Assembly (NCBI GenBank): GCA_963719645.1
Contig: CAVRCT010000001.1
Location: 509,644-573,643, forward strand
From: an uncultured Gammaproteobacteria bacterium
GTDB taxonomy: Bacteria > Pseudomonadota > Gammaproteobacteria > DSM-16500
DNA: 64,000 nucleotides
Reading direction: 5' to 3'
Shown: positions 1 to 64,000 of the stretch, one piece after another
Layout: the number at the start of each line of letters is the position of its first letter
Numbering within the stretch: the stretch's first letter is position 1
The notes under the pieces: generated by a model
Databases searched by the model: none
Seen by the model: the letters and a program-made list of their open reading frames with translations, nothing else
Told to the model about the DNA's origin: nothing
Translations under genes and position numbers: made by a program

Positions 1-1250
1 AGCATAAATGGCAGCATTTTATGTATATCCATTATCATTGGATTAATATAAAAAAAACTATAAAAAATTAAGAACAGAGAGGCAGGTGCAATGGCTTCAA
101 TCAGCCAAAGCATGGTTTCTAATTTAAATGATTTTTCGAAATAGACCTTAGCCTTTAACAAATGATAAAGCCATCTGCGATGCATACTATATGCTACATT
201 AGAAGATCTAATTTTTTCTATCTGCATTAACGATTCATTTAAAAAAGAAATAGTTTTACTTTGTTGTGAAAAATAAGCATTTATTTGCTTCGCATTTCTA
301 GCCAGTGAAAATAATTTTATTATGAAAATAATGATATAAATTGTGAAATAAATAAAAGCAAGCAACAAACTGCAATATGCCATATAGACAAGCAAAAATA
401 TAAACGATAGCACGCCACAAACCACCATCAATACCGTTGCAAAAATGACTGACAAAGAAGCCTCATAGTCAGTAAGACGCTGAACAAAATCACTCGATGT
501 AAATTTCTTAACTGCACCAAAAGGCAGACGCAACATATAACTCCATGCAGATGGCAAAACAACGGCTAAGACTCTGATACTCAGTACTTTTAAATATAAA
601 TCACTTAGATAACAGACTAGAGAAGAGCCAACTACCGCCATTAAAGAAATCAAAAATAAAATAAAATTGTGACCCTCCTTTAAATCATGAACATGATTAA
701 AAATATAACCCGAGATCAGTGAAATCAGAAGCACTGAGAGTGACGATAAAAAACCAAGCCCGAAAGAAACAAGAAATCCTTTCTTAAAAAAACGAAAAAC
801 AAAAATAAGTAAACTTGATAAATTAACTGCAAAAAGTGAATGAGCTGGATAACATTGCCACGCCCCACTCAATTCATGACTACTGATACGTTCAGAATAG
901 TGTTCAAACTGTTTCAGCTTGGGATTATATAAATTCAGTCTGCCAAATTGATTAGGAATAAGAACTTTATATTGATCTGATCCCTTAAATTTCAATATTA
1001 TTGGATGCAAGAGTTTAGCAAATATATTTTCAAAGGATAACAATACTGGTTCAAAGATTAATCCAAATAACTCTTTACTTGAATTATCAAGATTAATAGT
1101 CAGTTTCTCTCTAGCAACTTCGTTCCAATCAATAGATACCTTTTGTTGCATCGCAACAAATTTAATGCAATTAATTAAGTCGCAATTCAAATGAGAAGAA
1201 CGAGCGACTTTGTCAAATGCCTGCTGGAAAAATGATGCTGTTAATCGCAT
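1..1250 (-). CDS. ABC exporter subunit, partial (runs off window start); second transporter of the RiPP export module
   Basis: Own minus-strand translation. ATG at 1250 overlaps the stop of the upstream PCAT gene (ATGCGATTAA). The frame stays open to base 1: MRLTASFFQQAFDKVARS...MQQKVSIDWNEVAREKL..., then long hydrophobic helices (LLIFVFRFF, LSVLLISLISGYIF, FILFLISLMAVVGSSLV, VLMVVCGVLSFIFLLVYMAYCSLLLAFIYFTIYIIIF) as in ABC-exporter TMDs. Not in the ORF track because it is edge-truncated. Confidence 0.6.
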   Translation of the reverse strand, partial: MRLTASFFQQAFDKVARSSHLNCDLINCIKFVAMQQKVSIDWNEVAREKLTINLDNSSKELFGLIFEPVLLSFENIFAKLLHPIILKFKGSDQYKVLIPNQFGRLNLYNPKLKQFEHYSERISSHELSGAWQCYPAHSLFAVNLSSLLIFVFRFFKKGFLVSFGLGFLSSLSVLLISLISGYIFNHVHDLKEGHNFILFLISLMAVVGSSLVCYLSDLYLKVLSIRVLAVVLPSAWSYMLRLPFGAVKKFTSSDFVQRLTDYEASLSVIFATVLMVVCGVLSFIFLLVYMAYCSLLLAFIYFTIYIIIFIIKLFSLARNAKQINAYFSQQSKTISFLNESLMQIEKIRSSNVAYSMHRRWLYHLLKAKVYFEKSFKLETMLWLIEAIAPASLFLIFYSFFYINPMIMDIHKMLPFM

Positions 1251-3445
1251 AGCATTGAATCACGCAATGTCGCTTCATTTGCAACTAAAGAATAATAATA
1301 ACTTTGATTCTCTATCAACTCTTGATGCTTTCCTTGTTCGACAATGCTACCCTTGTTTAAAACATAAATTTGATCGCAATGTTGAATCGTTGAGAGGCGA
1401 TGTGCAACAAATATTATTGTCTTATTGTTTTTACGTAAATTCTTTATGATAGCTTGTTCTGTATTTTCATCCATTGCAGATGTTGCCTCGTCAAGAATTA
1501 GTATCGGTGTATCCTGGATCAGTGCTCTTGCAAGATCAATCCTTTGCTTCTCACCACCACTAAAGTTACGTCCTTCTTCATCAACGACACCGCTCAACTT
1601 TCTATTTGCAATTAACTCTGATAAACAAGCATCGCTGATCGATTGCTCAAGAAGCACTTGGCTAGCATTCTCATTTGAAAACAGTAAATTTTGCAAAATT
1701 GTACCTGAAAAAAGTGAAACATCCTGAGAGACATAGGCATATAACGTTGCAAGTTCATCGGCGGAGTGATTTGATAATAGATTTTTATTAAATAAAATTT
1801 CTCCTTCGGTCGGGGGATAAAAACCACAAATTAATTTAGCAAGTGTTGATTTTCCCGATCCCGTTCCACCAACCAATGCAACATGATCACCTCGACTAAT
1901 TTTTAAATTAATATCGTTCAATACAGGTGATGAATTTTTATTATAATAAAATGTGACCTGAGAAAGAGAAATTATTTCCTTTTCATTAGCAGCAAATTTT
2001 TTTATGACTTGTTTAGGCGTAAAACGGGGATCTTTGTCATAAGATAAAATATCGTCAAGCCTCGTATTATTCGCATATACCGCTTGAGAATCTTGTAATC
2101 CTTGAAATATCCGAGATATGCCATTTTGGAAAATCAACAGTAATGAGTAATATCCCATTAAATTACCGAGCGACAGTGAACCGCAAGCAACTTGATAAGC
2201 GCCCAAATAGACGATAGAGAGTGACGAAACCTGATTTTGCATTCTTCTTAGCGACAGCGCTGTAATTGCAAGGAAATCGTCATTACCTTGGACACGCATT
2301 TTATTGAAAAATAATGTTCTCCATTTTTTAAAAATGGACTCTTCTAAGCCGCACGCTTTGATTGTTTCAATGTTTCGAATACTTGAAATACTGTGAGAAT
2401 ACAATTTACCGACTAGGTGTGCATTTGATTTTTCAGAGGAGGATTTTATTCTTGAGAGGTAAACAAACAGGATGAGTGAAATAACGGTCAGCAAAAGTGA
2501 TAGCAATGACAATACCCAGTCAATTTCTATCATGAATATGAAACAGACCGTGGATGTGATCATTCCAAGCATCAATACCAGTGCATTCTCAAAAATTAGA
2601 TTGGTCACAAACTCGGCTCTATTCAACACTGAAACAATTTCGCTGCGTTGACGCAATGAAAAAAATAGCATTGGCAATTGAAAAATATGGCTTAAAATTT
2701 CTGATATCTTTTTTAAGGAGGCTTTCGAATGTAATTTGAACTGAATTCTCTTATAAATAAACGTTAGAAATATGAGAATAGTCGATGTTAAGAATGTTAG
2801 AAAAATAATATCTGGAATCAGGTTGTTATTTTTTGCAAGGATACCTTGATCGATAAATATCTTAAACAAGACTGAACTTAAATAGGGAATAGTGCCAATC
2901 AACGACAATAGTAACAGTAGATAACATAATTCTGAATGAAAACCTGAAAACCATTTTTGGATGAATTTTAGCAATGAGAAGGTTTTTTTGCTGACAGTGA
3001 TGTGCTGCGTTGGTGTTATTTCAAGGATAACACCTGTAAATGCCTTGTCGAACGCAGCCATTGTGATTATCATTTCGCCATGAGCTGGATCATTGATTGA
3101 AACTTTATTTGCTTTGATGTTGTTGATGACAACATAATGATTGAAGTTCCAATACGCTATTACTGGAAGTGAGAATTCATTGAGACCATCGATATCAACT
3201 TTGTATGCTTCTGCGTTAAATCCATAGTGTTTAGCAACCGTTAAAAGTGTTTGTGCTTTGCATCCATCTCGTGAAACACCGCATTTTTCGCGTAATTTCT
3301 CTATGGAGAGATTCATTTTGTGATGGGCAAACACCATTGCGAGAGACGCTATGCCGCATTCTGTATCGGAAAATTGTAGAATGACTGGGACTTTCGTTTT
3401 CCAGACGAGGAATAAATTTTTTATTTTTAGGATTATTTTTTGCAT
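1241..3445 (-). CDS. Peptidase-C39 domain ABC transporter (PCAT; leader-cleaving bacteriocin/RiPP exporter)
   Basis: 734-aa ORF. N-terminal C39 signature QFSDTECGIASLAMVFAHH (catalytic Cys), multi-helix TMD, Walker A GGTGSGKST, ABC signature FSGGEKQR, Walker B ILILDEATS. Confidence 0.9.
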   Translation of the reverse strand: MQKIILKIKNLFLVWKTKVPVILQFSDTECGIASLAMVFAHHKMNLSIEKLREKCGVSRDGCKAQTLLTVAKHYGFNAEAYKVDIDGLNEFSLPVIAYWNFNHYVVINNIKANKVSINDPAHGEMIITMAAFDKAFTGVILEITPTQHITVSKKTFSLLKFIQKWFSGFHSELCYLLLLLSLIGTIPYLSSVLFKIFIDQGILAKNNNLIPDIIFLTFLTSTILIFLTFIYKRIQFKLHSKASLKKISEILSHIFQLPMLFFSLRQRSEIVSVLNRAEFVTNLIFENALVLMLGMITSTVCFIFMIEIDWVLSLLSLLLTVISLILFVYLSRIKSSSEKSNAHLVGKLYSHSISSIRNIETIKACGLEESIFKKWRTLFFNKMRVQGNDDFLAITALSLRRMQNQVSSLSIVYLGAYQVACGSLSLGNLMGYYSLLLIFQNGISRIFQGLQDSQAVYANNTRLDDILSYDKDPRFTPKQVIKKFAANEKEIISLSQVTFYYNKNSSPVLNDINLKISRGDHVALVGGTGSGKSTLAKLICGFYPPTEGEILFNKNLLSNHSADELATLYAYVSQDVSLFSGTILQNLLFSNENASQVLLEQSISDACLSELIANRKLSGVVDEEGRNFSGGEKQRIDLARALIQDTPILILDEATSAMDENTEQAIIKNLRKNNKTIIFVAHRLSTIQHCDQIYVLNKGSIVEQGKHQELIENQSYYYSLVANEATLRDSMLCD

Positions 3446-3501
3446 TGGATAGTGAACTCCGATAAGGCTTTATCTCTCTGCTCCTTCTCACTCCGTAAGC
3501 G

Positions 3502-3530
3502 TCAAGCTAAGCAAAATTTCCTTAGCTTGA
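3502..3530. repeat. Short hairpin repeat (family D: TCAAGCTAAG-N9-CTTAGCTTGA)
   Basis: Perfect 10-bp inverted arms just upstream of the PCAT start. Related copies or half copies at 12921-12949 and 13347-13367. Confidence 0.7.
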
Positions 3531-3655
3531 TGTCCATGGCGAGGAGAGGAAGTTGATGGATGAAGTTCTTTTAAAACGCTTAAGAAAGCGCATCATCCTG
3601 AGCGCTCCAACTCCCGAAAAAGAGGGGGCAGCATTGAATAAGAACTTCTTCTTTT

Positions 3656-4031
3656 TATACAAATCCCCCTTGCTCCCCCTTTTTCAAAGTGGGAGACCTT
3701 CTAAACAGCTTTCACTGTTAAAACACAGAGCTGTTTAGAAGGTCTCCCACTTTGAAAAAGGGGGAACAAGGGGCAATGGCACTAGCTTAAGAACTGTTGT
3801 CCCGGAATTTAGTAGCTCTTAACGAGCGCCTTTTGCTCGTTTAGAGCTACTTAATGTCCGGGATCCATCTTCAATTTATCGCCCTCTTGCTTTTAACTTA
3901 TATGCTTTAAGCAAAATGGATCCCGGACATTAACTGGCGCTAAATTCGCAAAAAGCGCTCATTAAGCGCCAGTAAATTCCGGGACGACAGTTCTTAAGCT
4001 AGTGCCATTGGGAACAAGGGGGATTTGTATA
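3656..4031. repeat. ~375-bp composite nested palindrome (family A units plus an embedded 90-bp hairpin)
   Basis: Outer arms TATACAAATCCCCCTTGCTCC (3656-3676) / GGAACAAGGGGGATTTGTATA (4011-4031). Inner hairpin 3675-3764 (CCCCCTTTTTCAAAGTGGGAGACCTTCTAAACAGC ... inverse). Then CAATGGCACTAGCTTAAGAACTGTTGTCCCGGAATTT...GGGATCCAT // ATGGATCCC...AAATTCCGGGACGACAGTTCTTAAGCTAGTGCCATTG. It sits between the HlyD-like and PCAT genes. Confidence 0.85.
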
Positions 4032-4131
4032 AAAAAAATAAATTTTTCTCTGTAGATACCCATGAAGGTGATTACAAAAAATCAAGAAACTCATTATGCG
4101 TCAGCACAAAAAGCGCATCCTTGACACGAGA

Positions 4132-4980
4132 CTAGCGCTGAGCCATCAATCGCGCTGGCGAACTTTTTTTATAAATTATCTTAGCAGACACCATGGTCCC
4201 CGGCTCAATGCGATAAGACGAACCACGCTTTGTAGTCCATGCTAGCCCACTGTCCGTCGATTTATCTCTTTGTAAACGAATTTTGACAACAAAAGGAGCG
4301 CCTCCCATAAAAAAATCATCCACTAAATTCATATTGCCCAGATACGAATAGACCAATTGTTTTGAAATCGGATACGCAGAAATACTAATCACTTTTCCGA
4401 CAATGTATCCATGCGCATACTGTGATATGTCATTAGATAATACATAAGCGTTCATCCCCACTACTATCTTTTTTCCATGCGTACGATCTGCAAAAACTAA
4501 CGCGTCTAATTGCGTGTTTGAACTATTCATCTCAGTGTTTGATAACAAATTTGTTAAAGGAGAATAAGCATTTCCATTCGGACTAGATAATTCTTCTTTA
4601 GCGGCAATAAGCTCAGATTTTGTTTTTAGTAAGTCCTCTAGCGTGACATAATGATTCTCAAACATTTTCTTCTTCTTATTGTATAAGTCTTCTAACAAAA
4701 CAATTTTTTCATTACGATCTTTCAACGCTTGACTAAAAAGAGTTTCAACTGCAATTAATTTTTCTTCCGGCAGAATCATGCCATTTGTATCAACACTCAA
4801 TGTAATCGTTCCAAACAATCCCCACAGCAAAATACAAACGAGTATTAACGCCGCAAAAATCATCCAGAGCCACTCGCTGGGATTAATCACTTGGAGTGCT
4901 GGGTATATTTCATCTAATGAGTTCAAATTATCAAGAGCATTTTGACGAAATAAATTATTATCAAAAGAAGATTTCAACAT
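4132..4980 (-). CDS. HlyD-family periplasmic adaptor / bacteriocin-system secretion protein (short form)
   Basis: 282-aa ORF. The N-terminus FRQNALDNLNSLDEIYPALQVINPSEWLWMIFAALILVCILLWGLFG (conserved R..AL..L.S.D.L motif plus a single TM anchor) resembles NHLM-type bacteriocin secretion proteins. A coiled-coil stretch and beta-barrel-like C-terminus follow. Located between the ATP-grasp and PCAT genes. Confidence 0.7.
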   Translation of the reverse strand: MLKSSFDNNLFRQNALDNLNSLDEIYPALQVINPSEWLWMIFAALILVCILLWGLFGTITLSVDTNGMILPEEKLIAVETLFSQALKDRNEKIVLLEDLYNKKKKMFENHYVTLEDLLKTKSELIAAKEELSSPNGNAYSPLTNLLSNTEMNSSNTQLDALVFADRTHGKKIVVGMNAYVLSNDISQYAHGYIVGKVISISAYPISKQLVYSYLGNMNLVDDFFMGGAPFVVKIRLQRDKSTDSGLAWTTKRGSSYRIEPGTMVSAKIIYKKSSPARLMAQR

Positions 4981-5003
4981 CTAGTCAACACTATTCCTTT
5001 AGG

Positions 5004-6086
5004 CTAAAAATTTTCAGGAATTTTATGGATACTTTCAGCGTGTTTTTTTATCACCATCATTTCCTTTTCAAAATCAAACAAAGATACACGTCGAGAATTT
5101 ATTTTTTCACAATGACCGCATCGGATCAAAAAATCAACGAAGCATTGAAGCATTTTAATTGTTGGGTTAACATCTTCAATCCACAAAAATTGACCTTGCT
5201 CGTTTATTTCTAAGAAATAATAGTCATCCTCTGGCGTAACAATAAAATCAAAACAGCCGAAAAGAATATTAAATTCACTCATCATTTTTTTACACAATCT
5301 ATCTAGCTTATCTGGAATAGTCACTCTTTCCAATGAAAGCTCTTTGGTCGGCGCAGATCGCCAATCTATTATTGCTTTCTCATGTTCTTGAGAATTAATT
5401 TTGACTGCAACATAATCATCACCAAAATAGGTAATTCTCAATTCATATTTTTTCGCTATTTTTTCTTGAAAAATGCCAGGAATACTTTGTAATATCGCAT
5501 CGCTTGGTAAATCAGACAGGGCTACTTGACTCGTATAACCCAACCGAGCTTCTTCTTTTTTTAGCCAAGCCATTGGATAAAGAGATTTATAGATCACATT
5601 TCCCGCGTGCATTTTAAGAAAGCGTTTAATGTCTTGGGGATTATTCGAGATGAGCGTTTTGGGAATTGTCATTCCAACGGCAGACGCTATTTTTAATTGG
5701 AGCAATTTTGAATTCACTCGCGTGACAGAATTGGGTGGATTGACCCAAACCGCATCCGGTTGGATCACTTGCCATAACGTTTGAAACAATATTCTATTTT
5801 CTTTTTTAGCATTCACTATATCGTCAGGATGCAAAATATCCGGCAATATTGGCTGTGCTGCTCTGCGATGCCAAACAATATCGTACTTTTTATCATGTCC
5901 GTCATAATCCACCCCTTTTAAATGCCATGAGATATTTTTACCCCTTATTTCGAATGAATGCGTTTGTTGCGATGGAAAATCTGCTGTATACCAAAGATCT
6001 GCTGCGTGACCCATTTTTTCAAGCGCTAATTTCACATAAATTGCGTGAGTGTCATCCGGTTTTGTTGGAATTAAAATTGTTAACAC
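5004..6086 (-). CDS. ATP-grasp ligase, microviridin MdnB/MdnC (MvdC/MvdD)-like RiPP macrocyclase
   Basis: 360-aa ORF. The N-terminus MLTILIPTKPDDTHAIYVKLALEKMGHAADLWYTADFP matches the characteristic start of MvdD/MdnC-family ATP-grasp enzymes (ILIVT...D.h...V...L...G......D.FP). Its size fits, and it lies immediately downstream of a small Thr/Asp-rich peptide ORF. Confidence 0.75.
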   Translation of the reverse strand: MLTILIPTKPDDTHAIYVKLALEKMGHAADLWYTADFPSQQTHSFEIRGKNISWHLKGVDYDGHDKKYDIVWHRRAAQPILPDILHPDDIVNAKKENRILFQTLWQVIQPDAVWVNPPNSVTRVNSKLLQLKIASAVGMTIPKTLISNNPQDIKRFLKMHAGNVIYKSLYPMAWLKKEEARLGYTSQVALSDLPSDAILQSIPGIFQEKIAKKYELRITYFGDDYVAVKINSQEHEKAIIDWRSAPTKELSLERVTIPDKLDRLCKKMMSEFNILFGCFDFIVTPEDDYYFLEINEQGQFLWIEDVNPTIKMLQCFVDFLIRCGHCEKINSRRVSLFDFEKEMMVIKKHAESIHKIPENF

Positions 6087-6115
6087 AGCTACCCTCTTTT
6101 CCTAAAATGATCGAA

Positions 6116-6138
6116 AACCCCTCTGATTCAGAGGGGTT
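6116..6138 (-). terminator. Stem-loop between precursor ORF and ATP-grasp gene (candidate attenuator/partial terminator)
   Basis: AACCCCTCTG-ATT-CAGAGGGGTT, a perfect 10-bp GC-rich stem 6 nt downstream of the precursor stop. On the minus strand it is followed by TTCGATCATTTT. Confidence 0.5.
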
Positions 6139-6143
6139 GATAC

Positions 6144-6305
6144 TTAAAAATCAACATTTACATCCATAGCCACATCTGATCCCCCTTGACGACCAAACGT
6201 TGTTGCGGTCGTCGCAACGGAGGTTCCACTGGCTGATACATTTTCAATTTCTGCCGCTGTTAATTTTTGGGATAGTTTGTGAGATAAGATTCTTTCATTT
6301 TTCAT
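6144..6305 (-). CDS. Candidate graspetide precursor peptide (53 aa), not in ORF track
   Basis: Own translation: MKNERILSHKLSQKLTAAEIENVSASGTSVATTATTFGRQGGSDVAMDVNVDF. ATG at 6305, TAA at 6144-6146. Leader spacing L-x3-E-I-x2-V-x-A-S mimics the double-glycine leader consensus. The core has a Thr/Ser-rich half followed by three Asp residues. Confidence 0.6.
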   Translation of the reverse strand: MKNERILSHKLSQKLTAAEIENVSASGTSVATTATTFGRQGGSDVAMDVNVDF

Positions 6306-6392
6306 AATTTACTCCGAAATTTTATTGATATTGTGCTTGTGACATGACAAGCAAAACCATTATCAGAAACTTCCTTTTTTAACACAATATAG

Positions 6393-6411
6393 TGGAAATA
6401 CAGTATTTCCA
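6393..6411. promoter_or_regulatory. 19-bp perfect palindrome upstream of the precursor ORF (candidate operator for the adjacent LuxR-type HTH protein)
   Basis: TGGAAATAC-A-GTATTTCCA, 9-bp arms around one central base, about 90 bp upstream of the precursor ATG and 26 bp downstream of the LuxR-type gene stop. Confidence 0.35.
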
Positions 6412-6436
6412 ATTTTGACAACATCATTTTTGACTG

Positions 6437-6640
6437 TTAATGGAGATTTATGATCCGCACTTTAAGCGCAATAAAAATAATATGCGCTGCATTTTTAGCG
6501 CCTAATTTTTTTCTAATGTTTGCCATATAGGTTTCAATTGTTCTGTGCTCAAGCCCTGTGATCCGCGCAATTTCTTTGGCCGTCAAACCACATGCGGTAT
6601 GTTTAATTATTTCAATTTCTCGACTGCTTAACTTTTGCAT
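6437..6640 (-). CDS. LuxR/GerE-family HTH protein (DNA-binding domain only)
   Basis: 67 aa: LSSREIEIIKHTACGLTAKEIARITGLEHRTIETYMANIRKKLGAKN is a textbook GerE/LuxR C-terminal HTH. Confidence 0.85.
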   Translation of the reverse strand: MQKLSSREIEIIKHTACGLTAKEIARITGLEHRTIETYMANIRKKLGAKNAAHIIFIALKVRIINLH

Positions 6641-6932
6641 AAATATCCTTGTTGTTGATTAACCGATGCGTTTTTGTAACTGCTTTGTGGGGATGATTTG
6701 GCGATAGGGAAATCTGGTTGAAATGGAATGAAGTGTTTGACTCATTACAATTGTGTAAATAAGTAGATTATGTAAATAGGGATGCGATGACTTGAGAGGG
6801 TTTAATCGAGTAACAGCGTATCTTGCTGAAAATCGCGTGGATAATATCTTGGCCGCTCATCGCTGTCAAGCTCGTGACTTAACAACTTTTCAGTGATGTT
6901 GTTGAGTTTCGCTTGCGCTCAACCCAACGAGG

Positions 6933-7253
6933 TATAAAGCAGCGAGATGCTTAAGAAAGGGCTGTCATCCTGAGTGCTTTTCGCTCCGAAGGATCCCACG
7001 CAAATTTCTGATGTTTGCTAAAAAATATTCTTAAGCATCTCTCTACTTTATAGGGAGATCCTTCGGAGCGAAAAGCACTCAGGATGACAGCCCTTTCTTA
7101 AACATCTCTCTACTTTATAGGGAGATCTTCGGAGCGAAAAGCGCTCAGGATGACAGCCCCCTCTTAAGCATCTCGCTGCTTCATAGGGGGATCCTTCGGA
7201 GCGAAAAGCACTCAGGATGACAGCCCTTTTTTAAGCACTCAGGATGACAGCCA
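6933..7253. repeat. Array of family B palindromic units (one forward, about 3.4 tandem inverted, ~65-bp period)
   Basis: GGGCTGTCATCCTGAGTGCTTTTCGCTCCGAAGGATCC at 6958-6995. Inverse units ...TTAAGCATCTC.CT.CTT.ATAGGG.GATCCTTCGGAGCGAAAAGCACTCAGGATGACAGCCC at about 7031-7093, 7094-7158 and 7159-7226, plus a truncated copy to 7251. Confidence 0.85.
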
Positions 7254-7345
7254 TTTCTTTAAATCAAGGCTCTCTTAATAATTCGTTAAGGTAGATTCTA
7301 TAAACTTTACAACTCACTAAGCCATTCATATAAGAGCAATGAACG

Positions 7346-10300
7346 ATGGATTCAAAACGGCAACCTTCCGTCAAACAAGAGAAGCCTACTTTTCTCAATA
7401 GCCCTGCAGGCAAACTGATTAAGACGCTGCTGGATGCGATTCATGTTGCGCAAAAAGAACTTGATAAAATAGCTCATCCAACACCGACAGAGAAACATGA
7501 ATTAAAAGAATTTCTTAAGTACCTAGAGGATACTGTTTCACGCGTTATTTCAATGTTGTCTCACTTTGATAATCAAAATATTCCCTGGTTATTGACCTTT
7601 GTCGATATTGTACTAGATGGATTTAAAATATATAAACAGTTCGATATAAAACGTCCTCTTTTTGAAGACAGCCGCATCATTGGACACCCGATCATTTCTC
7701 GCCTTGCCGCTGCAGTTTTACCAACAATAAAAGAATTTCCGCCCACTTTAAAAGAATTCATGCCTTTCTTAAATCCACAGGCTCTTCATGCTGTCGAAAG
7801 TGTATTAGATTATGATATGACAAAAAAAGCATTGGATCTTGATAACTCTCCTTCCTTTGAACAACATTCCGAGGGAATTACAAATACAGAAAGACCTTAT
7901 CGCTATCTCTTTTGTGAGAACGAAAACCTTCCTGATGAAATGCTTATCTTAGCGGTTGCAGAACCAACACCGGAAGTCATCGCTTCACTGAGAGGAGACG
8001 TTGAATTAATATCGATTTCGGATGTAGTCACTGAAGAAAATCTCGCCGAATTAGAATTCAAATCTAACGCCGCCTATGTGCGCTGCAAAATGTTTTTGAG
8101 CAATGACATAATAACAGAGCGGCTTTACTATATAGACCATCATTTTAAGACATATGCACTATTAGAAATGTCTCAGGAAGAACTGCAAGAACTCGATCAA
8201 GAATTAAAATTAGAAACAGACAGTCGAAAAAAATTAACTACCGATCAATTAAAAAAAATAATGACAGTAACGCCTTATCATCTCCGCAGTTTTGATTTAC
8301 CTTTCTTGCTCACTTGGGACAAAAAATTTTGGTTTTACGCCAACGGCAAAGAAGGAAAATGGTCATTCACAGCAGCGAATTCTGACGTATGTCAATGTTT
8401 ACCTTTTACGCCGGGGAAAATGGTATTTTTAAAAACTAAAAATTTACCTACAAAACTGCTAGTAGCCGTCACACCACCAAAAACCAAAACCCTCGATGAT
8501 GCAATGATGACTTCTATAAGAGGAAATTGCGAAATAGTGTGTCTGCCAAATATTGTGCGGGAAAGAGACGTTGAAAAATTAACATTCGAATCGAATGCCG
8601 CTTATATTCGTTGTAGAATGATTCTCAGCGATGAAAAAGCAGAAGAAACAGTTGTTACGGAACAACTCTATTATCGCGACAAACCACTTAAAACGTTTCA
8701 ACGGTTCCAAGACTTAGATGATGAAGCACTACACGCTTTCGATAAAGCGTTAGAACTCACGACCAAGACACGGCGAATTTTACTGCCTATCGATTTAAGA
8801 ATGATTGATAGAAGAACGCCCCCTCATGACAGAAGCGTTGACAACCATTGGCCGATATTGCTGAAACATGAGAAAGAATTCAGTCTCTATGAATACGATT
8901 CTAAAAGCCAGCGTGGTGAATTTACTCCAGTGAATGCCCTTGTTTGTAAAAAAATTAGTTTTCCTGCTGTCAATAAGATGGCAATGTTAGACTACACCGA
9001 CAGTCAATCGCCGCCGTTATTTCCTGTGTTTCAAGAAATTCATGCGAAAAAAATTCATAATTACGTTCCTATAATTATCGATGCAGATGCGCATTATGAA
9101 GGTTTTGGGCAAAGCCTGATGCATTATTTGCAAGATTTTCGTAGTATGAGCAACTCACCCCATCAAACTATTCTTGAGCAAATAAACACGTGGCTTAAAT
9201 CATTTATTAAACCCGATGATCAAGCAATCATTGAAGATGAATTCAAACAAATGCCAGATTTTATGCCACATAATTTGATGGTTGTGCCCAACGAATTTCA
9301 TTTAGATAAACATTTGTTATCCACTATCTCTTGCACCAGTTTTATTCGTCATCGTGATGGAATTTATTTATATGATTGTGACAGCCAGCGACTTCATGAG
9401 ATGAAGATGTCGGTTTCTCTGCAAGCTTTTGACGAACAATTTAAAACAAAAAACACTTCTCAACCGAATCCCATGATATCCATTACGCTTCCTTTGGATA
9501 AGCCATTAACATCGGAACTCCTTGAAAAATACTCCACCCTGGCTCCACCCTATAGGATTTATCCGATGAAGACTCAATTTACACAGGATTATAAATCCAT
9601 TGGAGATATTCCCGACTATAAAAAATTAGAAACTGCTGGACTACTCTCTTTTAAGAGTACTCCTTTTTATTTACGTTTTTTACTCGGAAAAGGAAAGAAA
9701 AAAGACACCCTCATCTACCGTGTTTTTTCTCGTCAAAAAGAACCTATCGAGGGAGAAATTTCACTAACGGATTTAAAACAGCAATTAAAAGAAAAATATT
9801 CGAATTTTGCGCCACTGTTGGCTAATTTTCCCATCCCAAATAAATCGATGCCTAATCAATTTAATCGCCAATTCTCGCCTTATTTAGCCGATTTTATTGA
9901 AATAGCTGCCAAGAGAGGTCATGTCTCTCCTCTGCAAAAACCTGTCATTGTACGACAAATCGATGAAGGCCCAGATCCTCACCCAGATTCGACCATCATT
10001 TCAGTCTTTGACTACTCTCCTGAAGAAAAAACATGGCGCGTCAAAAAGCTTGGTCTACACGAATTGCCCGAAAAAATGACAGCACCATCCTATCAAGGTC
10101 TATTTGTTTATGGTGTAGATGAAGCAGTTCGCCGAGAGATTGCACTTTGTGGTGCACACAGAGAAAACTTACCCTCATTAAAAGAAACAACACCCAATAT
10201 CGCCTATAGAAGACTTGCTGATAGCGAGATCAATGAATTGCAACAAATGATGCAGTTTTCAGCCAAAACAAATAAGCCGTTTGATCTCATTTATAGATGG

Positions 10301-11488
10301 TATGAAGCTTACCTTAACGTTTTTTCGCAAAACAACATCACTCTTCTTTATCAACCATTTTTGAAAAATCCACAGGGTTGGCTGGAGAAAGTAAAAAAAA
10401 TGAATCACTCTCAGCGCCAAGTTGAAATGAAAGCAGTTGCTGCGCCTGATGCACCTCTGCAAGCAACTATTACAAAAGGAAATGATGCAAAGGAAGAAGT
10501 CAAAGCAGCTCCTGCCTCTTCGTTACCTGCTGAAATTTTCCTAGCAGTACCGGCAACAGAGGCTGTAAACATACTGGATGCTAATATGGAAAAGAAGCAA
10601 GAAGCTACTCTATCGGAGAGTGCTTATGAACAATCTTCTGCATCCTATTGTACAGATGACGATGTGGATAAAATGTTTGCGGAAATCCATGCAGCGCTTG
10701 CTGAAGAACAGCGTTCACAAGAATCCCCATCTTCACAAACAGAAAAGGCGACTTCTTTAAGCAGCGACTTAACACCGTCTCTTCTTCCACAAGTGAGAAA
10801 AGAACTGAGTGAGGAAGACTTCACTCGGTTGATGAAAGAAAATGAAAACAGACCTACTCTTATAGAGACAACACCCCAAGAAGCTTCGTCACCCGCTCAA
10901 ATTGAATTAAACGAAGCGAAAAGAGGAGAAGAAAAAGCCTCTTCATCGAACGGCATTTCCGGCTCTTCTGCAACGTTAGTATTGAAAACCCCGCATTTCC
11001 CCAGCACGATGGGATTGTCAAAGCAATTAAATTTTAAGCAAGAGACAAACTTTCACGGCAAAAATTCGAATGGATTTTTTTCAGGCACGTTTGGTGGATT
11101 CTGCTGCGGATATGGATTGATTAGCTCTGTTGTCATTTATGCGCTGGCTTCTGCTGTAGCCAGCGCACTGACGTTGGGGATAGCGATAGGATTAATATTA
11201 TTTGGCACGGCTATTATCTTGACGCTTCGCGCACGACATCTGGAAAAAAGACCTTTAATCACGGCGAAATCTTCTTCGCCATCTTCTTTCACTCAAGGCA
11301 GATGTACTTCGAGAATGTGGCGCGCGCTTGGCTGCACGCGTCAACAACTTATGTGTGTCACTGCGCAAAGTGATGCAACTGTTGCAGAGCAGACTTCTCT
11401 TGCTAAAGATCGACAGGAAAATCTCCCTAGAGAAGAGATCAGAGAAGAAGCGTATTCATCTGCTAATTTTCGTCGAATAAAAACGTAG
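7346..11488 (+). CDS. Large orphan protein (1380 aa) with internal ~150-aa duplication, C-terminal bilobed hydrophobic domain and acidic tail; effector-like
   Basis: Long uninterrupted ORF. Repeat modules: residues ~200-330 (LILAVAEPTPEVIASLRGDVELISISDV...FKSNAAYVRCKMFLSND...ERLYYIDHHFKTY) and ~365-515 (LLVAVTPPKTKTL...IRGNCEIVCLPNIV...FESNAAYIRCRMILSDE...EQLYYRDKPLKTF). Hydrophobic FFSGTFGGFCCGYGLISSVVIYALASAVASALTLGIAIGLILFGTAIILTL. No family recognised. Confidence 0.75.
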   Translation: MDSKRQPSVKQEKPTFLNSPAGKLIKTLLDAIHVAQKELDKIAHPTPTEKHELKEFLKYLEDTVSRVISMLSHFDNQNIPWLLTFVDIVLDGFKIYKQFDIKRPLFEDSRIIGHPIISRLAAAVLPTIKEFPPTLKEFMPFLNPQALHAVESVLDYDMTKKALDLDNSPSFEQHSEGITNTERPYRYLFCENENLPDEMLILAVAEPTPEVIASLRGDVELISISDVVTEENLAELEFKSNAAYVRCKMFLSNDIITERLYYIDHHFKTYALLEMSQEELQELDQELKLETDSRKKLTTDQLKKIMTVTPYHLRSFDLPFLLTWDKKFWFYANGKEGKWSFTAANSDVCQCLPFTPGKMVFLKTKNLPTKLLVAVTPPKTKTLDDAMMTSIRGNCEIVCLPNIVRERDVEKLTFESNAAYIRCRMILSDEKAEETVVTEQLYYRDKPLKTFQRFQDLDDEALHAFDKALELTTKTRRILLPIDLRMIDRRTPPHDRSVDNHWPILLKHEKEFSLYEYDSKSQRGEFTPVNALVCKKISFPAVNKMAMLDYTDSQSPPLFPVFQEIHAKKIHNYVPIIIDADAHYEGFGQSLMHYLQDFRSMSNSPHQTILEQINTWLKSFIKPDDQAIIEDEFKQMPDFMPHNLMVVPNEFHLDKHLLSTISCTSFIRHRDGIYLYDCDSQRLHEMKMSVSLQAFDEQFKTKNTSQPNPMISITLPLDKPLTSELLEKYSTLAPPYRIYPMKTQFTQDYKSIGDIPDYKKLETAGLLSFKSTPFYLRFLLGKGKKKDTLIYRVFSRQKEPIEGEISLTDLKQQLKEKYSNFAPLLANFPIPNKSMPNQFNRQFSPYLADFIEIAAKRGHVSPLQKPVIVRQIDEGPDPHPDSTIISVFDYSPEEKTWRVKKLGLHELPEKMTAPSYQGLFVYGVDEAVRREIALCGAHRENLPSLKETTPNIAYRRLADSEINELQQMMQFSAKTNKPFDLIYRWYEAYLNVFSQNNITLLYQPFLKNPQGWLEKVKKMNHSQRQVEMKAVAAPDAPLQATITKGNDAKEEVKAAPASSLPAEIFLAVPATEAVNILDANMEKKQEATLSESAYEQSSASYCTDDDVDKMFAEIHAALAEEQRSQESPSSQTEKATSLSSDLTPSLLPQVRKELSEEDFTRLMKENENRPTLIETTPQEASSPAQIELNEAKRGEEKASSSNGISGSSATLVLKTPHFPSTMGLSKQLNFKQETNFHGKNSNGFFSGTFGGFCCGYGLISSVVIYALASAVASALTLGIAIGLILFGTAIILTLRARHLEKRPLITAKSSSPSSFTQGRCTSRMWRALGCTRQQLMCVTAQSDATVAEQTSLAKDRQENLPREEIREEAYSSANFRRIKT

Positions 11489-11614
11489 TGAGATACAGGA
11501 CTGCTTAGCCCCCCTTTTCTCATGCAGCTTGATTGGCTGTAAATTCAGATATGAATATATAGTCAAAAAAATGTTAAAATTAGAAATAGCTACCACAAAA
11601 TAAAGAGGCTCCTC

Positions 11615-12934
11615 ATGACATCATCATCTAATCAACGTCAAGCTATCACTGACGCCATCAATGAGCATATCCGCGAAACAATTACCTCGAGCGATCCCAA
11701 AATCACGCGATTAGCCGAACAAAAAGACCTTCAAAAAGGTGCTGTCAGATTTTGTTTTTTTGAATTTCATGATAATGAATGGTCGTTTCAGCTTGCTAAT
11801 GAATTAGTGAAAAAATTTGATATTGGTGTCATTGGGTTAGAGCATCCTATCCAGCGAACCGGCTATTTTGAACAAGATAATTATGGAGGCGATTTAGAAA
11901 CAGGCATAGATTATGATGCGCTTGATGACGAGAAAATGAGTGATGATGAAATAGAGCTCAACGTGGCATATTCACGTGCATTAACAACATTTGCTAAATC
12001 ACTTAAAAAAACAGCACCGCTTGTTTGCATAGATCTTGCGACGGAAGAGGAAGAGATACTCTGTAGCAAGCCTGCGATAAAAAGCTATATAACAGATACT
12101 GCTAAAAAATTGCCGCCCAATACTTATGATAAGTATGGTGCTGTCAGCATTCTCAGAGATTCATTGCGTAATCAATTTATGGCGCATACTATTTCTTATT
12201 TTACGTCGGCGCCGATGTCATTAACGATTACTGGCGCAGCTCATAAAAAAATTGTTGATGCATTATATGCGATTGAAAATAATGTGATTCCTATTCTCAT
12301 TAAATTTACCCTTTCAGAGTTAACGAATGCCATTGGCATTACTGTCGAAAATTACACTCCAGAAAAAAATGCAAATTTCTTACAAATAGTGTTGTCGGTA
12401 CCCGCTTTTGATGAATGCGATCCTCAACTTTTTAAAATGCTGATTGATGAGATAGCGAGTCCAATTACTCGATATCTTCAGCGGAGAAAAGAGGGAGTTC
12501 TTGAACCGGAAATCTCATTTCGCAAAATGATTTGCTTACCTGCACCTAAACCAAAAACATCTGGACATGCAGGAGATACAAAAAGTTCAGCAAGCTCATC
12601 GAGCTCTTCTTCAAGTTCTTCTTCGAGCTTTTCTTTGAACTCTTCTTTGAACTCTTCTTTGAGCTCTTCTTCGAGCTCTTCTTCAAGCGCGGCTCATGCA
12701 GCTTCAGATAATTCTGCAGCCCCAGGTGCTTCTTCTTCAGAAACATTGAAAATTGTATCAAAATCTACATTGCCTTTGGGCTTTGCTAAAAAACAAGAAA
12801 AATCTTCGAGTTCTTCAGAAGACGCATCAGATAATAAAAAAATATCTGGGCACAAGAGAAAAGAACATCCTGAAGCAGATCGAGATAATCAGAAACACAC
12901 TAAGCCCGGGTACAACCCATACGCGTCAAGCTAA
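11615..12934 (+). CDS. Orphan protein with C-terminal poly-serine low-complexity region
   Basis: 439-aa ORF with AGAGG RBS-like sequence upstream. SSASSSSSSSSSSSSFSLNSSLNSSLSSSSSSSSS tract encoded by imperfect tandem repeats (about 12590-12700). The last codons and stop lie inside the flanking palindromic repeat. Confidence 0.7.
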   Translation: MTSSSNQRQAITDAINEHIRETITSSDPKITRLAEQKDLQKGAVRFCFFEFHDNEWSFQLANELVKKFDIGVIGLEHPIQRTGYFEQDNYGGDLETGIDYDALDDEKMSDDEIELNVAYSRALTTFAKSLKKTAPLVCIDLATEEEEILCSKPAIKSYITDTAKKLPPNTYDKYGAVSILRDSLRNQFMAHTISYFTSAPMSLTITGAAHKKIVDALYAIENNVIPILIKFTLSELTNAIGITVENYTPEKNANFLQIVLSVPAFDECDPQLFKMLIDEIASPITRYLQRRKEGVLEPEISFRKMICLPAPKPKTSGHAGDTKSSASSSSSSSSSSSSFSLNSSLNSSLSSSSSSSSSAAHAASDNSAAPGASSSETLKIVSKSTLPLGFAKKQEKSSSSSEDASDNKKISGHKRKEHPEADRDNQKHTKPGYNPYASS

Positions 12935-13323
12935 GGAAATTTTCTTAGCACACTTTCACCCACAGAGCTTAGGTATTCCTCCGCTGTGTCGTCCTGAAAA
13001 ATCTTACGCCCGAATTATTTGACCGTAGTTATTGTAGTAGCGCGTAAGATTTATTCAGGATCCACGAACGAAGAACTGATTCTGGAATTTTTATGGATCA
13101 ATGATACTCAAGTGGATCCTGAATAAATATTCCGTGCGAGTACTATCGCTACGGTTAAAGTACGTTGACGTCATATTTTTCAGGACGACGCATGGGTGGA
13201 ATTTGCGTCGATCCGTCAGCCCTGTGGGCATAGGCGTCAAGCTGCTGTGTCGTCCCGCGCTAAAAGCCGCGCGGGACGACATAGCGGAGGCTTGTGTAGA
13301 TCCTTAGCTTGTGACGCGTATGG
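12917..13323. repeat. ~400-bp multi-level nested palindrome
   Basis: Paired arms, outermost to innermost: CCATACGCGTCAAGCTAAGG (12917-12936) / CCTTAGCTTGTGACGCGTATGG (13302-13323); CCTCCGCTGTGTCGTCC / GGACGACATAGCGGAGG; TGTCGTCCTGAAAAAT / ATTTTTCAGGACGACG; CGCGTAAGATTTATTCAGGATCCAC / GTGGATCCTGAATAAATATTCCGTGCG. There is also an embedded family C hairpin GTGTCGTCCCGCGCTAAAAGCCGCGCGGGACGACA. Confidence 0.85.
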
Positions 13324-13579
13324 CCCTTGCGGGGGAAGACATTCGAAGCAAAATTTCCTTAGCTTGAGGCTCATGGGATACAACCATAACCTTACCTATA
13401 AGTACAGTTGCAATACTTGTGACTCTGCAAAATTTGACCCCATACAAAACCTGGTTTACTTTGTCTATAATATTGCCCATGATGTAAAGATATGCTAAAT
13501 ATATAGCCAATTTTAAATTATTATTTCGCAAGAATCACACAGAGGCTCAATCATAGATTCAAGACCTAAAAAAAACTTA

Positions 13580-15191
13580 ATGCCCAGTAAAAAACATCCC
13601 CGCGACGAGGAATTGAAAGATGGGAATGAGCTCCCCACTAAACGTACAAAACGAGCAACGTATCAAGGTTCTTATAAAGAAAACTCTGGTTCTGGTTCTG
13701 ATGTTGAGATGGATGATAGCGACAGTGAAGAAAAAAAAAGACGCTGTGACAACGCCTAAAAAAGTAAAAAGCAAAAAAAGAAAGAGGCATGCTTTCAGCA
13801 CAACTGCTTTAGAAACCCCCGCTCCGGGTTTTAAAGCAACACTCCACTCAGAAGCCGCGTGGCCTACTGAGGGTGAAAAAAATGAAACTATTATAAAATT
13901 AACGGTCGGAAGCTCCTTCGACAGAAACAAATATGACAAGGCACTTATTGCGGCTAGACAAGCATATATCGATGCCAATCAAGTACCGCCGTTACCGGAA
14001 ATTGAGGAAGAATATAAAACCGGAATTTACAAACTTGCAATTTTTAACACAAGAAATAATAAGTTCTGCAAATATTCTTTCGCCGATAGAAATCTGCTGG
14101 GCTATATTAGGGCCACTGTCAAAAGAAAGAATAGTAGTAACTTGTTTGAAGCGAAAGGTAAACCCACTGAGAAACTAAAAGCTAAAATTATGCAGTTATT
14201 GAAAGGAGAGGCGCTGGGTACTAAAAAAGGCTCGAAGAAAAAAGAATTGGCTGCAGAAGTTGACACATTGCAGGGAGAAGAAAAAGAACAATATTTGCGT
14301 GCAATTCGATTTGCTGAGGTATGGGTTAATGAATTTTCATCGTTAAGAAATGCCGGTAATGCGCCGAAGAAAAAATCTAAATCTAAATCTGACTTTGTTG
14401 CAAAAGATTCTACAACATTAAGTTCTTCTAGTTCTTCTAGTTCTTCTAGTTCTTCTAGTTCTTCTAGCTCTTCTAACTCTTCTAGCTCTTCATCAGGTAA
14501 ATTTGGGGGCAAAGTGTCGGCGCGCTCAAGCTACAAGACTAAATTCAACTCTCAACCTACCATTGGATTTGAAAATAACACGGATTCTGTTGCAGATGAC
14601 TCTGCTAGATTAAGCTCCTCTAATTCCTCATCGAGTTCTTCGTCGAGTATGACAGCAGCAGCGCAACATCAGAAACAATCTAACCAAAGCCCGTTCGATT
14701 ATTCAGACGGCGATACTGCAAATACCCCAAAAAGGTTCGGGTTTTTTAGTTCATCTAGCTCTTCTAGCTCTTCTAGTTCCTTATCTAACGCCATAGAGGA
14801 AGCTTTGCTGTTTGGAGAGATGGACTTTTACGAGGACAACACTAATAGTTCTTCGTCTAGTTCTTCGTCCATTGCGCCTCTTTTTCCATCTTCTCCGATA
14901 GATTCGTCTCATTCCTCGACAGCAGGCGTCATGCAAGCAATGTCAGCTAGTCCTGCTAGACCAGCACGCTCAAATAGTTTTTCTGATAATCCAGTTTATA
15001 ACTCACTCAGTTCAGCATATTCATCTCACCCAGGATACTGCTTTTCTGATTCATCTCCTTACCCAATCGAGCCAATCGAACAACCCGAACCAAAATGGGA
15101 AAGGAGTCTTAGCGGCAATTCAGCCAATAACGATGAAATGCTAGAAGATAGCAAAGATGCAAAAGTTGATAAGACTTTCAGACCGTACTAG
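13580..15191 (+). pseudogene. Ser-rich, basic-cluster (NLS-like) orphan protein split by a frameshift at an A9 tract (or phase-variable/slippage gene)
   Basis: ATG 13580 gives MPSKKHPRDEELKDGNELPTKRTKRATYQGSYKENSGSGSDVEMDDSDSEEKKRR, stopping at 13757-13759. After A9 (13731-13739) the track ORF frame (13620..15191) reads KKKKDAVTTPKKVKSKKRKRHAFS... An A8 tract would fuse both into one ~536-aa ORF. The first ~35 aa of the track ORF (MGMSSPLNVQNEQRIKVLIKKTLVLVLMLRWMIATV) look like out-of-frame reading. Confidence 0.55.
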
Positions 15192-15214
15192 AAGATGCTA
15201 TTGGGGTCATGCCT

Positions 15215-15364
15215 CAATGGCACTCGCTTAAGAACTGTCGTCCCGGAATTTACTGGCGCTTAATGAGCGCCTTTTGCGAATTTAGCGCCAGTTAATATCC
15301 GGGATCCATTTTGCTTAAAGCACATAAGACGTAGGTTGGGTTAAGCGTCAGCGAAACCCAACAT
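15215..15364. repeat. Family A1 unit plus family E hairpin
   Basis: CAATGGCACTCGCTTAAGAACTGTCGTCCCGGAATTTACTGGCGCTTAATGAGCGCCTTTTGCGAATTTAGCGCCAGTTAATATCCGGGATCCATTTTGCTTAAAGCACATAAG, followed by GTTGGGTTAAGCGTCAGCGAAACCCAAC. Confidence 0.85.
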
Positions 15365-15532
15365 TTCCTCCCTGTATCCGCTTAAAAAAGACAATTACAG
15401 ACTTTTTTATCATCAAATGACTTATTTAGCACATTTATTGCAGATTGCAAATGAGTGAGCTTTCATATATAATTATCTTAATTAGGACAATTAAATTATA
15501 TTAATTCATTAAATGCTCTAAAGGAGTCAATT

Positions 15533-15850
15533 ATGAATACAATCTCCACCCCGCAAGAACTGGAGTTACAGCTAGGAGAACACATAAAAACCCTGCGCCT
15601 ACAGAAGAACATCAATCGACAAACACTCTGCTATCAAGCTGGGATTAGCGAAAATGCACTGAGACATCTTGAGGGAGGACAAGGAGCAACCATCAAGACA
15701 CTCGTGCGAGTGATTAAGGCACTGGGCCAAGAAAATTGGCTAGCCAGTTTAGCACCACGCGTCAGCATCAACCCTCTACACATGGTTCGAGAAAAACATC
15801 CCCGACAACGAGCAAGCAGAAGGTCGCATGAAAAAAACAAAGAAACCTGA
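15533..15850 (+). CDS. hipB: XRE-family HTH antitoxin, HipB-like
   Basis: 105 aa, AAGGAG RBS. HTH LGEHIKTLRLQKNINRQTLCYQAGISENALRHLEGGQGATIKTLVRVIKALG. Overlaps the hipA start by 23 nt. Confidence 0.8.
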   Translation: MNTISTPQELELQLGEHIKTLRLQKNINRQTLCYQAGISENALRHLEGGQGATIKTLVRVIKALGQENWLASLAPRVSINPLHMVREKHPRQRASRRSHEKNKET

Positions 15851-17141
15851 CCCCTATAAAAAAGTCGACCGAATTGAAGTTTTTCTTTGGGGAAAATTTG
15901 TGGGCGCCCTCGCCCTTGATCCAACATTAAATTACTACGTATTTGCCTACGATAAACAATTTGCTAAAAGCGGTATTGAACTTTCTCCTTTGCATATGCC
16001 ACTCAACGAAACAGAGCAACCCTATGTTTTTACCGATTTACCAGAAGCAACTTACAAACGACTGCCCGCGATGCTAGCCGATGCATTACCCGATGATTTT
16101 GGTAATGCAATCATCAATCGCTATATGGCAGAGAAAGGTATTTCTCTCACGCAAGTCACACAATTAGATCGACTGGCTTACATGAGCAAACGCGCGATGG
16201 GCGCACTTGAATTCAAGCCCGGACGCGGCCCCAAAACACAAAAACCCTCTGTTTTAAAGATGGGTAGTCTTGTAACTGAAGCAAGAAAAATGCTAACAGG
16301 AAATATCCAAGATGATGATCAAACTGACGCAGCCTTAAGAAGCATTATCGAAGTCGGAACATCAGCAGGCGGTGCACGCGCAAAAGCAGTCATTGCCTGG
16401 AATCCTGAGACAAAAGAAATACGCTCTGGGCAAGTCGACACAGAAGAAGGCTTTGAACATTGGCTGTTAAAATTTGACGGCATGGGAGTTGATCGGGAAC
16501 TGGGTTCAACCCAAGATTATGGACGAATCGAATATGCCTATTATTTGATGGCTATCGAAGCAGGCATCACCATGATGCCCTCCAGTTTGTTGATAGAAAA
16601 TGGCCGCGCACATTTCATGACGAAGCGATTTGACCGCGAAAAATCGACGATTAAACATCATATTCAAACTTTGTGCGCGCTAAATCATTTGGACTACAAA
16701 AAAAAATCCACCCATAGTTATGAACAATTATTTATGACGATTCATCAATTATCACTCGGCCACGCAACCCATGTTGAAGCATTTCGGCGCATGGTCTTTA
16801 ATGTGATGGCACGAAATTGCGATGACCACACGAAAAATTTTTCTTTCCTCTTACAACAAGGGGGGCATTGGCAATTCGCACCGGCTTACGATGTAACGTT
16901 TGCGCACAATCCGAATGGAGAATGGACAAGTCAGCATTTAATGTCAGCAAATGGAAAATTTAAAAATTTTACCCTGAATGATATGCTAACAGTTGCAGAT
17001 CGTTTCGGTGTGGGTGAAGCACTGCCTGTCATAGCAAACATAAAAAAAATTATTCAAGCATGGCCTATTTTTGCTAAAAAAGCTGGCGTGACGCAAAAAG
17101 AAATAAACCGTATTGGAAAATTGCATCTTATATTGAAATAA
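15828..17141 (+). CDS. hipA: HipA-family serine/threonine kinase toxin (type II TA)
   Basis: 437 aa. N-terminal coupling domain (IEVFLWGKFVGALALD), LDRLAYMSKRAMGALEF, GTSAGGARAKAV, catalytic NCDDHTKNFSFLL. Confidence 0.93.
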   Translation: MKKTKKPDPYKKVDRIEVFLWGKFVGALALDPTLNYYVFAYDKQFAKSGIELSPLHMPLNETEQPYVFTDLPEATYKRLPAMLADALPDDFGNAIINRYMAEKGISLTQVTQLDRLAYMSKRAMGALEFKPGRGPKTQKPSVLKMGSLVTEARKMLTGNIQDDDQTDAALRSIIEVGTSAGGARAKAVIAWNPETKEIRSGQVDTEEGFEHWLLKFDGMGVDRELGSTQDYGRIEYAYYLMAIEAGITMMPSSLLIENGRAHFMTKRFDREKSTIKHHIQTLCALNHLDYKKKSTHSYEQLFMTIHQLSLGHATHVEAFRRMVFNVMARNCDDHTKNFSFLLQQGGHWQFAPAYDVTFAHNPNGEWTSQHLMSANGKFKNFTLNDMLTVADRFGVGEALPVIANIKKIIQAWPIFAKKAGVTQKEINRIGKLHLILK

Positions 17142-17254
17142 ATCTTAATTCATTCATGCCGTTAGAAAATTTTTTAACTATCCGAAAAGAGTTAAGGTGG
17201 AGTTAAGATTTTATCAGTAAAATAGCTTCTTTCGCCTTAATGAGAGAATAACAA

Positions 17255-20110
17255 ATGTTTGGAAAAAGCCCTTCTAGTGATGCAAAACGTGGTGATGCAA
17301 ATCGTGGTGATGCAAAACAAAATGACGCAAAACGTGATAATGCACCCGTTGTGTTAGCTCAAGAACGTAAATTTGAACCATTAAGGCTGCCTAAATGGCC
17401 ATCGAGTAGGGGTGCGGATAATCCTTTTTATCTGCAAGCATTAGATCACCTCGAAAATGAAATCACGAAAAAAATTGCAATAAAACCTCTTGTAAAGATA
17501 GTGATAAACTATGTTATTTATTGCGATGAGCCTGCTGCCCGCTCCTATGCCTGGACGGCATTTCCTGGGGAAGATTACAGTATAGTGCCGTGGTTTAACT
17601 TATTGGATGGTAATTCCAATATACATTGCACTATAGATCAGCTTGTTGCGTACCGATTTCCAGGTCAAATAGCTGTCAATGCGATTGTCGATGAAGGAAG
17701 GAATATGGTTCAGTTGGACGTTGTACCGAATACTCCACAAAAAAGAGTATTGGATAATACAGTCAATCTTCATGTGTATGCGGATAGTAATCTGCCTCTT
17801 TTTTTGGCAATGGATAGTCCGCATATCTTTAAACGTGTTGAAAACATCAATGAATTAATTATGTATCATCCCTTCAGTGAGTTTTACGGTCACGTGATGG
17901 CAGCTCCGAACCACAAAAAAATTGGCGGCGCAGGGATGACATCATTTGCATCTTTCATAGCGCACTGTGAGGAAAGCCTCATTCGCTTTCCCGATAAATC
18001 TTTATCTATCATTCTCTGCGAACCGAATTTTTCAGCACAAGAGCTTGAACATTTTGAGTCTTATAATAAAAAAATAGGAGCTGCCGTAAAGCGCGCCGGG
18101 TTAAGAATGCTGCAAAATGCGCTAAGCGATGAAAAAGACAAAGCGGCTGTGAGTTGCTACGATGTCTCTAATTCTGGCGAAATTGGCTTAGCCGTCCCGG
18201 TTAATTTTCATGAAGAGGATGACGAAGTTATATTCCACGCAGTCAGTGAAGATGCTGAAAGCGTACTTGCAACTTATGTCGCAAAATTATCCGATGCGAT
18301 GTTACGGGATAAAATTTCTCAAATGCTCACGGATGATCAACGTCAAAGACCAGAAATAATGCTCTTAGCTTGTAATGAGCAGGTTGCAAACAGATATCAC
18401 GTTATTTTGTCAATGGGTAATCCACAGAGCAACACTTATATTGCTCTGCGCGGAATTAAAGATTGGTTTGTTAAATTTTTTGATAGCCAAGTAACTTCAA
18501 ATAAAGTTCCGGTCTCTATCGCTCAGATGCATCCTAATACGGAATCGGAGTGGACGCAGTTGTCTTGCCGTCCTTATTTTGGCACGAATGAACAAAACAC
18601 GATTTCTTTACCAATCATTGCTTCATCGCGAGATAAATCGGTGACCTATCGATTGACAGTAGATTCATTTGCCGTAGAAGTAAATGTGCCTTTGCGGTCT
18701 TTAGTTAAACCCCCTACAGAGCTGCCATTTAATGCCGCTGGATTGACTGCCTTTAACGCAATGAAAAAATGGCTCGTGGAAACAAAAGAGATTTATCCGT
18801 ATCAAGAAGATGGGTTGAGTTTAACTGAACTCGTATCACGGGGAGAAGCACAACAAACAATGCCGCACTATGCTCATTTTGTCAGGCAAGTTGACTGCAT
18901 TTTTTTTATGGCTAAATATCTAAGGAAATTGAACATTGACTCTTTTTATACTTTATTTTTGCTCAATTTTTCCTTATTGACTACCTATGATAGAAACTGT
19001 CCTAGCAAAGAATTTAATAACTTGCTGAAAAATTTTATTGATAACTTTGTGGCTCAGGTGGTCATTCTCAATGAAACTGACCAGTATGTTTTTTTTAAAG
19101 AGAACGAATTGATGCGTATCGTAACAATTGATAAAAAACAAAAAAAAACCTGGTTACATTCTTATGCTATAGATGCTTATAGAAATTTTAGAGAGCAAGC
19201 TGAGAAACAACAGAAAGCCCATGTTGCCAAAGAAGTATTTACTTCTTTTATCACTTATTTTCATAACGCAGCGAAGGCTCCTAAACATCATATTGAAAGT
19301 TTCCTGCGTGAAATTTTTTATCTATTCTATGATAAAAATATGTTCTGTGATAAAAATAATTTCTACTATGATAAAAATAAGTTAGCCAGATCTTTGGTAA
19401 ATTTGCCGAATGAAGTCAGGCCATTTGTTAACGATTTATTGTTGTATCTGGACGCACGCATTAAAGTGAATTACTTTAAACTTTTGCATCGCTGTATTTT
19501 AGAGCGCGGGCATTCAGAGCTGACGAATTTATTAACCAAAATCGTCAAAAAACTTGATGATAAATTTCCCCACTCTGTTGAGAATATTTATCGTGAACTC
19601 CTTGTGACTCTGGAATCAGACATTAAAAATAAAAAAACAAGAATGTGCTACCATCTGGCACAAGCGTGTTTACAGGCGAATGAAGCAGGCAAGAATTCAT
19701 TGGTGCACCTTTTACAAGAAATTTTGCTGGAAGACTTCGGCGTACCCCTAACATTTGATACACCTGTTTCATTGCGAGAATTGCGTGGTGCAGATGATAA
19801 AGCGGATGCGATCAACTTACTCGGGGATTTAGGTGTGCAAGGTTATGAGTTAATGCGTGAGGCAAAAGACAGCAGCTTTGCATCGATTGCTGAGAGATTG
19901 ATTGCTAATGTCCAGCAGCAAAGAGAAGGGTCTAGCTTATTAAATAGAACGAAACACGCAGCAGCGAATTGCGTAGTGGATGTGTTGAGGAAATATGATA
20001 TTCATATTCCAAAGAAATGTGCGACGGGTCAGTTGAAAGTTTATATTTTTGGGGCGCCAGAAGCTAAAGCAGAGGCTGCATCCTCTGTGCGACGAGTAAA
20101 AGTAAACTGA
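17255..20110 (+). CDS. Orphan 951-aa protein, effector-like; N-terminal 15-bp tandem repeats
   Basis: Long ORF. N-terminus AKRGDANRGDAKQNDAKRDNA is encoded by about 4 tandem 15-bp units (17278-17340). No recognisable domain. Confidence 0.7.
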   Translation: MFGKSPSSDAKRGDANRGDAKQNDAKRDNAPVVLAQERKFEPLRLPKWPSSRGADNPFYLQALDHLENEITKKIAIKPLVKIVINYVIYCDEPAARSYAWTAFPGEDYSIVPWFNLLDGNSNIHCTIDQLVAYRFPGQIAVNAIVDEGRNMVQLDVVPNTPQKRVLDNTVNLHVYADSNLPLFLAMDSPHIFKRVENINELIMYHPFSEFYGHVMAAPNHKKIGGAGMTSFASFIAHCEESLIRFPDKSLSIILCEPNFSAQELEHFESYNKKIGAAVKRAGLRMLQNALSDEKDKAAVSCYDVSNSGEIGLAVPVNFHEEDDEVIFHAVSEDAESVLATYVAKLSDAMLRDKISQMLTDDQRQRPEIMLLACNEQVANRYHVILSMGNPQSNTYIALRGIKDWFVKFFDSQVTSNKVPVSIAQMHPNTESEWTQLSCRPYFGTNEQNTISLPIIASSRDKSVTYRLTVDSFAVEVNVPLRSLVKPPTELPFNAAGLTAFNAMKKWLVETKEIYPYQEDGLSLTELVSRGEAQQTMPHYAHFVRQVDCIFFMAKYLRKLNIDSFYTLFLLNFSLLTTYDRNCPSKEFNNLLKNFIDNFVAQVVILNETDQYVFFKENELMRIVTIDKKQKKTWLHSYAIDAYRNFREQAEKQQKAHVAKEVFTSFITYFHNAAKAPKHHIESFLREIFYLFYDKNMFCDKNNFYYDKNKLARSLVNLPNEVRPFVNDLLLYLDARIKVNYFKLLHRCILERGHSELTNLLTKIVKKLDDKFPHSVENIYRELLVTLESDIKNKKTRMCYHLAQACLQANEAGKNSLVHLLQEILLEDFGVPLTFDTPVSLRELRGADDKADAINLLGDLGVQGYELMREAKDSSFASIAERLIANVQQQREGSSLLNRTKHAAANCVVDVLRKYDIHIPKKCATGQLKVYIFGAPEAKAEAASSVRRVKVN

Positions 20111-20160
20111 TTTGTTGCTGGTGTAGCAAGCTGGGGTTTTTGCGCAGCTTCAAAGCGCAG

Positions 20161-20277
20161 GGTGCAATCGGAGCTGTTGCGTAATTCACGGTGTCAATTC
20201 AGTGTCGTGCCAGCGTGCTTTTACTGGCACGACACTGAATTGGCACCGTGAATTACGCAACAACGCCGGTTGCACCC
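20161..20277. repeat. 117-bp long-stem palindrome
   Basis: GGTGCAATCGGAGCTGTTGCGTAATTCACGGTGTCAATTCAGTGTCGTGCCAG-CGTGCTTTTA-CTGGCACGACACTGAATTGGCACCGTGAATTACGCAACAACGCCGGTTGCACC, between convergent-free gene ends (terminator-like position after 17255..20110). Confidence 0.85.
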
Positions 20278-20465
20278 AGGTTACATACTAAGAAAATTTT
20301 ACTTAGATCGTTTTTCCCGTTCATTCGCATTCTGAATTGATAGAGGCGTAAATAGAATCGCCGGTGATCGCTCCCTGACGGTCGCGGCTCAGTTGTCTTT
20401 TTCTTAAGGTTTTATTAAGGATACATCGGTAGAATGGCAGCAACAAATTATACGTCGAGAAAATC

Positions 20466-23400
20466 ATGTCATTAGATCGCGTCAATCCTGCGGATTCAAA
20501 ACAAATTGACTCTAAAAATCTTATACCACTCTGTTCGCTTAGCCATCAACCGATTCGCAAGGTGGGTATGACGTCATGCCAGTGTGTTTTTGAGCTTGAA
20601 GTCATTCAACAATGGTTCTCTAAAGGAGGAAAAACATGCCCTTCTTGTAAGAAAAACATTCCAACCATCACGGTCCCAAACCCCAAATTACAAGAAACCA
20701 TTGACTCCATTGTCAAGTTAAACTCAATTCATCAAGCAGCCGTGTTGCAACATGAAACGATAATTGCTGACTTAAAACGACAAAATCAGGAATTAGCAGC
20801 CGATGTAAAACAGCAAGTAGAAGAGTTAGCTAAAACGAATTCTCTGTTAGAAATCTTGCGCTCCCATGAGGGGCCCAACGTATCTTTATCAAAAACAGCC
20901 AAACAAATTGCTAAAGCAGCTCAAATTGAAAATGCCCGTTTTCAAGAAATTAAAAAAGGCATGCCTTATTTCATTGCCTGGCATTGCTGTCATATAATCT
21001 TGTTAACCTATGACAATAAACATCGAGCAATACTGCGACAACTATGGGTTGCCAGAAAAAAATATCGCACTGATCAAGCAGCTTTTCAAGCTAACATGGT
21101 AAGCTTAGTCGAGGCGATTGATGCAATCAAGATAAGTGAAGTAAAAGATGAAAAACAAAGCCCATTTAAACAAGTAAAACAATGTCAGCAAACTTTTCGT
21201 CAGGTCATCAAAAATCGACAACGTGAAATGCACGATTTAAAACATGTATTTGATCATCTAAAAGAAGATATTCGACATTTGCATGCTATGTTGCGATCAT
21301 TAAGTAACAAGAGTGAATATCATCTTCAAAACATAGCAAAATTAGAACTGGAATTGGCTCGTTCATTGAGAAAGGCCCAAACAGTATTTACAGATTCTTT
21401 AGTTTTTCCTCAGACAGCATCCCACGATATTGGAGAACCCTTTGATGCCGAATTGGAACAAAAAATGCCGGACAATCTTCAAGACGCTCTTGCTCAATTA
21501 GAAAAAAGTCGACTTGAGCAATCGTCGCTTAAAAATAAGCTGAACAAAGCAAAACTCAAGTTTGGCATCTTTCTTGTCGATCTAGCGCAACGCCTAAATG
21601 CTGTTACTGATTCAACATCTACCACTAGCACATCATCTCTTATCCCCGAGGAAGACAAAACACCCTCCGAATTAAAACAACCCGTTCACGAAGTAAAAGA
21701 ATCAAAAAGCTCTGTCGTGCCAGCTGAAAAACAAGCAGCTTTTGTAAAAGCAATCACTGATAGCAAAATGGCAAACCGTTTTGATGTGATTAGTCAACTT
21801 GTTAGAGAATTTCCTTCATTATTAGAAATGCAGCTATTTTCAGGATTTAGTCAAGGTGCGCTTTTGACATCGCTTTTTACATCGATATGTGATCGAGACG
21901 CAAATTTAGTTAAATTATTATTAGAGTTGGGTGCTGATCCAAATCAAACCTATACAACTATTCACCCTACTGATCCTTCTAAAAATACATCAAAAAACAC
22001 TATGTTAATAGGTGTTACTGGCTCACTTATAAATTCTCATTCTGATGATGACCGCACCCAATTTAGAGAAATTTTTAAAATTCTTTTAGCATCTCCTTGC
22101 ATAGAGGTGAATCGTGCAAACGAATACAAAGTCACCGCACTGCATTATGCGGCATCCGATGATAGACAACTCGATCATGTATTCTTATTGCTACAACAAG
22201 GCGCAAATTTGTATCTTAAAGATAACACAGGCCATACTGCTTTAGATTATGCAGGAAAAAATAAACTAGCTATTTTGAAATTCTATCAACTTATACAAGA
22301 AAAAAGAGCTCAAACGATTGTTGACAATGAAAAAATGTTTCACGCCAATCATGAACAATGGCGTCATCTCAAAGTACGTCATACTCAATGGCTGCATGAA
22401 CATGCCGATCATTTAAATCGCTTGCAATTACTGAGAGAACACTTACCTCAACATGATTCAATGTTACGCGCACATCGCAAGGAATTGTTGCAGCGAATCA
22501 ACGGCTGTCGATCTGAACAGGATTTAAATTCTTTAGCATGGGAATTTAAAACATATGAACAAGAGCGACGAGATAATTTACGCATGCAGCAAGATAGGCA
22601 ACAACTCACTGAATTAGTTGATCCCGTACTAAAAGATTATACGAGCAACCAAAAAAAATATGCTGTCCTTCTTCCTGATGGCCTAGACAATCAGAAGCTC
22701 GTGATTCAAAGACGTTGGTTTTTAAATTGGAAAAAAAATAAAGTCACTCTCACGGCAAAAGAATGGTCATTATTATTGAAACCCGCCTCTTGGGAAGAAG
22801 TTGCAAAAATAGTTGTTAATTTGCCACTTGACAGAAAACATCTGACTGCTTTGTTATTAAAAAACTATCAACATGAAAATTTATTGGGAAACGATCCAGC
22901 AGGCTTAAAGCTGTTATTTCATTACTATACTCGAATCATTCATGATATAGAATTTCGTCAATTATTTCGCTTGATTGGAGATGCCTTTGAATTACTGCCC
23001 TCTCAATATAAACTGAGAATAGCCGTCATTTATCAACAATTAATTATTTTAAGCAATATGAATCAATCACTGGAAGTGCGCATTGATTGCATCAAAGCTT
23101 ATCTTGCCAGTCAATACTTAGATTTACGCGTGGAGAGTAAAAAAAGTGAAAATTCGCCATTGACACATACATTAAATGATATTCTGGTTAAACACTTTAA
23201 TCTAACGTTACCTCGCATTTTTGATACCCCTATTACTGCACGCATGCCTCATCAATCTTTTGCTGAAAGGCAAGAGGAATGTCGGAATTTAAGGCAAGCT
23301 CTCGTTAAAATTTATGATAAAGAAGTTCCAAGCCAAAATACAGAGGAAAAATCAATACTTGATTTAGTTAAAAATTCTTTTGATCAGTTAGTCGAATTTG

Positions 23401-23606
23401 CTATTCAAAAAATTAAGCAGCATAAAGAAGAAATGACAAGATTAGGATTTTTTGAAAAGAAACCGTTCCGCAATAAAATTAATGCGCTTAAAAAAATATT
23501 AAGAGAAGTAGATGTCTATATCCCAGATTCGTTGATGGATTATACAAAACGAAGCCATGATGTATGGTCATCCAATTTACCCCCGGCTTATAGAAGTCGG
23601 CCTTAA
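20466..23606 (+). CDS. U-box/RING-like + coiled-coil + ankyrin-repeat protein (eukaryote-like E3-ligase-type effector candidate)
   Basis: 1046 aa. Residues ~18-70 LIPLCSLSHQPIRKVGMTSCQCVFELEVIQQWFSKGGKTCPSCKKNI follow the U-box pattern (C.L....I......C.H.FE...I..W......CP.C). ANK repeats: DANLVKLLLELGADPNQ and TALHYAASDDRQLDHVFLLLQQGANLYLKDNTGHTALDYAGKN. Confidence 0.75.
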   Translation: MSLDRVNPADSKQIDSKNLIPLCSLSHQPIRKVGMTSCQCVFELEVIQQWFSKGGKTCPSCKKNIPTITVPNPKLQETIDSIVKLNSIHQAAVLQHETIIADLKRQNQELAADVKQQVEELAKTNSLLEILRSHEGPNVSLSKTAKQIAKAAQIENARFQEIKKGMPYFIAWHCCHIILLTYDNKHRAILRQLWVARKKYRTDQAAFQANMVSLVEAIDAIKISEVKDEKQSPFKQVKQCQQTFRQVIKNRQREMHDLKHVFDHLKEDIRHLHAMLRSLSNKSEYHLQNIAKLELELARSLRKAQTVFTDSLVFPQTASHDIGEPFDAELEQKMPDNLQDALAQLEKSRLEQSSLKNKLNKAKLKFGIFLVDLAQRLNAVTDSTSTTSTSSLIPEEDKTPSELKQPVHEVKESKSSVVPAEKQAAFVKAITDSKMANRFDVISQLVREFPSLLEMQLFSGFSQGALLTSLFTSICDRDANLVKLLLELGADPNQTYTTIHPTDPSKNTSKNTMLIGVTGSLINSHSDDDRTQFREIFKILLASPCIEVNRANEYKVTALHYAASDDRQLDHVFLLLQQGANLYLKDNTGHTALDYAGKNKLAILKFYQLIQEKRAQTIVDNEKMFHANHEQWRHLKVRHTQWLHEHADHLNRLQLLREHLPQHDSMLRAHRKELLQRINGCRSEQDLNSLAWEFKTYEQERRDNLRMQQDRQQLTELVDPVLKDYTSNQKKYAVLLPDGLDNQKLVIQRRWFLNWKKNKVTLTAKEWSLLLKPASWEEVAKIVVNLPLDRKHLTALLLKNYQHENLLGNDPAGLKLLFHYYTRIIHDIEFRQLFRLIGDAFELLPSQYKLRIAVIYQQLIILSNMNQSLEVRIDCIKAYLASQYLDLRVESKKSENSPLTHTLNDILVKHFNLTLPRIFDTPITARMPHQSFAERQEECRNLRQALVKIYDKEVPSQNTEEKSILDLVKNSFDQLVEFAIQKIKQHKEEMTRLGFFEKKPFRNKINALKKILREVDVYIPDSLMDYTKRSHDVWSSNLPPAYRSRP

Positions 23607-23720
23607 TCTCTCTTTTTCAGATCGCTTAGGATCATGTACTGATGCATCGACACGAATTTAATTTAACACTCTGATTAAAATGCTCTCCCTCCTGCAAAGA
23701 TATCTTCACAAGCCACCCAT

Positions 23721-23756
23721 GTGTCGTCCCGCGCTAAAAGCCGCGCGGGACGACAC
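23721..23756. repeat. Family C hairpin
   Basis: GTGTCGTCCCGCGC-TAAAAGCC-GCGCGGGACGACAC. Near-identical copy at about 13248-13284. Followed by TATAAAGCAGCGAGATGCTTAG, also seen at 6933-6954. Confidence 0.85.
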
Positions 23757-23856
23757 ACACTATAAAGCAGCGAGATGCTTAGAAATATAGTTAGCAAAGC
23801 CTCAGAAATTTGCGCGATTTTTAAAAATGCATCCTGAGATAAGTCTATATCTAAAA

Positions 23857-23937
23857 TTGACGGGGGAAAAATTAAATTTGCTCGAACAGAAAATTGATGT
23901 TGCCATCCGCCTTACCCATACACCACCACTCAATTAA
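23857..23937 (+). pseudogene. LysR-family regulator internal fragment
   Basis: Own translation LTGEKLNLLEQKIDVAIRLTHTPPLN* resembles the substrate-binding-domain segment (...DVAIR...) of LysR regulators. No start and no HTH. Confidence 0.35.
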
Positions 23938-24085
23938 TCGCGTTTACTGGAAATAATAAGCCTAAACGTAAACAACTATCCAATCTTGTCGACTAATTTC
24001 ATCTCTAAAAATGCCAAATCTGATTTATAATATCATCACATCCAGTAAGATTTATCCAAATTATACTCAAGACGATGAATTGTTA

Positions 24086-25327
24086 TTATCGTCTAACAAC
24101 TAATCCCCAATTTTGATCCCATATCTTTTGAGCTTGATGATTACCAGCTAGTTTTGCAACATCAAGTTCACTTTGAAATTCCTTCAGAGATGGACCAAAA
24201 ATTGAAAAAGGTATGACACTAACACATAGGTTATCATCACTTAATGTAGTCTTTGTATTGCCTAGACTAGAGATGATCAACTCTAATCTATCTATCCTAT
24301 GTAATTCTTCATCATCTATCTCTTCAGCTAATCTACCATATGATTTTTCGCCACCTATCATTTCAAATAGTGATTTCTGTGTAACAGTAATGCAATTTAC
24401 TTTAGGCAAATGCGACAATGATTCAGGAGATAATATGGCTTTTGCTAAATTCTGATATTGAGCTTCTAATTTTCGATAAAAATTAGCGAATTCTCCTAAT
24501 GCTATCTTTTTACCAACAATATCTAATTCTAATTTATAATCGACAACATCATCTATTCTTAAACCGTTTATCATTTTATAAATTTGGTCTAAAAGAATAA
24601 TGGTTTTTGTAGCTGTTAAGATTTCACCACCTGGTTTATATTGATAAGATTCGGGAGCACCTTTTGGTGCTTCTTCAAGATGCATCAATTCATGATAGGC
24701 AACGACATGAGGCGGTAAAAAACCGTCATATTTTTCATTATGAATCCCGTTGTCCGCTTCTACTGCAACATGCAGTCTCCATGTATTAAATTCATTTTCC
24801 AAATCAGACAACCATGTTTTATTGCTCTCTTCTCCTGGATATCCCGACTTTTTCCACGATACGCAGTTTTCTTCTGTTACACCATAGGTTTTATATTTTT
24901 CAATATAATCAAGAAAAATTTGTCTTGCAAATTTATTAGCTGCGTCACGTTGGTGATTAGGAATGATATATAAATATCTTGACTGGTAAATAGCTTTTTC
25001 AAAATTATGCAGGACATAATAGTCTGGCAAATTCATTGCTGTAATAATGTCGGTTAATTCCTCAGAACGTGTACCTACCACGGGACTCTGACGGGAGTGA
25101 AAACCTGGTGTATTAAGATAATTTAATTTTCTTTCGAGAGTTTGCTGGTGTTGTATATCTTTATGTTCGGCATTATTCATTTGAGGTTTAAATTCTACTA
25201 AAGCTGAATTTAAAATCCTAACAGGGGTAATACCAATGTTAACGATGCTTAAATTTTTTATTTTCACAAAAATTACTCCGATAATATCAGAAAAGGGGTC
25301 AGGTACTGAGCATATCGTTACCCACAA
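24086..25327 (-). CDS. Orphan protein with HExxH zinc-metalloprotease-like motif
   Basis: 413-aa track ORF. VVAYHELMHLEE (HELMH encoded at 24680-24694). The first ~20 codons lie in the flanking repeat, so the true start is probably the GTG at 25267 (GGAG 8 nt upstream) or M50. Confidence 0.6.
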   Translation of the reverse strand: MWVTICSVPDPFSDIIGVIFVKIKNLSIVNIGITPVRILNSALVEFKPQMNNAEHKDIQHQQTLERKLNYLNTPGFHSRQSPVVGTRSEELTDIITAMNLPDYYVLHNFEKAIYQSRYLYIIPNHQRDAANKFARQIFLDYIEKYKTYGVTEENCVSWKKSGYPGEESNKTWLSDLENEFNTWRLHVAVEADNGIHNEKYDGFLPPHVVAYHELMHLEEAPKGAPESYQYKPGGEILTATKTIILLDQIYKMINGLRIDDVVDYKLELDIVGKKIALGEFANFYRKLEAQYQNLAKAILSPESLSHLPKVNCITVTQKSLFEMIGGEKSYGRLAEEIDDEELHRIDRLELIISSLGNTKTTLSDDNLCVSVIPFSIFGPSLKEFQSELDVAKLAGNHQAQKIWDQNWGLVVRR

Positions 25328-25447
25328 GTCTAAAAAGCCCTACGGCTCCAGCTTAAAAGTAGGCTGTCGTCCCGGAATTTACTGGCGCTTAATGAGCGCA
25401 TTTTGCGAATTTAGCGCCAGTTAATGTCCGGGATCCATTTTGCTTAG
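25311..25447. repeat. Family A1 unit with extended left flank
   Basis: CATATCGTTACCCACAAGTCTAAAAAGCCCTACGGCTCCAGCTTAAAAGTAGGCTGTCGTCCCGGAATTTACTGGCGCTTAATGAGCGCATTTTGCGAATTTAGCGCCAGTTAATGTCCGGGATCCATTTTGCTTAG. The same flank occurs at both ends of the 27344-27651 composite. Confidence 0.85.
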
Positions 25448-25466
25448 GAACTGTGGGATACGCGAC

Positions 25467-25617
25467 CCCTTTACTTTTACATAGGTATCTACACAGCTAT
25501 ACATAAGTAGAAAAAAGTGTTTTTTTGGTAGGGTGGCACGATGCAAAAAGCGCGTCGTGCCACCCTACAAATTTTCAAAAAAACACTTGTGTAGATACCT
25601 ATGTTACTTTTATAGGG
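25467..25617. repeat. 150-bp three-level nested palindrome
   Basis: Outer arms CCCTTTACTTTTACATAGGTATCTACACA / TGTGTAGATACCTATGTTACTTTTATAGGG. Middle AAGTGTTTTTTT / AAAAAAACACTT. Core GGTAGGGTGGCACGA...TCGTGCCACCCTAC. The right arm contains the last codons and stop of 25610..26950. Confidence 0.85.
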
Positions 25618-26950
25618 AAAAATTATTTTTTACAGGATGCGGGGGTGGATCGCTACGATCGAGTTCAGCGCTATCATTTTTTGCATCAGGAATACACCCA
25701 TCATCCTTAGCAATCGGAGTGGGTAGTACTGAGTCATTACCCTCAGTCACTGAATTCTCAGAAGCAGCACGTTGTTCGACTGGTCGACTAGCAGGTGCAA
25801 GCGGTGCTCCTTGTTTCATTAATTGCTGATAGGTTGGTTGCATCGGTGAATTAGGGGTTTTATCAAGCATAACTGAAGGTCTGTTGCCTTGCACCAAAGG
25901 AGTAGTCAGCGGTCCAGATACAGGCGTAAAATGGCTCCAATGCACGTTATCTGCAGCTGCATAATGCATATTGGTTTTTTGCGCATCTAGATAGAAGCTG
26001 TAAGCGAGTGAAGCTATAAAGACACCAAGCGGAATAAATAACATTGCTTGGCCTACCACTGGAATGAGGCTCAACACGAGTCCGCAGATACCCGATAGCG
26101 CGGCAAGACCTAACACGTAATTTCGTTTTTGGGCGACTTTTGCTTCTTTGGATTGATTAAACACTTCCGCATAGCCTCTGGATCGAATGAAAGAACCTTC
26201 ACCGTGAGAAAACTGAGAGACGCTTTTCGAATTGATTAGCCTTTCCAGTTCTTTTGTATGAGCGTCTGAATCTGCTTCCACGGTCATGTCTGTCAACACT
26301 AGATTTTGCGATGATTGATTTACTGAATAAGTCGTCGTGCACCGACCGTCAATTTCAAAAATTGGTGCCTCAAAAAATCTAACACGATATCCTACAAAAT
26401 AACCATCTTCGATATTTGTTACGCGGTTCTCGCCAAGATGAAGCGTCGTTATAACCTTCTTGGGAACTACACGCACTGATGAGCAATCAATATCACGACG
26501 AAGCTGTTTCCAATGATATGGTGGTTCAGGATTTTCGGCTGCCTTTAGCGAAAAGACGGAAGAAAGTGCTTCTGCAGAAAAATGACAATCTGCTTGTGTT
26601 AATCGCTCTTCAAAGAAAGCGAGATCTCGGATTGCGCTTGATTCTGCTGCCTTTTCATCGACTTCAAGGTTTGCTTGCTGCTGCTTTTGAACAGTTATCG
26701 CTTTAATCGCTGCGATCAATTGCTCACGCGATTGTCCTTCATATTTAATAAAGTCACTGCCCACTTCCAAAAAAATTTCATGGCGGGTGGGATTTACTGA
26801 ATCGGGTTTATTGGGAATAAAAATAGTTTCTTTTGAATCAAGTGCTACTGCACGCGTTTCTAGATTATGGCTAGCCCGTTCAATCACATAGCGATTTTTT
26901 GAATTAGCCAGACTGCTAACAGAGGAAAGTACTTCTTTAAGAGTTGCCAT
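25610..26950 (-). CDS. Orphan membrane protein with bilobed hydrophobic domain (Inc-like topology), Pro-rich C-terminus
   Basis: 446-aa ORF. YVLGLAALSGICGLVLSLIPVVGQAMLFIPLGVFIASLAYSFYL (two adjacent TM helices, about 25972-26104). No family recognised. Confidence 0.7.
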   Translation of the reverse strand: MATLKEVLSSVSSLANSKNRYVIERASHNLETRAVALDSKETIFIPNKPDSVNPTRHEIFLEVGSDFIKYEGQSREQLIAAIKAITVQKQQQANLEVDEKAAESSAIRDLAFFEERLTQADCHFSAEALSSVFSLKAAENPEPPYHWKQLRRDIDCSSVRVVPKKVITTLHLGENRVTNIEDGYFVGYRVRFFEAPIFEIDGRCTTTYSVNQSSQNLVLTDMTVEADSDAHTKELERLINSKSVSQFSHGEGSFIRSRGYAEVFNQSKEAKVAQKRNYVLGLAALSGICGLVLSLIPVVGQAMLFIPLGVFIASLAYSFYLDAQKTNMHYAAADNVHWSHFTPVSGPLTTPLVQGNRPSVMLDKTPNSPMQPTYQQLMKQGAPLAPASRPVEQRAASENSVTEGNDSVLPTPIAKDDGCIPDAKNDSAELDRSDPPPHPVKNNFSL

Positions 26951-27087
26951 TTATTTACCTTTTTTAGGGAGTTAAAATTATTGCAGGGCTTGTTATTCTT
27001 ACAAGAATACCATGGGTTATTCGTACAAAATATACAAAAATCTGAGCGATAGTAGATGTAATATAGCAGAGAAAAATTAACAAATTC

Positions 27088-27249
27088 TTAAGAAGTCAGT
27101 TTTTTTGTAGCATTTTGCAAATCATGATCCAGCGTGTAAAAACGTTTTGCACCATTATTTTGTGCGATGGCTAAATGTAATTCATCGCCTGCGCGTAATC
27201 CCGTGTTGGGATGTTGGAGCAATGATGTTGCTAAATTATAATCGGCAAG
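27088..27249 (-). pseudogene. PIN-domain VapC toxin, C-terminal remnant
   Basis: Own translation LADYNLATSLLQHPNTGLRAGDELHLAIAQNNGAKRFYTLDHDLQNATKKLTS* (the D.LHLA.A ... T.D pattern of PIN/VapC C-terminal halves). The reading frame is cut upstream by a TGA inside the family F palindrome at 27257-27332. Confidence 0.5.
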
Positions 27250-27256
27250 TATGAAT

Positions 27257-27332
27257 CGGGGTCAGGCTTGCACAATTGCACATTCCTACGCCTGATTAAA
27301 AGTGCAATTGTGCAAGCCCCGTTTTGACCCCG
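27257..27332. repeat. Family F palindrome, unoccupied copy
   Basis: CGGGGTCAGGCTTGCACAATTGCAC-ATTCCTACGCCTGATTAAAA-GTGCAATTGTGCAAGCC-CCGTTT-TGACCCCG. Inner 17-bp and outer 8-bp stems. Confidence 0.85.
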
Positions 27333-27343
27333 TTTCGCGCCTA

Positions 27344-27651
27344 AGTCTAAAAGGCCCTACACCTCTAGCTTAAAAGTAGGCTGTCATCCCGGAATTTAGT
27401 AGCTCTAAACGAGCGCTTTTGCTCGTTTAGAGCTACTTAATGTCCGGGATCCATTTTCAATTTACCGCCTTCTTGCTTTTTAACTTGCGTGCTTTAAGCA
27501 AAATGGATCCCGGACATTAACTGGCGCTAAATTCGCAAAAAGCGCTCATTAAGCGCCAGTAAATTCCGGGACGACAGCCTACTTTTAAGCTAGAGGTGTA
27601 GGGCTTTTTAGACTTGTGGGTAACGATATGAGTGCAACCATATCATTACCC
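27344..27651. repeat. ~300-bp composite palindrome, same architecture as 3656-4031 (A2 unit + central segment + inverted A1 unit, extended arms)
   Basis: AGTCTAAAAGGCCCTACACCTCTAGCTTAAAAGTAGGCTGTCATCCCGGAATTTAGTAGCTCTAAACGAGCGCTTTTGCTCGTTTAGAGCTACTTAATGTCCGGGATCCAT ... ATGGATCCCGGACATTAACTGGCGCTAAATTCGCAAAAAGCGCTCATTAAGCGCCAGTAAATTCCGGGACGACAGCCTACTTTTAAGCTAGAGGTGTAGGGCTTTTTAGACT, then a GGGTAACGATATG/CATATCATTACCC hairpin. Confidence 0.85.
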
Positions 27652-27835
27652 ATAAATTTTTTGTGCTTATGTACGAACAATCATATGCAATTTTTTATAT
27701 CCCCCTTTTTTTCAAAAGGCAAAGTTGCATAATTCAACTCGTAACGTAAGTTTCAGATTTTAATAGCGTTTTTTATGTTAAAAACAGCAATAATTAATAC
27801 ATGTTATAATTAGAGGATATCAACTTTTTGCGTGG

Positions 27836-28309
27836 ATGGTTTTTATGTCTATCCCAAGAAAAGGCGAGCCCCAACCATATACTTTTGCACAATTGAAAAA
27901 TTTTGCAAAACCTAATAAAGATAAGAAAATTCCTAAATCTCATGACTTGTATTGTACTAAAGATAATAAGAGTGTTTGGATTTTTACGAGAAGTGAAGAG
28001 TATGTCAAATATCCAGAACGCTTCGAATATTCCGGCTGCAAAATACATTTCAATATTCAAAATCCTACGGATATTGCTAAATCTTATGATGCAATTGCAA
28101 AGATTAGATTGAAATATAAAAAATTTTTCCCAGTCTCAAAAGTGCTCGATTTTGAAATGTTACGAGTTGATTACAAAACTCAAAAAAAACTTGCAGATGG
28201 ACATCCACTTTTTCCAAACGCATTATCGTATGATGCTATTGATGGTAAGATTTATCTACGTGAAAATGCAGAGAAAGTTAGTAAGCGTCAATATATCCAC
28301 ATCCTTTAG
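27836..28309 (+). CDS. Orphan protein whose 3' end runs into the IS66 left inverted repeat (probably C-terminally truncated)
   Basis: 157-aa ORF. From codon ~149 (base 28281) the sequence is the IS66 terminal repeat GTAAGCGTCAA..., so the last ~9 residues (SKRQYIHIL) are IS-derived. Confidence 0.5.
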   Translation: MVFMSIPRKGEPQPYTFAQLKNFAKPNKDKKIPKSHDLYCTKDNKSVWIFTRSEEYVKYPERFEYSGCKIHFNIQNPTDIAKSYDAIAKIRLKYKKFFPVSKVLDFEMLRVDYKTQKKLADGHPLFPNALSYDAIDGKIYLRENAEKVSKRQYIHIL

Positions 28310-28367
28310 CTTTCCCGCGCACGTGAATATGCTATCCAAATCACAACCTTGATAAGGATACGCCACC

Positions 28368-28721
28368 ATGATCACGCCAAATCAGCATCAATCAAATAAA
28401 TCTGAATCTATACCACCAGATACAAATATCGATTGGGTCAATATAATCAAGCAATGGAAAACAAGCGGTCTACCTCAAGCAGCCTATTGTGAGGCAAATA
28501 AAATTAACTACAATCAATTTACTTATCAAAAAGCAAAGCTATCACTTCATATCAAGACTAGTTCGAAATTGTTACCCGTAAAAGTCACTCAACACGAGTC
28601 AACTTCAACTGTAGGAAACAATTTTATTTTACATTATTCAAACGGATTGAAAGTGCATATACCAGTTAACGCTCACCCAGAAGCAATTAAGGTATTAATC
28701 AATTGCCTGGAGAAGCATTAA
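28368..28721 (+). CDS. tnpA: IS66 accessory protein TnpA-like
   Basis: 117 aa, first ORF of the IS66 unit. WVNIIKQWKTSGLPQAAYCEANKINYNQFTYQK resembles the IS66 Orf1 HTH region. Overlaps tnpB. Confidence 0.8.
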   Translation: MITPNQHQSNKSESIPPDTNIDWVNIIKQWKTSGLPQAAYCEANKINYNQFTYQKAKLSLHIKTSSKLLPVKVTQHESTSTVGNNFILHYSNGLKVHIPVNAHPEAIKVLINCLEKH

Positions 28722-29077
28722 TGTTAACCGTATCTTCTGAGGCGAAAATATATGTTTATACCGAACATACTGATATGCGTCGATCCATAGATGGTCTGGT
28801 CGTGATGCTCGCAGATATTTACAAGTTAAATCCTCAAACGGGAGATTTGTTTATATTCACGAATAAATCAAAAAATAAAATCAAGCTTCTGTTCTGGGAT
28901 AAAAATGGTTTTGTGCTTTATTATAAAAAACTAGATCGCGGGCGATTTAATTACTCGCGATATATACAGAACCAAACCATTATAATTTCAACAAAGCAGC
29001 TGCAAGCATTATTGATGGGGTTGGATTTTCATTTAATTGGGCAATATCAACACGAAATATGTCATGATTTTTTTTAA
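28703..29077 (+). CDS. tnpB: IS66 Orf2 (TnpB)
   Basis: 124 aa. IYVYTEHTDMRRSIDGLVVMLADIYKLNPQTGDLFIFTNKSKNKIKLLFWDKNGFVLYYKKLDRGRF is the canonical IS66 TnpB pattern. Confidence 0.92.
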   Translation: MPGEALMLTVSSEAKIYVYTEHTDMRRSIDGLVVMLADIYKLNPQTGDLFIFTNKSKNKIKLLFWDKNGFVLYYKKLDRGRFNYSRYIQNQTIIISTKQLQALLMGLDFHLIGQYQHEICHDFF

Positions 29078-29127
29078 TTAATTTAAAAAAATTCGATAAT
29101 TATGCTGTAAATTGATATTATCGTCGC

Positions 29128-30762
29128 ATGAATAAATTAGAACAAATCGTTACAAATGCAGACCCGGAAACCAGAAAAATTCTGGAAGAATTTGTTCATA
29201 CATTTGCTGGTGCCATCAGGGAAATTAATACGCTCAAGCAAAAGATCGATTATATTGCTCATGACAATCGCTTACTAAGAAAGCGATTATTTAGAAGCTC
29301 CTCTGAAAAATTAGCTCTGGAAGAGCCGACCACACAAGATGAATTGTATTTATTTAACGAGTTTGAATTAATTGGCCAGCAAGTGGAGCTAGAGGAAATT
29401 GAGCCACTAGATATTCCCATTACCACTCCTGTTACCAAGAAAATATCTGGTCGAAAAGCGCTACCGAATCATCTTCCACGGAATATTATTTGCCATGATT
29501 TAACCCTCGAAGAAAAGCTCTGTGCGTGTGGAAATGAAATGGAGTGCATTGGAGCGCAAGTCAGTGAAGAGCTGGAATATGTACCTGCCAAGGTTGAAGT
29601 AACGCAGCATCGATGCATGAAGTACATCTGCGATTGTTGCGCAAAGAAAAAGGAAAGTAACGAAACTATACAAGTTACTTCCAGAACTGCTAAAAAACCA
29701 GCGCAATTGATCGAAAGAAGTATCGCGAGTCCAGGTCTATTAGCAAATATTGCAGTATCTAAATTCTGCGATCATTTACCACTTTATCGCCAAGAATATA
29801 TTTTTAAACGTTTATTGATAGATCTATCTCGCCAAACAATGAGTGTATGGATGTTAAAAACTGGTAACTCTATCACTCCATTGATCAATCTCATGCAAGA
29901 TAATATCTTGAGTTACGATATTGCTTTTGCTGATGAAACGACTGTTCAAGTGCTGAATGAGCCTGGTCGGCGAGCACAAGCTAAATCATATATGTGGTGT
30001 TTCATCGGAGGGTCACCTGAGAAGCGGGTTGTTTTTTATCAATATCATCAAACACGTGAAGCTGATGTTGCCAATCAATTCTTTGCTGAATACGAAGGCG
30101 GCCTTCATTGCGATGGGTACAGCGGATATAACGCTTTATTTAAAACCAAAGGTATTATCGGCATTAATTGCTGGGCACATGTGCGCCGTAAATTTATCGA
30201 AGCACTTCCTCAGGGAAAAGAAAAAGGTGTGTCTGGACATATTGTTCGGATGATTCGCGCGCTTTACAAAATAGAAGAGAAATTAAAGGCTGAACATGCA
30301 GATGATGATATGGTCAAGAGTATCAGGCATCAGCAAGCAAAGCCTATTCTGGATGACCTTAAAAAATATCTGGATGAAAAATCCCCTTCAGTATTGCATT
30401 CCAGTAAATTAGGAACAGCCATTGAGTACGCACGAAAACGCTGGCCATATTTGCTGACATACCTGCAAGACGGTCGTTATGAAATCGACAATAACCGTAG
30501 CGAAAGGACTGTTAAGCCGTTCGTTTGTGGTCGAAAAAATTGGCTCTTCTCTAATAGCGTGGATGGCGCACATGCCAGCGCTAATCTGTTTAGCTTAATC
30601 GAGAGTGCTAAGCTGCATGATCTCGACCCTGTTAAGTATCTTACCCATGTTTTTAAAGAGCTACCAAACTGCAAGATTGTTGCTGATTATGAAGCATTAC
30701 TACCTTATGCTATTTGTGATGAGAAATTTAAAATTAGCAAGAATGATGGAATGGGGAAATAA
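29128..30762 (+). CDS. tnpC: IS66-family DDE transposase (TnpC)
   Basis: 544 aa. Leucine zipper N-terminus, CxxC...CxxC zinc-finger region (CACGNEMECIG...CDCCAKK), DHLPLYRQ, ADETTVQVL, NNRSERTVKPF. Confidence 0.95.
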   Translation: MNKLEQIVTNADPETRKILEEFVHTFAGAIREINTLKQKIDYIAHDNRLLRKRLFRSSSEKLALEEPTTQDELYLFNEFELIGQQVELEEIEPLDIPITTPVTKKISGRKALPNHLPRNIICHDLTLEEKLCACGNEMECIGAQVSEELEYVPAKVEVTQHRCMKYICDCCAKKKESNETIQVTSRTAKKPAQLIERSIASPGLLANIAVSKFCDHLPLYRQEYIFKRLLIDLSRQTMSVWMLKTGNSITPLINLMQDNILSYDIAFADETTVQVLNEPGRRAQAKSYMWCFIGGSPEKRVVFYQYHQTREADVANQFFAEYEGGLHCDGYSGYNALFKTKGIIGINCWAHVRRKFIEALPQGKEKGVSGHIVRMIRALYKIEEKLKAEHADDDMVKSIRHQQAKPILDDLKKYLDEKSPSVLHSSKLGTAIEYARKRWPYLLTYLQDGRYEIDNNRSERTVKPFVCGRKNWLFSNSVDGAHASANLFSLIESAKLHDLDPVKYLTHVFKELPNCKIVADYEALLPYAICDEKFKISKNDGMGK

Positions 30763-30783
30763 CGTTGTTGATTTGACGCTTAC

Positions 30784-32389
30784 GTTGGAATTAAGTAATA
30801 CCGATGAAGCAGATCAAAAAACAGAAAATGAAAATGATGAAATACGAGAAGCACAATTCAAGAAAATAAATGATTTAATCACTCAAGCAAATTCCCTATT
30901 GGCAGATGATAAATTTGCAGCTGGAAGTGATAAAATCCACGAATTATTCGCAGCAGTTACTCAATTTAAATCATCATTTGATCGAGCGTATGGCTATTGT
31001 GGCATGCTTAGCATGTTACTCGAAAATGCCTATCGTTTATTTAGTGATCCTCTTCCCTCACAGCCAGATCATTTTGATGGGAATCATTTCGCAATTCTTA
31101 ATCAATTTTTGACAGATGGATTAGAAAACTTATTTGCAAATCAATTTCAATTTGAAAAAACGAAAGAAGAAAACGCGGAGCGAGTAGAATTAATCCTAGT
31201 TGTCAGCTCATTACTAGCGATACTGGGAGTCCTTCTTTATAACCAGAAAAATATCCAAGATGGCTTTGAAAAAATCGATCAAGCTTTGAAAATGCTGAAT
31301 CTCATTGCTGATGAATGTAGAGAAAACGTATTTTTTTTCAAAAGAAGAGCCGAAATCGAAGCTTACAATCAAACCATGCAGACAGATGCCTATAATAAAA
31401 TAAAAAACATTCAAAACCATATGATCAATAATTTGTCTGCATTACAAGAAAAAATAAAGTTAATCCCGCATACTGCAGAACAGAAAAACATTTTGTCAAA
31501 TGCAGAGTACACTGACTTTTATACAATATTTGATGATTTAGAACTCTGTTTTGATTTTTACAGCCAAATACCGAAAAATTTTCAACTTGCAAATAAAGCT
31601 ATTTTTCTTAATCAATTTTTAGCCTATCTTAACGAAGCTTATGATTTTTATAGTGAAAAAGATTTCGATAGCTTCATGCAATATCTTGAGTATGCAATCA
31701 GCTTTGCAATACATGAATCGCGAGATAGCTTTGATCAAGCTGTAAACTTGAATGATGAAATTTGTGAATATTTTGAAAATCAACATTATGGAAAAGCAAA
31801 CAAAAAAATCGAATATCAAATTTCAGCAATTGATTATCTTTCAAATGATGCCGAGAAAAATTTGGTTGTTTGTAATTTAAATAAATTAATTGCGGTTTAT
31901 ATTTCTTCAGTGACTGAAACGCCGCACTTTGATCGTATGTATATCCTCTTTAATGAAGCAATTGAAAAATTTATGGCAATATCTTTCAATCCTGAACAAG
32001 ATAACGTTGAAATCCTAGACTTTATCGATGCCACCCTAACAATAGCGGAAGGATTAAAAGAATTAGCTAAATACTTTAAACAAAATAATCTCTTGGATTC
32101 TGCAAAAAAATGTAGCGAGAGAGCGCTCAACATTCTCAAAAAAATTCCTGCCGATGCTTTGCAGGGTAACTTAAAAGAGCGATATGAAGCCATTTTCGAA
32201 CACCCTAGTTTCAATAAGGCTCACATAACTAAACACAAAACCAACGATGGTAAAAAATCTGATGCTGAGTTTGTATTCCCGGAAAATAATTTATTATCGA
32301 GTAATAGTAAATTTAAAAATAATTCCAGCAATCAATCGTCGCCTTCTCAACACAGAACTTTACGATTACCGTCTCATAGTAATTTATAA
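30784..32389 (+). CDS. Orphan helical-repeat protein; native 5' end uncertain (abuts the IS66 right end)
   Basis: The track ORF 30605..32389 is open, but its first 60 codons read through the IS66 terminus out of frame with tnpC. The non-IS part starts ...LELSNTDEADQKTENENDEIREAQFKKINDL. No family recognised. Confidence 0.55.
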
Positions 32390-32590
32390 CTCTATTGATT
32401 TTGACAACGAAAACAGATCCCATAAATATTTAAACTATAATATGAAATAACTTTTTTACCTTTTTGTGAGCCATTAGAAATTCGATAATTAATCGAGTAA
32501 CTCTGGTGCTGCCTCATGTCGTCACTCACTGTATCAGTCGAGAGATAACAATTTTCCGCATCATACTCAATCAAACTTGATCGTTCAACA

Positions 32591-32655
32591 ATCGGGGTCA
32601 GGCTTTCACAATTGCACATTCCTACACCTGATTGAAAGTGCAATTGTGCAAGCCA
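32591..32655. repeat. Family F palindrome, unoccupied copy (one arm mismatch)
   Basis: ATCGGGGTCAGGCTTTCACAATTGCACATTCCTACACCTGATTGAAAGTGCAATTGTGCAAGCC. Confidence 0.85.
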
Positions 32656-32747
32656 GACCACGTTTCTTGAAATCCAAGATAGGTCAACATTTGTTAAATT
32701 TTCGCTTAAGCAATATATTATTTCTATTTTTTAAATCAATAGCTTAC

Positions 32748-33965
32748 TTACATTGAAGACACAGGCCCCTCATTTTCAACAGAATAGCTTATAACTAAAC
32801 GAGAGACAGCATTGGACGCTCCTATTTTGCTGAAAAAGGATGTCAAATAATGTCGTTTGATTGCTTCTGCGTGACGATCAATATACTTTTTTGCTGGAAT
32901 ATTTGCACCCTGAGCGATAGTAGCCGCTTTTTTTAAATGCGGAATAGCTTCCTCGTATGAACAAGTCTCATCTGATTCCGCTAACTTGAATAAGCTAGAA
33001 CCCAAATTGAATTCGCAGGTTAGCAAAGAGGAAAATTTAGTTGGAGTCGATTCTGGAGTGGCTTGCCAAAAACTGACTTCTCTTACGAAGCCAGTGACCG
33101 CTCTTTGATATTCACCTGCTTTATAACACTTCACAGCTTCCGCATGTTGCAATTCCAATCTTCTCCGCTCATCAGCATTATTAAATCCCTCACAGGAATC
33201 AATGCATTTAGTTAAAATTATTTGATGACGGTACATTGTCTCAATAAGCTCAACAAATCCTGCTGCATGCGCACTGCCAAAAATAAGTACCACTTGCTTT
33301 TTTCCACTTTTTTTGGCTGCGACAAGAACAAATTCTAAAGCTTCTTTTTCTCTATGATAAAACATGTCTGGATTTTTTTGACGAACTTCTTTTTTAAATT
33401 TTTCATATTCTTCTATTTCGTCTAAAGTATCTAAATTTTTTAAAGATAAGCTTCCATTTTGAAGAGCCTTGACAGCAAGTATTGGGTAATTCTTTAAACA
33501 TTCTCGATAAGAATCAGCGTAAGCTGTAGTTAGTCTACGCATGTCCAATTTTGTTTTCGCTGTTTGATAAATACATGGAGTAATTCCCATATGTAATAAA
33601 ATTTGGACACCTAGATTGTTAGTTAAAACTGTTATTTGATTTTCCGTCAATTTATCAAATTTCATCTCATGAAGATTTTTATATTCAGGAAAAATCAGTC
33701 TGAAAATAGTGCCACTCTCACCTTTTACATGGCTCGGAGTGACATCGCAGTGATTTCCTTCTGTTAACACAGCAGCATCAGGATATCTCTGCACTATTTT
33801 CATCGTATTAAATTGCGAATAAATAGTTTCAGTTTTCTCATCATCCAATGTGAAATCGCCACTGACATTCTTTGCATCCACTGGATGCTTCTGTAGAACT
33901 AAGATTAATTCAATCTTTTCTTCCTTATGTAAATCATCAGGAATGGATACAGAAGCTGAAAACAT
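32748..33965 (-). CDS. Orphan 405-aa protein, TPR-like C-terminal helices; effector-like
   Basis: Long ORF. C-terminal AEAVKCYKAGEYQRAVTGF...LGSSLFKLAESDETCSYEEAIPHLKKAATIAQG is TPR-like. No confident family. Confidence 0.65.
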   Translation of the reverse strand: MFSASVSIPDDLHKEEKIELILVLQKHPVDAKNVSGDFTLDDEKTETIYSQFNTMKIVQRYPDAAVLTEGNHCDVTPSHVKGESGTIFRLIFPEYKNLHEMKFDKLTENQITVLTNNLGVQILLHMGITPCIYQTAKTKLDMRRLTTAYADSYRECLKNYPILAVKALQNGSLSLKNLDTLDEIEEYEKFKKEVRQKNPDMFYHREKEALEFVLVAAKKSGKKQVVLIFGSAHAAGFVELIETMYRHQIILTKCIDSCEGFNNADERRRLELQHAEAVKCYKAGEYQRAVTGFVREVSFWQATPESTPTKFSSLLTCEFNLGSSLFKLAESDETCSYEEAIPHLKKAATIAQGANIPAKKYIDRHAEAIKRHYLTSFFSKIGASNAVSRLVISYSVENEGPVSSM

Positions 33966-33999
33966 AAATTCCTCTTTAAAAATATTTTATAAAGTTTAT

Positions 34000-34114
34000 A
34001 GGTTGAGTTGAGCACAAGCGAAACCCAACAACATTACTCAGAACTCACGCCCTTCTACCAAGCAGCCGATGAATGGTGGGAAATATTGGGTTTTGCGATT
34101 GCTCAACCCAACCT
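34000..34114. repeat. Inverted pair of family E units
   Basis: AGGTTGAGTTGAGCACAAGCGAAACCCAACAA (34000-34031) and ATATTGGGTTTTGCGATTGCTCAACCCAACCT (34083-34114). Each unit is itself a GTTGGGTT...AACCCAAC hairpin. Other copies at 6898-6927, 15336-15364 and 36731-36790. Confidence 0.8.
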
Positions 34115-34470
34115 AAGTGACTCCCCTTAATTATTAATAGCTTATCAGATAAGCTAAGACTCTGTCTTTGCCTACTAAGCAGCAATTATGCGTATTTTAA
34201 CTTACAAAACTTAAGCAATTCTTAAGTGTTACAAATAAGGATGCCTGCATGAACGGTTAGCTAGCCCGTAAAAAACCGGGTCAGGCTTGCACAATTGCAC
34301 TTTCAATATAGCACCTAATAACCTCAAGCTCGACATCATCAGATAACGACATCCCGCTCAAGCCTCGTGAAAATGTAGAAATATCACGACTAAAGTAAGT
34401 AGCTATCTCCGTCAAGTTCGCAACCTTGAATTGAACAACAAGTCTCGCGCTCATAAGTCTTATTTTTGAA

Positions 34471-34534
34471 AATCGGGGTCAGGCTTGCACAATTGCACAT
34501 TCCTACACCTGATTGAATGTGCAATTGTGCAAGC
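34471..34534. repeat. Family F palindrome, occupied by the IS110-family element
   Basis: ATCGGGGTCAGGCTTGCACAATTGCACATTCCTACACCTGATTGAATGTGCAATTGTGCAAGCC, immediately followed by the IS. The distal TGACCCCGTTTC reappears at 36091-36102. A half copy lies at 34276-34305. Confidence 0.85.
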
Positions 34535-36090
34535 CTGATAATCATCTAGCCGAACTCCTCCCACAACGATTAATCTAACGTTGTTACGGACGTTAATTTA
34601 ATTAGGAGGAATTCATATGCAACTATATGCAGGAATTGATTTACATTCAAATAATAGTTTTTTAGTAGTTATGCAATCAGACAATAAGATTGTCTATGAA
34701 AAGCGCTTACCAAATATTATTGATCGAATCGTAAATGAATTAGATCCTTTTAAGGAAGATTTAGTAGGTGTTGTAGTTGAATCTACATATAACTGGTATT
34801 GGTTAGTAGATGGTTTAAAAGCTGAGGGGCACAAGGTATCTTTGGCAAATACGACCGCCATCCAGCAATACAATGGATTAAAGCAAACTAATGACAAGAC
34901 GGATGCTCGTTGGTTAGCGAAGTTATTGCAGTTAAATATTCTTCCTACAGGATATATTTATCCTAAAGAGAAACGAGGTGTAAGAGATTTGTTACGTAAA
35001 CGTATGCAAATGGTGCAACAACGAACGTTACATCTCCTGAGCTTACAAACATTGATTGAACGTAATACGAGCATACAACTTAAAGCAAATGAAATAAAAA
35101 AACTAACTGAAGAAGACTTGAAAAAATATTTTTCCGATGAAACAATTATTCTTGCAGCAAAAAGTAATTTACTTGTCATGCAGTGTATTGACGAACAAGT
35201 TAATGCAACGGAAAAAGAAGTATTAAAACGAGCACGATTGAGCGAAGTATATGAAAAATTATTAACAGTCGATGGAATAGGAAAAATACTTGCTTTAACC
35301 ATTATGATGGAAACCGGTGAAATAAATAGATTTCGTCAAGTTGGAAATTATGCTTCTTACTGCCGATGCGTAAACAGCAAGAAAATCAGTAATGGGAAAA
35401 AGAAAGGTGAAAATAATCGAAAGAACGGTAACCGATATCTCGCATGGGCTTATGTTGAAGCAGCAAATTTTGCAATTCGATTTAATCCCATTATAAAAAA
35501 GTATTATCAAAAGAAAAAAGCTAAAACAAGTAACGTTGTTGCGATTAAAACAATAGCGCACAAGCTTGCTCGTGCTTGTTTTTATATTTTAAAAGACGGA
35601 GTAAATTTTGATGTAAATAAAAGTTTTTGATAGGGATATCCAGGTTGGCTGGGGCAGCATAACCAGTATTGGGGTTGGTAAAACCATTTGGTCTGATTGG
35701 CTGCTGTCTCATCCATTTAATTGAAGATGAAGTTTAAAAGCTGTTAAACTGAGATGCCTATACCGTGAGCCTATAAGAGGTATGGAACTGGAAACAGTAG
35801 CCAATATGCCTGTGATATTGCATCACTTGGACACGGTATGGCACTTAAGATTTTCTGGGGCATTTTATAATGCCAGGGGTTTGCCATAAGCTTTAGGCTT
35901 GGGCTTATACCTTGATCCTGATGGGTGACTGTTGCAACTCGGTGGCGAGTTGACAACTTAAGACGAAAATTTGGGTGCATGTCCTTTACAGCTATATAAA
36001 ACTTTTAAAAATATCTTCAATAAAAATGCGAAATTAAAAATATTTCGTAGCGGGGCCATTTTTTCTATTGACCGGAGTTCGGCTAATGGG
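34535..36090 (+). mobile_element. IS110-family (IS1111-like) insertion sequence inserted in a family F palindrome
   Basis: Boundaries inferred by comparison with the empty sites at 27257-27332 and 32591-32655. Sub-terminal 12-bp inverted repeats TAGCCGAACTCC (34546-34557) / GGAGTTCGGCTA (36074-36085). Single transposase ORF. Confidence 0.8.
34617..35630 (+). CDS. IS110-family transposase
   Basis: 337 aa. N-terminal MQLYAGIDLHSNN (DEDD-type motif 1) and C-terminal DGIGKILALTIMMETGEINRFRQVGNYASYCR...SNGKKKG are typical of IS110/IS1111 transposases. Confidence 0.93.
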   Translation: MQLYAGIDLHSNNSFLVVMQSDNKIVYEKRLPNIIDRIVNELDPFKEDLVGVVVESTYNWYWLVDGLKAEGHKVSLANTTAIQQYNGLKQTNDKTDARWLAKLLQLNILPTGYIYPKEKRGVRDLLRKRMQMVQQRTLHLLSLQTLIERNTSIQLKANEIKKLTEEDLKKYFSDETIILAAKSNLLVMQCIDEQVNATEKEVLKRARLSEVYEKLLTVDGIGKILALTIMMETGEINRFRQVGNYASYCRCVNSKKISNGKKKGENNRKNGNRYLAWAYVEAANFAIRFNPIIKKYYQKKKAKTSNVVAIKTIAHKLARACFYILKDGVNFDVNKSF

Positions 36091-36204
36091 TGACCCCGTT
36101 TCTCGTTTCTTTTCTAGTCAAAACAGACGGGGTCTAGTATTCATTTGACATTTGTTAAATGCCAAATGAATACTTGAACATCCCTCATTAAATTTCTTTT
36201 GAAA

Positions 36205-36615
36205 TTAAACTTTTGCTTTCGTCATATCGACTTGAATATCAGCAGGATAATCATAAGCTGCGCCATCCGCCATATCTACGCCTGCACCAATGACGCCACC
36301 AAAAAGGATATTACCGAACGCCATACCCTTTGTAGATGAAGCAATGCTTTTCTCACCATGATAATACCCATTTTTGTCACAAGTTATGTGCAAATCATGA
36401 TAACTTCGTTGCACTGTTACACTACCCGGTGTGTTACTTACAAACCACTTACCTTTATTATTTTCTAATGCGCAGGTCGCCCCTTTTGCCATTGGTGTAT
36501 TGACTGAAACAGACTGATTTTGACCATTGACAATAGAAGCACAGCTCATTAATTCTATTACTAATAGGCTCAACGTAAGAACTTGGCTAATTTTTTTTAA
36601 TAATTGTAAAATCAC
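36205..36615 (-). CDS. Small lipoprotein
   Basis: 136 aa. Signal peptide with lipobox-like LMSC (LTLSLLVIELMSCAS), Gly-rich C-terminal segment GNILFGGVIGAGVDMADGAAYDYP. Confidence 0.7.
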   Translation of the reverse strand: MILQLLKKISQVLTLSLLVIELMSCASIVNGQNQSVSVNTPMAKGATCALENNKGKWFVSNTPGSVTVQRSYHDLHITCDKNGYYHGEKSIASSTKGMAFGNILFGGVIGAGVDMADGAAYDYPADIQVDMTKAKV

Positions 36616-36730
36616 AGCCTAACTCCTCTCTTGGTGTAAAAAAGAGGCTATCGTGCCACTATCTGAATATTATGTAAACATTTTATTAGACTGAGTTACA
36701 TTGAGCATGTCCGCCCTTCATTCTCAACAC

Positions 36731-36790
36731 TGACGTTGGGTTGAGCGTCACCTATGTAGCCGGTCTATACACGTCAGCGAAACCCAACAT
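36731..36790. repeat. Family E unit interrupted by a ~25-bp insert
   Basis: TGACGTTGGGTTGAGCGTCA[CCTATGTAGCCGGTCTATACACGTCA]GCGAAACCCAACAT, compared with the uninterrupted GTTGGGTTAAGCGTCAGCGAAACCCAACAT at 15336-15366. Confidence 0.7.
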
Positions 36791-36947
36791 TCCCCTTATC
36801 ATCTTGCTATGCTGAAGCTTCATGCGGGATGGTGATACTATTGGGTTACACTTGCATGTAACCCAATGAACTTTGATAATTTAATAAAACAGATTGAACA
36901 ACTAAATCAGTTGCTCTTAGAATGATTGAAACCAGAGGAAATCATGC

Positions 36948-37598
36948 ATGAATCTCAAAAATACTAACCGCTACTGCGTCCCAACCGATGAAGACTTTGA
37001 ACCAGACTCAAACAACGAAGTCCTAAAAAATTATCTCGGCATTAAATCCGCAAATACCATGGGGGAAGTAGAGGAACAAGAACTCGAACGAACTGAAGAA
37101 GAGCTGTCCAATATATTCGATAACAATCATCAATTCACTGCTGAAGATATTTGTAATATTCATGACTTATGGCTTGGAGATATTTACCCCAGCGCCGGCA
37201 AATATCGCACTGTTACCATGTCAAAAGATAACTTCCCTTTTGCCGCACCTCAACGCATTGAATCATCCATGCAAGAATTTGAAAAAAATTATCTTGCCAA
37301 ATATACTCCCTGCCATCATTCCAACTTAGAGGAGCTCGCTTTTGCCTTAGGTATTGTCCATGTTGAATTGATTGTGATTCACCCATTCCGCGAAGGAAAT
37401 GGTAGAACAGCACGCTTATTGGCAGACTTAATGGTTATGCAGGTTAATATGCCACCATTAAATTTTTACTTGATAGATCAAACAGAAAATACAGAAGGCT
37501 TCAAGCAATATGTATTAGCCATTCACGCAGGAGTAAACGGAGATTATGAGCCTATTCAAAAGATTTTTCGGACGTTGCTAACACAGTCTGCTATTTAG
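36948..37598 (+). CDS. Fic-domain protein (AMPylase-type, Fic/Doc family)
   Basis: 216 aa with canonical Fic motif HPFREGNGRTAR. I found no (S/T)xxxE(G/N) inhibitory motif within the protein itself. Confidence 0.9.
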   Translation: MNLKNTNRYCVPTDEDFEPDSNNEVLKNYLGIKSANTMGEVEEQELERTEEELSNIFDNNHQFTAEDICNIHDLWLGDIYPSAGKYRTVTMSKDNFPFAAPQRIESSMQEFEKNYLAKYTPCHHSNLEELAFALGIVHVELIVIHPFREGNGRTARLLADLMVMQVNMPPLNFYLIDQTENTEGFKQYVLAIHAGVNGDYEPIQKIFRTLLTQSAI

Positions 37599-37773
37599 AG
37601 ACCTTGTAAATCTTCTTATCTCGTCTACGGGGAATTTCGAAACGAACAACATTGACAGGGGCTTTAATTCCTTCTACACCGCACGATGTCCTTACTGACC
37701 GCGAAATTAATTTCTTTCGCATATCTGCATCTCTCAAATAAGGATTTGTTTCAATAAGTGGTTTATTTTTCAT
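37591..37773 (-). CDS. Small ORF with VbhA/YhfG-type SxxxEG motif (candidate Fic antitoxin), convergent with fic
   Basis: 60 aa: MKNKPLIETNPYLRDADMRKKLISRSVRTSCGVEGIKAPVNVVRFEIPRRRDKKIYKVSK. SCGVEG fits the (S/T)xxxE(G/N) inhibitory motif. Its 3' end overlaps the fic 3' end by 8 bp. Confidence 0.4.
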   Translation of the reverse strand: MKNKPLIETNPYLRDADMRKKLISRSVRTSCGVEGIKAPVNVVRFEIPRRRDKKIYKVSK

Positions 37774-37814
37774 GCTTATATTTTAACAGAATAATAAATA
37801 TTTTTCATCGCAAG

Positions 37815-37925
37815 ATGAAACTAATACAACGTAGGGCTTATGGTTTTCGGAACTTTGAAAATTATAGATTACGAGTTAGAGTGCTGTGCTCATAGGCGAA
37901 GTGCCCCCTAAAGTGGGAAAGAGCC
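37815..37925 (+). mobile_element. ISL3-family remnant (last ~26 codons of the transposase plus probable terminal repeat)
   Basis: Own translation MKLIQRRAYGFRNFENYRLRVRVLCS* matches the conserved ISL3 transposase C-terminus (...RAYGFRN.E.F...). Followed by GGCGAAGTGCCCCCTAAAGTGGGAAAGAGCC. Confidence 0.55.
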
Positions 37926-37948
37926 AAAAGAGCCGCTAGAATGCGCCG

Positions 37949-39032
37949 GGGGGCGCATTCTAGCTCCAAATGCGACAATCATTTTTGTACTGCTGTATAA
38001 ACACTTCGTTGGGCGTTTTGTACCCTAAACATTTTCGAGGGCATCGGTTCATTTGAGCAGCCAGTTGATCTAGCTCCTCTTGAGTCATTTTGGCAATTTC
38101 TGTTTCCCTGGGCAAGTAACGTCTCAATCGACCATTCATATTTTCATTACTACCTTTCTGCCAGGGAGAATGTGTTTCACAGTAATAAACTTTACATTTT
38201 ATTTCTTGCTCAAGCGTTCGATAATCAGCAAACTCACAACCTTGATCAAAGGTAATAGTCTTACACATTTTTGCAGGTAGATTTTTAAATTTTATTTTTA
38301 TTTTATCCATCACTCCATGCGAATGTTTGCTGTTATTTTTTATTAAAAAAACTACTCGCGATTTTCGCTCAACAAGTGTTGTTACTACTTTTTCTTTTGT
38401 ACCTTTAAATTCAATTGTGTCGCCTTCCCAGTGACCAAATTTTTTTCGTGTAGCAATTTCTTCAGGACGTTGCGTAATTAAGCGTATTTTTCCATATCTA
38501 CAAGGGCTTTTTTGCCTGCTATAACGTTTTTTCCTCTTTGGTTTCTTGTAGGGTAAACAATGATACAGTTCTTTGTTTTTTGATTGATAGACAAATTGAT
38601 ATATTGTTTCAGGACACACATAAATTGTTAATTTATGAAATTTCATTCGCCCTGAAATTTGTTCAGGACTCCAACCTTTCTGTAAACTTCTCACAACATA
38701 GTCTCGCAGATAAGCATCTTTTTCGGTTTTACTTAATCGTTTCTGCTTCGCTCGCTCTTCTGTCTTTAACTGAGCTGTCCTGGGTAAGTATCCTTCTGCT
38801 TCACTATTCCGATCGAGTTCTCGATACAGCGTTGACCTATGCTTGTCTAATTTTTTAGCAATCTCAGATATTGATAATTTCATTTCAAGAAAAGTGTAAA
38901 AACGACGTCGATCTGTAATCGACAAATGCGTATACTTGCCCATGCGACAGTCTCCTTTGCTATTCAAGTTCCCCAAGAACATGAATATACAGCATTTTTA
39001 GACTGTCGCACTTCTACTTAGAATTTGCCCCC
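37949..39032 (-). mobile_element. IS30-family insertion sequence
   Basis: Imperfect 32-bp terminal inverted repeats GGGGGCGCATTCTAGCTCCAAATGCGACAATC (37949-37980) and the reverse complement of 39001-39032 (GGGGGCAAATTCTAAGTAGAAGTGCGACAGTC). Single transposase ORF. Confidence 0.8.
37960..38982 (-). CDS. IS30-family DDE transposase
   Basis: 340 aa. N-terminal HTH MGKYTHLSITDRRRFYTFLEMKLSISEIAKKLDKHRSTLYRELDRN, DDE region HWEGDTI...TFDQGCEFA...HSPWQKGSNEN. The true start may be the internal MGKY. Confidence 0.93.
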   Translation of the reverse strand: MFLGNLNSKGDCRMGKYTHLSITDRRRFYTFLEMKLSISEIAKKLDKHRSTLYRELDRNSEAEGYLPRTAQLKTEERAKQKRLSKTEKDAYLRDYVVRSLQKGWSPEQISGRMKFHKLTIYVCPETIYQFVYQSKNKELYHCLPYKKPKRKKRYSRQKSPCRYGKIRLITQRPEEIATRKKFGHWEGDTIEFKGTKEKVVTTLVERKSRVVFLIKNNSKHSHGVMDKIKIKFKNLPAKMCKTITFDQGCEFADYRTLEQEIKCKVYYCETHSPWQKGSNENMNGRLRRYLPRETEIAKMTQEELDQLAAQMNRCPRKCLGYKTPNEVFIQQYKNDCRIWS

Positions 39033-39061
39033 AAAAACGTATTACAACCTGTTGATTTTAC

Positions 39062-39106
39062 TGGTGGGCCGTGTTGGGATCGAACCAACGACCTATTGAT
39101 TAAGAG
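39062..39106 (-). other. 45-nt 3' segment of a tRNA-Lys(CUU)-like gene (anticodon loop to CCA), att-site-type remnant and not a functional tRNA
   Basis: Minus strand reads CTCTTAATCAATAGGTCGTTGGTTCGATCCCAACACGGCCCACCA: anticodon loop CUCUUAA, 3' anticodon stem, variable loop, T-arm GTTGG-TTCGATC-CCAAC, acceptor 3' strand and CCA. The sequence 5' of it cannot form the anticodon stem, D-arm or acceptor 5' strand. Confidence 0.65.
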
Positions 39107-39248
39107 ACCTATTCAAACTATATTCTGCAATACATCACAATCAATAATAACAATTAAATCAATCAGTTAGTGAAATTTTAGTGTCGTCATTTATTGGGCG
39201 ATCTTGCTATTTATTATCTCTGAGTGCCCCGCCAGTGCCCCATAAATT

Positions 39249-40298
39249 TCATTTAATTCCATCCAGCAATTTTGCAATTAACTCTGGCGCAGGTAGTTGC
39301 TTTTGCAATTCTTTGGGTAACTGATTAAAAAGCTTATATTCCGCCACTCCAATAGGCTTGCTGGCATCATGAAGCGAGTACTCGACAATTGTTTTACTTT
39401 TGCTCTTACAAAGAATAATACCAATTGAGAAATTTTCATCATTCAACCGCACAGTCTCATCAAGCGCACGCAAATAAAATTGCATCTTACCCACATACTC
39501 AGGCTTAAACTCACCTACCTTTAATTCGATTGCAACCAAACATTTCATGTGCCGGTGGTATAACATAATGTCGATAAAAAACTCTTTGCCATCGACTTCT
39601 AAACGATACTGACTACCGAGGAAAGTAAAAAGACCACCCATTTCTCGCAGGAAAGGCTCTATTTTTAAGAGAATGGCTTCCTCTAGTTGCTTTTCGCTAT
39701 GTTCCTCACCCAGCTCCAGAAAATCAAAGGTATATTCATCTTTTACAGCTAATTTGGCTTGCTGAAGTAATGTGTCAGGGAGAGTTTTATCAAAATTTGT
39801 TTGATTTAATAGCGTCTTTTCATATGATTGATTCTCGATCTGATGAATTAGAACGTTCTTTGTCCAGCCATGTTTTCGGGTCATTCTAATATAAAATTCC
39901 CGCTCCAAATCGTCCTTACACTTCTCCATGATAATAATGTTATGGCTCCATCCAATTTCTCGCACCATTGGTGCGAGTTTTTGATTAGCTCCATAAACGT
40001 CGAAAAATAGCCTCATTCGCCATAGGCTAGCTGCTGAGAAGCCACGAACCCCAGGATAGGATAACTGCAAGTCATGCGCCAATTGTTCTACGATGCTATT
40101 CCCCCACCCTTCGGTTTGCTGTCGTTCGACAACAGCTCGGCCTATATCCCAATACAATGCGATTAATTCTTTGTTAACAGCTTTTAAAGCCTCATACTGC
40201 GCTCCCGCAATCCGAGCTTTAATTGCTCCTAGCAGCTCTGTATATGCAGCATCTTTGACATTCGTTACCATTATCATTCCTAAAATTTTAGTCACCAT
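39249..40298 (-). CDS. DUF1016/YhcG-family PD-(D/E)XK nuclease-domain protein
   Basis: 349 aa. YTELLGAIKARIAGAQYEALKAVNKELIALYWDIGRAVVERQQTEGWGNSIVEQLAHDLQLSYPGVRGFSAASLWRMRLFF is the hallmark YhcG N-terminus. C-terminal ...DIMLYHRHMKCLVAIELKVGEFKPEYVGKMQFYL is the PDDEXK core. Confidence 0.88.
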   Translation of the reverse strand: MVTKILGMIMVTNVKDAAYTELLGAIKARIAGAQYEALKAVNKELIALYWDIGRAVVERQQTEGWGNSIVEQLAHDLQLSYPGVRGFSAASLWRMRLFFDVYGANQKLAPMVREIGWSHNIIIMEKCKDDLEREFYIRMTRKHGWTKNVLIHQIENQSYEKTLLNQTNFDKTLPDTLLQQAKLAVKDEYTFDFLELGEEHSEKQLEEAILLKIEPFLREMGGLFTFLGSQYRLEVDGKEFFIDIMLYHRHMKCLVAIELKVGEFKPEYVGKMQFYLRALDETVRLNDENFSIGIILCKSKSKTIVEYSLHDASKPIGVAEYKLFNQLPKELQKQLPAPELIAKLLDGIK

Positions 40299-40397
40299 TT
40301 ATTTCAAATTGTCAGGTACGATATAGCTATGACAATCTATGGTCAAGTACTGCAAGCACCTAAATTGACTATGATCAACTCTCATAGGAGAAATTTT

Positions 40398-40667
40398 ATG
40401 AAGACTATCCCTTATAAGAACTGCGAGATAAGATCGACTCCTTTCAATGTGGTCAAAGGTCCGTATAAATATTCAGTAAATGGTGTCATTCAGATTAATA
40501 GCAAAAAATTTATTTATGATATTCCAGCAGATTTATTAGGTGTGTCTAATGAAGAATGGTTACATGCTACAGAGGATGAAGCTGATGCGATCTTTATTAA
40601 ATATGCAAAAATTTGGATAAAACAATATCGAAATAGATTAAGAGAAAACTCTGAGAGACCGAACTAA
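40398..40667 (+). CDS. Small hypothetical protein (89 aa)
   Basis: In-frame ATG at 40398 preceded by AGGAG (40386-40390). The track ORF starts earlier at 40329 without an RBS. Confidence 0.5.
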   Translation: MKTIPYKNCEIRSTPFNVVKGPYKYSVNGVIQINSKKFIYDIPADLLGVSNEEWLHATEDEADAIFIKYAKIWIKQYRNRLRENSERPN

Positions 40668-40682
40668 CAAAAGGAGATATTT

Positions 40683-41336
40683 ATGAACTTTACGCCAGAT
40701 CAAAAAGTAAGAATAGTCTCCGCTTGGTTTAATGAAATCGAAGGAACTATTAACGAGCTGGAAAACATATCAACGAACAAATATTATAAAAAAATAGCTG
40801 CGCCAACTCTTTATAGTCTTCTCGAACGAATGGCCTGGTTTCGTTATCGTCAAGAATATTCTGAGTCAAGTAAACGATTTAAAAAACTTCTTTTTACCTA
40901 TTCTAATCTCAATTCTGCACTTGAAAAAATCGATCTAGCTTTTTTGTATCACTGGGATGATTCTGAGCATAGAGAAACACCAAAATATAAAAAAGCTATC
41001 GAAAAAATTCACAAAAAAATTAAAATAGCGCTGAGCGAATTATATGGCACAATCGATACCCATATGGTAAATCGCTTTATTGATCCGAACACTCTTTATC
41101 AAGATTTGATAAGAAAAAATACTCTCCCTGATTGTCTTACACTAGAAAATTTACAGTTATTTAGTGCTTGCGAGGTTATATATAGATTCGGCAGATGTAA
41201 AATGGTTCATCAAGGAGAATTTGTTTCTACTGGCTTTATCGATATTGACCTTCTAATACACCTTACAAAAAACATTGCCAACAATTTAAAAAGTATTTGC
41301 ATAGAAAATAAGAAATTTGCCGATGAACTGGAATAA
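40683..41336 (+). CDS. Hypothetical protein with HEPN-like Rx4H motif near the C-terminus
   Basis: 217 aa, AAGGAG RBS. ACEVIYRFGRCKMVHQGEF resembles the HEPN catalytic helix (..Y..R....H.G). All-helical composition. Weak assignment. Confidence 0.3.
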   Translation: MNFTPDQKVRIVSAWFNEIEGTINELENISTNKYYKKIAAPTLYSLLERMAWFRYRQEYSESSKRFKKLLFTYSNLNSALEKIDLAFLYHWDDSEHRETPKYKKAIEKIHKKIKIALSELYGTIDTHMVNRFIDPNTLYQDLIRKNTLPDCLTLENLQLFSACEVIYRFGRCKMVHQGEFVSTGFIDIDLLIHLTKNIANNLKSICIENKKFADELE

Positions 41337-41589
41337 ACTAAGATAAATAAATTAAACGTGCCTAGGCCATAGCCCTTCAATATGAAATATTATGATTTGT
41401 TTGATAGGAGTCCTGGGCTATCCGCCCAGGCTACGCGCTAAGTTGCATTTGAATTTATTCGGAATAATATAGTCTTAATCTCAGAAACGCAACTTACTGC
41501 TTTCTAAGGGGTGGCTACATTCATAAAGAAACTTATTTATGAGAAATGAATACATATAAAATTAGTACGCTTAAATTTATGGAGATTAC

Positions 41590-42741
41590 ATGTTTAAAAA
41601 TAAAACCTTATTTATACTGGGCGCTGGAGCAAGTCATCCATTTGGCTATCCTTTAGGAAGGCAATTAATTAAGGATATTATAAAAGATATAAAAACTGAC
41701 TCAGTTTATGTACCTATGAGTCCAGAAAAAATAAGGCAATTTCAATTAAATACATATTCAACTTCGATTATCAAATTCAAACTAGATGATTTTATAAGTG
41801 AACTAAAAATAATTATTCAAAGTGATTTCAATAAAGACGGTCAGCAAGCTCTCGTAAATCTAATTTCATTCAAAGGTAAAACATACGCTAAAATCCCTCT
41901 TAGACAAATAGAAGAGCTTATTAATTTGATGAGTGCACTGGAGCAATTTGATCCTGTTTCAATCGATTCATTTCTTAATAATCACAAATCACATTCTCTC
42001 GCTGGAAAAATAATGATTGTTTATACATTGTTAAAATGTGAAGACAAATCAGAATTCGAGCTTTATGCTAAAAGTAATGACAATTGGTATAGTTACCTTA
42101 TAGGCGATATTTTATCCGGTTGTAACGAAGCAAAAGATATATTAGGGAACAACCTTGATTTTATCTCATTCAACTATGATTTAAGCCTAGATTACTGTCT
42201 TTTAAAAAAACTTTCCAATGTTGAAATCCTCAAGGATGATCGAGACGCACAAGGTTATATTAATCAACTTGTAACACAAAAAATAAAACATGTTTACGGG
42301 AAATTGTATGATGATAAATTAATTGATAGATATAGCATGTACCAATCAACTCCATCGAATCAGACCACCTCAATGCAAACGGAACGTTTTTTGAAAGCAA
42401 TTGAATCAAGAGATTTAATTAAATTAATTAATGAAGAAAGGTTAAGTGGCGATACAGAAGTATATGCTTCTCTGATTAAAGAAGCCGAAAAGGTTATAAT
42501 CATTGGATTTGGTTTTGATAGAGACAACCTAAATATATTGGGTTTCCCCAGCCAATTATCAGACTATGCTAATGTTTTACACTCCAAAAAAATACTTTAC
42601 ATGGATTACGAAGGAAAAATGAAATCTCTTTCAGCGCAGTTTGAAGAGCTAAATATAAGATGCAACGCTTATGTAACGCGATCTGTCTCAACATCAATTA
42701 TTGACGCATATCAAAACGATTTCAAAATTTACTTATATTAG
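41590..42741 (+). CDS. SIR2-like (SIR2_2 type) protein, candidate NAD-consuming defence effector
   Basis: 383 aa, GGAG RBS. N-terminal LFILGAGASHPFGYPLGRQL (the GAGxS...P....L dinucleotide-binding start of defence SIR2 proteins), FISFNYDLSLDY (compare TTNYD), IKHVYGKL (compare KLHG), VIIIGFGFDRDNLNIL (compare the GYS..D motif). Confidence 0.5.
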   Translation: MFKNKTLFILGAGASHPFGYPLGRQLIKDIIKDIKTDSVYVPMSPEKIRQFQLNTYSTSIIKFKLDDFISELKIIIQSDFNKDGQQALVNLISFKGKTYAKIPLRQIEELINLMSALEQFDPVSIDSFLNNHKSHSLAGKIMIVYTLLKCEDKSEFELYAKSNDNWYSYLIGDILSGCNEAKDILGNNLDFISFNYDLSLDYCLLKKLSNVEILKDDRDAQGYINQLVTQKIKHVYGKLYDDKLIDRYSMYQSTPSNQTTSMQTERFLKAIESRDLIKLINEERLSGDTEVYASLIKEAEKVIIIGFGFDRDNLNILGFPSQLSDYANVLHSKKILYMDYEGKMKSLSAQFEELNIRCNAYVTRSVSTSIIDAYQNDFKIYLY

Positions 42742-42877
42742 TAAAAACCAAAAGAAAAGGTTATCTTGAAAAATGTAAAAATGGTGACTTACATATTTTC
42801 GCCTATATACCAAGCCAGACCTTGCTCAATGATGCGCATCATCGAACGGTAACCGTTCCGCAATCCACACCAATCAG

Positions 42878-44419
42878 CTAAAGCTGTATAAACTGCGGCA
42901 ACAACTTGCGGTAATCATCTTCGGTAACGCATCCACGGATTCGAGTTAACATAGCGCATAAATATCGATAAGGTTCGATATTGTTTGCTTTGCAAGTTTC
43001 AATGAGCGAATAGAAGATAGCACCTGCTTTTGCTCCACTCGGACTTGCATTGAATAACCAGTTTTTGCGACCAATCGCAAATGGGCGTATGGCATTTTCA
43101 ACTAGGTTATTATCTATTTCGACACGACCATTAATTAAATAATTATTCAATTCTGTCCAGTTACCGACACAGTAACGAATAGCTTTACCAATAGCGCCTT
43201 GTTCTGAGGTTTTAGGTGTGTGATGATCAAGCCATTTTTTAAATGCTGCAAGTACAGGAACAGATTTTTCTTGGCGTAATTTATATCGCTCTTCTGGCGT
43301 TAATTGGTTATCTCGTGCTTCGCTTTCAACCGCATAAAGCTTTCGATAAAACTTTATAGCTTCATGCGCAAGACCAGATGTTTTTTGTGTTTTTGCTAAC
43401 TCAGCAAATGGTCTTCTTGCATGAGCGTGACATCCAACACGTAAAATTTCTTCTTTATCATTCGCCCAGTTATAACCGGAGAATGCATCACTTTGTAAAT
43501 AGCCTTCAAACCCCAACAAAAATTGTTGCGCGTGGTAACCACCGCGAGTTTCTTGATATTCATAAACAATACAAGGATTACTTCCTCCGCCGCGATAAAC
43601 CCACATATAAGATTTGGTGCGATTATCACGTCCAACTTCATTTAAAACTTGTACGCTTGTTTCATCGACTTGAACATAATCGTTAGAAATAATAATTTTT
43701 TGTAATAACCTAACAAGAGGTACAGCAAATTCTGCAGTTTTTAACACCCAACCACATAAACTGCTGCGTGGCATATCTATTTCCATGCGCTTCCACATTT
43801 CTTCTTGTCGATAAAGCGGAAGATGATCACAATATTTTGAGACGACAACATGAGCAACTAATTCGGGTGTCGCGATGCTTTTTGGTAAAAGCAATACGGG
43901 CATTGGTGCAATTTTTACATTCTCTTGACAAGGCTTACATGCATACTTCGGTCTCACATGCTGGATTACACTGACTTTCGCAGGGATGTATTTGAGTTGT
44001 TCGCTAATTTCATTACCTATATGCATTAGAGGCGTGCCACAACCACAGATTTTTTCCATTTCAGATATATCGTGCATTATAACTTCACGTGGAAGATAGG
44101 CTGGTAACGGCTTGCGTATTGGGTGTTTTTTACGAACATGCGACTGAACTTTTATTTCTTCATCTTCAATATGCTCTTTGACTTCATCTGGCAAGTCAAT
44201 GCCAGCTTCATCGAACATGTCTGGCTGTAAAATATTTTTTTCTGATGATGGCGAAAAATATCGTTGCTTTGATAAGCGAATCTCTTCAAGAAGATTCGCA
44301 TATTTTATTTTGTATTCTGCAAATTCATTTTGATTTTTATGCAGAGCTTCTTGCAGATGAAGAATGATGTTTTTTAATTCTTCTTCTGATTTTGGTAAGT
44401 TTTCAATATTAAATTTCAT
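42878..44419 (-). CDS. tnpC: IS66-family DDE transposase (TnpC)
   Basis: 513 aa. CGCGTPLMHIG...CKPCQ zinc finger, DHLPLYRQ, VDETSVQVL, DNNLVENAIRPF. Confidence 0.95.
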   Translation of the reverse strand: MKFNIENLPKSEEELKNIILHLQEALHKNQNEFAEYKIKYANLLEEIRLSKQRYFSPSSEKNILQPDMFDEAGIDLPDEVKEHIEDEEIKVQSHVRKKHPIRKPLPAYLPREVIMHDISEMEKICGCGTPLMHIGNEISEQLKYIPAKVSVIQHVRPKYACKPCQENVKIAPMPVLLLPKSIATPELVAHVVVSKYCDHLPLYRQEEMWKRMEIDMPRSSLCGWVLKTAEFAVPLVRLLQKIIISNDYVQVDETSVQVLNEVGRDNRTKSYMWVYRGGGSNPCIVYEYQETRGGYHAQQFLLGFEGYLQSDAFSGYNWANDKEEILRVGCHAHARRPFAELAKTQKTSGLAHEAIKFYRKLYAVESEARDNQLTPEERYKLRQEKSVPVLAAFKKWLDHHTPKTSEQGAIGKAIRYCVGNWTELNNYLINGRVEIDNNLVENAIRPFAIGRKNWLFNASPSGAKAGAIFYSLIETCKANNIEPYRYLCAMLTRIRGCVTEDDYRKLLPQFIQL

Positions 44420-44459
44420 GCGCTCAATATAGCAAAGAATAGCTATATTTTCGAGTATT

Positions 44460-44810
44460 TTAGCAAAAACTTTCTATCTGGCTTGACCTCATATTATTGA
44501 TTCGAGAATATTTGTCGCTTGCTAGCAACCATTTTAAATGCTCTCTGCTCATCTCAATACAACCTTCCGCATCACGAGCAAAAACAAACCTGCCTCTCTC
44601 TAATCGACGGTACCACAAAGTAAAACAATTCATCTCATAATAAAGAGCTTTTAATTTGTTACCACTTTTCCCGCGAAATAGAAATAAACTTCCGTCAATT
44701 GGATTCATTTTCATGATTTCAGAAATCAAAATATTAAGAGTATCAATTGACTTTCTCATATCAACCGGCTGAGTATAAAAATAAATTTTCACATCATCAG
44801 GTATTAACAT
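44460..44810 (-). CDS. tnpB: IS66 Orf2 (TnpB)
   Basis: 116 aa. IYFYTQPVDMRKSIDTLNILISEIMKMNPIDGSLFLFRGKSGNKLKALYYEMNCFTLWYRRLERGRF. Confidence 0.92.
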   Translation of the reverse strand: MLIPDDVKIYFYTQPVDMRKSIDTLNILISEIMKMNPIDGSLFLFRGKSGNKLKALYYEMNCFTLWYRRLERGRFVFARDAEGCIEMSREHLKWLLASDKYSRINNMRSSQIESFC

Positions 44811-45118
44811 GCCAATAATACCTCTACTAGTTTTTTAATGTGCAATGCATCTACAGCAGAAGAAAACACGCATTGAAATCCATTTGGTAAATTCAAACGT
44901 ATTTCTTTTTCGTTTGATTGTTGATTGATTTTAACCGAAGCAAACGATCCGACTGGTTTTAGATCTTTCAAAGGTTTTGGCTTTAAAATACCGCGATAAT
45001 ATCCAAATTGTGCTGAGGATAAATTTTTTTGTTTGCAAAAATTAATTTGGGACAGGCCACTTTGTTCTTGCTCTTCGATTAAGATTTTCCACTTTTCTCG
45101 TTGCTCGACTTTATCCAT
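44804..45118 (-). CDS. tnpA: IS66 accessory protein TnpA-like
   Basis: 104 aa: MDKVEQREKWKILIEEQEQSGLSQINFCKQKNLSSAQFGYY... The identical N-terminus is encoded at 63846-64000. Confidence 0.85.
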   Translation of the reverse strand: MDKVEQREKWKILIEEQEQSGLSQINFCKQKNLSSAQFGYYRGILKPKPLKDLKPVGSFASVKINQQSNEKEIRLNLPNGFQCVFSSAVDALHIKKLVEVLLAC

Positions 45119-45195
45119 TTATTTGCTCCTTGATTATTGAAGGAAATAGGATGGAGTAATTTTAGGGGGTTGAGAAGATGGGGTTGGCTAAACGC

Positions 45196-46512
45196 TTACG
45201 TCGAAATAAATCCGCGGATGCGTACAAAAATATCAGCTCCTTTTGCTGATCGAAATCCACCTGATATTTTTTGTTTACACTTCATCATACGAATATCTCG
45301 TTCAGCTTGGTTATTTGTAAATGGAACAAGTGGATTCATCAAAAACCTTAACACATCATCGCGATAGTTTTTTAGCCTTAAAAGTAAATTGTGGCCTGCG
45401 CGGCGTGCTTTTCGCCCGCGATTCTCTTTATCTGAGAATAAAGGTAAATTTTCATGATAAAAAACACCTTCATCCACAATGGCATTGTATAAATGAGTTA
45501 GTCGATTTAATTTATCATCCGGAATAAATTGGTCTCCATAAGCATGTCGATAGCGCAATCCAAATTGCAAAAATCGCCGCATTTTCCTCGCCCATGGTTC
45601 TTTGTCATATTCAATCAGCGCTTTTAGTTCACGCATATGATGCTGATTACATAACGCATGTAACACATCAGATAATTGATAATAAGGTTTCCAATGATCG
45701 TGCACTACGATGCCTTTCAACTTTTCTAAAAGAGATTTTCGTTTTTTTGAAACATGGTAATACGTTAGATGCTTCGTTGATGCAACATGCAGCCATTGTG
45801 TACAGCCTGTTACTCGAAACCCTGTTTCATCCAAATGTTTTACCGGTGCCGCTTGAATGTTTGACAACACTGCCTTATCAAAATCGTCTAATTTGTTATA
45901 TGCCGATTCACTAAAATGATTGAGCGTTGCTGTTGCTAGATTGACATTGAATAAATCGCGAAATGTTTCTTGCAAGCGATCTTCTGGAATAAGCTGTTGG
46001 TGCTGAAAATAGAGGCTATAACTCTGAATAACTTTTCCATATTGAACAGGTGCATTGATGCCTTCAGGAAAAACAGCCATGACACGTCGATGGCAGCACG
46101 AGCACATTTTTATTTCTGCTTGATGTTCAGTGACTTCAAGCGTTGGTAGTGGAATATCAAAAACTTGTCGTTTTAAAATGCCTAACACTTCCACTTTTGT
46201 CAACGATGTCAAGCAATGAGGGCATGTTGATAGTGCATGACGTTCAAATCTATTCGGTGCTTGAACTTGCTTCAGTGTTTCGCCTTTATGACCCACTTGA
46301 CCACCGCTTTTCTGTTTGCTTTTTTGTCGCAATGAGCTTGTTCGGGGTGGCTTTGATAAACCGTCACTTGAGGGTGGTTTTGAGCTATTGCTGCTATTCT
46401 TATCCAAGCGTTTTTCTAACTCAGCAATTCTGGCTGCCTGTTGTTTGACGATCTGCTCAAACACAGCAATTTTGTCCATGAGCTTTTGAATAAGTAAGTC
46501 TTTTTCGTCCAT
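45196..46512 (-). pseudogene. Single-ORF IS66-family transposase, 3'-truncated by the IS66 member-2 insertion
   Basis: 438 aa. Coiled-coil N-terminus, PPSSDG...GGQVGHKG, CPHC...CSCC zinc finger, HLDETGFRVTG..WLHV, NNQAERDIRMMK. The ORF ends ...RIRGFIST* exactly at the 45199 IS boundary. Confidence 0.8.
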
Positions 46513-46593
46513 GCGCGTATTTCAACACATTTGCGTTGAATCTGCAAAAAGGAAAGGTATCATGGTGTTATTGTATTAATCGGATGAATACGC

Positions 46594-47079
46594 TTGAAAT
46601 CCATTGGCAAACAACATCGCTGGCACTTTGCAGATATGCTGGATACAGGGCGTCGATTGTTTGCAAAAATTCATAAACGAAAACATTCTGCTAATTATAA
46701 CCACGAAATCCATTTTTTAGCACGCGAACTCAATGACTGGCTGCCAAAAGGCATTCAATCCATGATTGATGGCAATTACACGCCGCGACATTTGAAACGT
46801 TATTATTTTGTAGATGAGATGGTGGATCAGCTGTATGTATCAGACCGTATTTTCCAGCATGTTTTGCTGAAACAATTAAAACCGACATTCAAGTATGTAA
46901 TGAATCCCAATTGCTTGCATCTCTATGGCCCATCGGGTGTGAAGCGTGCAACGCAACGAATTCGTGAGGTATTGGAAAAAGAAAAGCCGGAATACATTAT
47001 TCGTGCAGACATCAAATCATTCTACAAATCCATCCCACATCATAAATTAACTCAAAATGGGCACGTTGGTGGGCAATGA
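46594..47079 (+). pseudogene. Reverse transcriptase (RVT_1-like) N-terminal fragment
   Basis: 161 aa (TTG start in the track). ...GNYTPRHLKRYYF...DRIFQHVLLKQLKP...IIRADIKSFYKSIPHHKL corresponds to RT motifs 1-2/2a and then stops. No YxDD motif. The 5' side abuts the IS66-family element. Confidence 0.55.
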
Positions 47080-47087
47080 CTTCAGCT

Positions 47088-47116
47088 GCGTGGAGTCACG
47101 AAGAATTACTCCACGC
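47088..47116. terminator. Hairpin between convergent genes
   Basis: GCGTGGAGT-CACGAAGAATT-ACTCCACGC followed by ATTTATT. Confidence 0.5.
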
Positions 47117-47137
47117 ATTTATTCAAACGTGTTGGGA

Positions 47138-48496
47138 TTATCGTCTTGCTGCAGTTGCAGTAGGGCTGCTTGAAAGCCCATCATTAGCAAGCGCTACCTC
47201 TTGCGATACTCGGGTTGCTGCGTAAGCGCGCGTTTTTGCTGCTGTCTTTGTTTGACGAAAGTTTTGCAATGTGCGCGGCGCGACGTGCTCCCGGGCCCAC
47301 GGCACCCCCCCGCCCGCCGCCCCGAGCCCCGCGTATTTTGTACCAGAGAAAAAACCATAAACCTCGGATACGCCTATGTCTGCCAATCTCTTTAAAGCAT
47401 CATTAGATCGCATGTCAAAACGACTTGGTCTTTTATTGCCGTCAGCAACCTGCCCGGCACCTGCATCCAATACTTCAAGATCACAGAGTTGAGCGAAACG
47501 GTGTACGGCAAGGTAGACCGCTACATCTACGATCCATGCTTTTCTTTCAGTATATCGCCCTAGTGTGGGTTGCGTCGGGTCGTCTCTGGTGGTATCCGGT
47601 ATCATGTCTTGTTCGTCAATGAACTGATTGAATAAATCAATAAAGTCGCCAAGAAACCGCCAAACATCAAGTGCCACCAGACCAAACTCCCCATTATCAA
47701 ACTCCTCCTCCTTCTCAGCGTCATTTAGCTGAAAGGCAGTCTGAATGAAATCCTGTACGAGCTTTGTCTTAAGATCGCTATCAAAGTCTCTTTGAGTCTC
47801 AGGGTCGTTTGAAATTTCATTGCATTGGATGACGTCTACAATAAATTTTCTGGTTCTAGCCACTTTACGTTGATGACGTTTTTCAGTTGCGAGCTGATGT
47901 TCCTGACTGGATGCTTTTGCAATTTGTTTGACTATTTTTTCTTGAACAGGAGGTTTACCAGGAAACAATGCTTGCATGCTTGGAATGATTGCGCAGGGTT
48001 CTGTCTTAGCATCTGGCGTTGTCACATCATACTCACCCAGCGCATCAAGTCCGCTGATAAGGCAATCTCGGTTTGCGGCTATCTGTCCGCCACGACCTCT
48101 CACTATTAGCTTAAATGGAAACTGAAGCTCGTCTAAAATATCGGGTCCACTTTTTATGGCGGCGAATGTGTCTTTAACATCAAGACGGCTCACTAAATTA
48201 AAAAGGGCTTGTTGTGCTCTTGCAGGCTGATAGAATTTATCATGCTTCTCGCGAAGTTGCTTGCTCACACGAAGGAAGGTAAGCGTTTCACTAGGCGTTA
48301 AAAAAGGCATGCAAGCCTGCTGTAGCGGATTAGGAAGCTGCTCAAAAGAGAACTGCTTCGCCGCTCCGCGAATAACGGCTTTTTCATCGGAAGACGCCGG
48401 TTTTTTTGGTTCAGGTGACGCAGATGATGTAGCTGTCGCTGATTTGGATTGCTGCGACCCAAACCACTTTTTAAAGGCGGATCTAATTGAAGCCAT
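47138..48496 (-). CDS. F-box-like motif protein (eukaryote-like effector candidate)
   Basis: 452 aa. Residues ~50-95 FSFEQLPNPLQQACMPFLTPSETLTFLRVSKQLREK fit the F-box pattern LP.E.L..I..FL...D.....VSK.W. The GC-rich, Ala/Gly-rich C-terminus contrasts with the local AT-richness. Confidence 0.6.
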   Translation of the reverse strand: MASIRSAFKKWFGSQQSKSATATSSASPEPKKPASSDEKAVIRGAAKQFSFEQLPNPLQQACMPFLTPSETLTFLRVSKQLREKHDKFYQPARAQQALFNLVSRLDVKDTFAAIKSGPDILDELQFPFKLIVRGRGGQIAANRDCLISGLDALGEYDVTTPDAKTEPCAIIPSMQALFPGKPPVQEKIVKQIAKASSQEHQLATEKRHQRKVARTRKFIVDVIQCNEISNDPETQRDFDSDLKTKLVQDFIQTAFQLNDAEKEEEFDNGEFGLVALDVWRFLGDFIDLFNQFIDEQDMIPDTTRDDPTQPTLGRYTERKAWIVDVAVYLAVHRFAQLCDLEVLDAGAGQVADGNKRPSRFDMRSNDALKRLADIGVSEVYGFFSGTKYAGLGAAGGGVPWAREHVAPRTLQNFRQTKTAAKTRAYAATRVSQEVALANDGLSSSPTATAARR

Positions 48497-48660
48497 TATT
48501 TTATCCTCGTTGTGTGAAAATATATGGCGACATTATAGCAGGCGCACCCTTAAGGCTTGATTAAATTTGCTTAAAATAAGCTAACTTGCAGATTTGACAG
48601 ATTTTTTTTTGATATCTAAATAGCAAAATTTTCGAAAAATCAGAGGAAGTAGCTGGGGAG

Positions 48661-50226
48661 TTACAATATTTTTTGGAAAAATGCCGATAAGAATTTTCGG
48701 TTTTCAGGGGTATCATCCATCTGGCAAGGGTTAAAACCCGTTGGTATACCAGGTTTGATGTTTTCATAAATACCGCGCATCGCTCTGACTAAAATTTCTA
48801 AGCCTCGGTCTTTATCAAAAATGATCCGTTTGCCACCGAATTTCATACTTTGTAGGATGAGGAAGCCGATCAATACTGTTTTACCAATGCCCATTGCACC
48901 AAATATCAAGAAGTTTCCAACATCCTTATAGTGAAAATTGAAGTAGTAAGGGCTTCCTGACAACGTTTCAAATACAGTGACCGCATCTCCCCAATGATTG
49001 CCGCTTCGGTTCCCAGAGGTGAAATTATGTAAGCTAGCGAATGAAGCCATGTTCTTTGTTGAAATATCCGCTGCACGAAGGATAAAACCGAAATTGCCAG
49101 GAAGCTGCGCCCAGAAACCGCATTCAGCCGCTATATCTTCTTTTACACATGCAATATCAATATCGGAAAACTTTGCTGTGATTTTTGCGACGTGTTTATT
49201 AAGCTCATCTTGTGAATCTGCATAGCAAACCAGAGTTAGATGATGACGGCCATATCCCACTTCACCGCTTGCCGTATCGTCGAACGCTTCATCGATTTGC
49301 TCAGTTTGAGTAATTGATTCATCCTTGGATTGCAGCATTTCTTTCTGCTGATCACGCAATTTTTGCTTTGCAATTTGTCTATCATAAAATCGGAAGGATT
49401 GCGTAATAACGTATTCAACTTTGAGCAGACCCAATTCGTCTAAGATGCCTGGATAAGTAACAGGCTGGTATGCCTTGATAGATAAAACCGCAGCAAATTT
49501 CTTGCTGCCATCACCTGAGCGCATTTCAACGGCACCCGATTTAGCATTGAAAAAAAAGCGCTTTCTAGGTAAAGCAACCGATGAATCCATCAGGTGAGCT
49601 GGCACAGAGCTTTTGTCAAAGTTCACAATCTGCGATAACAGCTCAAGAGGTTCTGAATATTTAACATTATTTTTTTCATAAAAAGACAGTAGTCTTGGTT
49701 GATAATCTATTAATGAGCTTAATACCTTTTGAGTAACATCACCGAGCTCTTTATGTCGATCAATCAAATACTGCTGTTTTAAATGCTTGTCCGTAGCAAT
49801 CTGTAATTGTTTTAAAAAATTAAATCCTTTATTGATAAAACCTTCCGCTGGCTTGGTAATAATTGCTAGATAAAGTTCTTTGTGGAACATTTCTGCCAGT
49901 TGAATTTTACCTCTATATTTTTTGTTTACGTCCGCTGCGAATCCATCGGAAAAATCACCGTTGGGATACTCAATTGATTTTCTTCTGACTTCCCAAAAAT
50001 ACATGGCAAATTCAGAGGAGAAATTTTTAAATAAATTATTCCGATTATTTTTATAAGAATTCAAAACCTGACTGCTTTCAGATATGGAATCAATTCCTGC
50101 TAGATGTATGATCTTAATTAACTTTCCACTTTTATCTAACAACGTCCCATCGTCATAATGCCTTAAGACATTTATAAATTTTGAAACGGGTTCTTCTCTC
50201 TGTATTTTTTTATTAACATTGTTCAT
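48661..50226 (-). pseudogene. virB4: VirB4/TrbE-family T4SS ATPase, 3'-truncated
   Basis: 521 aa. N-terminal CagE/TrbE/VirB domain and Walker A GAMGIGKT are present. The ORF ends about 60 aa after Walker A (…NRKFLSAFFQKIL*), so Walker B and the C-terminal roughly one-third are missing. Confidence 0.8.
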
Positions 50227-50232
50227 GATTGT

Positions 50233-50532
50233 TTACCAAGGTATATAGCTGTTTGTCTTGCCCCAAAAACTGTAATTCAATATAGGTGGCGTCTTAAAAA
50301 ATGACTTAGCCCAGAGATTAAAGAAATTAGGTTCTTTGATAGAAAGCTTGACCATCACTAGATGGTTAAGAACTAGTAATGGAATTCCCCAAAAGGTATG
50401 AGCATCAATACAAACCAAAGCGAAAACTGCTACGTTTGCAAAAAATAGTCGTATATTGATACCCATAAACATAGGAGATTTTGTCAATCCAACGGCGAGA
50501 TGATCGACTTCTAATAAATTTTCATTTGTCAT
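50233..50532 (-). CDS. virB3: VirB3-family T4SS inner-membrane protein
   Basis: Start taken at the internal ATG 50532: MTNENLLEVDHLAVGLTKSPMFMGINIRLFFANVAVFALV... (the L..GLT+P..F.G pattern). The track ORF extends to 50616, overlapping virB2. Confidence 0.8.
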   Translation of the reverse strand: MTNENLLEVDHLAVGLTKSPMFMGINIRLFFANVAVFALVCIDAHTFWGIPLLVLNHLVMVKLSIKEPNFFNLWAKSFFKTPPILNYSFWGKTNSYIPW

Positions 50533-50542
50533 ATTTTTTTGA

Positions 50543-50875
50543 CTAAAAGCCGTGTGAAACAAGGGATGTGATACCGGATACGATTGAGCCAGCGCCAAAA
50601 ATAATTGAAATGCCAATGATGGTGTAGCCGAGTGCTGACCACTTCAACACATGGCCTAAGCAAAGCAATCCGACAATCATCACTGCAATAGTTGAGATTG
50701 CAATACCAGTGGCGCCATACATTGCACTGGTGATGTAACGCAATCCATCACTCACTGGTGTATCACCAGCAGCAAAGGTAATAGAAGGTGTGGCAACTAA
50801 CATCAGCGCTATCAGTTTTTCAGAAATGGATTTAACCTTTTTACAAATTTTTTGCATGAAAATCCCCCGACTCAT
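50543..50875 (-). CDS. virB2: VirB2/TrbC-family T4SS pilin
   Basis: Signal peptide ...LIALMLVATPSITFAAG, then two hydrophobic helices (GATGIAISTIAVMIVGLLCLG, ALGYTIIGISIIFGAGSIVSGI). The likely true start is the second ATG at 50857 (GGGGGA 7 nt upstream). Confidence 0.8.
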   Translation of the reverse strand: MSRGIFMQKICKKVKSISEKLIALMLVATPSITFAAGDTPVSDGLRYITSAMYGATGIAISTIAVMIVGLLCLGHVLKWSALGYTIIGISIIFGAGSIVSGITSLVSHGF

Positions 50876-50922
50876 TTAAGAGCCTGATTGTTTAAAATGA
50901 TTGATGGAAGAGAAAACGAAAA

Positions 50923-50950
50923 AAGCCAAACCTGTGTCCAAGTTTGGCTT
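50923..50950. terminator. Hairpin AAGCCAAAC-N10-GTTTGGCTT
   Basis: 9-bp stem flanked by A-run and T-run, in the gap between 51105..51779 and virB2. Confidence 0.45.
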
Positions 50951-50963
50951 TTGGTGTCCAGAA

Positions 50964-50995
50964 ATAAAAAAACCCGCATTTTGGCGGGTTTTTCT
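50964..50995. terminator. Bidirectional rho-independent-type terminator
   Basis: AAAAAAAACCCGC-ATTTTG-GCGGGTTTTTCTT. GC stem with an A-run on one side and a T-run on the other. Confidence 0.6.
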
Positions 50996-51104
50996 TACAA
51001 CTATTTCAGTATGGTGTATTTTTACCAAAACCCTATAGCAGTGTCAAGCGCCCTCTTGCTTCTTAACTTATGTGCTTTAAGCAACATGGATCCCGGCCAA
51101 TCAA

Positions 51105-51779
51105 TTAACCTCTATATCCAGGTAAAATGTATTTATCAGGATCAGAATCTACTTTATTTGCAGTGGCGAAAGCCGATTTTGTCAGTCCATCATTTTTATC
51201 TAAACCGGTATAACCTAATGCAGTTGCTTCAGTGAAGGTAATTACTTTGTCTCGAACCGCTTTTTGTAAAAATTCGGTATGGGTAAAAAATACAGTATTT
51301 CTTGATTCGTTAAGTGCTTTAGCAAGCCAATCCTCCGTAGAACCACCTGAGGCAATATGACTTAATATGGCTTCTCTTTCTTTAAATGGATTTTTTTTAT
51401 ATTTCATAGCAAGTTGTAAAAAAATAAAATACTCTCGCGTTGAAAATTTTTCGCAGGAGACAATCTTGCTCACAGGGAAAAGGTTATGAACACCATTCAC
51501 TTTGATAGCCATACAATCTTTTAAATCACCAAAGTCACTGCTAATAACCGCCAGTCGTTTTGGATCGGAAGCAGCTTTGCTCTTCAGTGCATCAATAAAG
51601 CTCTCCCCAGTTTCAACACTGTAAGCAATCTTCGATTCCTTAAGCGCACCTTCCATTTTTTTTAATTCATCCTTAGATGAAAGAAAAAGACGGAAATTGG
51701 GATTGTTTCCTTCAGGATTGATATAAAAAGCTTTATATTCTTTTGAATTCAATTTGTTTCTTATAAATGTAGCTGGCAT
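51105..51779 (-). CDS. Hypothetical protein (224 aa)
   Basis: Clean ORF. No family recognised. Confidence 0.55.
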   Translation of the reverse strand: MPATFIRNKLNSKEYKAFYINPEGNNPNFRLFLSSKDELKKMEGALKESKIAYSVETGESFIDALKSKAASDPKRLAVISSDFGDLKDCMAIKVNGVHNLFPVSKIVSCEKFSTREYFIFLQLAMKYKKNPFKEREAILSHIASGGSTEDWLAKALNESRNTVFFTHTEFLQKAVRDKVITFTEATALGYTGLDKNDGLTKSAFATANKVDSDPDKYILPGYRG

Positions 51780-52368
51780 AAAATGACTCCTCTTTGTCGT
51801 TTTTTAAAAACCTGGTGAAAATAATAGCAAAAAAAGCTTTTAAATAACACATTTTTTTGTGTAAAAATTGTATCTAGTATTGCTACTCTCTATTTTTACA
51901 CAACGTTAAATGAAGACGACGCCACTGAGTCTAAAGATTCATTAAATGATAGCAAGCAAACCGTTTTTTTTTGTAAATTCTGACAATGATGTTATAGACA
52001 TAACCTCTGCTAATAAAGAAAAATAACAAATCAACAGCCCAACGTTGAAGCTCAGCCTTTGCTTGAATTAGTTATTCACGATCCCGCTCCTTCTTCTTAT
52101 AGATTACAATCTGCATGTCGCGAACAACCTATTGGATTGCTATCACAATAGCTATCAGGAGCCATCGCTAAACCCGTGACGCCTCAAGTTCCCATCCTAG
52201 ATGAAAAGTGCGAACCTGTATTAGAAAAACGTTTTGTTTAATTTATATCGAATAATATAATACAAAACATGTATCGTTACTGTAAAAATAATGTATGCAT
52301 GATAAAGTAAGGTTTTTATTTGAGGCAATGCGGTGCACAAATTTATTTATAATTTATCTCGAAAACCG

Positions 52369-53088
52369 CTATTTCTTATTGCTCGTAATTTTATAAATGT
52401 CTATTGCTGTCAGATATTCAACGATAGCGTAATTTTTATGGCTAAATGCATCTTTAAAAGCTTTATCATTTTCAGCATGGATATCTACACCATGATCGAC
52501 TAGAAACCGAACTGCATCAATATAGCCATTCGCGCATGCATCTAATAATTTTTTCTCAAATCCCGTTTTAAAATTTACACCTAATGACTTTAAACATTTA
52601 AAATTATATAGGAGATGATTTTGAAGGGTTTTAGAAAACTTATGTTTGTCATTACATTTTGTAAAAAATAGCTTGGTATTGTTATGCTTAATAAAAATAT
52701 CGGTATGATCTTGTTTAATTGTTGAAAAAAAGTAATCTGTGAACTCGCATGCTCTTATTAGCATCGCATCATCAATATTATTAAAATGAAAAATGCTTTT
52801 TATAAATCTTAAGCATTCTTTCAGATTTTCAGCTCTCTCTTTTGTTAAGGTCGAATTACTATTAATATCTTTTAAAAAGACTACAAGCCTGGCAAGTTTT
52901 TTCTTCTTATTTTTCTTAGCATCTCCAGTTAAAAATGTTACATTATTCAGATCCCAATAAGGACATCCAAATTCCAAATAGACACCGCCAGCGGAAATTT
53001 CAAATAATTTTTCTCTCAGCTTACTAAGCCAATTGAAATCGTCAAAGATAACAGCCACCTCATCGAATGATATTTTTCCAGTATTCAT
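52369..53088 (-). CDS. Orphan protein: N-terminal domain paralogous to 53107..53577, plus C-terminal ankyrin repeat(s)
   Basis: 239 aa. ANK: LLDACANGYIDAVRFLVDHGVDIHAENDKAFKDAFSHKNYAIVEYL. N-terminal NWLSKLREKLFEISAGGVYLEFGCPYW aligns with AWLKYLCSSLKKIIDGYVYLSFGSPYR of the neighbour. Confidence 0.65.
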   Translation of the reverse strand: MNTGKISFDEVAVIFDDFNWLSKLREKLFEISAGGVYLEFGCPYWDLNNVTFLTGDAKKNKKKKLARLVVFLKDINSNSTLTKERAENLKECLRFIKSIFHFNNIDDAMLIRACEFTDYFFSTIKQDHTDIFIKHNNTKLFFTKCNDKHKFSKTLQNHLLYNFKCLKSLGVNFKTGFEKKLLDACANGYIDAVRFLVDHGVDIHAENDKAFKDAFSHKNYAIVEYLTAIDIYKITSNKK

Positions 53089-53106
53089 AGTATTTGCTCT
53101 ATCAAA

Positions 53107-53577
53107 TTAATCATTCTGTCTTTCTTTTCTATATACAATTTCATCAAAGTAAGGTCTAAAATATAAGGTTTTAATGAAATCGTAAGCCCTAAATCGTCGC
53201 GAATCGTCTGGAGAATCAATAATCGTATTTACCAACTCTAGACATGCCTCAATTTTTTCTTTTGCTATACCACTCAGTTCATTTTTGTTAGAAAATTTTT
53301 CATCTCTTAGATACAAAATAAATTCGGCAAGCTCTGAAATGACTCCATTAATTTTTTTTCTATCTTCTTTTAGCATAAACCTTTCGATCTTAATACAACG
53401 ATAAGGAGAACCAAATGACAAATAGACATAACCATCAATTATTTTTTTTAAAGATGAACAGAGATATTTTAACCAAGCATTCTCATTATCGTTATCGTTA
53501 TCGTTTTGTGAAACGAGAACAATCAGATGATCATTTTTTCGATTATAATTGAATTTGGAATTTATACTATTGTTCAT
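53107..53577 (-). CDS. Orphan protein, paralogue of the N-terminal domain of 52369..53088
   Basis: 156 aa. Shared blocks VYL.FG.PY, E..E.CL..., FRAYDF/IRACEF. Confidence 0.6.
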   Translation of the reverse strand: MNNSINSKFNYNRKNDHLIVLVSQNDNDNDNENAWLKYLCSSLKKIIDGYVYLSFGSPYRCIKIERFMLKEDRKKINGVISELAEFILYLRDEKFSNKNELSGIAKEKIEACLELVNTIIDSPDDSRRFRAYDFIKTLYFRPYFDEIVYRKERQND

Positions 53578-53651
53578 GTAAAAACCCTCGAAATCTATAG
53601 TCTCTTATTATTAATTTTTGACTTTGAATAATAAGTAAGTTTTAAATTAGA

Positions 53652-54041
53652 TCAAGTATTGCTTTTGTTTTCTATCGATACCCCTTTGATTAGCTCAAAA
53701 AGAACTGGTATGTCGCTCTTGTTAAGCACAAGTTGATTATTTACTAATTCTAAATTAGCAAGTTCTTCGAACATCGGCATGTATTTGGTGAGGAATATTT
53801 TTTGCTTCGCTTCTAAAATAGCTTCTCTTTCCTGATGCTCTTTATTAATTATGGCAAATTGGAGTGACATCTTATCCAATTCATTATATATTTTTTTATT
53901 CTCCTCAATAAAATTCAGGATGATTTGTATTTTAAATATTTCCTCAGAAATTTTCTCTACTGATTTTTTTGTTAAATCAATATCGTGAATATTTTTTATC
54001 GCATTTTTTTTGGAATGTGAACCAGCTTTTTTTTTCACCAT
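53652..54041 (-). CDS. Coiled-coil orphan protein (129 aa)
   Basis: Heptad-rich sequence. C-terminal FEELANLELVNNQLVLNKSDIPVLFELI weakly parallels IFELSNLIILESDKVIIPGEFASRVSELL in the next gene. Confidence 0.55.
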   Translation of the reverse strand: MVKKKAGSHSKKNAIKNIHDIDLTKKSVEKISEEIFKIQIILNFIEENKKIYNELDKMSLQFAIINKEHQEREAILEAKQKIFLTKYMPMFEELANLELVNNQLVLNKSDIPVLFELIKGVSIENKSNT

Positions 54042-54102
54042 ACACCTCCAATAATCATTAGGACTTTGTCTTAACTATAAAGGAGAATATTTAAATTTAC
54101 CC

Positions 54103-54513
54103 TTATTGTGGCTTTAATTCATGCCTTAATAATTTGTCAAGCAACTCAGAAACACGCGATGCAAACTCGCCTGGAATTATTACTTTGTCACTTTCCAGAA
54201 TTATTAAATTGGATAATTCAAAGATAATACATTTTATTTCCATCTCTACCTGTTCATAATGGTTTAACAAAGAATCGCTGCTTAATTTCATTTTTTCGCT
54301 TGATACACGAATTTCTTTTAATAATTGAGCTTTTTTTAACAATTCTTTCTGTAATTCACGATTGCTCGTGGTGAGACTAGTAACTTCATCATCAATATCT
54401 TTTAATGTGATATTGCCGTTTGCCAAATCACTGAGGGATGACTGTAATTTTCTAATACCAGCGTTGAACTGTCTAATTGTAGAATCTAATTTCAACTTTG
54501 CCATATGATTCAT
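54103..54513 (-). CDS. Coiled-coil orphan protein (136 aa)
   Basis: Heptad-rich. Possible distant paralogue of 53652..54041. Confidence 0.55.
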   Translation of the reverse strand: MNHMAKLKLDSTIRQFNAGIRKLQSSLSDLANGNITLKDIDDEVTSLTTSNRELQKELLKKAQLLKEIRVSSEKMKLSSDSLLNHYEQVEMEIKCIIFELSNLIILESDKVIIPGEFASRVSELLDKLLRHELKPQ

Positions 54514-54572
54514 TTGACTATCCTCGTAATTTTTTTTTCACCAGATAGTTAATATTGAGCATCAACTTATTT

Positions 54573-55700
54573 TTATTTTGGGTGTGGTAATTCATGTGAC
54601 ACTTCACTTTCATCTTCTTCATCATCGTCATCATCATTTTTATTGAGCAAATCTTGAAAACTTGCAGTTTTCACTTTTTCATTTTCGTAGATTTCCTTTG
54701 GTAAGCTCTCAAGTTTATCTGCAAATTGTAACAATTCATCCATTTCAGTTAAGTGGCCATCTATATCGCTGTCAACTGCATCATAGTGATCTACAGCTTT
54801 GTATACTTTGCTCACATCCAGTCTTCCTGCATCATATTCCTCTCGCATGATCTTTGCATTATTAAGCACTTCATCTCCTCTTGTTTTACAATTTAATAAA
54901 GCGTCATGTTTCTCAATAATACGTTCTTGTACTGTTAATAGTGTTGAATCATGCTTAAGCTTTTCTGCCATTTGAGTTGCTGCATCAAAAATTGATTCCA
55001 GTGTTTTATCAGGCGACGTTCTACCTTTAAATTCTTTTGCGTCAACAACAACACTTTCAACCGATTTATTTTTGTAGGATTGTATTGTTTCAGAAACTCT
55101 TTCAAAATACATTGATGACCTAATTTCTCCTTCTATCAACTGAGCGCCTAATTGATTTATATTTTTTATGAATGATTTTTTTGAATTCAAATTTTCTGCA
55201 CCAAAACATTCGAGGTGCATATCGGCAACATGATTATTCATTCGATCAACTATTTTTTTGGAATTTTCTTTTCGCGATTTTTTGATTAGATTAATACGTG
55301 GCTCAATCTTCTTAATATAGCTTTTTAACTCATCCATCGCTTTATGAAATATTTTCAGATGTTCTTCAAAATTTTTATACTTTTTTTCCAATTCAAGGCG
55401 GATTTGCAAGTCAAGTTGACTTTTTTTATATTTTTCAGCGTCTTGACGTTGGGCATCGTTGTATTTCTCATTGAAAGTCTTTTCACTTTCGAAAAGTTTT
55501 TTAACCTTATCTTCTTCTTCCGATCTGCTTTCTTCTTTTCCAATATATGCTTTGCGAAACATAATTATTAAATATGCATTATCTCTAGCTGAATATTGTA
55601 TTTGAGCATACAATATATCTTCATCTTCTTTTTTACGTTGATAAAATGAATCTGCATCAGTTTTATTATTATAATTTTCTTGTTTAAATTTTGCATTCAT
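54573..55700 (-). CDS. Coiled-coil orphan protein (375 aa) with strongly acidic C-terminus; effector-like
   Basis: Lys/Glu-rich coiled-coil. C-terminal NKNDDDDDEEDESEVSHELPHPK. Confidence 0.65.
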   Translation of the reverse strand: MNAKFKQENYNNKTDADSFYQRKKEDEDILYAQIQYSARDNAYLIIMFRKAYIGKEESRSEEEDKVKKLFESEKTFNEKYNDAQRQDAEKYKKSQLDLQIRLELEKKYKNFEEHLKIFHKAMDELKSYIKKIEPRINLIKKSRKENSKKIVDRMNNHVADMHLECFGAENLNSKKSFIKNINQLGAQLIEGEIRSSMYFERVSETIQSYKNKSVESVVVDAKEFKGRTSPDKTLESIFDAATQMAEKLKHDSTLLTVQERIIEKHDALLNCKTRGDEVLNNAKIMREEYDAGRLDVSKVYKAVDHYDAVDSDIDGHLTEMDELLQFADKLESLPKEIYENEKVKTASFQDLLNKNDDDDDEEDESEVSHELPHPK

Positions 55701-55856
55701 GTAGTATCTCCTATATCGAGAAACTTCAATAAAATCACCCCTACATATAGTAATTATACGCCTATTAATCAGTGTATTTTTTAGCTGATTTAATTTATAA
55801 TACTCAACTGTTATTTTATATATTCAAATTAATTATTTGATTAAAAAGGGGAATAT

Positions 55857-56489
55857 ATGTCCGCCGTACGTCCTAGACTTGCCGCCACATCACCAAGTGA
55901 TGATAAAAGTGCTAATAAAACTATGAGTTTAGAATCACAATTAGTTTTAATACAAAACACCATAATAAGTACAGTTGCCTCTCGTTCTAATGAATTGGCT
56001 CGATTTGAAAAAGAATTCAAAACATGTTTGAGTGGTGATTATGTTAAAATGGCGAAAAATATCAAGCGGTTGAGAAAAATAGTATCAAATTTGAAAACAT
56101 TTGAAGTGAGCCTTGAAGGCCATGTCACCGACTTAACACTAATGACTAGCTCACCGGAAAATGCTGAAAAATTATCCGATATAAATGGGTTAATTCAGGG
56201 CTGCAAAAAGGCTATTGCGAATGGTAAACGTGGCATTGAAACATCAGAACGCTGCGCTAACACTGCATATACTAAAGCATCTGAAATTTTTGAGGCCAGG
56301 ATGAATAATTCTGTAAATCAGAATGCGGGTAAAGAAAATGCCGCAATTCATTCTGCTGCTAGTCAAACAGCTAATGCTGGAGCCGCTGTTGCCGCAGGTA
56401 ATGATAATAAAGTTTCTCCTCTCACTAGCGCTAGTGTTGCAGGTGCTAGAGAAGAACGCAGGCCTGGGCCTGGTCTAGCTGCGCGATAG
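55857..56489 (+). CDS. Orphan protein (210 aa), helical N-terminus, Ala/Gly-rich C-terminus
   Basis: ORF with GGGGAA upstream. No family recognised. Confidence 0.55.
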   Translation: MSAVRPRLAATSPSDDKSANKTMSLESQLVLIQNTIISTVASRSNELARFEKEFKTCLSGDYVKMAKNIKRLRKIVSNLKTFEVSLEGHVTDLTLMTSSPENAEKLSDINGLIQGCKKAIANGKRGIETSERCANTAYTKASEIFEARMNNSVNQNAGKENAAIHSAASQTANAGAAVAAGNDNKVSPLTSASVAGAREERRPGPGLAAR

Positions 56490-56498
56490 TTTAATCAA

Positions 56499-56535
56499 CC
56501 ATGGGCATATATGGCAATAATCACATATGCCCATG
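56499..56535. terminator. Hairpin between convergent genes
   Basis: CCATGGGCATAT-ATGGCAATAATCAC-ATATGCCCATG. Confidence 0.5.
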
Positions 56536-56564
56536 ACCTACATCTAATTAAATATTCCTCACTT

Positions 56565-56948
56565 CTACATATAAGCACTTAGCCTACCAGCCAGCCATTG
56601 GCGAGCCATTCCTACATAAACTCTAAACTGCGGATAAGAAACTCCAAGCTTTTGCGCACGCTTGACGATAGACCCGCGACCAAAATACTGTAAACGTAAC
56701 GCCGAAGCCAACTTTCTACCCTGGCCTTCCAATTCGACAACCAACGCTTCAATCTGTTCAGCGCTTTCGTTACTGGGCAGCGTATTTTGAACTGTTGATG
56801 GAATTAAATCAGCCTTCATAATTTTATATTCCTGAGTACATGTGGGATAACCCAAGCCGTACCAATTACCTTTGGCATACCAATTTGCCCATTCTTCTAA
56901 ACGTTGATCAACGTAATTTAGAAAATCACTTTTCGTAGCCGAATTCAT
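56565..56948 (-). CDS. Phage antitermination protein Q-like
   Basis: 127 aa. VDQRLEEWANWY...GLGYP... and the C-terminal HTH-like ALRLQYFGRGSIVKRAQKLGVSYPQFRVYVGMARQWLAGRL resemble Q-type antiterminators. Moderate confidence. Confidence 0.45.
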   Translation of the reverse strand: MNSATKSDFLNYVDQRLEEWANWYAKGNWYGLGYPTCTQEYKIMKADLIPSTVQNTLPSNESAEQIEALVVELEGQGRKLASALRLQYFGRGSIVKRAQKLGVSYPQFRVYVGMARQWLAGRLSAYM

Positions 56949-57220
56949 GCGCCATACCTCATTAATGTTTCAAGCTCATGTTCTAATAGCAATATCTGCA
57001 TTCTTAGATTTTTTAATGTTGAGTGATAACGCTCATCATCTTCTGCTTTACGCTTTATAAACGCAGCCCTATCACAGTAATCACCACCTTTAATTGTTAA
57101 GCGTCCCTCAGCATAGCCATGCAACAATTCTATGCTTTCCTGATACGAATTTAAATCAACTTTGATTTCATCAATACGATTTCGAGTTATTTGCGATTTT
57201 TTTACATATGAGATTTTCAT
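56945..57220 (-). CDS. Hypothetical phage-like small protein (91 aa)
   Basis: ORF overlapping neighbours by 4 bp (ATGA-type coupling). Confidence 0.5.
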   Translation of the reverse strand: MKISYVKKSQITRNRIDEIKVDLNSYQESIELLHGYAEGRLTIKGGDYCDRAAFIKRKAEDDERYHSTLKNLRMQILLLEHELETLMRYGA

Positions 57221-57234
57221 TTTTATTTTTCACC

Positions 57235-57522
57235 TTATGATTTTTCCGCTGCCTCTAAAGCAGCAATAGCCTTTTGAGGATCGTTTGCAGCTTTCCAATG
57301 AGCTGAACATATCCACATAACATTTTGTCGAATTGAGGTACAAATTGTGCCTTTTGCAGGGCATCGTCTTTTCTCGTAGACAAATTCACATCGATAATCT
57401 CGAACAGTCACCACTTGAATTTCAGCACGCCATCCACATGGGCAATACTTAGTATTGCTACTCAGCCCACATCCACATTCAGGACAGCAATTAATTTTTA
57501 CCATCTTTTTTACCCTCCTCAT
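57235..57522 (-). CDS. Cys-rich zinc-ribbon small protein (95 aa)
   Basis: CCPECGCGLSSNTKYCPCGW, plus further Cys/His (CEFVYEKRRCP...CTS...CSAHW). Confidence 0.55.
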   Translation of the reverse strand: MRRVKKMVKINCCPECGCGLSSNTKYCPCGWRAEIQVVTVRDYRCEFVYEKRRCPAKGTICTSIRQNVMWICSAHWKAANDPQKAIAALEAAEKS

Positions 57523-58324
57523 TCAGCCTCACTAATTCACCAATGTAAGACTCAAATTTCCTAGGATTGAATAGCGTTTCAGGTCTGACAAATTTTGCCA
57601 TATTGGGATTATCCTTCCATTCACGATATTTTTTAGCAATGATTTGTCGACAGTCTGCAACTGATGCGCCTGTTTTTAAACGTGCAATGACAAGATTGAT
57701 GTTTGTGTCTGTTAAGCGATACATACGATCAGTTTTTTCATTCAAGAAGTTTAAAACCTCAATCGCTTTTGATCTCAGCGTGGGTTCAACTGAGCGCATT
57801 TCCTCAGCAATATGTTTTGTATCCTGATCCTGATTCTGTTCCTGATCCTGTTCCTTATCTGCAACACATTCCTCGGAAAGAGTTTCAGAAGTTTTTTGCA
57901 GGGTTTGTAAACGGTCAACAAACCCTTTATTTAGAAATTTACCATACGTTAACAAACCCTTTATTAACGGTTCCATAACAGTTAATTCTCTTGGTACAAA
58001 TTCAAATATTTTTTCTATACCGACACCTTGCCGTGGATTTTGAATTGGATTCCATTTCAAAAAATGATGAATAACTACCCAAGAAGAAATTTGATCTCTT
58101 GTTAAGAAATCAATTTTAGATAGCTCAGAAAACGCCTCCTGAGTGCTTTGGCTATCCCATTTCAAATCCTCCACAATATAACCATCAGGCAATCGAAAAC
58201 ACCCTAGCATGTTGCTATGCGGCGCTGTTAACAAATAAAGAGCAAGCAATTTTGATCGGTCTGATAAATTCTGAATATCATTATTTTCCCAGAATGAAAC
58301 CTGGATAGAGCCATAAATTCGCAT
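57491..58324 (-). CDS. Phage replication-protein-like (conserved phage C-terminal domain, DnaD/O-like)
   Basis: 277 aa. C-terminal AIEVLNFLNEKTDRMYRLTDTNINLVIARLKTGASVADCRQIIAKKYREWKDNPNMAKFVRPETLFNPRKFESYIGE matches the conserved phage C-terminus domain pattern (VL.YLN...G+.F......I.ARL..G......+.VI......W......YLRP.TLF...KFE.Y). Confidence 0.6.
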   Translation of the reverse strand: MRIYGSIQVSFWENNDIQNLSDRSKLLALYLLTAPHSNMLGCFRLPDGYIVEDLKWDSQSTQEAFSELSKIDFLTRDQISSWVVIHHFLKWNPIQNPRQGVGIEKIFEFVPRELTVMEPLIKGLLTYGKFLNKGFVDRLQTLQKTSETLSEECVADKEQDQEQNQDQDTKHIAEEMRSVEPTLRSKAIEVLNFLNEKTDRMYRLTDTNINLVIARLKTGASVADCRQIIAKKYREWKDNPNMAKFVRPETLFNPRKFESYIGELVRLNEEGKKDGKN

Positions 58325-58419
58325 TTTAGAATTTCCTTAAAAATTTTACATAACGATGCCTTACGTTTAGCACCTAGAATGCCAAACACAGGAAATAAGA
58401 AATTAAATACGACTATGGT

Positions 58420-58719
58420 TTAACCTGAACAAAAATCCTGGCTCATTGCCGAGTCATTTAATAACGAAAAATCAAGAGATTTACGAAATTTTTTGATGCG
58501 TTTTTCAAACTTTTCTAGTCTATTAAGCAAAAAAATCTTTGAATTATCCGCAGAGGGTAAGCATTTGATGTGTTGCTCATAAACTTCTAATCTATCAGTT
58601 ATTGGTGCATCAATACCAATGCTAACAATACCGCTTTCATTTTTTAGAACTTTAACAATAATTTCTGCCCGCTTGCCAATTATGATGGATTGGCCACTCA
58701 TTCGATGTAACACTAACAT
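58420..58719 (-). CDS. CsrA-family RNA-binding regulator paralogue with C-terminal extension
   Basis: 99 aa. MLVLHRMSGQSIIIGKRAEIIVKVLKNESGIVSIGIDAPITDRLEVYEQ aligns with CsrA [48 protein letters not shown]. Confidence 0.75.
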   Translation of the reverse strand: MLVLHRMSGQSIIIGKRAEIIVKVLKNESGIVSIGIDAPITDRLEVYEQHIKCLPSADNSKIFLLNRLEKFEKRIKKFRKSLDFSLLNDSAMSQDFCSG

Positions 58720-58868
58720 AATAATGTTCTCACATATTTTTTTCTCTAGTCCTCCTAAATTGGAATATACCCAACTATCCTAAACGCAAAATTCGCATAT
58801 TAAAAAAACTCTGTCAACAATTTTTCATTTATTAACCTCTCTAAAAATTATATTGATGCTTTGTATAT

Positions 58869-59767
58869 TGCGTATTTCAGTCGGAACGAACACTCATTTC
58901 AGTCTAAAAGCGAACACTAATTTCACTTTTACTCGAACAGTCATTTCACAATTTTTCGAACGGTCGAGTCAGTTCACGGGTTGCATTATCTGTTAAGATT
59001 TTTCTTCTTGTAAAGTTTTTTTATTTTTCCGTAGAGAATCCCCCTTTAACTCAAGACGTACAGCATTATGCAAAAGCCTGTCCAGAATGGCGTCTGCAAG
59101 AGTAGCGTCATTTAAATGTTCATGCCAATGTGTTGTGGGCAGCTGGCTCGTAATAATGGTAGACCGTTGCTGGTAGCGGTCATCCAGAATTTCAAGTAAA
59201 TCACGATGCTGCTCATCGATAGGTGAAACAAGCCACCAATCATCCAGAATTAAAAGATCAATTTTGGCGAGTTGAGACAGCCATTGTGTATATGTGCCAT
59301 CTGCTTTTGCAATTTTAAGCTCATGCCAAAGGCGAGGAAGTCGATAATAGCGAGAAGTGAATCCAATTAAGCATGCTTTATGCGCTATAGCACAGGCCAA
59401 GTAGGTTTTTCCACATCCGGTAGGTCCGGTAATTAATAAATTTAAATGCTGCCGAATCCATTGTCCATGCGCCAACTCTAAGATATTTGGTTTATTCAAT
59501 CCACGTGAATGCTTAAAATCAATATCTTCCATACAAGCAGACTGTTGTAGTTTTGCTTGAGTCAGTCGTCTTTTTAGCCGCTTATTTTCTCTTAAATACC
59601 ATTCTCGTTCGATCAATAATCCTAAACGCGATTCAAAATCTAGATCGGATAATGGATTTGTAAGCTGCTCTTGAAAAGCATCAGCCATGAAATGAGCGTT
59701 CGGGAGAAAGTGAAATCAGTGTTCGACTAGTAGTGAAATGGGCGTTCGATTTAGGGTGAAATACACA
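58869..59767 (-). mobile_element. IS21-family derivative lacking istA (both multi-repeat ends + istB only)
   Basis: Ends TGCGTATTTCAG (58869) / GTGAAATACACA (59767). Left end carries CGAACACTCATTTCA, CGAACACTAATTTCA, CGAACAGTCATTTCA. Right end carries the inverse TGAAATGAGCGTTCG, TGAAATCAGTGTTCG, TGAAATGGGCGTTCG. Only about 900 bp in total. Confidence 0.7.
58993..59688 (-). CDS. istB: IS21-family helper ATPase IstB
   Basis: 231 aa. Walker A GPTGCGKTYLACAI, Walker B LLILDDW, typical IstB C-terminus. The N-terminus is slightly short. Confidence 0.92.
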   Translation of the reverse strand: MADAFQEQLTNPLSDLDFESRLGLLIEREWYLRENKRLKRRLTQAKLQQSACMEDIDFKHSRGLNKPNILELAHGQWIRQHLNLLITGPTGCGKTYLACAIAHKACLIGFTSRYYRLPRLWHELKIAKADGTYTQWLSQLAKIDLLILDDWWLVSPIDEQHRDLLEILDDRYQQRSTIITSQLPTTHWHEHLNDATLADAILDRLLHNAVRLELKGDSLRKNKKTLQEEKS

Positions 59768-59943
59768 CATCGTGCCTACGAGGCTCTAACTCTGCCAATG
59801 ATCAGGTAAATTAGAAAAAGATGATTCAAAGTCTATGAGAACATCCACAGGCAATATTGTGTTCATAACTTCCTCTTTTTAAATAACTTGATTTCCAGCT
59901 TCAATATTAAAAAACAAATCCAATATTTTTACCTCAACATACA

Positions 59944-60597
59944 TTAAGTTAATGAAGTGACAGGACGCGTAGTGAGATTAATAATAGTTGGATTAATAGC
60001 ATTTAATAAAACATTATCATGAGATGCAGTAATAATAATTTTTTCCAGAGACATTTTCTGAATGATCTCTTGCAATAGCTTACTTGACGCATCATCCAAA
60101 GCATTTGTGGGTTCATCCATGATGATTAGCTGACTATCACCCATTGCAATAGTTGTGAGAAATATTTTTTTTTGAGTTCCTAACGACATATCTTTAAACT
60201 TTGTACCTAAGTGCGGAGTTAATTTAAATCCATCTATTAATGAGTCAATATAATCATTAGACTTCTTGCCTCGTTTAATCGATGAAATAAAGCTTAAAAA
60301 ATCATTGCCCGTTGCGTCAGGAAAGAACGAAGGCCTTCCAGGTATGTATGTTAAGTTCTGCTTATAGTGCAGTGAGTGATTGTTACCTATCCCTCGCAAA
60401 TAAATTTCTCCAACATCTTGTAAGGAAACGCCTGCTAGCATTTCAATTAACACAGTTTTTCCCATGCCATTTGCGCCAACAATTGCATAACTACCCATTT
60501 CAAATGAATATGAAATGTTATGATAAATTCTTTTTTTCTCAAATGCCTTAGAGGCATTTTTTATTTCTAATAAACATGACATATTATATTCCTGCAA
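59944..60597 (-). CDS. ABC transporter ATP-binding protein
   Basis: 217 aa. Walker A GANGMGKT, signature MSLGTQKK, Walker B LIIMDEPT. Abuts the stop of the upstream permease gene. Confidence 0.88.
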   Translation of the reverse strand: MQEYNMSCLLEIKNASKAFEKKRIYHNISYSFEMGSYAIVGANGMGKTVLIEMLAGVSLQDVGEIYLRGIGNNHSLHYKQNLTYIPGRPSFFPDATGNDFLSFISSIKRGKKSNDYIDSLIDGFKLTPHLGTKFKDMSLGTQKKIFLTTIAMGDSQLIIMDEPTNALDDASSKLLQEIIQKMSLEKIIITASHDNVLLNAINPTIINLTTRPVTSLT

Positions 60598-61384
60598 TTA
60601 TATTAATAAATAGTCCACATATAAAAATACAAACATCAAACAGAATGAAACAAAAAATCCATACCTCCGAAACTTGATCTGAGGTAGATAACTAGCTGCT
60701 AAAAAGACGGTAGCCAACAAAAATGCTGTAGTAATTTTAGCTACAAGATCATTTCCCAATAAAAAAGCCGCCACAAAGATGATAATCAAGTTAAACAACA
60801 TAGTAATGCTCAAGGCAATCATTAAAGTGTTTTTAAATACTAAAATTTTATTAATAGGAAGAGAAGCAAGATAACCAGAAAACTCCTGCCACTGCATATG
60901 AATACGCTTAAAAATATTACTGACTGATAATGAATTTAGTAGCATAATTATTGACAAAAAGAATGGTAGAAGTGGATTAGTTTTGCCGTACACCATTAGC
61001 ATGATAGCTATTAGTAAAATAATGAACATGACCGAAAACATCATGATTAATTGTGATGAATGCTCAATTAAGTTTTTTATTTGTATTCTTAATATAGGTA
61101 CGGATTGTTTATAATTAGCCCTGCTAATGCAAGCAGGAGGCTCTCTTTTTTCAACCACTGACTTCGGGGCTTGATTTTTATAGCAATTACTTATCATAAC
61201 GTAAATAACAGCTATCAAAAGAATCATTATTATCAATTGCGATAAGTGACTGAAAGAGATGGAAGAAAAAATAATGCACGAGTTGATTAGTAAAAAAGTA
61301 ATCCACATATAACGTTTTGACTTAATCAATAAAATTTGCGCCAGTAAAGTTACACCAATAAACATAATACACTTTGTTATGATT
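60598..61384 (-). pseudogene. Polytopic membrane (ABC-permease-like) protein, C-terminal part, separated from its N-terminal part by an IS
   Basis: The track ORF 60598..61413 begins with a GTG inside the IS inverted repeat. Native sequence resumes at 61384 (…IITKCIMFIGVTLLAQ…). In frame with 62701..63142 once the IS and one TGATT copy are removed. Confidence 0.75.
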
Positions 61385-61451
61385 TGTAACGCTCCCCGCT
61401 TAAACCAGTCCACCTAGTTATTAAATAACGACTAGGAATAAGACTAGTAAT

Positions 61452-61847
61452 ATGACTATATCAAACACAGTAGAACCAATAGAAATCATCCACTCTACCC
61501 AACGCAGAAAGCGCTGGGCAGCCATAGAAAAGCAGCAAATTGTTCAAGAAACATATCAACCAGGAGCAACGGTCTCGTATATTGCGCGTAAACATGGTAT
61601 ACCCCCGAGTCAATTATTCTATTGGCGTAAGATGATGGAGAGCGGTGCATTGACCAGCATTAAATCAGAGGAAGAAGTCGTTCCAGTAAGCGAAGTAAAT
61701 GAGCTGAAAAGACGTATCAAGCAGCTAGAGCGCGTACTCGGCCAGAAAACATTAGATATCGAAATTCTGCGTGAAGCAGTTAAAATTGGCCGCGAAAAAA
61801 AACTCATATCGCGACAACCATTGCCGGGCTTGGAAGACATGGACTGA
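61452..61847 (+). CDS. IS3-family OrfA (HTH)
   Basis: 131 aa. RRKRWAAIEKQQIVQETYQPGATVSYIARKHGIPPSQLFYWRKMMESG resembles IS2 InsC. Confidence 0.92.
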   Translation: MTISNTVEPIEIIHSTQRRKRWAAIEKQQIVQETYQPGATVSYIARKHGIPPSQLFYWRKMMESGALTSIKSEEEVVPVSEVNELKRRIKQLERVLGQKTLDIEILREAVKIGREKKLISRQPLPGLEDMD

Positions 61848-61870
61848 GAGCTATTGCGCGCGCATTAAAA

Positions 61871-62671
61871 GTGGCGCGCTCTAACATCATGGAGAAATTC
61901 AAAAAAATGAAAAAGCGTATAACACGTTATAATCAGCAAGAAGATGAAGCGTTGTTGCCGTATATTCGTGAAATTGCGGATCAGCGTGGAAGTTATGGTT
62001 ATCGTCGTATCACGACATTACTAAACCATAAGTTGCAAAAGGAAGGGAAAAACAAGGTAAATCATATACGTATTTATCGCATCATGAAATTAAACAGGTT
62101 ACTTTTGCCAGCATATGGGGAAAAGTCAACTCGTTCACATGACGGTAAGATTATCACGCTTCGAAGCAACACACGCTGGTGCTCAGATGCATTTACGATC
62201 CAATGTCAGAATGGTGACAGAGTCTTTGTTGCCTTCGCGTTAGATACCTGTGATCATGAGATACTTGGCTACATTGCAACTACCGTTGGAATTGATGGCG
62301 CATCGATTCGCGACTTAATGGTTGAGTGTGTTGAAAAGCGATTTGGCAAAATTACAAAGCTGCCTCAAGCCATTCAATGGTTGACAGATAACGGACCCTG
62401 CTACGTATCTCATAAAACGGTGGCATTTGCACGAGGGCTAGGTTTTGATGTGTGCACCACACCTTCATATAGTCCTGAGAGTAATGGTATGGCAGAGGCA
62501 TTTGTAAAGACCTTTAAACGAGATTATGCGTCATTGGATAAGCTTGAAAATATGCATGATGTGATGAGCAAACTTGCAAGCTGGTTTGAGGACTATAATG
62601 AAAACGCACCCCATCAAGGATTGAAAATGATGTCACCACGTCAATTTTTACGGGTTGCAAACGGGAAATAG
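61871..62671 (+). CDS. IS3-family OrfB (DDE integrase domain), expressed as OrfAB via -1 frameshift
   Basis: 266 aa. RWCSDAF...AFALDTCDHE...WLTDNGPCY...PESNGMAEAF (DDE). The -1 frame from the A8 run (61795-61802) reads KKTHIATTIAGLGRHGLRAIARALKVARSNIMEKF into this ORF. Confidence 0.92.
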   Translation: MARSNIMEKFKKMKKRITRYNQQEDEALLPYIREIADQRGSYGYRRITTLLNHKLQKEGKNKVNHIRIYRIMKLNRLLLPAYGEKSTRSHDGKIITLRSNTRWCSDAFTIQCQNGDRVFVAFALDTCDHEILGYIATTVGIDGASIRDLMVECVEKRFGKITKLPQAIQWLTDNGPCYVSHKTVAFARGLGFDVCTTPSYSPESNGMAEAFVKTFKRDYASLDKLENMHDVMSKLASWFEDYNENAPHQGLKMMSPRQFLRVANGK

Positions 62672-62700
62672 GTGGTCCGGTTTAGCGGGGGGCAAGTCCA

Positions 62701-63142
62701 TGATTAATAAAATTGAATAGAGTGAAAAAGACGATTCAAAAATTGATGCAATACTTGCCAGTAGTAATGGTATCCACATGATAATATCGACAAATAGTAG
62801 CAAGCTAACATCAATTAATTTTTTTTGACTACTTGATAATGGCAATGTAACTAAATATTTTTGCCATGGCTGCTTAAATAGGATTATATATAGCATAGAT
62901 ATCCAAATTACGGCAAAAACTTGATAGAAAAACAATGAACCGCACAAGGCCATCACATTTGTGACAGGATATAAAAAAAGAGATTTTAAAGGAAGAGTAA
63001 ACAAATTAATTAAACTAGCTAATGTTGGGCATATCAATAAAATACAAAATAATGTTAGTATTTTGTAGCGAAATAATATATCTCGCATTGCTCTACCATA
63101 CCATTGCAGATTAAATTTCAGCATAGTAATTACAACATTCAT
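62701..63142 (-). pseudogene. Polytopic membrane (ABC-permease-like) protein, N-terminal part
   Basis: The track ORF 62648..63142 has its last 16 residues (DLPPAKPDHLFPVCNP) encoded by the IS end. The native part is MNVVITMLKFNLQWYG...SFSLYSILLI. Confidence 0.75.
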
Positions 63143-63719
63143 AACTTGGTATCCTTAAACCAGAAACGATAAAATAAACATGAATCATCTCGAGTAAATG
63201 CTGTTCTGCCATGAAGAATATTACTATTATCAAATAGGAATATCTGTCCGGGTTTTAATTTGATTCTCAGCTAATTATATCGAGAATGTGCATACTTTGT
63301 AATATAATCAAATAATTTAAACACCTCTTCACTACACCACATTTTATGTAAGGTAGCTGAATAGCTAATATCCAACTCAACAGAAAAGAAATCATTAATA
63401 AAAAATTTCATGCCATTACTTGGTAATCAATGAAATGCACCAGATACTCTGAAATTTCCATACAATCTACCTCATGAATCCGGTTATAAATAAACTCTTC
63501 TTCACTCTTAAATTCACCATGAAAACATTCCATTATCAACCGACACCCATCATCGATGTCACCACCAACATGAGAAAGTACTGCTGCATACAATTCAACC
63601 AACACTTTGATTAGCGCTGATCCAATTGAATGAGCAGCCATACCGACCGCTCGTTCCACAGCGCACTCACAAGATTCGGCTCGTTTTGAAATTATCTGTG
63701 AAATACGAACATGAAAGTT
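63139..63719 (-). pseudogene. TauD/gamma-butyrobetaine-hydroxylase-type Fe(II)/2-oxoglutarate dioxygenase, decayed (frameshift + in-frame stop, 5' end lost)
   Basis: Own translation. 63139-63270 gives LRIKLKPGQIFLFDNSNILHGRTAFTRDDSCLFYRFWFKDTKL* (the PG....FDN...LHGR.AF motif of the TauD superfamily). It is preceded in frame by TAG (63271-63273) and MKFFINDFFSVELDISYSATLHKMWCSEEVFKLFDYITKYAHSRYN. The segment further upstream (track ORF 63408..63659) is in another frame. The stop overlaps the permease ATG (ATGA). Confidence 0.5.
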
Positions 63720-63764
63720 TTTTTAGGCAGAATCAATTTATATTTAATTTTGTATGGTTTTTTA

Positions 63765-64000
63765 GTAAGCGTTTAGCCAACCCCATCTTCTCAACCCCCT
63801 AAAATTACTCCATCCTATTTCCTTCAATAATCAAGGAGCAAATAAATGGATAAAGTCGAGCAACGAGAAAAGTGGAAAATCTTAATCGAAGAGCAAGAAC
63901 AAAGTGGCCTGTCCCAAATTAATTTTTGCAAACAAAAAAATTTATCCTCAGCACAATTTGGATATTATCGCGGTATTTTAAAGCCAAAACCTTTGAAAGA
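63765..64000 (+). mobile_element. IS66-family member 2, second copy (partial; continues beyond window end), inverted relative to 42849-45199
   Basis: GTAAGCGTTTAGCCAACCCCATCTTCTCAACCCCCTAAAATTACTCCATCC... equals the reverse complement of 45150-45199. The distance from terminus to tnpA ATG is the same (81 bp). Confidence 0.9.
63846..64000 (+). CDS. tnpA: IS66 TnpA-like, partial (edge-truncated)
   Basis: MDKVEQREKWKILIEEQEQSGLSQINFCKQKNLSSAQFGYYRGILKPKPLK..., identical to the start of 44804..45118. Confidence 0.88.
   Translation, partial: MDKVEQREKWKILIEEQEQSGLSQINFCKQKNLSSAQFGYYRGILKPKPLK

Follow-up and report, generated by a model that had tools for sequence, protein, structure and literature searches.

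A probable group 8 graspetide operon of the Legionellales type in an uncultured gammaproteobacterium

The closest described counterparts of the locus analyzed here are the precursors Gra-7A and Gra-7B of Legionella pneumophila, which belong with the ATP-grasp enzyme WP_106184356.1 (group 8). When expressed in E. coli with this single ATP-grasp, they undergo three dehydrations, and cleavage by LahT150 placed these in the core (Ayikpoe et al. 2022, PMC9576775). According to Carter et al. 2026 (PMC13097080), NHLM ABC1 (43%), HlyD (39%), and HEAT (35%) genes co-occur with group 8; Makarova et al. 2022 contains 33 mentions of Legionella precursors. Group 2 likewise co-occurs with NHLM ABC1, HlyD, and LuxR-family genes.

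The stretch examined, referred to as the window, comprises 64,000 nucleotides from an uncultured gammaproteobacterium. It carries six co-directional minus-strand ORFs, all of which a sequence-only reading had placed correctly and had taken to be a graspetide make-cleave-export unit. Comparisons of the enzyme, the precursor, and the export genes bear this out, and the cluster is probably a graspetide (omega-ester peptide) operon with such a route, of the group 8 type found in Legionellales. Its six ORFs show no disruption and have plausible ribosome-binding sites, and the cluster as a whole looks intact and appears to encode its own cleaving exporter. The operon order is kept in at least 17 relatives. 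Relatives are encoded on 230 genome stretches, and numerous genomes of Legionella, Coxiellaceae, and Berkiella are among the best 80; the cluster is thus not unusual for a bacterium of intracellular type, as had been supposed, nor is its kind uncharacterized, as Gra-7 has been expressed and found to be dehydrated three times. Rather than standing alone, it joins a family whose members had been catalogued before in Legionella and related bacteria. Within this family the locus falls into a Coxiellaceae-type subclade. What sets the subclade apart from the Gra-7 system is a GerE regulator of its own, a cis element of 19 nt, an enzyme C-terminal extension of ~35 aa, and the full trio of HlyD-like, PCAT, and ABC2 genes directly downstream; the window also differs from that system in having one precursor and in missing the HEAT protein.

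The 360-aa protein encoded at 5004..6086 (minus strand, GTG start) is predicted to be the graspetide synthetase, an ATP-grasp macrocyclase. Its MdnC-like pattern had been recognized from sequence, and HMM, PDB, and Foldseek comparisons all group it with RiPP macrocyclases and not with RimK, GshB, or Ddl. The top NCBIfam matches are the RiPP ATP-grasp maturases TIGR04187/04185/04184 (E ~1e-53), and the PDB sequence matches consist only of the graspetide cyclases MdnC, MdnB, AMdnB, CdnC, PruB, and PsnB. An AlphaFold2 model (pLDDT 88.7) superimposes on MdnC with a TMq of 0.75 and a TMt of 0.84-0.87, and graspetide cyclases fill Foldseek ranks 1-32. A primary-metabolism ligase of the RimK, GshB, or Ddl type, lying by chance beside a transporter operon, would be in keeping with weak matches to GshB/RimK models (E 3e-5 to 2e-3) and with some JGI automatic names, which read "glutathione synthase/RimK-type ligase-like". 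However, the RiPP maturase models match better by ~50 orders of magnitude, no primary-metabolism ligase occurs among the PDB sequence matches at E < 0.01, and RimK appears structurally only from rank 33, at 14% identity; this identity is effectively refuted. The macrocyclase retains 65 of 66 family-invariant residues and is 67% identical to the enzyme of the nearest relative (L086). Compared with the Gra-7 system it is ~40-44% identical, and Legionella orthologues served for an EFI-type comparison: enzymes adjoining Gra-7-like precursors align with it at scores of 75-79, above the threshold of 70 that defines graspetide groups, so that group 8 membership is assigned through these proxy enzymes rather than through WP_106184356.1 itself.

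Directly upstream of the synthetase gene lies the 53-aa precursor ORF (6144-6305, minus strand). A homologous peptide ORF occupies the same place beside the ATP-grasp homologue in all Legionellales-type loci; this is far beyond chance, and the ORF appears to be a genuine precursor. An alignment of 26 precursors, including Gra-7A/B, divides it into a leader of residues 1-26 (MKNERILSHKLSQKLTAAEIENVSAS; 6228..6305, minus strand) and a 27-aa core (GTSVATTATTFGRQGGSDVAMDVNVDF; 6144..6227 with the stop codon, minus strand). The leader contains an ERILS-H motif with an invariant Arg5, which we propose is recognized by the enzyme, followed by a double-Gly-type export and cleavage signal, L-x3-E-I-x2-V-S-A-S. 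We set the cut register by Gra-7A: the mass that we calculate for cleavage immediately behind GG agrees with the 3459.5 published for its LahT150 product. The corresponding site here is predicted to be VSAS|G, with an uncertainty of about one residue; positions -2/-1 are Ala-Ser rather than Gly-Gly, as they are in the closest precursor (L081, 71% identical). The core follows the pattern TxxxTxxxT…DxxxDxxxD. Across the alignment R5, D44, D48, and D52 (precursor numbering) are invariant, conservation at the three Thr/Ser positions is 70% or more, and the consensus T-x3-T-x3-T ... D-x3-D-x3-D is common to Gra-7A/B. The window peptide is only 27-29% identical to Gra-7A/B and, unlike them, is without Lys, yet the architecture is the same, with (E/D)R(I/V/T)LxY as the N-terminal leader motif, a site of double-Gly type, a segment rich in Thr, and DxxxDxxxD at the C-terminus.

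Because the leader signal is of double-Gly type and a PCAT is encoded nearby, the small ORF might instead specify an unmodified, class-II-like double-glycine bacteriocin that is handled by the PCAT only, with the ATP-grasp acting elsewhere. We consider this very improbable: precursor and ATP-grasp genes are strictly adjacent across many genomes, even in loci with no PCAT nearby, the invariant Asp triad and conserved Thr triad would go unexplained without cross-linking, and a homologous enzyme removes three waters from homologous precursors. In the preferred graspetide reading, the synthetase would bind the leader, with the conserved ERILS(Y/H) motif as the probable point of contact, and use ATP to activate the side chains of core residues D18, D22, and D26, the predicted acceptors, as acyl phosphates. 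The hydroxyls of T2, T6, and T10, the predicted donors, would capture these to give a tricyclic tri-lactone with a mass change of -54 Da. We propose this step on the basis of homology and of the three dehydrations measured for Gra-7A/B, the same number being expected for the window peptide. As the core contains no Lys, only esters are expected, and the predicted [M+H]+ of 2704.25 would fall to 2650.22 upon loss of 3 H2O.

Other graspetides place the system further. Microviridin (MdnA/MdnB/MdnC, group 1) shares the enzyme fold and chemistry (MdnC 5ig9, E 2.8e-38, 30% identity, TMt ~0.85), and both systems rely on leader-dependent ATP-grasp macrocyclization of side chains. The window, in contrast, has neither the PFFARFL leader motif nor, as had been noted from sequence, the TxKxPSD core; it encodes no GNAT and, where microviridin has two ATP-grasp enzymes, a single one, and its Lys-free core is ester-only. 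The description "microviridin-type" consequently holds at the superfamily level but not as closer kinship. Plesiocin, made by PsnB (group 2), and thuringinin (group 3) are, like the predicted product, ester-only graspetides with repeated Thr...Asp/Glu motifs. Thuringinin has a hairpin-like topology. PsnB is distant from the window enzyme (E 7e-8, 35 bits), and the core motif is not TTxxxxEE.

Cleavage and export would fall to three genes that match NHLP/NHLM systems (TIGR03794, TIGR03796, TIGR03797) in components, gene order, and best-matching models. The HlyD-type periplasmic adaptor (4132..4980, minus strand) is short, 282 aa, a length (~280 aa) typical of the clade. An N-terminal tail with the sequence LFRQNAL leads into a single transmembrane helix, followed by a short hairpin of helices and, at the C-terminus, a beta-barrel. 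Relative to the TIGR03794 model the adaptor is ~140 aa shorter, having no lipoyl halves and little of the coiled coil, and it lacks two segments of ~73 and ~62 aa that are present in a 431-aa homologue. Its AlphaFold2 model (pLDDT 80) best matches MacA, MexA, EmrA, and BesA; 23 of 25 family-invariant residues are retained, and the adaptor of L086 is 64% identical. The 734-aa PCAT (1241..3445, minus strand) combines a C39 peptidase (8e-41), a TMD, and an NBD. It aligns full-length with PCAT1 (4ry2, 6e-89) and also matches ComA; the catalytic Cys claimed earlier is indeed intact, together with its His/Asp context (C39 motifs Q-x5-C30 and HYVV-x10-I-x-DP), and the Walker A/B, signature, and H-loop motifs are all present. 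A PCAT likewise lies near Gra-7. The second ABC half-transporter, ABC2, overlaps the PCAT gene by 10 nt at ATGCGATTAA, a real start/stop overlap, and runs off the window after its first 416 codons (1..1250, minus strand). The full protein, taken from contig L083 of the source organism (100% identical to window 1-3661), is 701 aa long and has canonical NBD motifs; its N-terminal 150 aa are not C39-like.

The NHLM assignment stands in part: NHLM_micro_HlyD, ABC1, and ABC2 are the best NCBIfam matches of the adaptor (4.9e-36, 124.5 bits, cut-off 156), the PCAT (6.9e-185, 616 bits, cut-off 853), and full ABC2 (3.7e-122, 409 bits, cut-off 709), but all fall below the curated equivalog cut-offs, as every match of the locus to a curated NCBIfam model falls short of its cut-off. 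For this reason we regard these proteins as divergent subfamilies. The predicted cargo also differs: a graspetide takes the place of an NHLP or Nif11-type peptide. As proposed, the C39 domain would remove the leader at VSAS|G, and the PCAT/ABC2 pair with the short adaptor would, judging from family membership, export the 27-residue product.

Two features of the locus raise the question of decay. More than 30 relatives, the closest among them, have a gene for a HEAT-repeat secreted protein after the enzyme gene; between the ATP-grasp and adaptor genes of the window it is missing, and a needed function could have been lost with it. Moreover, ~690 bp of nested palindromic, MITE-like repeats (3446..4131; inverted repeats of 98, 45, and 38 nt) lie between the adaptor gene and the PCAT gene, a junction that spans 7-320 bp, mostly 10-100 bp, in relatives. 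The six-gene block is therefore complete in its ORFs but not gapless. The insert is outside the ancestral operon, and further repeat copies lie at 15215-15328, 25338-25446, 27365-27593, and 51049-51099. No promoter-like site was found on the operon strand within it, and so structured an insert could reduce PCAT/ABC2 expression. A decaying remnant, whose peptide is no longer efficiently made, processed, or exported, would account for these features, for the loss of a HEAT protein kept even by L086, for the lone precursor (many relatives have 2-3), and for surroundings rich in IS66, IS110, IS30, IS21, and IS3 elements with a truncated VirB4. Nevertheless, the intact ORFs and ribosome-binding sites, the near-complete invariant residues of enzyme and adaptor, and the preserved catalytic and NBD motifs in the two ABC proteins argue against decay, and Gra-7 was cyclized without a HEAT protein. 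We judge a remnant unlikely, though the most credible of the alternatives, and retain the reading of a graspetide operon.

A stand-alone 67-aa protein (6437..6640, minus strand) is confirmed as a LuxR/GerE-type HTH regulator (Pfam GerE, 6.6e-15), and the Pfam search found no receiver or ligand domain in it. Orthologues (48-73% identity) hold the same position in Coxiellaceae-type loci, where this small regulator invariably accompanies the operon, as does a conserved 19-nt element in cis, CTGTATTTYTACARTATTG. The window form, CTGTATTTCCACTATATTG, lies upstream of the precursor gene (6385..6403, minus strand) and is the sole match in the window at up to 3 mismatches, with 0.10 expected by chance. 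Each of 15 related loci has one copy of the element, which lies on the strand of the operon and upstream of its first precursor; off-site matches number only two in 1.38 Mb. We infer that it is a candidate operator or promoter, from which the precursor would be transcribed, probably under the adjacent regulator.

Such dedicated control invites the idea that the exported peptide is mainly a quorum-sensing-like autoinducing signal acting through the regulator and operator-like element, all the more so as some PCAT-exported double-Gly peptides are pheromones, for example ComC, whose exporter ComA is itself a full-length PDB match. Yet the operon contains no sensor kinase or receptor gene, its regulator has no ligand-binding domain, and Legionella-type loci have no GerE regulator at all, which together make a signaling role improbable. 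Characterized graspetides are mostly protease inhibitors, which also speaks against a signal, and our default guess for the product of the proposed graspetide operon is a protease inhibitor or competition peptide.

Between the precursor and ATP-grasp genes, a GC-rich hairpin (CCCCTCTGAATCAGAGGGG; 6118..6134, minus strand; MFE -16.5 kcal/mol) precedes a T-run and forms a terminator-like site. Of 16 evaluable loci, 13 have an equivalent hairpin at this position, although its sequence is not conserved. It is likely an attenuator or partial terminator that would limit read-through into the enzyme and export genes. A perfect palindrome, GGAAATAC-T-GTATTTCC (6394-6410), overlaps the 19-nt element and is specific to the window.

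The window contains a real, apparently functional group-8-type graspetide operon. All six minus-strand ORFs that the sequence-only reading had proposed are present: a GerE-type HTH protein (6437–6640; Pfam GerE, 6.6e-15), a 53-aa precursor ORF (6144–6305), a 360-aa ATP-grasp enzyme (5004–6086) with a GTG start and AGAGGG ahead of it, a 282-aa adaptor (4132–4980), a 734-aa C39-ABC protein (PCAT, 1241–3445), and a second ABC ORF (ABC2) that exits the window at base 1; as that reading also said, its start codon (ATG) overlaps the stop codon of PCAT. What is peculiar to this cluster is that a HEAT-repeat partner gene has been lost, that repeats have been inserted, and that there is a single, ester-only precursor.

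The ATP-grasp enzyme sides with the RiPP macrocyclases in NCBIfam, PDB, and Foldseek searches alike, which rules out a primary-metabolism ligase (RimK, Ddl or GshB), the identity that would have undone the original proposal. Three NCBIfam RiPP ATP-grasp maturase models match the protein at ~1e-53, as against 3e-5 to 2e-3 for the GshB and RimK models. A sequence search of the PDB returns graspetide cyclases only, with MdnC first (2.8e-38) and MdnB, AMdnB, CdnC, PruB, and PsnB after it. When an AlphaFold model of the enzyme (pLDDT 88.7, built from 22 homologues) was submitted to Foldseek, ranks 1–32 were all chains of these same six proteins, with a TMq of 0.75 and a TMt of 0.84–0.87 for MdnC, and RimK appeared from rank 33 on at 14% identity. 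The fold match of the model is unambiguous and places the enzyme, including its pre-ATP-grasp domain, in the MdnC/PsnB macrocyclase lineage. A comparison of 21 homologues gives 66 invariant positions, of which the protein keeps 65. Its NCBIfam scores (~180 bits) all fall under the curated cut-offs of 350–475, and it therefore lies outside every named equivalog, in a separate subfamily; Pfam PF21068 gives a weak match that is also under its cut-off (E 3.7e-4).

A database search returned 803 homologues of the enzyme and a genome scan found 230 stretches encoding relatives, the best 80 of which were compared as loci. Among these 80, every Legionellales-type locus has one to three small ORFs homologous to the 53-aa ORF directly upstream of the enzyme gene, and the conservation of this ORF on which the sequence-only reading depended is thus borne out. 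An alignment of 26 precursors, among them Gra-7A and Gra-7B, already published from L. pneumophila, reveals an invariant Arg5 within an ERIL(S/A)(Y/H) leader motif, a double-Gly-type signal of the form L-x3-E-(L/I)-x2-(V/I)-S-(G/A)-(G/A/S), three core Thr/Ser positions at four-residue spacing (T28/T32/T36 in precursor numbering), and three invariant Asp residues at the C-terminus with the same spacing (D44, D48, and D52). The enzyme gene is adjoined, then, by a precursor with a conserved leader and with conserved core residues of the donor (Ser/Thr/Lys) and acceptor (Asp/Glu) classes, as expected of a graspetide cluster. No further precursor gene besides 6144–6305 was found in the window.

The window precursor probably divides into a leader (residues 1–26) and the core GTSVATTATTFGRQGGSDVAMDVNVDF, with the cut register borrowed from Gra-7A. 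The published mass of the three-fold dehydrated Gra-7A product released by LahT150, the protease used in that work to cut leader from core, is 3459.5 and equals the mass calculated for a cut immediately after GG. The −2/−1 residues of the window precursor are Ala-Ser, as they are in its closest precursor homologue, from the related locus L081 (71% identical). In core numbering, T2, T6, and T10 are the predicted donors and D18, D22, and D26 the predicted acceptors, and since the core has no Lys, only esters are possible. By analogy with the homologous Gra-7A and Gra-7B, which lose three waters on co-expression (PMC9576775), the window product is predicted to contain side-chain omega-ester rings.

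These properties point to group 8, the SSN group of Ramesh 2021 and Carter 2026 that contains Gra-7, the original definition being taken here second-hand. Gra-7 from L. pneumophila was refactored as two precursors with one ATP-grasp enzyme, and three dehydrations were seen on each precursor; it was placed in group 8, and ring positions were not assigned (Ayikpoe et al. 2022, PMC9576775). The window precursor aligns end to end with Gra-7A and Gra-7B and has its leader motif, its place of cleavage, and its DxxxDxxxD spacing in common with them. At a threshold of 70 for graspetide groups, the window enzyme has EFI alignment scores of 75–79 against Legionella enzymes encoded beside Gra-7-like precursors (loci L040, L041, L043, L045, and L046), which serve as a proxy for the cognate Gra-7 enzyme WP_106184356.1. 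Group 8 is stated to co-occur with NHLM-type transporters, and of its 230 listed clusters 43% contain NHLM_micro_ABC1, 39% HlyD, and 35% HEAT repeats (Carter et al. 2026, PMC13097080); the window has ABC1 and an HlyD-like gene without the HEAT protein, such genes being frequent but not obligatory.

In microviridin (group 1) clusters the leader carries PFFARFL, the core reads TxKxPSD(E/D)(D/E), and an acetyltransferase accompanies two ATP-grasp ligases; the window cluster has none of these. The sequence-only reading had correctly noted that the precursor lacks the microviridin core motif, and the MvdC and MvdD equivalogs give the enzyme 179 and 176 bits, far short of their cut-offs of 425 and 475. 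A plesiocin-type assignment was considered, since LuxR and NHLM genes accompany group 2 as well, and was rejected on a PsnB similarity of only 35 bits and a different core motif. The claim that such a cluster is unusual in a bacterium of intracellular type did not survive the literature. Legionella precursors of group-8 type have already been listed (Makarova et al. 2022, PMC8939145), and as both the architecture and its occurrence in Legionellales are published (PMC9576775, PMC13097080, PMC8939145), the argument for unusualness fails.

Reports on group 8 so far give dehydration counts only, without ring topology or activity. The predicted donors and acceptors of the core (6147–6227) can be paired either in mirror symmetry (2+26 = 6+22 = 10+18) or at a constant distance of 16, so that a nested ladder and an interlocked topology both fit. 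The loop from the last Thr to the first Asp is 6–7 residues long among relatives. We put forward one joint reading, as a whole rather doubtful, in which Legionellales group-8 peptides, that of the window among them, adopt a tri-lactone topology unseen in solved graspetides, the Coxiellaceae-type clusters form a separately regulated anti-protease system, and the window holds a natural minimal version for which the HEAT protein is dispensable. The topology may be a three-rung cross-strand ladder (T2–D26, T6–D22, and T10–D18) or three interlocked i-to-i+16 rings. The Coxiellaceae-type subclade has a GerE regulator and an operator-like element of its own, and amoeba-associated bacteria may use its system against the proteases of hosts or competitors.

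The core varies among relatives. Cys replaces Thr at the second donor position in precursors of two related loci (L010:1717–1884, TTSVCAGATY; L007:9813–9974, RIIWCGQGSY), which raises a thioester or a skipped ring as a question. Distant enzyme homologues (38–44% identity) occur in Thermoanaerobaculia (L021–L031 and L036–L037) and Archangium (L065 and L079). The precursors beside them have quite different conserved cores, such as CWTLTDPPDGPYRDH in Acidobacteriota, those of Thermoanaerobaculia being of the (T/D)ITN...D.D type, and leaders of a related RILGRxLAxEL type.

The assignment of the adaptor and both ABC proteins to the NHLM families stands in part. The best-scoring models are NHLM_micro_HlyD for the adaptor (4.9e-36), NHLM_micro_ABC1 for PCAT (6.9e-185), and NHLM_micro_ABC2 for ABC2 (3.7e-122), yet all three proteins miss the NCBIfam equivalog cut-offs (TIGR03794, 124.5 vs 156.2; TIGR03796, 616.2 vs 853.3; TIGR03797, 409.1 vs 709.4) and are therefore relatives rather than strict NHLP/NHLM members. 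PCAT has the domains expected of its class, an N-terminal C39 (Pfam 8e-41) with a TMD and an NBD, and aligns full-length with PCAT1 (4ry2, 6e-89) and with ComA; its C39 domain keeps the catalytic Cys, His, and Asp and the oxyanion Gln, with Q24/C30 and the H-Y-V-V...D-P motif aligned to the matching PCAT1 residues. The full ABC2 could be read from a same-sample short-read contig (L083, ERR11630400) that is 100% identical to window positions 1–3661, and is a 701-aa protein in which the Walker A, Walker B, signature, and H-loop motifs are all canonical. A degenerate C39-like domain at its N-terminus was considered and discarded, as the N-terminal 150 residues have no C39 similarity. Homologues of the adaptor are consistently ~280 aa long, and alignment with a 431-aa relative that has the usual adaptor Pfam domains shows that blocks of ~73 and ~62 aa are absent; since they would follow the membrane helix, we take them to be the lipoyl halves and the larger part of the coiled coil. 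The best structural matches to a model of the adaptor (pLDDT 80) are MacA, MexA, EmrA, and BesA. Judged by these similarities, the adaptor, PCAT, and ABC2 are predicted to act like an NHLM export system.

Conservation of the six-gene block, which the sequence-only reading proposed as a check, holds for gene order, which recurs as GerE, precursor(s), ATP-grasp, X, short adaptor, PCAT, and ABC2 in a Coxiellaceae-type clade (loci L002–L012, L014, L018, L033, L081, L082, and L084), but these relatives hold an extra gene, X, that is absent from the window. Neither this absence nor the 690-bp gap ahead of PCAT (3446–4131) figured in the sequence-only reading. X encodes a protein of ~350–370 aa that has HEAT_2 repeats and, at its N-terminus, a hydrophobic segment resembling a signal peptide; in more than 30 Legionellales loci, Legionella species included, X is the next gene after that of the graspetide synthetase. 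Copies lie at L008:11121–12233, L002:11114–12205, L009:11120–12214 and 12355–13440, L081:7220–8293, and L086:779–1861, and L007 and L009 each have the gene as a tandem pair. The protein has no NCBIfam name, and its PDB relatives are generic HEAT repeats only. In the window, the adaptor gene begins just 23 bp beyond the stop codon of the enzyme gene, and no remnant or displaced copy of X was found anywhere in its 64,000 nt (best match E 0.65). As the nearest relative found, L086 (enzyme 67% and adaptor 64% identical), retains X, lineage-specific loss is the best reading. For the peptides of L. pneumophila, the ATP-grasp enzyme alone sufficed for cyclisation, so that their ring formation does not require X.

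The intergenic stretch that separates the GerE gene from the first precursor gene holds a 19-nt element, CTGTATTTYTACARTATTG, that is present there in 15 related loci and, with two mismatches, in the window (6385–6403). Only two stray matches occur in 1.38 Mb of locus DNA, and 0.10 would be expected by chance in the window. The element includes a TGTA-N4-TACA inverted repeat; the window instead has a perfect 8-1-8 palindrome a few bases upstream of that position. The element is a plausible candidate for an operator bound by the GerE protein. Downstream of the last precursor gene, 13 of 16 evaluable loci have a GC-rich hairpin, whose sequence is unrelated between loci. A hairpin after the precursor gene is the usual arrangement to keep precursor transcripts in excess. 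Sites from a sigma-70 promoter scan were no commoner than in shuffled sequence, and we therefore claim no promoter from it; no known RNA families were found in the window.

The cluster leaves the current understanding of graspetides and of intracellular bacteria unchanged. The gain is modest: a clean, compact group-8 example in which a single enzyme goes with a single precursor, whose 27-residue core can form esters only. The comparison offers, across the Legionellales clade, a usable donor/acceptor prediction (TxxxTxxxT/DxxxDxxxD), a probable cut site, a conserved candidate operator for a small GerE regulator, and a conserved secreted HEAT-repeat partner that the window genome has lost.

The interval between the adaptor and PCAT genes (3446–4131) is 690 bp long, compared with mostly 10–100 bp (range 7–320 bp) in relatives, and contains inverted repeats nested in one another, their arms 98, 45, and 38 nt long. 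The sigma-70 scan, overall no better than shuffled sequence, found no promoter-like site on the operon strand within it, and the same-sample short-read contig L001 breaks off inside these repeats. Palindromic MITE-like copies of this family, with arms up to 98 nt and 80–96% identity, occupy four or five other intergenic places (15215–15328, 25338–25446, 27365–27593, and 51049–51099), and same-sample short-read contigs terminate within them. A second small repeat family, GGGCTGTCATCCTGAGTGCTTTTCGCTCCGAAGGAT, occurs several times, in direct and in inverted orientation, ahead of the GerE gene (6933–7260), with a further copy 16 kb off (23760–23814).

The rest of the window fits the IS-ridden setting that had been described, in an IS-rich genome of Legionellales type, with three IS66 copies as well as IS110, IS30-like, IS21, and IS3 elements. 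It also encodes a HipA-family kinase toxin (15828–17141), a 1046-aa ankyrin-repeat protein (20466–23606), and many large ORFs without a Pfam match; those adjoining the cluster (439–1380 aa; 7346–11488, 11615–12934, 13620–15191, and 17255–20110) are effector-like orphans. Synteny of the neighboring 1380-aa ORF with the Ceg14-domain neighbor in L081 was considered, and there is none. An ORF for a VirB4-family type IV secretion ATPase (48661–50226) covers only profile positions 4–522 of ~790, sits in a higher-GC stretch beside IS66 copies, and is probably a truncated pseudogene.

What the first reader, a model, noticed from the sequence alone, without database searches (positions are those of the whole stretch)
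3656..4031. Two ~300-375-bp composite palindromes with identical modular architecture at unrelated loci (here and at 27344-27651)
Both loci read: outer arm - CTGT(T/C)(G/A)TCCCGGAATTTAGTAGCTCT(T/A)AACGAGCGC..GCTCGTTTAGAGCTACTTAATGTCCGGGATCCAT (unit A2) - ~55-bp centre (…CTTGCTTTT(T)AACTT..GTGCTTTAAGCAAAATGGATCC) - inverted unit A1 (CCGGACATTAACTGGCGCTAAATTCGCAAAAAGCGCTCATTAAGCGCCAGTAAATTCCGGGACGACAG) - outer arm inverse.

A1 and A2 share termini but have different, individually self-complementary interiors. Solo A1 units occur at 15236-15310 and 25365-25440.

The 3656 copy additionally carries a 90-bp hairpin (3675-3764) embedded in its left arm, with GGAACAAGGGG appearing on both sides. This is consistent with one element having inserted into another.

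This copy sits inside the RiPP operon, between the adaptor and PCAT genes, where it could act as a polar terminator or processing site.
Basis: seen in the sequence. Interest (0 to 1): 0.6.

Follow-up and report, generated by a model that had tools for sequence, protein, structure and literature searches.

The report
IS4-derived MITE nested in another MITE
The two "composite palindromes" are copies of a roughly 100-copy miniature transposon with ends of an IS4-family insertion sequence; the copy at 3774-4010 jumped into another small palindromic repeat between two genes of a peptide-export operon, which is an ordinary kind of bacterial junk-DNA event with an unusually conserved hairpin cargo.

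Summary
The shared core (unit A2, centre, inverted unit A1; 197 bp) occurs 100 times full-length and 12 times truncated in this 2.4-Mb genome.

**Window 3774-4010** is a 237-bp MITE ("type A").
- It has 20-bp terminal inverted repeats, CAATGGCACTAGCTTAAGAA.
- It has an 11-bp target-site duplication, GGAACAAGGGG.
- It sits in the right arm of a separate 126-bp palindromic repeat.

**Link to the IS4 family.**
- The ends fit the published IS4-subgroup end consensus and its 10-13-bp duplication length.
- Intact 1.5-kb IS4-family elements with near-identical ends and 11-bp duplications exist in three related genomes.
- This genome keeps only a 252-bp internally deleted copy of such an element.

**Second locus (about 27331-27630)** carries the same core inside different, longer arms ("type B", 8 copies).

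**"Solo A1" units** are truncated halves of the composite.

**Hairpin units.** They recur in other Coxiellaceae- and Legionella-labelled genomes, often as inverted doublets, with strong compensatory covariation. What moves them there is unknown.

Verdict: new member of a known kind, of moderate interest.

The parts
3774..4010 (.). Type A MITE, 237 bp. It differs by one base from the family consensus.
   Evidence: There are 82 terminal-repeat pairs genome-wide, 63 of them exactly 237 bp apart. Of 78 full copies, 41 are identical to the consensus and 20 differ by one base.
3774..3793 (+). Left terminal inverted repeat, CAATGGCACTAGCTTAAGAA.
   Evidence: It fits the IS4-subgroup end consensus -AATR--------WTW---- (PMC2266710 Table 1). 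It differs at 3 of 20 positions from the ends of the intact IS in L106.
3991..4010 (-). Right terminal inverted repeat, TTCTTAAGCTAGTGCCATTG.
3763..3773 (.). Left copy of the 11-bp target-site duplication, GGAACAAGGGG.
   Evidence: 69 of 82 copies have an 11-bp direct repeat with at most 1 mismatch. There are 20 distinct duplicated sequences, with consensus GG(A/G)NCA(A/G)GGGG.
4011..4021 (.). Right copy of the 11-bp target-site duplication.
3794..3871 (+). Hairpin unit A2, read from CTGTTGTCCCGGAATTTAG to CTTAATGTCCGGGATCCAT.
   Evidence: Alignment A1 of 72 distinct units gives 96.7% paired cells and 12 pairs changed on both sides. None of 500 shuffles reached this.
3872..3912 (.). Centre or spacer, bounded by GGATCCAT and ATGGATCC.
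   Evidence: The spacer varies from 21 to 82 nt in doublets of other genomes.
3913..3990 (-). Hairpin unit A1, in the opposite orientation to A2.
3657..3773 (.). Host 126-bp palindromic repeat: left arm, loop and most of the right arm.
   Evidence: The reconstructed empty site is 123/126 identical to the intact copy at C1:65404-65529. There are 128 empty arms against 60-70 filled arms in the genome.
4022..4030 (.). Host repeat: the end of the right arm beyond the duplication, GATTTGTAT.
27331..27630 (.). Type B copy. It has the same core (27381-27577) inside about 50-bp arms (consensus CATATCGTTACCCACAAGTCTAAAAAGCCCTACGCCTCTAGCTTAAAAGTAGG). The left end of this copy is degenerate.
   Evidence: Alignment of 8 type B copies. 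An 8-bp duplication is visible in 2 of the 8 (CTAGGGTC, GTTGCACC).
15215..15328 (-). Truncated type A copy: terminal repeat, A1 and part of the centre. It is cut off at 15329 next to a GTAG-type REP.
25316..25446 (-). Truncated type B copy: arm, A1 and the start of the centre.
   Evidence: (I2).
1241..3445 (-). Downstream gene: peptidase-C39 ABC transporter (PCAT).
   Evidence: Pfam Peptidase_C39 8e-41, ABC_membrane, ABC_tran.
4132..4980 (-). Upstream gene: 282-aa protein with no Pfam match.

Best explanation
Window 3774-4010 is one copy of a non-autonomous miniature transposon (MITE) that uses the ends of an IS4-family insertion sequence.

**Proposed mechanism**
- A DDE transposase of that IS clade, supplied in trans, bound the 20-bp terminal inverted repeats.
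- It cut the element out or copied it.
- It inserted it with cuts staggered by 11 bp into sites resembling GG(A/G)NCA(A/G)GGGG.

**Where it lands.** The commonest such site lies in both arms of an older 126-bp palindromic repeat. This is why this copy, and about 60% of all copies, are nested in that repeat.

**Cargo.** The element carries no gene. Its interior is an inverted doublet of two about 70-nt hairpin units (A2 and A1).

**Transposase source.** In this genome the source is gone: only an internally deleted 252-bp relic of the IS remains.

**Second locus.** It carries the same doublet inside different, longer arms (type B).

**Shown versus inferred**
- Shown: copy number, ends, duplication, target preference, the empty site, intact partner ISs in relatives, and the relic in this genome.
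- Inferred: that this transposase clade moved the element, and that the burst was recent.
For: **Copy number**
- 100 full and 12 partial cores.
- 82 terminal-repeat pairs.

**Duplication and target**
- An 11-bp direct repeat flanks 69 of 82 copies; only 18 of 82 shuffled flank pairs show one, all at the shared host-arm target.
- There are 20 distinct duplicated sequences with a clear consensus.
- The element occurs in both orientations in both host arms: 16, 13, 13 and 7.
- The reconstructed empty site matches an intact host copy at 123/126.

**Link to IS4**
- The ends fit the IS4-subgroup consensus, and the duplication length falls in its 10-13 bp range (PMC2266710).
- Three intact partners were found in related genomes:
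  - L106 (G081): 1521 bp, ends TAATGGCACTAACTTAAGGA, duplication GGGTCAGGCCT, 463-aa transposase. It matches NCBIfam transpos_IS4_1 at 197 bits (cut-off 115) and Pfam DDE_Tnp_1 at 4e-16.
  - L107 (G077): duplication AGGTCTGACCT.
  - L109 (G055): ends CAATGGCACTACCTTAA, duplication ATCTTATACAT.
- GGGTCAGGCCT is also the duplication of a type A copy in this genome, at C1:441202.
- The relic of the IS in this genome is at C1:416355-416606. It has both ends and a 55-aa transposase fragment.

**Age and location**
- 41 of 78 copies are identical to the consensus.
- 99 of 100 copies are intergenic.

**Other organisms**
- A 94%-identical copy with the 11-bp duplication AGGTCTGACCC lies on an unrelated metagenome contig.
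Against: - No intact transposase of this clade is in the assembly. Yet most copies are identical, so either the loss was very recent, the source is unassembled or foreign, or the copies are homogenised by gene conversion.
- No mobilisation was observed directly.
- Type B copies have other arms and apparently 8-bp duplications, so a second mechanism must have moved the same cargo.
- In G055 the hairpin doublets have no such ends and no duplication, so the cargo has a life of its own that this explanation does not cover.
Confidence: 0.85

Rival explanations
1. The doublet is a REPIN-like element: two inverted REP-type hairpins moved as single-stranded DNA by a RAYT / Y1 (HUH) transposase. The IS4-type ends would be incidental.
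For: - Inverted doublets of the unit, 21-82 nt apart, recur in several genomes.
- The hairpin has strong covariation.
- It has conserved irregular features: a bulged G, two T-T mismatches, a tandem G-A, and a conserved 5' TGTC.
- G-T pairs outnumber A-C pairs 62 to 20, which suggests folding of one strand.
- In G055 the doublets end exactly at TGTCATCC...GGATGACA, with no duplication and unique flanks.
- This genome has four Y1_Tnp genes.
Against: - In this genome essentially every doublet sits inside type A or type B arms, and type A has clean 11-bp duplications. HUH transposition does not produce these.
- The four Y1 genes are flanked by other repeats, not by these units.
- The distribution of the C8 Y1 gene does not track the hairpins.
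- G055, which has 31 units, has no Y1_Tnp match at all.
Confidence: 0.07
2. The hairpins are kept by selection as functional RNA or DNA structures that the host uses, for example transcript-end stabilisers, RNase processing sites, attenuators or protein-binding sites. At 3774-4010 they would modulate expression of the PCAT gene.
For: - The structure is conserved, with compensatory changes, across genera and at least two orders.
- Copies are enriched between convergent genes and depleted between divergent genes: 36 and 11 of 98, against about 23% each expected by intergenic length.
- The predicted fold is very stable: -148 kcal/mol for the element and -260 kcal/mol with the host repeat on the operon's transcript strand.
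- MITE-derived small RNAs are reported in Coxiella burnetii (PMC5896051).
Against: - There is no orientation bias relative to transcription.
- There is no T-run terminator.
- No Rfam family matched; only sub-threshold generic hairpin hits appeared.
- The distribution among genomes is patchy, 5 of 86 in the order, which fits a selfish element better than a host function.
- Palindromes also covary through DNA-level processes.
Confidence: 0.06
3. The two loci are a local or segmental duplication, or a chance resemblance produced by by-eye parsing.
For: None beyond the fact that only two full composites lie in this window.
Against: There are 100 full copies on 8 contigs with unique flanks.
Confidence: 0.01

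Closest known systems
IS4 family, IS4 subgroup (De Palmenaer, Siguier and Mahillon 2008, PMC2266710), and MITEs or cassettes derived from IS4-family elements
   Same: - The end consensus -AATR--------WTW---- is met.
- The duplication length falls in the 10-13 bp range.
- Target specificity is marked.
- Relatives' intact elements encode a transpos_IS4_1 / DDE_Tnp_1 transposase and have the same ends and 11-bp duplications.
   Different: - No intact transposase is present in this genome.
- The interior is not a deleted transposase gene but a doublet of conserved hairpins.
- The match to Nterm_IS4 in the partner transposase is below threshold, 18 bits against 25.
QMITE2 of Coxiella burnetii (Wachter et al. 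2018, PMC5896051)
   Same: - It comes from the same broad bacterial family: two relatives in the same GTDB family are labelled Coxiellaceae.
- It is a small MITE of 150-190 bp with terminal repeats and unique 7-11 nt direct repeats.
- It is built around a REP-like palindrome.
- It has about 50-80 copies, mostly intergenic or at gene 3' ends.
   Different: - Sequence homology was not tested here.
- QMITE2 carries a GTAG-type REP and is a target of IS1111.
- The present element has IS4-type ends, a two-hairpin doublet, and itself targets another repeat.
REPIN / RAYT systems (REP doublets forming hairpins). This comparison rests on my own knowledge of Bertels and Rainey 2011, which I did not read here.
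   Same: - It is an inverted doublet of about 60-70-nt imperfect palindromes with a conserved 5' motif.
- It has many copies.
- In G055 there is no duplication.
   Different: - No cognate RAYT was found.
- In this genome the doublets move, or moved, inside transposon ends that make 11-bp duplications.

Membership tests
MITE (non-autonomous DNA transposon) | Small size with no coding capacity | tested here: met
   The element is 237 bp. No ORF of at least 50 aa lies within 3774-4010.
MITE (non-autonomous DNA transposon) | Terminal inverted repeats | tested here: met
   The ends are 20 bp perfect, or 32 bp counting CTGTCGTCCCGG. There are 82 pairs.
MITE (non-autonomous DNA transposon) | Target-site duplication of fixed length with variable sequence | tested here: met
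   An 11-bp duplication is present in 69 of 82 copies, with 20 distinct sequences.
MITE (non-autonomous DNA transposon) | Many dispersed copies, with empty sites available for comparison | tested here: met
   There are about 100 copies. The reconstructed empty site matches an intact host repeat at 123/126.
MITE (non-autonomous DNA transposon) | An autonomous element with matching ends | tested here: met
   L106, L107 and L109 in related genomes match. In this genome only the deleted relic at C1:416355-416606 is found.
IS4 family, IS4 subgroup | End consensus -AATR--------WTW---- | tested here: met
   In CAATGGCACTAGCTTAAGAA, positions 2-5 are AATG and positions 14-16 are TTA.
IS4 family, IS4 subgroup | Direct repeats of 10-13 bp | tested here: met
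   The repeats are 11 bp.
IS4 family, IS4 subgroup | DDE transposase of the IS4 type encoded by the partner element | tested here: met
   The L106 transposase scores 197 bits on NF033592 transpos_IS4_1 (cut-off 115) and 4e-16 on PF01609. Nterm_IS4 scores only 18 bits against a 25-bit cut-off.
IS4 family, IS4 subgroup | An active transposase present in the same genome | tested here: not met
   Only a 55-aa fragment was found. PF13006 is absent. The only PF01609 gene is another IS4 type, and it is itself interrupted by a type A copy.
REPIN / RAYT | Inverted doublet of REP-like hairpins | tested here: met
REPIN / RAYT | No target-site duplication | tested here: not met
   This genome shows 11-bp duplications. 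The bare doublets of G055 do lack one.
REPIN / RAYT | A cognate single-copy RAYT flanked by the same REPs | tested here: not met
   The four Y1 genes are flanked by other repeats. G055 has no Y1_Tnp. No co-distribution was seen.
Intrinsic terminator | G+C-rich hairpin directly followed by a T/U run | tested here: not met
   The only terminator-like site in 3300-4300 is at 4128-4114, outside the element.
Any Rfam RNA family | Match at the gathering score | tested here: not met
   There were 0 matches in the window. Only sub-threshold microRNA-precursor-like hairpin hits appeared.
QMITE2 (Coxiella burnetii) | Sequence similarity to CbsR16 / QMITE2 | not tested
   No QMITE2 sequence was at hand. 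The comparison rests on the features described in PMC5896051.

The most novel reading that the evidence does not exclude
The about 70-nt hairpin unit, and its inverted doublet, may be an old, horizontally spreading module in its own right.

- It is recognised as a folded single strand by a so far unidentified protein that is not a RAYT.
- In some genomes (G055) it spreads bare, without duplications.
- In this genome it has been captured twice, by IS4-type ends (11-bp duplication) and by a second kind of end (type B, about 8 bp), producing hybrid MITEs.
- Its conserved irregularities would be the recognition code: a 5' TGTC, a bulged G, two T-T mismatches and a tandem G-A.
Probability: 0.25. 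Interest if true: 0.6.

Novelty: new member of a known kind. Interest (0 to 1): 0.35.

Why it matters
**For annotation**
- About 100 loci of this genome, roughly 1% of its DNA, can be labelled as one MITE family. Its host repeat adds a similar number.
- This explains contig breaks in short-read assemblies; one public contig ends at the element's border.

**For mobile-DNA biology**
- It is a clean example of a MITE burst whose transposase has since been lost. 41 copies are identical, and only a relic of the IS remains.
- It shows strong targeting of one repeat by another.
- It shows a structured hairpin doublet travelling as cargo between different transposon ends.

**For the RiPP operon**
- The insertion adds 374 nt of very stable structure between the adaptor-like gene and the PCAT gene. 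This may or may not uncouple their expression.

Nothing here changes a long-standing question unless the hairpin module proves to have its own mobilising or binding protein.

Tried and rejected
1. An autonomous copy in this genome. No terminal-repeat pair lies more than 322 bp apart except one chance pair 34 kb apart. The unpaired ends are truncated copies.
2. The 2-kb interval between the half copy at 25316-25446 and the type B copy as a transposase-bearing element. It encodes a 446-aa membrane-type protein, not a transposase.
3. The single DDE_Tnp_1 gene of this genome (C7:238012-239313) as the partner. It is another IS4 type (transpos_IS4_3) with other ends, and a type A copy interrupts it.
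4. RAYT as the mobiliser. Rejected for this genome.
5. A GIY-YIG gene as a linked partner. It is adjacent to a unit in only 3 of 82 loci from other genomes.
6. Rfam families: none matched.
7. Literature search for the hairpin strings: 0 papers.
8. Presence/absence polymorphism at this locus.
   - The metagenome scan with the 282-aa protein found no relative.
   - The exact-protein look-up gave one short contig that ends at the repeat.
10. The outer terminal repeat, allowing up to 3 mismatches, occurs in no other of the 86 genomes of the order.

Full report
**1. Observation**

Both loci read as described. A repeat search within the window already links several places:
- 3774-3871, 3891-3990, 15215-15328, 25311-25446 and 27343-27630.

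The window is C1:509644-573643 of a 2.40-Mb, 9-contig genome with about 41% G+C. It is rated 100% complete.

BLAST of the 197-bp core (A2, centre, A1) against the whole genome gives 100 full-length and 12 partial loci on eight contigs. Of these, 73 are 99% identical to the window copy.

**2. Anatomy of the element at 3656-4031**

Aligning all copies with their flanks shows where similarity ends. The unit is CAATGGCACTAGCTTAAGAA-CTGTCGTCCCGG...CCGGGACGACAG-TTCTTAAGCTAGTGCCATTG.
- There are 82 terminal-repeat pairs, and 63 of them are exactly 237 bp apart.
- Directly outside, 69 of 82 copies have an 11-bp direct repeat with at most 1 mismatch.
- There are 20 distinct repeat sequences, with consensus GG(A/G)NCA(A/G)GGGG. 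Examples are GAGAGGGTCAG, GGGTCAGGCCT and GGGGCAAGTCC.

In the window:
- The element is 3774-4010.
- The duplication is GGAACAAGGGG, at 3763-3773 and 4011-4021.

**3. The host repeat**

The sequence around the element is a separate 126-bp palindromic repeat (ATACAAATCCCCCTTGTTCCCCCTTTTTCAAAGTGGGAGACC...).
- It has 128 empty arms and 60-70 filled arms in the genome.
- Deleting 3774-4021 from the window gives a 126-bp sequence that is 123/126 identical to the intact copy at C1:65404-65529.

The insertions look independent and later than the host's own spread:
- 49 of 82 copies lie in the site CCCCTTGTTCC / GGAACAAGGGG.
- They occur in both orientations in both arms: 16, 13, 13 and 7.
- The host copies are more diverged than the guests.

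**4. Which transposase**

This genome's IS inventory does not supply a candidate:

| Element | Relevance |
|---|---|
| IS110/IS1111-like | ends do not match |
| Two IS66 types | ends do not match; known for 8-bp duplications (own knowledge) |
| IS30 | ends do not match |
| One IS4-family gene at C7:238012-239313 | A different type (NCBIfam transpos_IS4_3). A type A copy interrupts it. |

The published summary of the IS4 family gives, for the IS4 subgroup, the end consensus -AATR--------WTW---- and direct repeats of 10-13 bp. It notes striking target specificity (PMC2266710 Table 1). The type A end CAATGGCACTAGCTTAAGAA meets that consensus, and 11 bp lies in the range.

A search for the terminal repeat in all fetched loci then found intact elements in related genomes:

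| Locus (genome) | Size | Ends | 11-bp duplication | Transposase |
|---|---|---|---|---|
| L106 (G081) | 1521 bp | TAATGGCACTAACTTAAGGA | GGGTCAGGCCT | 463 aa; transpos_IS4_1 197 bits (cut-off 115); DDE_Tnp_1 4e-16; weak Nterm_IS4 |
| L107 (G077) | about 1512 bp | same end type | AGGTCTGACCT | 72% identical to L106 |
| L109 (G055, three copies) | about 1538 bp | CAATGGCACTACCTTAA | ATCTTATACAT | 42% identical to L106 |

- The duplication GGGTCAGGCCT of L106 is also the duplication of a type A copy in this genome, at C1:441202.
- The transposase clade occurs in 13 of the 86 genomes of the order.
- More than 5,700 relatives at E <= 1e-20 are in the public protein collection.

This genome holds only a relic at C1:416355-416606. 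It is about 252 bp, has both ends (TAATGGCACTAACTTAAGAA and its inverse), and keeps a 55-aa transposase fragment. The parent IS was therefore once here and is now dead.

Of 78 full type A copies, 41 are identical to the consensus and 20 differ by one base. The burst was very recent, or the copies are being homogenised.

A 94%-identical copy with the duplication AGGTCTGACCC lies on a metagenome contig that is otherwise unrelated to this genome.

**5. The second locus and the "solo" units**

*Type B.* The copy at about 27331-27630 belongs to a small subfamily of 8 copies, with cores 93-95% identical to type A.
- Its arms are about 50 bp. The consensus is CATATCGTTACCCACAAGTCTAAAAAGCCCTACGCCTCTAGCTTAAAAGTAGG.
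- The inner part of these arms resembles the type A end.
- Two clean copies show 8-bp duplications (CTAGGGTC, GTTGCACC). The others are too decayed to judge.
- I did not find its parent element.

*"Solo A1" units.* These are truncated composites.
- 15215-15328 keeps the type A end, A1 and half the centre. It is cut next to a GTAG-type REP.
- About 25316-25446 keeps the type B arm, A1 and the start of the centre.
- True 115-bp single-hairpin versions with both type A ends do exist elsewhere, in 3 copies.

**6. The hairpin units**

*Distribution.*
- The 237-bp query finds only the hairpin portion in other genomes of the order.
- The outer repeat is unique to this genome among the 86.
- An exact-end pattern (CCCGGAATTTA, 30-60 nt, TTAATGTCCGGGA) hit at least 77 stretches in the species-representative collection.
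- The hits lie in MAGs labelled Legionella sp., Legionellaceae, Coxiellaceae and Gammaproteobacteria, plus three labelled Alphaproteobacteria. The units are often inverted doublets 21-82 nt apart.
- Contig lengths identify G055 and G066 with records labelled "uncultured Gammaproteobacteria" and "uncultured Coxiellaceae bacterium". The window's family is therefore Coxiellaceae-like.
- Within the order the units are patchy: 197 in this genome, 70 in G072, 31 in G055, 8 in G068 and 2 in G066.

*Structure.* An alignment of 72 distinct units, scored against a hairpin I specified, gives:
- 96.7% paired cells.
- 12 pairs changed on both sides, and 253 compensatory cells.
- None of 500 shuffles reached any of these three measures or the covariation score (10 of 500 reached the count of further pair types), and there is a sharp drop when the partners are slid by any offset.
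- The five central pairs each show all four Watson-Crick types.

*Conserved features outside the search pattern*:
- A 5' TGTC.
- A T-T mismatch (columns 28/52).
- A tandem G-A (columns 32-33/46-47).
- A 3' (T/C)C(C/T)AT.
- G-T pairs outnumber A-C pairs 62 to 20, which hints that one strand folds. The sequences are related, so this is only a hint.

The A1/A2 differences are compensated within each unit, not across units. The local hairpins are therefore what is kept, although the minimum-energy RNA fold prefers one long hairpin.

**7. What moves the units elsewhere**

In G055 the doublets end exactly at TGTCATCC...GGATGACA, with unique flanks and no duplication. That pattern resembles a REPIN. 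I tested the RAYT idea:
- This genome's four Y1 genes are flanked by other repeats.
- The distribution of one of them does not follow the hairpins.
- G055 has no Y1_Tnp match.
- GIY-YIG genes lie next to units in only three loci.

Three of the five hairpin-bearing genomes carry traces of the IS4 clade, against 10 of the other 81. By my own hypergeometric estimate this gives P of about 0.02. It is weak, and MAG incompleteness matters.

One MAG has an IS4-type-ended MITE with a different hairpin cargo.

The origin and the independent mobility of the doublet remain open. This is the most novel reading left.

**8. Context and possible effect**

The element lies in a 686-bp gap on the minus-strand operon.
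- It is 101 nt downstream of the stop of the 282-aa gene (4132-4980, no Pfam match).
- It is 211 nt upstream of the start of the PCAT gene (1241-3445; Peptidase_C39, ABC_membrane, ABC_tran).

On the transcript strand, guest plus host fold to -260 kcal/mol with a z-score of -24. There is no T-run terminator and no promoter-like site in the element.

Genome-wide (using crude ORF calls of my own):
- 99 of 100 copies are intergenic.
- 36 lie between convergent genes, 51 between tandem genes and 11 between divergent genes. By intergenic length about 23%, 54% and 23% would be expected.
- There is no orientation bias: 22 same versus 29 opposite.

This is the usual picture for tolerated selfish repeats. 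It neither shows nor excludes an effect on PCAT expression.

**9. Comparison and verdict**

Mechanistically this is a MITE of an IS4-family (IS4 subgroup) element. Every defining feature I could test is met, except the presence of a live transposase in the same genome.

The closest described relatives in biology are the QMITEs of Coxiella burnetii, especially QMITE2: a REP-cored MITE with unique 7-11-nt direct repeats (PMC5896051). Sequence homology to them was not tested.

The family itself, its targeting of a second repeat, and its covarying hairpin doublet were not found in the literature searched.

I file it as a new member of a known kind. My confidence in the main explanation is about 0.85. 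Interest is moderate.

Noticed in passing
window 3657-3773 + 4022-4030; e.g. G000 C1:65404-65529: There is a separate 126-bp palindromic repeat family (ATACAAATCCCCCTTGTTCCCCCTTTTTCAAAG...) with roughly 95 copies. About a third of its arms carry a type A insertion. Its own ends, duplication and parent were not worked out.
   Followed up: partly
G000 C1:105659-106837 (outside the window): A 1.18-kb repeat with no ORF of at least 90 aa (about 5-6 copies, ends TGACGGATCGACGCAAATTCCACCCATGCGTCGTCC) also sits in the CCCCTTGTTCC site of the host repeat. Short versions exist, e.g. near C5:121116.
   Followed up: no
G000 C1:416355-416606: This is an internally deleted relic (about 252 bp) of the IS4-family parent element. 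It has both ends and a 55-aa transposase fragment. Its two flanks differ, so no duplication is left.
   Followed up: yes
G000 C7:237821-239416: A single-copy IS4-family (transpos_IS4_3) transposase gene has its 3' end interrupted by a type A copy with duplication GGTCCAGGAGG.
   Followed up: partly
window 15329-15363; G000 C3:56977-57534 and C6:122709-123233: Two RAYT-type Y1 genes are each flanked by arrays of their own GTAG-type REPs (GTAGGTTGGGT... and GTAGGGTGGATTAGACGCGCC...). A REP of the first kind abuts the truncated type A copy at 15215-15328.
   Followed up: partly
G000 C1:361372-362785 and 4 other copies: A 1414-bp IS110/IS1111-like element is inserted in tandem GGGCTGTCATCCTGAGTGCTTAAGAAAGG repeats.
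   Followed up: no
window 42845-45199 and 63764-64000: These are copies of an IS66-family element with its three usual genes. They account for the 236-nt perfect inverted repeat 44964-45199 / 63765-64000.
   Followed up: partly
L118 (metagenome contig Ga0207042_1371) 220-456: One type A copy, 94% identical and with the 11-bp duplication AGGTCTGACCC, lies in an organism whose other DNA does not match this genome. The target there is itself a local repeat (GGATTTCAGGTCTGACCCC).
   Followed up: partly
L084 1785-2014 (MAG CAVZRN01): A MITE of about 230 bp has IS4-type ends (CAATGGCACTACCTTAAGGA) but a different hairpin cargo (GGGCGGTTCGTGAACCGCCC). It is inserted right beside a cluster of the hairpin units.
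   Followed up: no
L010/L091 (G066) and L065 (G055): A small GIY-YIG-type gene ends 13 nt or less from a hairpin unit in three loci. This is too few to call an association.
   Followed up: partly
window 27253-27321, 32590-32657, 34471-34538: Another palindromic repeat family (AATCGGGGTCAGGCTTGCACAATTGCAC...) lies directly left of the type B copy. It contains GGGTCAGGCTT, a sequence that serves as a type A target elsewhere.
   Followed up: no

Follow-up and report, generated by a model that had tools for sequence, protein, structure and literature searches.

The closest described counterparts of the hairpins analyzed here are the NTS repeats of Neisseria and the "Ssn-related motifs" (SRMs), both described by Chenal et al. 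(Nat Commun 2025, PMC11893778). Neisseria SsnA is a 94-residue GIY-YIG nuclease that is specific for single-stranded DNA and does not bind RNA. It cuts a few nucleotides 5' of its motif; the GTC upstream of the NTS palindrome is needed for cleavage, and the C directly after the palindrome is needed for SsnA binding. About 98% of NTS repeats are intergenic, single-strand recognition of canonical SRMs has been shown by experiment, and an IS-like architecture was noted for which no transposase was named (PMC11893778).

REP sequences and their BIME and REPIN arrangements are dispersed extragenic imperfect hairpins with a short conserved 5' foot motif, which form inverted doublets of two subtypes, have a cognate gene between repeats and are recognized as single-stranded hairpins. 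The elements described below share, or in the case of recognition would share, these features; however, their foot is GTCR rather than GTAG, their units are much longer, the gene is GIY-YIG rather than HUH/Y1, and target duplications and DDE-type terminal repeats accompany some copies. In Coxiella burnetii, a related intracellular gammaproteobacterium, QMITE2 is a 150-190 bp MITE with 23-29 bp terminal repeats and unusually long (7-11 nt) direct repeats of variable sequence (Wachter et al. 2018, PMC5896051). By its description, it resembles our elements in its terminal and long direct repeats and its internal palindromic repeat, but its core is a GTAG REP instead of a GTC-foot hairpin, and no GIY-YIG link is reported for it. 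Integron attC sites are also imperfect hairpins of diverse sequence with an interior free to vary, recognized as a folded single strand via a conserved foot and extrahelical bases. In contrast, the present elements lack the RYYYAAC/GTTRRRY core and an integrase, and their flanking genes are large and lie in both orientations, unlike cassettes.

Within the window (the entire 64-kb stretch of DNA analyzed), the 9-mer TGTCRTSCC occurs 13 times, versus 0.76 ± 0.88 expected, and none of 100 shuffles reached 13. The two-part signature GTC[AG]TCC-N15-70-GGATC[CT] occurs 11 times versus 0.085 expected, and no shuffle out of 200 contained more than one. The preliminary description was thus right that different hairpins share a stem-base motif, and it placed families A-E correctly (Table 1). 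Chance resemblance, whereby a few G+C-rich palindromes of an A+T-rich genome have a short motif in common, could appeal to the small number of families (five or six at most) and to the count of GGATCC, which by itself is not significant (11 versus 7.35 expected). The shuffles rule this reading out, and the finding that unrelated metagenome contigs carry the foot on hairpins of other types also argues against it; its probability is negligible. Ten of the 11 GGATCC sites in the window lie inside hairpin units, and the 11th is part of a relic at 51088.

The foot is asymmetric and oriented, 5'-GTC-R-[TCC...GGA]-T-C-C(A)-3'. In the folds, families A, B and D form a single hairpin from TCC to GGA, with GTC(R) unpaired on the 5' side and TCC(A) on the 3' side. 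The symmetric foot TGTCGTCC...GGACGACA proposed earlier arises from two such units placed in inverted orientation. Two further assignments had to be revised: the family E motif sits at the apex of its palindrome instead of at the stem base, and the sixth hairpin type (25525-25571) lacks the foot, being a GTAG-type REP with CGTGCC near the loop. The interiors differ as claimed, but the families are not wholly unrelated, since 5' flanks outside the 9-mer are common to A and B (GCTTAAGAA) and to C (13281-) and D (CCTCCGCTRTGTCGTCC); CCTCCGCTRTGTCG is another 5' flank common to different families. All signature copies are intergenic and none lies in coding DNA, though the latter makes up 79% of the stretch between 3.4 and 28 kb, where 8 of 10 intergenic gaps hold foot-bearing elements. 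The reported occupation of most gaps and nesting of elements were both borne out, the latter by three nested layers at 3640-4047. Classic GTAG REPs are also present in the window, at 6892-6928, 15330-15363, 25525-25571 and 34002-34038.

Table 1. Positions of hairpin elements and associated features in the 64-kb window.
Feature	Position	Strand	Description
A unit	3794-3869	+	Foot mutated to CTGTTGTCC
A unit	3915-3990	-	
A unit	15235-15310	+	
A unit	25364-25439	+	
A unit	27381-27455	+	
A unit	27502-27577	-	
237-bp MITE	3774-4010		Outer inverted repeat CAATGGCACTAGCTTAAGAAC and two inverted A units (inverted repeat I1)
Left target-site duplication, 11 bp	3763-3773		GGAACAAGGGG, read from sequence
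Right target-site duplication	4011-4021		GGAACAAGGGG, in right arm of older palindrome (3666-3773 / 3640-4047)
Half element	15215-15328	+	MITE outer end CAATGGCACTCGCTTAAGAAC, A unit 15235-15310, part of spacer
Half element	25311-25446	+	A unit 25364-25439, alternative outer arm AAGTCTAAAAAGCCCTAC..GCTTAAAAGTAGG
Second A doublet	27343-27615		Units 27381-27455 + and 27502-27577 - (inverted repeat I2)
Relic	51049-51099	+	A spacer and first bases of unit (..GCAACATGGATCCCGG)
Family B unit	6962-6996	+	CTGTCATCCTGAGTGCTTTTCGCTCCGAAGGATCC; foot GTC-A-TCC...GGA-T-CC; short imperfect hairpin; foot at 6963(+)
Family B tandem array	7028-7259	-	Opposite orientation; feet at 7089(-), 7155(-), 7222(-), 7249(-); ends in truncated fifth foot 7233-7259
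Family D doublet	12975-13202		Two inverted long hairpins TGTCGTCCTGAA...TTCAGGATCCAC (inverted repeat I3): 12987-13063 (+), 13114-13190 (-); feet at 12987(+), 13189(-), the second being GCGTCGTCC
Family C palindrome	13248-13281		TGTCGTCCCGCGC-N8-GCGCGGGACGACA, symmetric; GTCG foot on both strands
Family C second copy	23722-23755		Followed by family B flank relic TATAAAGCAGCGAGATGCTTAGAA (23760-23814)
Family E palindrome, 118 nt	20160-20277		TGTCGTGCCAG...CTGGCACGACA at apex (20203-20234)

The two A units of the 237-bp MITE belong to different box subtypes and are separated by a 45-nt spacer; the element folds as DNA with -25.2 kcal/mol (z -9.7). It shares 94% identity with L110:218-456 and 83% with L049:1699-1939, the flanks being unrelated. 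The right copy of its target duplication falls within an older palindrome, in the arm on the right, indicating a nested insertion. The homologous copies are bordered by other duplications (GGGTCAGACCT in L110, GTCTAGAGAG in L049). Duplications of 10-11 bp that differ in sequence among three genomes thus indicate that the window doublet is mobile, as had been suggested for these elements. The half element at 15215 abuts a GTAG-type REP (15330-15363; fold -21.5 kcal/mol, z -5.6, for the half element), and the one at 25311 overlaps the start of gene 24086-25327(-). The second A doublet has a longer outer inverted repeat, with a C-TA-G junction on either side of GCTTAAAAGTAGG.

The family B array has a 67-nt period and 3.1 copies (7028-7237); by itself, one family B unit forms a weak hairpin (-3.9 kcal/mol, z -0.4). 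Locus L128 holds a B-like repeat with an identical foot, CGTCATCCTGAGCCTCGCGAAGGATCC. Family C folds with -18.7 kcal/mol (z -7.8) and has asymmetric relatives elsewhere, including TGTCATCCCGCGGCTTGACCGCGGGATCCAT in L044, while the two family D hairpins fold with -15.3 (z -5.2) and -13.9 kcal/mol (z -3.0). Family E is single-copy in the window; its relative TGTCATGCCAGCGAAGGCTGGCATCCAG occurs five times in L103 and fits the published SRM pattern. Families C and E are fully symmetric, without the ATC-type 3' tail. Other genomes with A units also carry B-like, C-like, D-like and E-like hairpins with an identical foot.

The window units (GTC-R-TCC..GGA-T-C-C(A)) agree with the experimentally important NTS/SRM positions. 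NTS reads CGTCAT-TCCCGCG..CGCGGGA-ATC, and the window (T)GTCRT-CCCGG..CCGGG-ATC; both systems are oriented hairpin repeats with GTC just 5' and C just 3' of the palindrome. They also share hundreds of intergenic copies clustered around genes, enrichment in host-associated bacteria, a repeat-gene-repeat arrangement around a GIY-YIG gene of ~95 codons (for family A, in related loci) and the pairing of closely related enzymes with different hairpin variants. On the other hand, the published search pattern HGTCWYN(0-2)YYVSBRHN(0-5)WNVSBRGN(0-2)RNCYNB matched none of the window elements, even with W relaxed to accept G as well. Their foot is mostly GTCG rather than GTCW, and their loops and hairpins far exceed the allowed length. 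The A and D hairpins measure 60-77 nt, compared with 20-50 nt in described SRMs, and contain conserved bulges, mismatches and a covarying box, the bulged R and T.T mismatches of family A lying in columns fixed by our search pattern. In further contrast, window units are arranged in heterodimeric doublets, in tandem arrays and in nested MITEs that have target duplications, the ssn gene is absent from the window, and the cassette in related loci lies inside an IS630-type transposon. On balance, families A-D are likely members of the SRM superfamily, to which C and E, as symmetric forms, probably belong. The statement that the repeats match no described family is outdated, as their foot is the hallmark of the NTS/SRM repeats bound and cut by Ssn (PMC11893778).

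The 77-nt family A hairpin was found in at least 120 metagenome contigs and two MAGs, where the unit is the only part common with the window. Its 7-bp inner box has no conserved sequence, yet is 95.8% paired. Double-change cells number 365, versus 106 ± 9 in shuffles (0 of 500 reached 365), and the covariation score is 0.367, versus at most 0.077 in slid controls. These results show that the family A hairpin is under selection. In about one third of the metagenome units, CAGT or CGGT replaces GTCR 5' of the hairpin, so GTC is not universal. A structured RNA, such as a processing or stability hairpin, a small RNA or a terminator in an untranslated region, whose foot would be a site for an RNase or a protein, would fit hairpins just downstream of or between genes, the alternation of the foot pair between A-T and G.T (57 and 30 of 130), which RNA tolerates, and the small RNAs that arise from Coxiella MITEs (PMC5896051). 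However, wobble pairs make up only ~3% of cells in the covarying box, T runs after the hairpins are absent, units lie in both orientations relative to neighboring genes and in inverted doublets, and Rfam yielded nothing at gathering score, the matches below this score being limited to generic eukaryotic microRNA-precursor hairpins. Considering also that SsnA does not bind RNA, we regard an RNA function as highly improbable.

Linkage to a gene points to the enzyme. GIY-YIG was the commonest Pfam family among 149 ORFs located no more than 300 nt from a unit, and the recurrent neighbor when 1,021 ORFs from 128 loci were clustered all against all. The gene beside A units encodes a single-domain protein of 95-98 residues (PF01541, E 1e-14 to 1e-16) and is flanked by A hairpins in 7-9 related loci. 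Seven of these (L007, L011, L038, L065, L075, L104 and L126) have the order unit(+)-gene(+)-unit(-) with the GTCR foot outward, and in L061 and L105 the A unit and the GIY-YIG gene are separated by a transposase. About 120 of the 128 A-unit loci have no ssn nearby. Moreover, the published SRM pattern matches on both sides of the gene in L131-L135, Legionellales MAG loci selected by protein alone; TGTCATTCCCGCGCAGGCGGGAATCCAT in L133 shares 26 of 28 positions with the NTS consensus. The nucleases of these loci are 79-84% identical to those flanked by family A, so that one enzyme lineage carries different hairpins. The linkage was seen for family A only, and the probable membership of B-E is based on the foot and look-alikes elsewhere. 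The Ssn hallmark and the GIY-YIG linkage together support the core idea of the preliminary description, that a shared foot reflects recognition of a superfamily by one trans-acting, structure-specific enzyme.

That enzyme had been suspected to be a RAYT/Y1 or other HUH transposase. REP/REPIN repeats mobilized by RAYT, with TGTC in the place of GTAG in enterobacterial REPs, would account for the conserved tetranucleotide immediately 5' of the hairpin foot and for inverted doublets of two subtypes resembling BIMEs and REPINs; classic GTAG REPs do coexist in the window, and doublets of MAG SMAG_U15700 show no evident target duplication. Yet there was no Y1_Tnp among ~50 window ORFs scanned, no Y1 family in the clustering of the 128 loci and no Y1_Tnp in the top 25 Pfam families of the neighbor census. 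Single-strand Y1 transposition makes no target duplications, whereas the window doublet carries duplications of 10-11 bp. RAYT mobilization is therefore very unlikely.

Several hairpin-ssn cassettes lie inside an IS630-type transposon in related genomes. Between the hairpin-bearing ends, ssn is accompanied by HTH + DDE_3 transposases of 76-78% identity; the ends read (C)TA|GTGCCGCGTCTTCTAAATACG... in ~10 loci, and TA is duplicated at CTAG. Of the transposase gene, L131 retains the final ~25 nt, which indicates that cassettes without transposase derive from a full element. Because the cassette lies within the long terminal inverted repeats of this transposon, dispersal is most likely due to a DDE transposase that acts on hairpin-containing terminal inverted repeats. 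The hairpin-binding enzyme itself does not appear to drive dispersal, contrary to the suggested mobilization by a foot-recognizing enzyme. The conserved hairpin parts might also be transposase binding sites, as the hairpin is inside the transposon terminal repeats.

Taken further, this would make the elements ordinary MITEs of one transposon lineage, with the foot as a duplex transposase binding site and no hairpin-specific enzyme. Terminal inverted repeats and target duplications are both present in the window MITE, whose ends match the consensus -AATR--------WTW of IS4-subgroup ends, a type associated with duplications of 10-13 bp (PMC2266710). Likewise, IS630-type elements contain A hairpins in their terminal repeats of roughly 100 nt, the CAGT-subtype hairpin begins 4 nt from the flanking TA (e.g., TA|CAGTTCCCGG), and families have 5' flanks in common. 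Nonetheless, double-stranded binding does not account for the strong compensatory covariation by which pairing of the variable box is maintained. The outer termini that accompany the foot also vary widely (CAATGGCAC..., GTGCCGCG... or none), and a GIY-YIG gene whose relatives are flanked by canonical SRMs is carried between the hairpins. We therefore consider this explanation unlikely, and favor the view that the window hairpins are a long-hairpin, transposon-borne new variant of the known Ssn/SRM system rather than an unknown system, which we hold with reasonable confidence.

Based on these findings, we propose a plausible model. Ssn, a small single-domain GIY-YIG endonuclease, would recognize these hairpins only as single-stranded DNA, when replication, conjugation or transformation exposes it. 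Like Neisseria SsnA, it would bind the folded hairpin, requiring the C just 3' of the palindrome, and cut a few nucleotides 5' of the motif, for which the GTC immediately before the palindrome is required. The foot would be held constant while the interior could change if pairing is kept; unrelated interiors may thus share one foot because Ssn needs the foot, whereas the interior need only pair. The window copies would be non-autonomous: doublets may be what remains of an SRM-ssn-SRM cassette after loss of its gene, namely its two ends with their hairpins, and move as MITEs with target-site duplications, and singlets and arrays may be partial or rearranged copies. Although tblastn found no GIY-YIG or ssn gene in the 64-kb window, the source genome is predicted to encode an Ssn. 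This putative enzyme may act on all of the hairpin families, and would thereby have a role for the cell or for the element.

Hairpin repeat families A to E of the window were recovered where the preliminary description had placed them, and they share one foot, that is, the conserved bases bordering the stem. The motif TGTCRTSCC occurs 13 times in the window (G+C ~37%) against 0.76 expected, which places it above background, and none of 100 shuffles reached 13, excluding a chance origin of the shared foot. When units (single oriented hairpins) are read in one orientation, their common feature is asymmetric: 5'-(C)TGTC-R-TCC...hairpin...GGA-T-CC(A/C)-3'. The pattern GTC[AG]TCC-N15-70-GGATC[CT] has 11 matches against 0.085 expected (≤1 in 200 shuffles). 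The symmetric foot TGTCGTCC...GGACGACA, earlier taken as the basic form, arises because two units stand in inverted orientation; the single unit is asymmetric. GTC-R lies directly 5' of the folded stem in families A, B, and D, which terminate in ..GGA-T-C-C(A) and thus carry a C 3' of the palindrome. Families C and E bear the GTC foot on both strands and are symmetric palindromes without a 3' tail, for which the C-after-palindrome criterion is not clear-cut. In DNA folds, the stem spans exactly TCC to GGA in A and D, with GTCR (5') and TCCA (3') unpaired. Families A, C, D, and E have fold z-scores between −3.0 and −9.7; with z −0.4, the unit of family B folds only weakly. The shared foot therefore stands for five of the six hairpin types to which it had been ascribed: the sixth (25525-25571) is a GTAG-type REP without it. 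The foot is also not uniformly the stem base, since a 118-nt palindrome carries the motif at its apex in family E. Of the 11 GGATCC sites in the 64 kb, ten fall within units; it is this placement, not the count in the window, that is significant.

All foot-bearing copies are intergenic even though 79% of the stretch that holds them is coding, and the repeats fill 8 of its 10 intergenic gaps. The nested, Russian-doll arrangement described earlier is real. A generic scan for stems of ≥7 bp returned 626 hairpins, mostly A+T-rich chance pairs, and was too noisy for use. In scans of the window, rRNA and tRNA were absent and no Rfam family reached its gathering score; weaker Rfam matches were to generic microRNA-precursor hairpins only. 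A role of the hairpins as RNA is very unlikely, and nothing here supports it. Two further candidates were rejected: the integron attC site, whose R''/R' core (RYYYAAC ... GTTRRRY) differs from the foot, with no integrase among the scanned window ORFs, and a tRNA-like (..CCA) reading, as CCA is not kept in the copies of the MAG SMAG_U15700 and of family B.

Beyond the window, the family A foot was found in only two MAGs among representative genomes, and what they share with the window is the ~77-nt unit alone (~87% identity). Metagenomes were scanned with a pattern specifying only the two conserved arms, so that columns fixed by it are uninformative and the box and flanks are free. Family A occurs in at least 120 metagenome contigs, with 143 units, 133 of them distinct, among the matches listed. 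Its consensus reads, on the 5' arm, a GTCR or CAGT flank, TCCCGGA, ATTTA and a 7-nt variable box; at the tip, CTTAG, a variable tip and CTTAG; and on the 3' arm, the box complement, TTAAT, R, TCCGGGA and TC-CA. The 7-nt box has no conserved sequence, yet 95.8% of its cells are paired in the units among the matches listed. Double-change cells in the box number 365 against 106 ± 9 in shuffles (0 of 500 reach 365), the covariation collapses in slid controls, and wobble pairs are rare in the box. These results indicate that pairing of the family A box is under selection. Doublets, i.e., two units in inverted orientation, join two box subtypes both in the window and in SMAG_U15700. Among the matches listed, the 5' flank is GTCA/GTCG in about two thirds of units and CAGT/CGGT in about one third. 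In the 133 distinct units among those matches, GGGATC, whose C was fixed by the search pattern, is followed at two free positions by C in 114 and then by A in 125 (CA ~90%). The same foot is found on B-like, C-like, D-like, and E-like hairpins of other contigs that have family A units.

When 1,021 ORFs from 128 loci of other genomes and metagenome contigs were clustered all against all, one specific recurrent neighbour of the hairpins emerged, a protein of 95-98 aa. It is a single-domain GIY-YIG protein, with PF01541 its only Pfam domain and no NCBIfam equivalog match. Three loci have the layout unit(+)-gene(+)-unit(−) with the GTCR foot outward (L075, L038, and L126), and four partial loci (L007, L011, L065, and L104) are consistent with it. 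Supporting this linkage, GIY-YIG came first, with five members, in a Pfam census of the 149 ORFs lying no more than 300 nt from a unit. The linkage of repeat and gene was observed for family A only, in other genomes; the 64-kb window contains no GIY-YIG gene. With the hairpin-linked nuclease as query, 7,999 of 8,000 scored candidates had E ≤ 1e-10. The best 120 of the 8,000 are mostly 96-98 aa long and include Legionellales MAG proteins that carry the name 'GIY-YIG nuclease family protein'; the homologues include Tatlockia and Legionellales MAG proteins.

The closest analogy, REP repeats moved by a RAYT (Y1) transposase, is very unlikely to apply, as the gene is absent and the foot differs: REPs are expected to have GTAG or an equivalent and a 20-40 nt hairpin, whereas here the foot is GTCR, and A and D span 60-77 nt. 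No Y1 transposase was found among the scanned window ORFs or among recurrent neighbours in the 128 loci, where the GIY-YIG gene was found instead of the Y1 enzyme initially proposed. Y1 was likewise absent from the 25 commonest families of the neighbour census, from which one or two genes could escape. Literature on palindromic repeats in Legionellales and on REPIN/RAYT in Legionella yielded nothing relevant, and GTCGTCCCGG and similar strings gave primer matches only. Neither 24 kb of the window (near mode) nor a 2.1-kb concatenate of all repeats (distant mode) matched any PLSDB plasmid.

The neighbouring gene is reminiscent of SsnA of Neisseria, a 94-aa single-domain GIY-YIG protein (CDD cd10448) that binds the NTS repeat, CGTCATTCCCGCGMAVGCGGGAATCYRG, as single-stranded DNA only, with the cut falling a few nucleotides upstream (Chenal et al. 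2025, PMC11893778). For cleavage, the three nucleotides just 5' of the palindrome are needed, and the C that immediately follows it on the 3' side matters most for binding (PMC11893778). These critical bases, 5' GTC and 3' C, are the positions conserved among the window families. Hairpins termed Ssn-related motifs (SRMs) flank ssn homologues across phyla; the NTS-ssnA-NTS architecture was called IS-like by its authors, without a transposase being named (PMC11893778). SRMs are almost exclusively intergenic and clustered around genes, and the window copies are all intergenic. The published SRM pattern, HGTCWYN(0-2)YYVSBRHN(0-5)WNVSBRGN(0-2)RNCYNB, a search heuristic restricted to short hairpins, has no match in the window even with W relaxed to D, and the GTCG feet and 60-77-nt hairpins of the window fall outside it. 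Five loci chosen by protein alone (L131-L135) have matches to this pattern on both flanks of the gene, and the L133 repeat, TGTCATTCCCGCGCAGGCGGGAATCCAT, shares 26 of 28 positions with the NTS consensus. The nucleases of these loci are 79-84% identical to those flanked by 77-nt family A hairpins. Thus, one enzyme lineage goes with either short canonical SRMs or long A hairpins, and the foot alone is common to both, which bears out the original core idea of different interiors behind one recognition foot. The SRM/Ssn system, published in 2025 (Chenal et al. 2025, PMC11893778), probably explains the window repeats, which had at first been assigned to no described family. The novelty lies in a MITE-borne variant with long hairpins and a GTCG foot, which escapes the published pattern, together with a link to an IS630-type transposon.

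One family A doublet of the window has outer repeats CAATGGCACTAGCTTAAGAAC, and a direct repeat of 11 bp, GGAACAAGGGG, borders it on both sides. Copies 94% identical in L110 and 83% identical in L049 lie in unrelated flanks, with differing target duplications of 10-11 bp (GGGTCAGACCT and GTCTAGAGAG, respectively). Copies in unrelated contexts with duplications of their own identify the doublet as a MITE, a small non-autonomous transposon, here sitting in one arm of a palindrome that predates it. At its ends, the sequence agrees with the end consensus published for the IS4 subgroup, a consensus associated with duplications of 10-13 bp (PMC2266710); an IS4-type transposase matching these ends was not found. 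In the Pfam census, three ORFs within 300 nt of A units (loci L011-L103) match DDE_Tnp_1 (IS4/IS5-type) and could partner the MITE with its 10-11 bp duplications; the candidates scanned for these neighbours are GTPases and epimerases. The inner junction C-TA-G^CTTAAGAAC (^, junction) would be just as compatible with insertion of an IS630-type element into the palindrome CAATGGCAC-TA-GTGCCATTG. The SMAG_U15700 doublets have neither outer repeats nor duplications. That the families are plain MITEs with transposase-bound repeats would explain their mobility but would leave the covariation and the carried nuclease unexplained, and we regard it as unlikely.

In related loci, the hairpins and ssn lie inside an IS630-type transposon. 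Transposase and GIY-YIG genes stand between ~100-nt hairpin-bearing terminal repeats in L134 and L135 (ERZ25039595), L126, L061, and L105. The transposases of L126, L134, and L135 contain PF13358 (DDE_3) and HTH_23/32, and the HTH + DDE_3 proteins of NTS-type (L134, L135) and A-type (L126, L105, L061) loci are 76-78% identical. Homologous termini, (C)TA^GTG(C/G)C(G/T)CGTCTTCTAAATACG.., occur in ~10 loci; the junction is C-TA^GTG(C/G)C... at 10 of 11 ends, with TA duplicated at CTAG, and the hairpin of the CAGT subtype directly adjoins TA^CAGT. The element is multicopy, as one nuclease (P0031) is present on six contigs. In L131, a remnant of the transposase gene, its last ~25 nt, persists upstream of ssn, indicating that cassettes without a transposase arise by internal deletion. 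These elements carry A hairpins in their terminal repeats, but they duplicate TA and their termini differ from those of the window MITE; the window contains no IS630-type (HTH + DDE_3) transposase.

Based on these data and on the published biochemistry, we propose a plausible mechanism. The source genome would encode an Ssn that reads all the foot-bearing families, with strand-specific binding and cleavage of single-stranded DNA presumably governed by the foot, as described for SsnA (PMC11893778). Copies would spread through DDE transposases acting on hairpin-containing terminal repeats, and the doublets, singlets, and arrays of the window would be non-autonomous or decayed derivatives. The element or the host might benefit through restriction of single-stranded DNA that enters the cell, as in Neisseria, or through a part played in transposition or homing. 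We tentatively suggest, at somewhat less than even confidence, that in this Legionellales-like lineage the SRM hairpins and ssn are the subterminal repeats and passenger gene of an IS630-family transposon and not a free-standing host system. Its layout may be TA^GTGCCGCGTCTTCTAAATACG...GTCR-hairpin...transposase-ssn...hairpin...^TA.

The window also holds other elements and genes, among them ankyrin, Fic, VirB, and IS110 genes. This gene content, together with the named homologues of the nuclease, points to a Legionellales-like gammaproteobacterium as the likely host. GTAG-type REP hairpins occur beside the GTC-foot families, and the genome therefore has at least two differently footed hairpin classes. 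The IS110-family transposase (DEDD_Tnp_IS110 + Transposase_20) lies just downstream of the palindromic repeat GGGGTCAGGCTTGCACAATTGCACATTC..GAATGTGCAATTGTGCAAGCC, a family also present twice without a transposase; it looks like an IS1111-type element targeting a repeat, cf. IS1111 and QMITE2 in Coxiella. An IstB-like ATPase gene is the only gene between inverted 80-nt ends, which consist of iterated GAACA(C/G)T.ATTTCA motifs; the whole resembles an IS21-type element that has lost istA. Mobile DNA abounds in the second half of the window, with three IS66-type transposases, an IS30-like integrase, a reverse-transcriptase fragment, a Fic protein, a YhcG-type nuclease, and VirB3/VirB4 genes, and this half is probably an integrative or plasmid-like region.

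Positions of individual elements and genes in the window
Feature	Position	Strand	Remark
Possible peptide natural-product cluster	1241-6305	-	
C39-peptidase ABC exporter	1241-3445	-	possible peptide cluster
Short hairpin repeat CGTCAAGCTAAGCAAAATTTCCTTAGCTTGA	3502-3539, 12925-12950, 13346-13376		directly after gene ends
108-nt near-perfect palindrome (CCCCTTGCTCCCCCTTTTTCAAAGTGGGAGACC...)	3666-3773		host arm of family A MITE; sub-threshold Rfam MIR1120/1122, 68.5 bits vs gathering score 86
Family A doublet (MITE)	3774-4010		
Unknown ORF	4132-4980	-	possible peptide cluster
ATP-grasp enzyme	5004-6086	-	possible peptide cluster; weak MvdD-like match
53-aa candidate precursor MKNERILSHKLSQKLTAAEIENVSASGTSVATTATTFGRQGGSDVAMDVNVDF	6144-6305	-	possible peptide cluster
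LuxR-type HTH ORF	6437-6640		adjoins possible peptide cluster
GTAG-type REP hairpins (GTAGGTTGGGTTAAGCG..CGAAACCCAAC; GGTAGGGTGGCACGA..TCGTGCCACCCTAC)	15330-15363, 25525-25571, 6892-6928, 34002-34038		
523-aa ORF	13620-15191		low-complexity repetitive stretch from 9-nt repeats
Imperfect tandem 9-nt repeats (TCTTCTAGT/TCTTCTAGC)	14418-14494, 14744-14785		inside 523-aa ORF
GGGGTCAGGCTTGCACAATTGCACATTC..GAATGTGCAATTGTGCAAGCC-associated palindromes	34270-34307, 34469-34538, 27253-27336, 32584-32671		
IS110-family transposase	34617-35630	+	
Mobile DNA of second half	27836-32389, 42878-46512, 46594-47079, 48661-50616		
IS30-like integrase	37960-38982		
IS21-type-like element	58869-59767		
IstB-like ATPase gene	58993-59688		

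The nested repeats are thus probably accounted for by a recently described enzyme-motif system, whose reach is thereby widened. Because the published pattern misses long structured hairpins and GTCG feet, SRM censuses probably undercount. Their recognition also helps annotation: most of the intergenic gaps that separate effector-like genes are occupied by these elements, which interrupt short-read assemblies. The covarying box and the swap of short and long hairpins on near-identical nucleases form a natural specificity experiment on what Ssn reads, a specificity that bears on the proposed use of these enzymes as programmable single-stranded DNA cutters. Hairpins and ssn within an IS630-type transposon, together with MITEs bearing duplications, suggest how the repeats multiply. 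If ssn is indeed a passenger of the IS630-type transposon, SRM expansions would be amplified MITE derivatives of that transposon, and the hairpin interior would be a fast-evolving, swappable module, since short NTS-like and 77-nt A hairpins occur with nucleases ~80% identical, with the foot held fixed by the transposon-encoded single-strand nuclease. The missing mobilising enzyme of SRM-ssn-SRM cassettes would then be named, and Ssn would be a transposon accessory factor.
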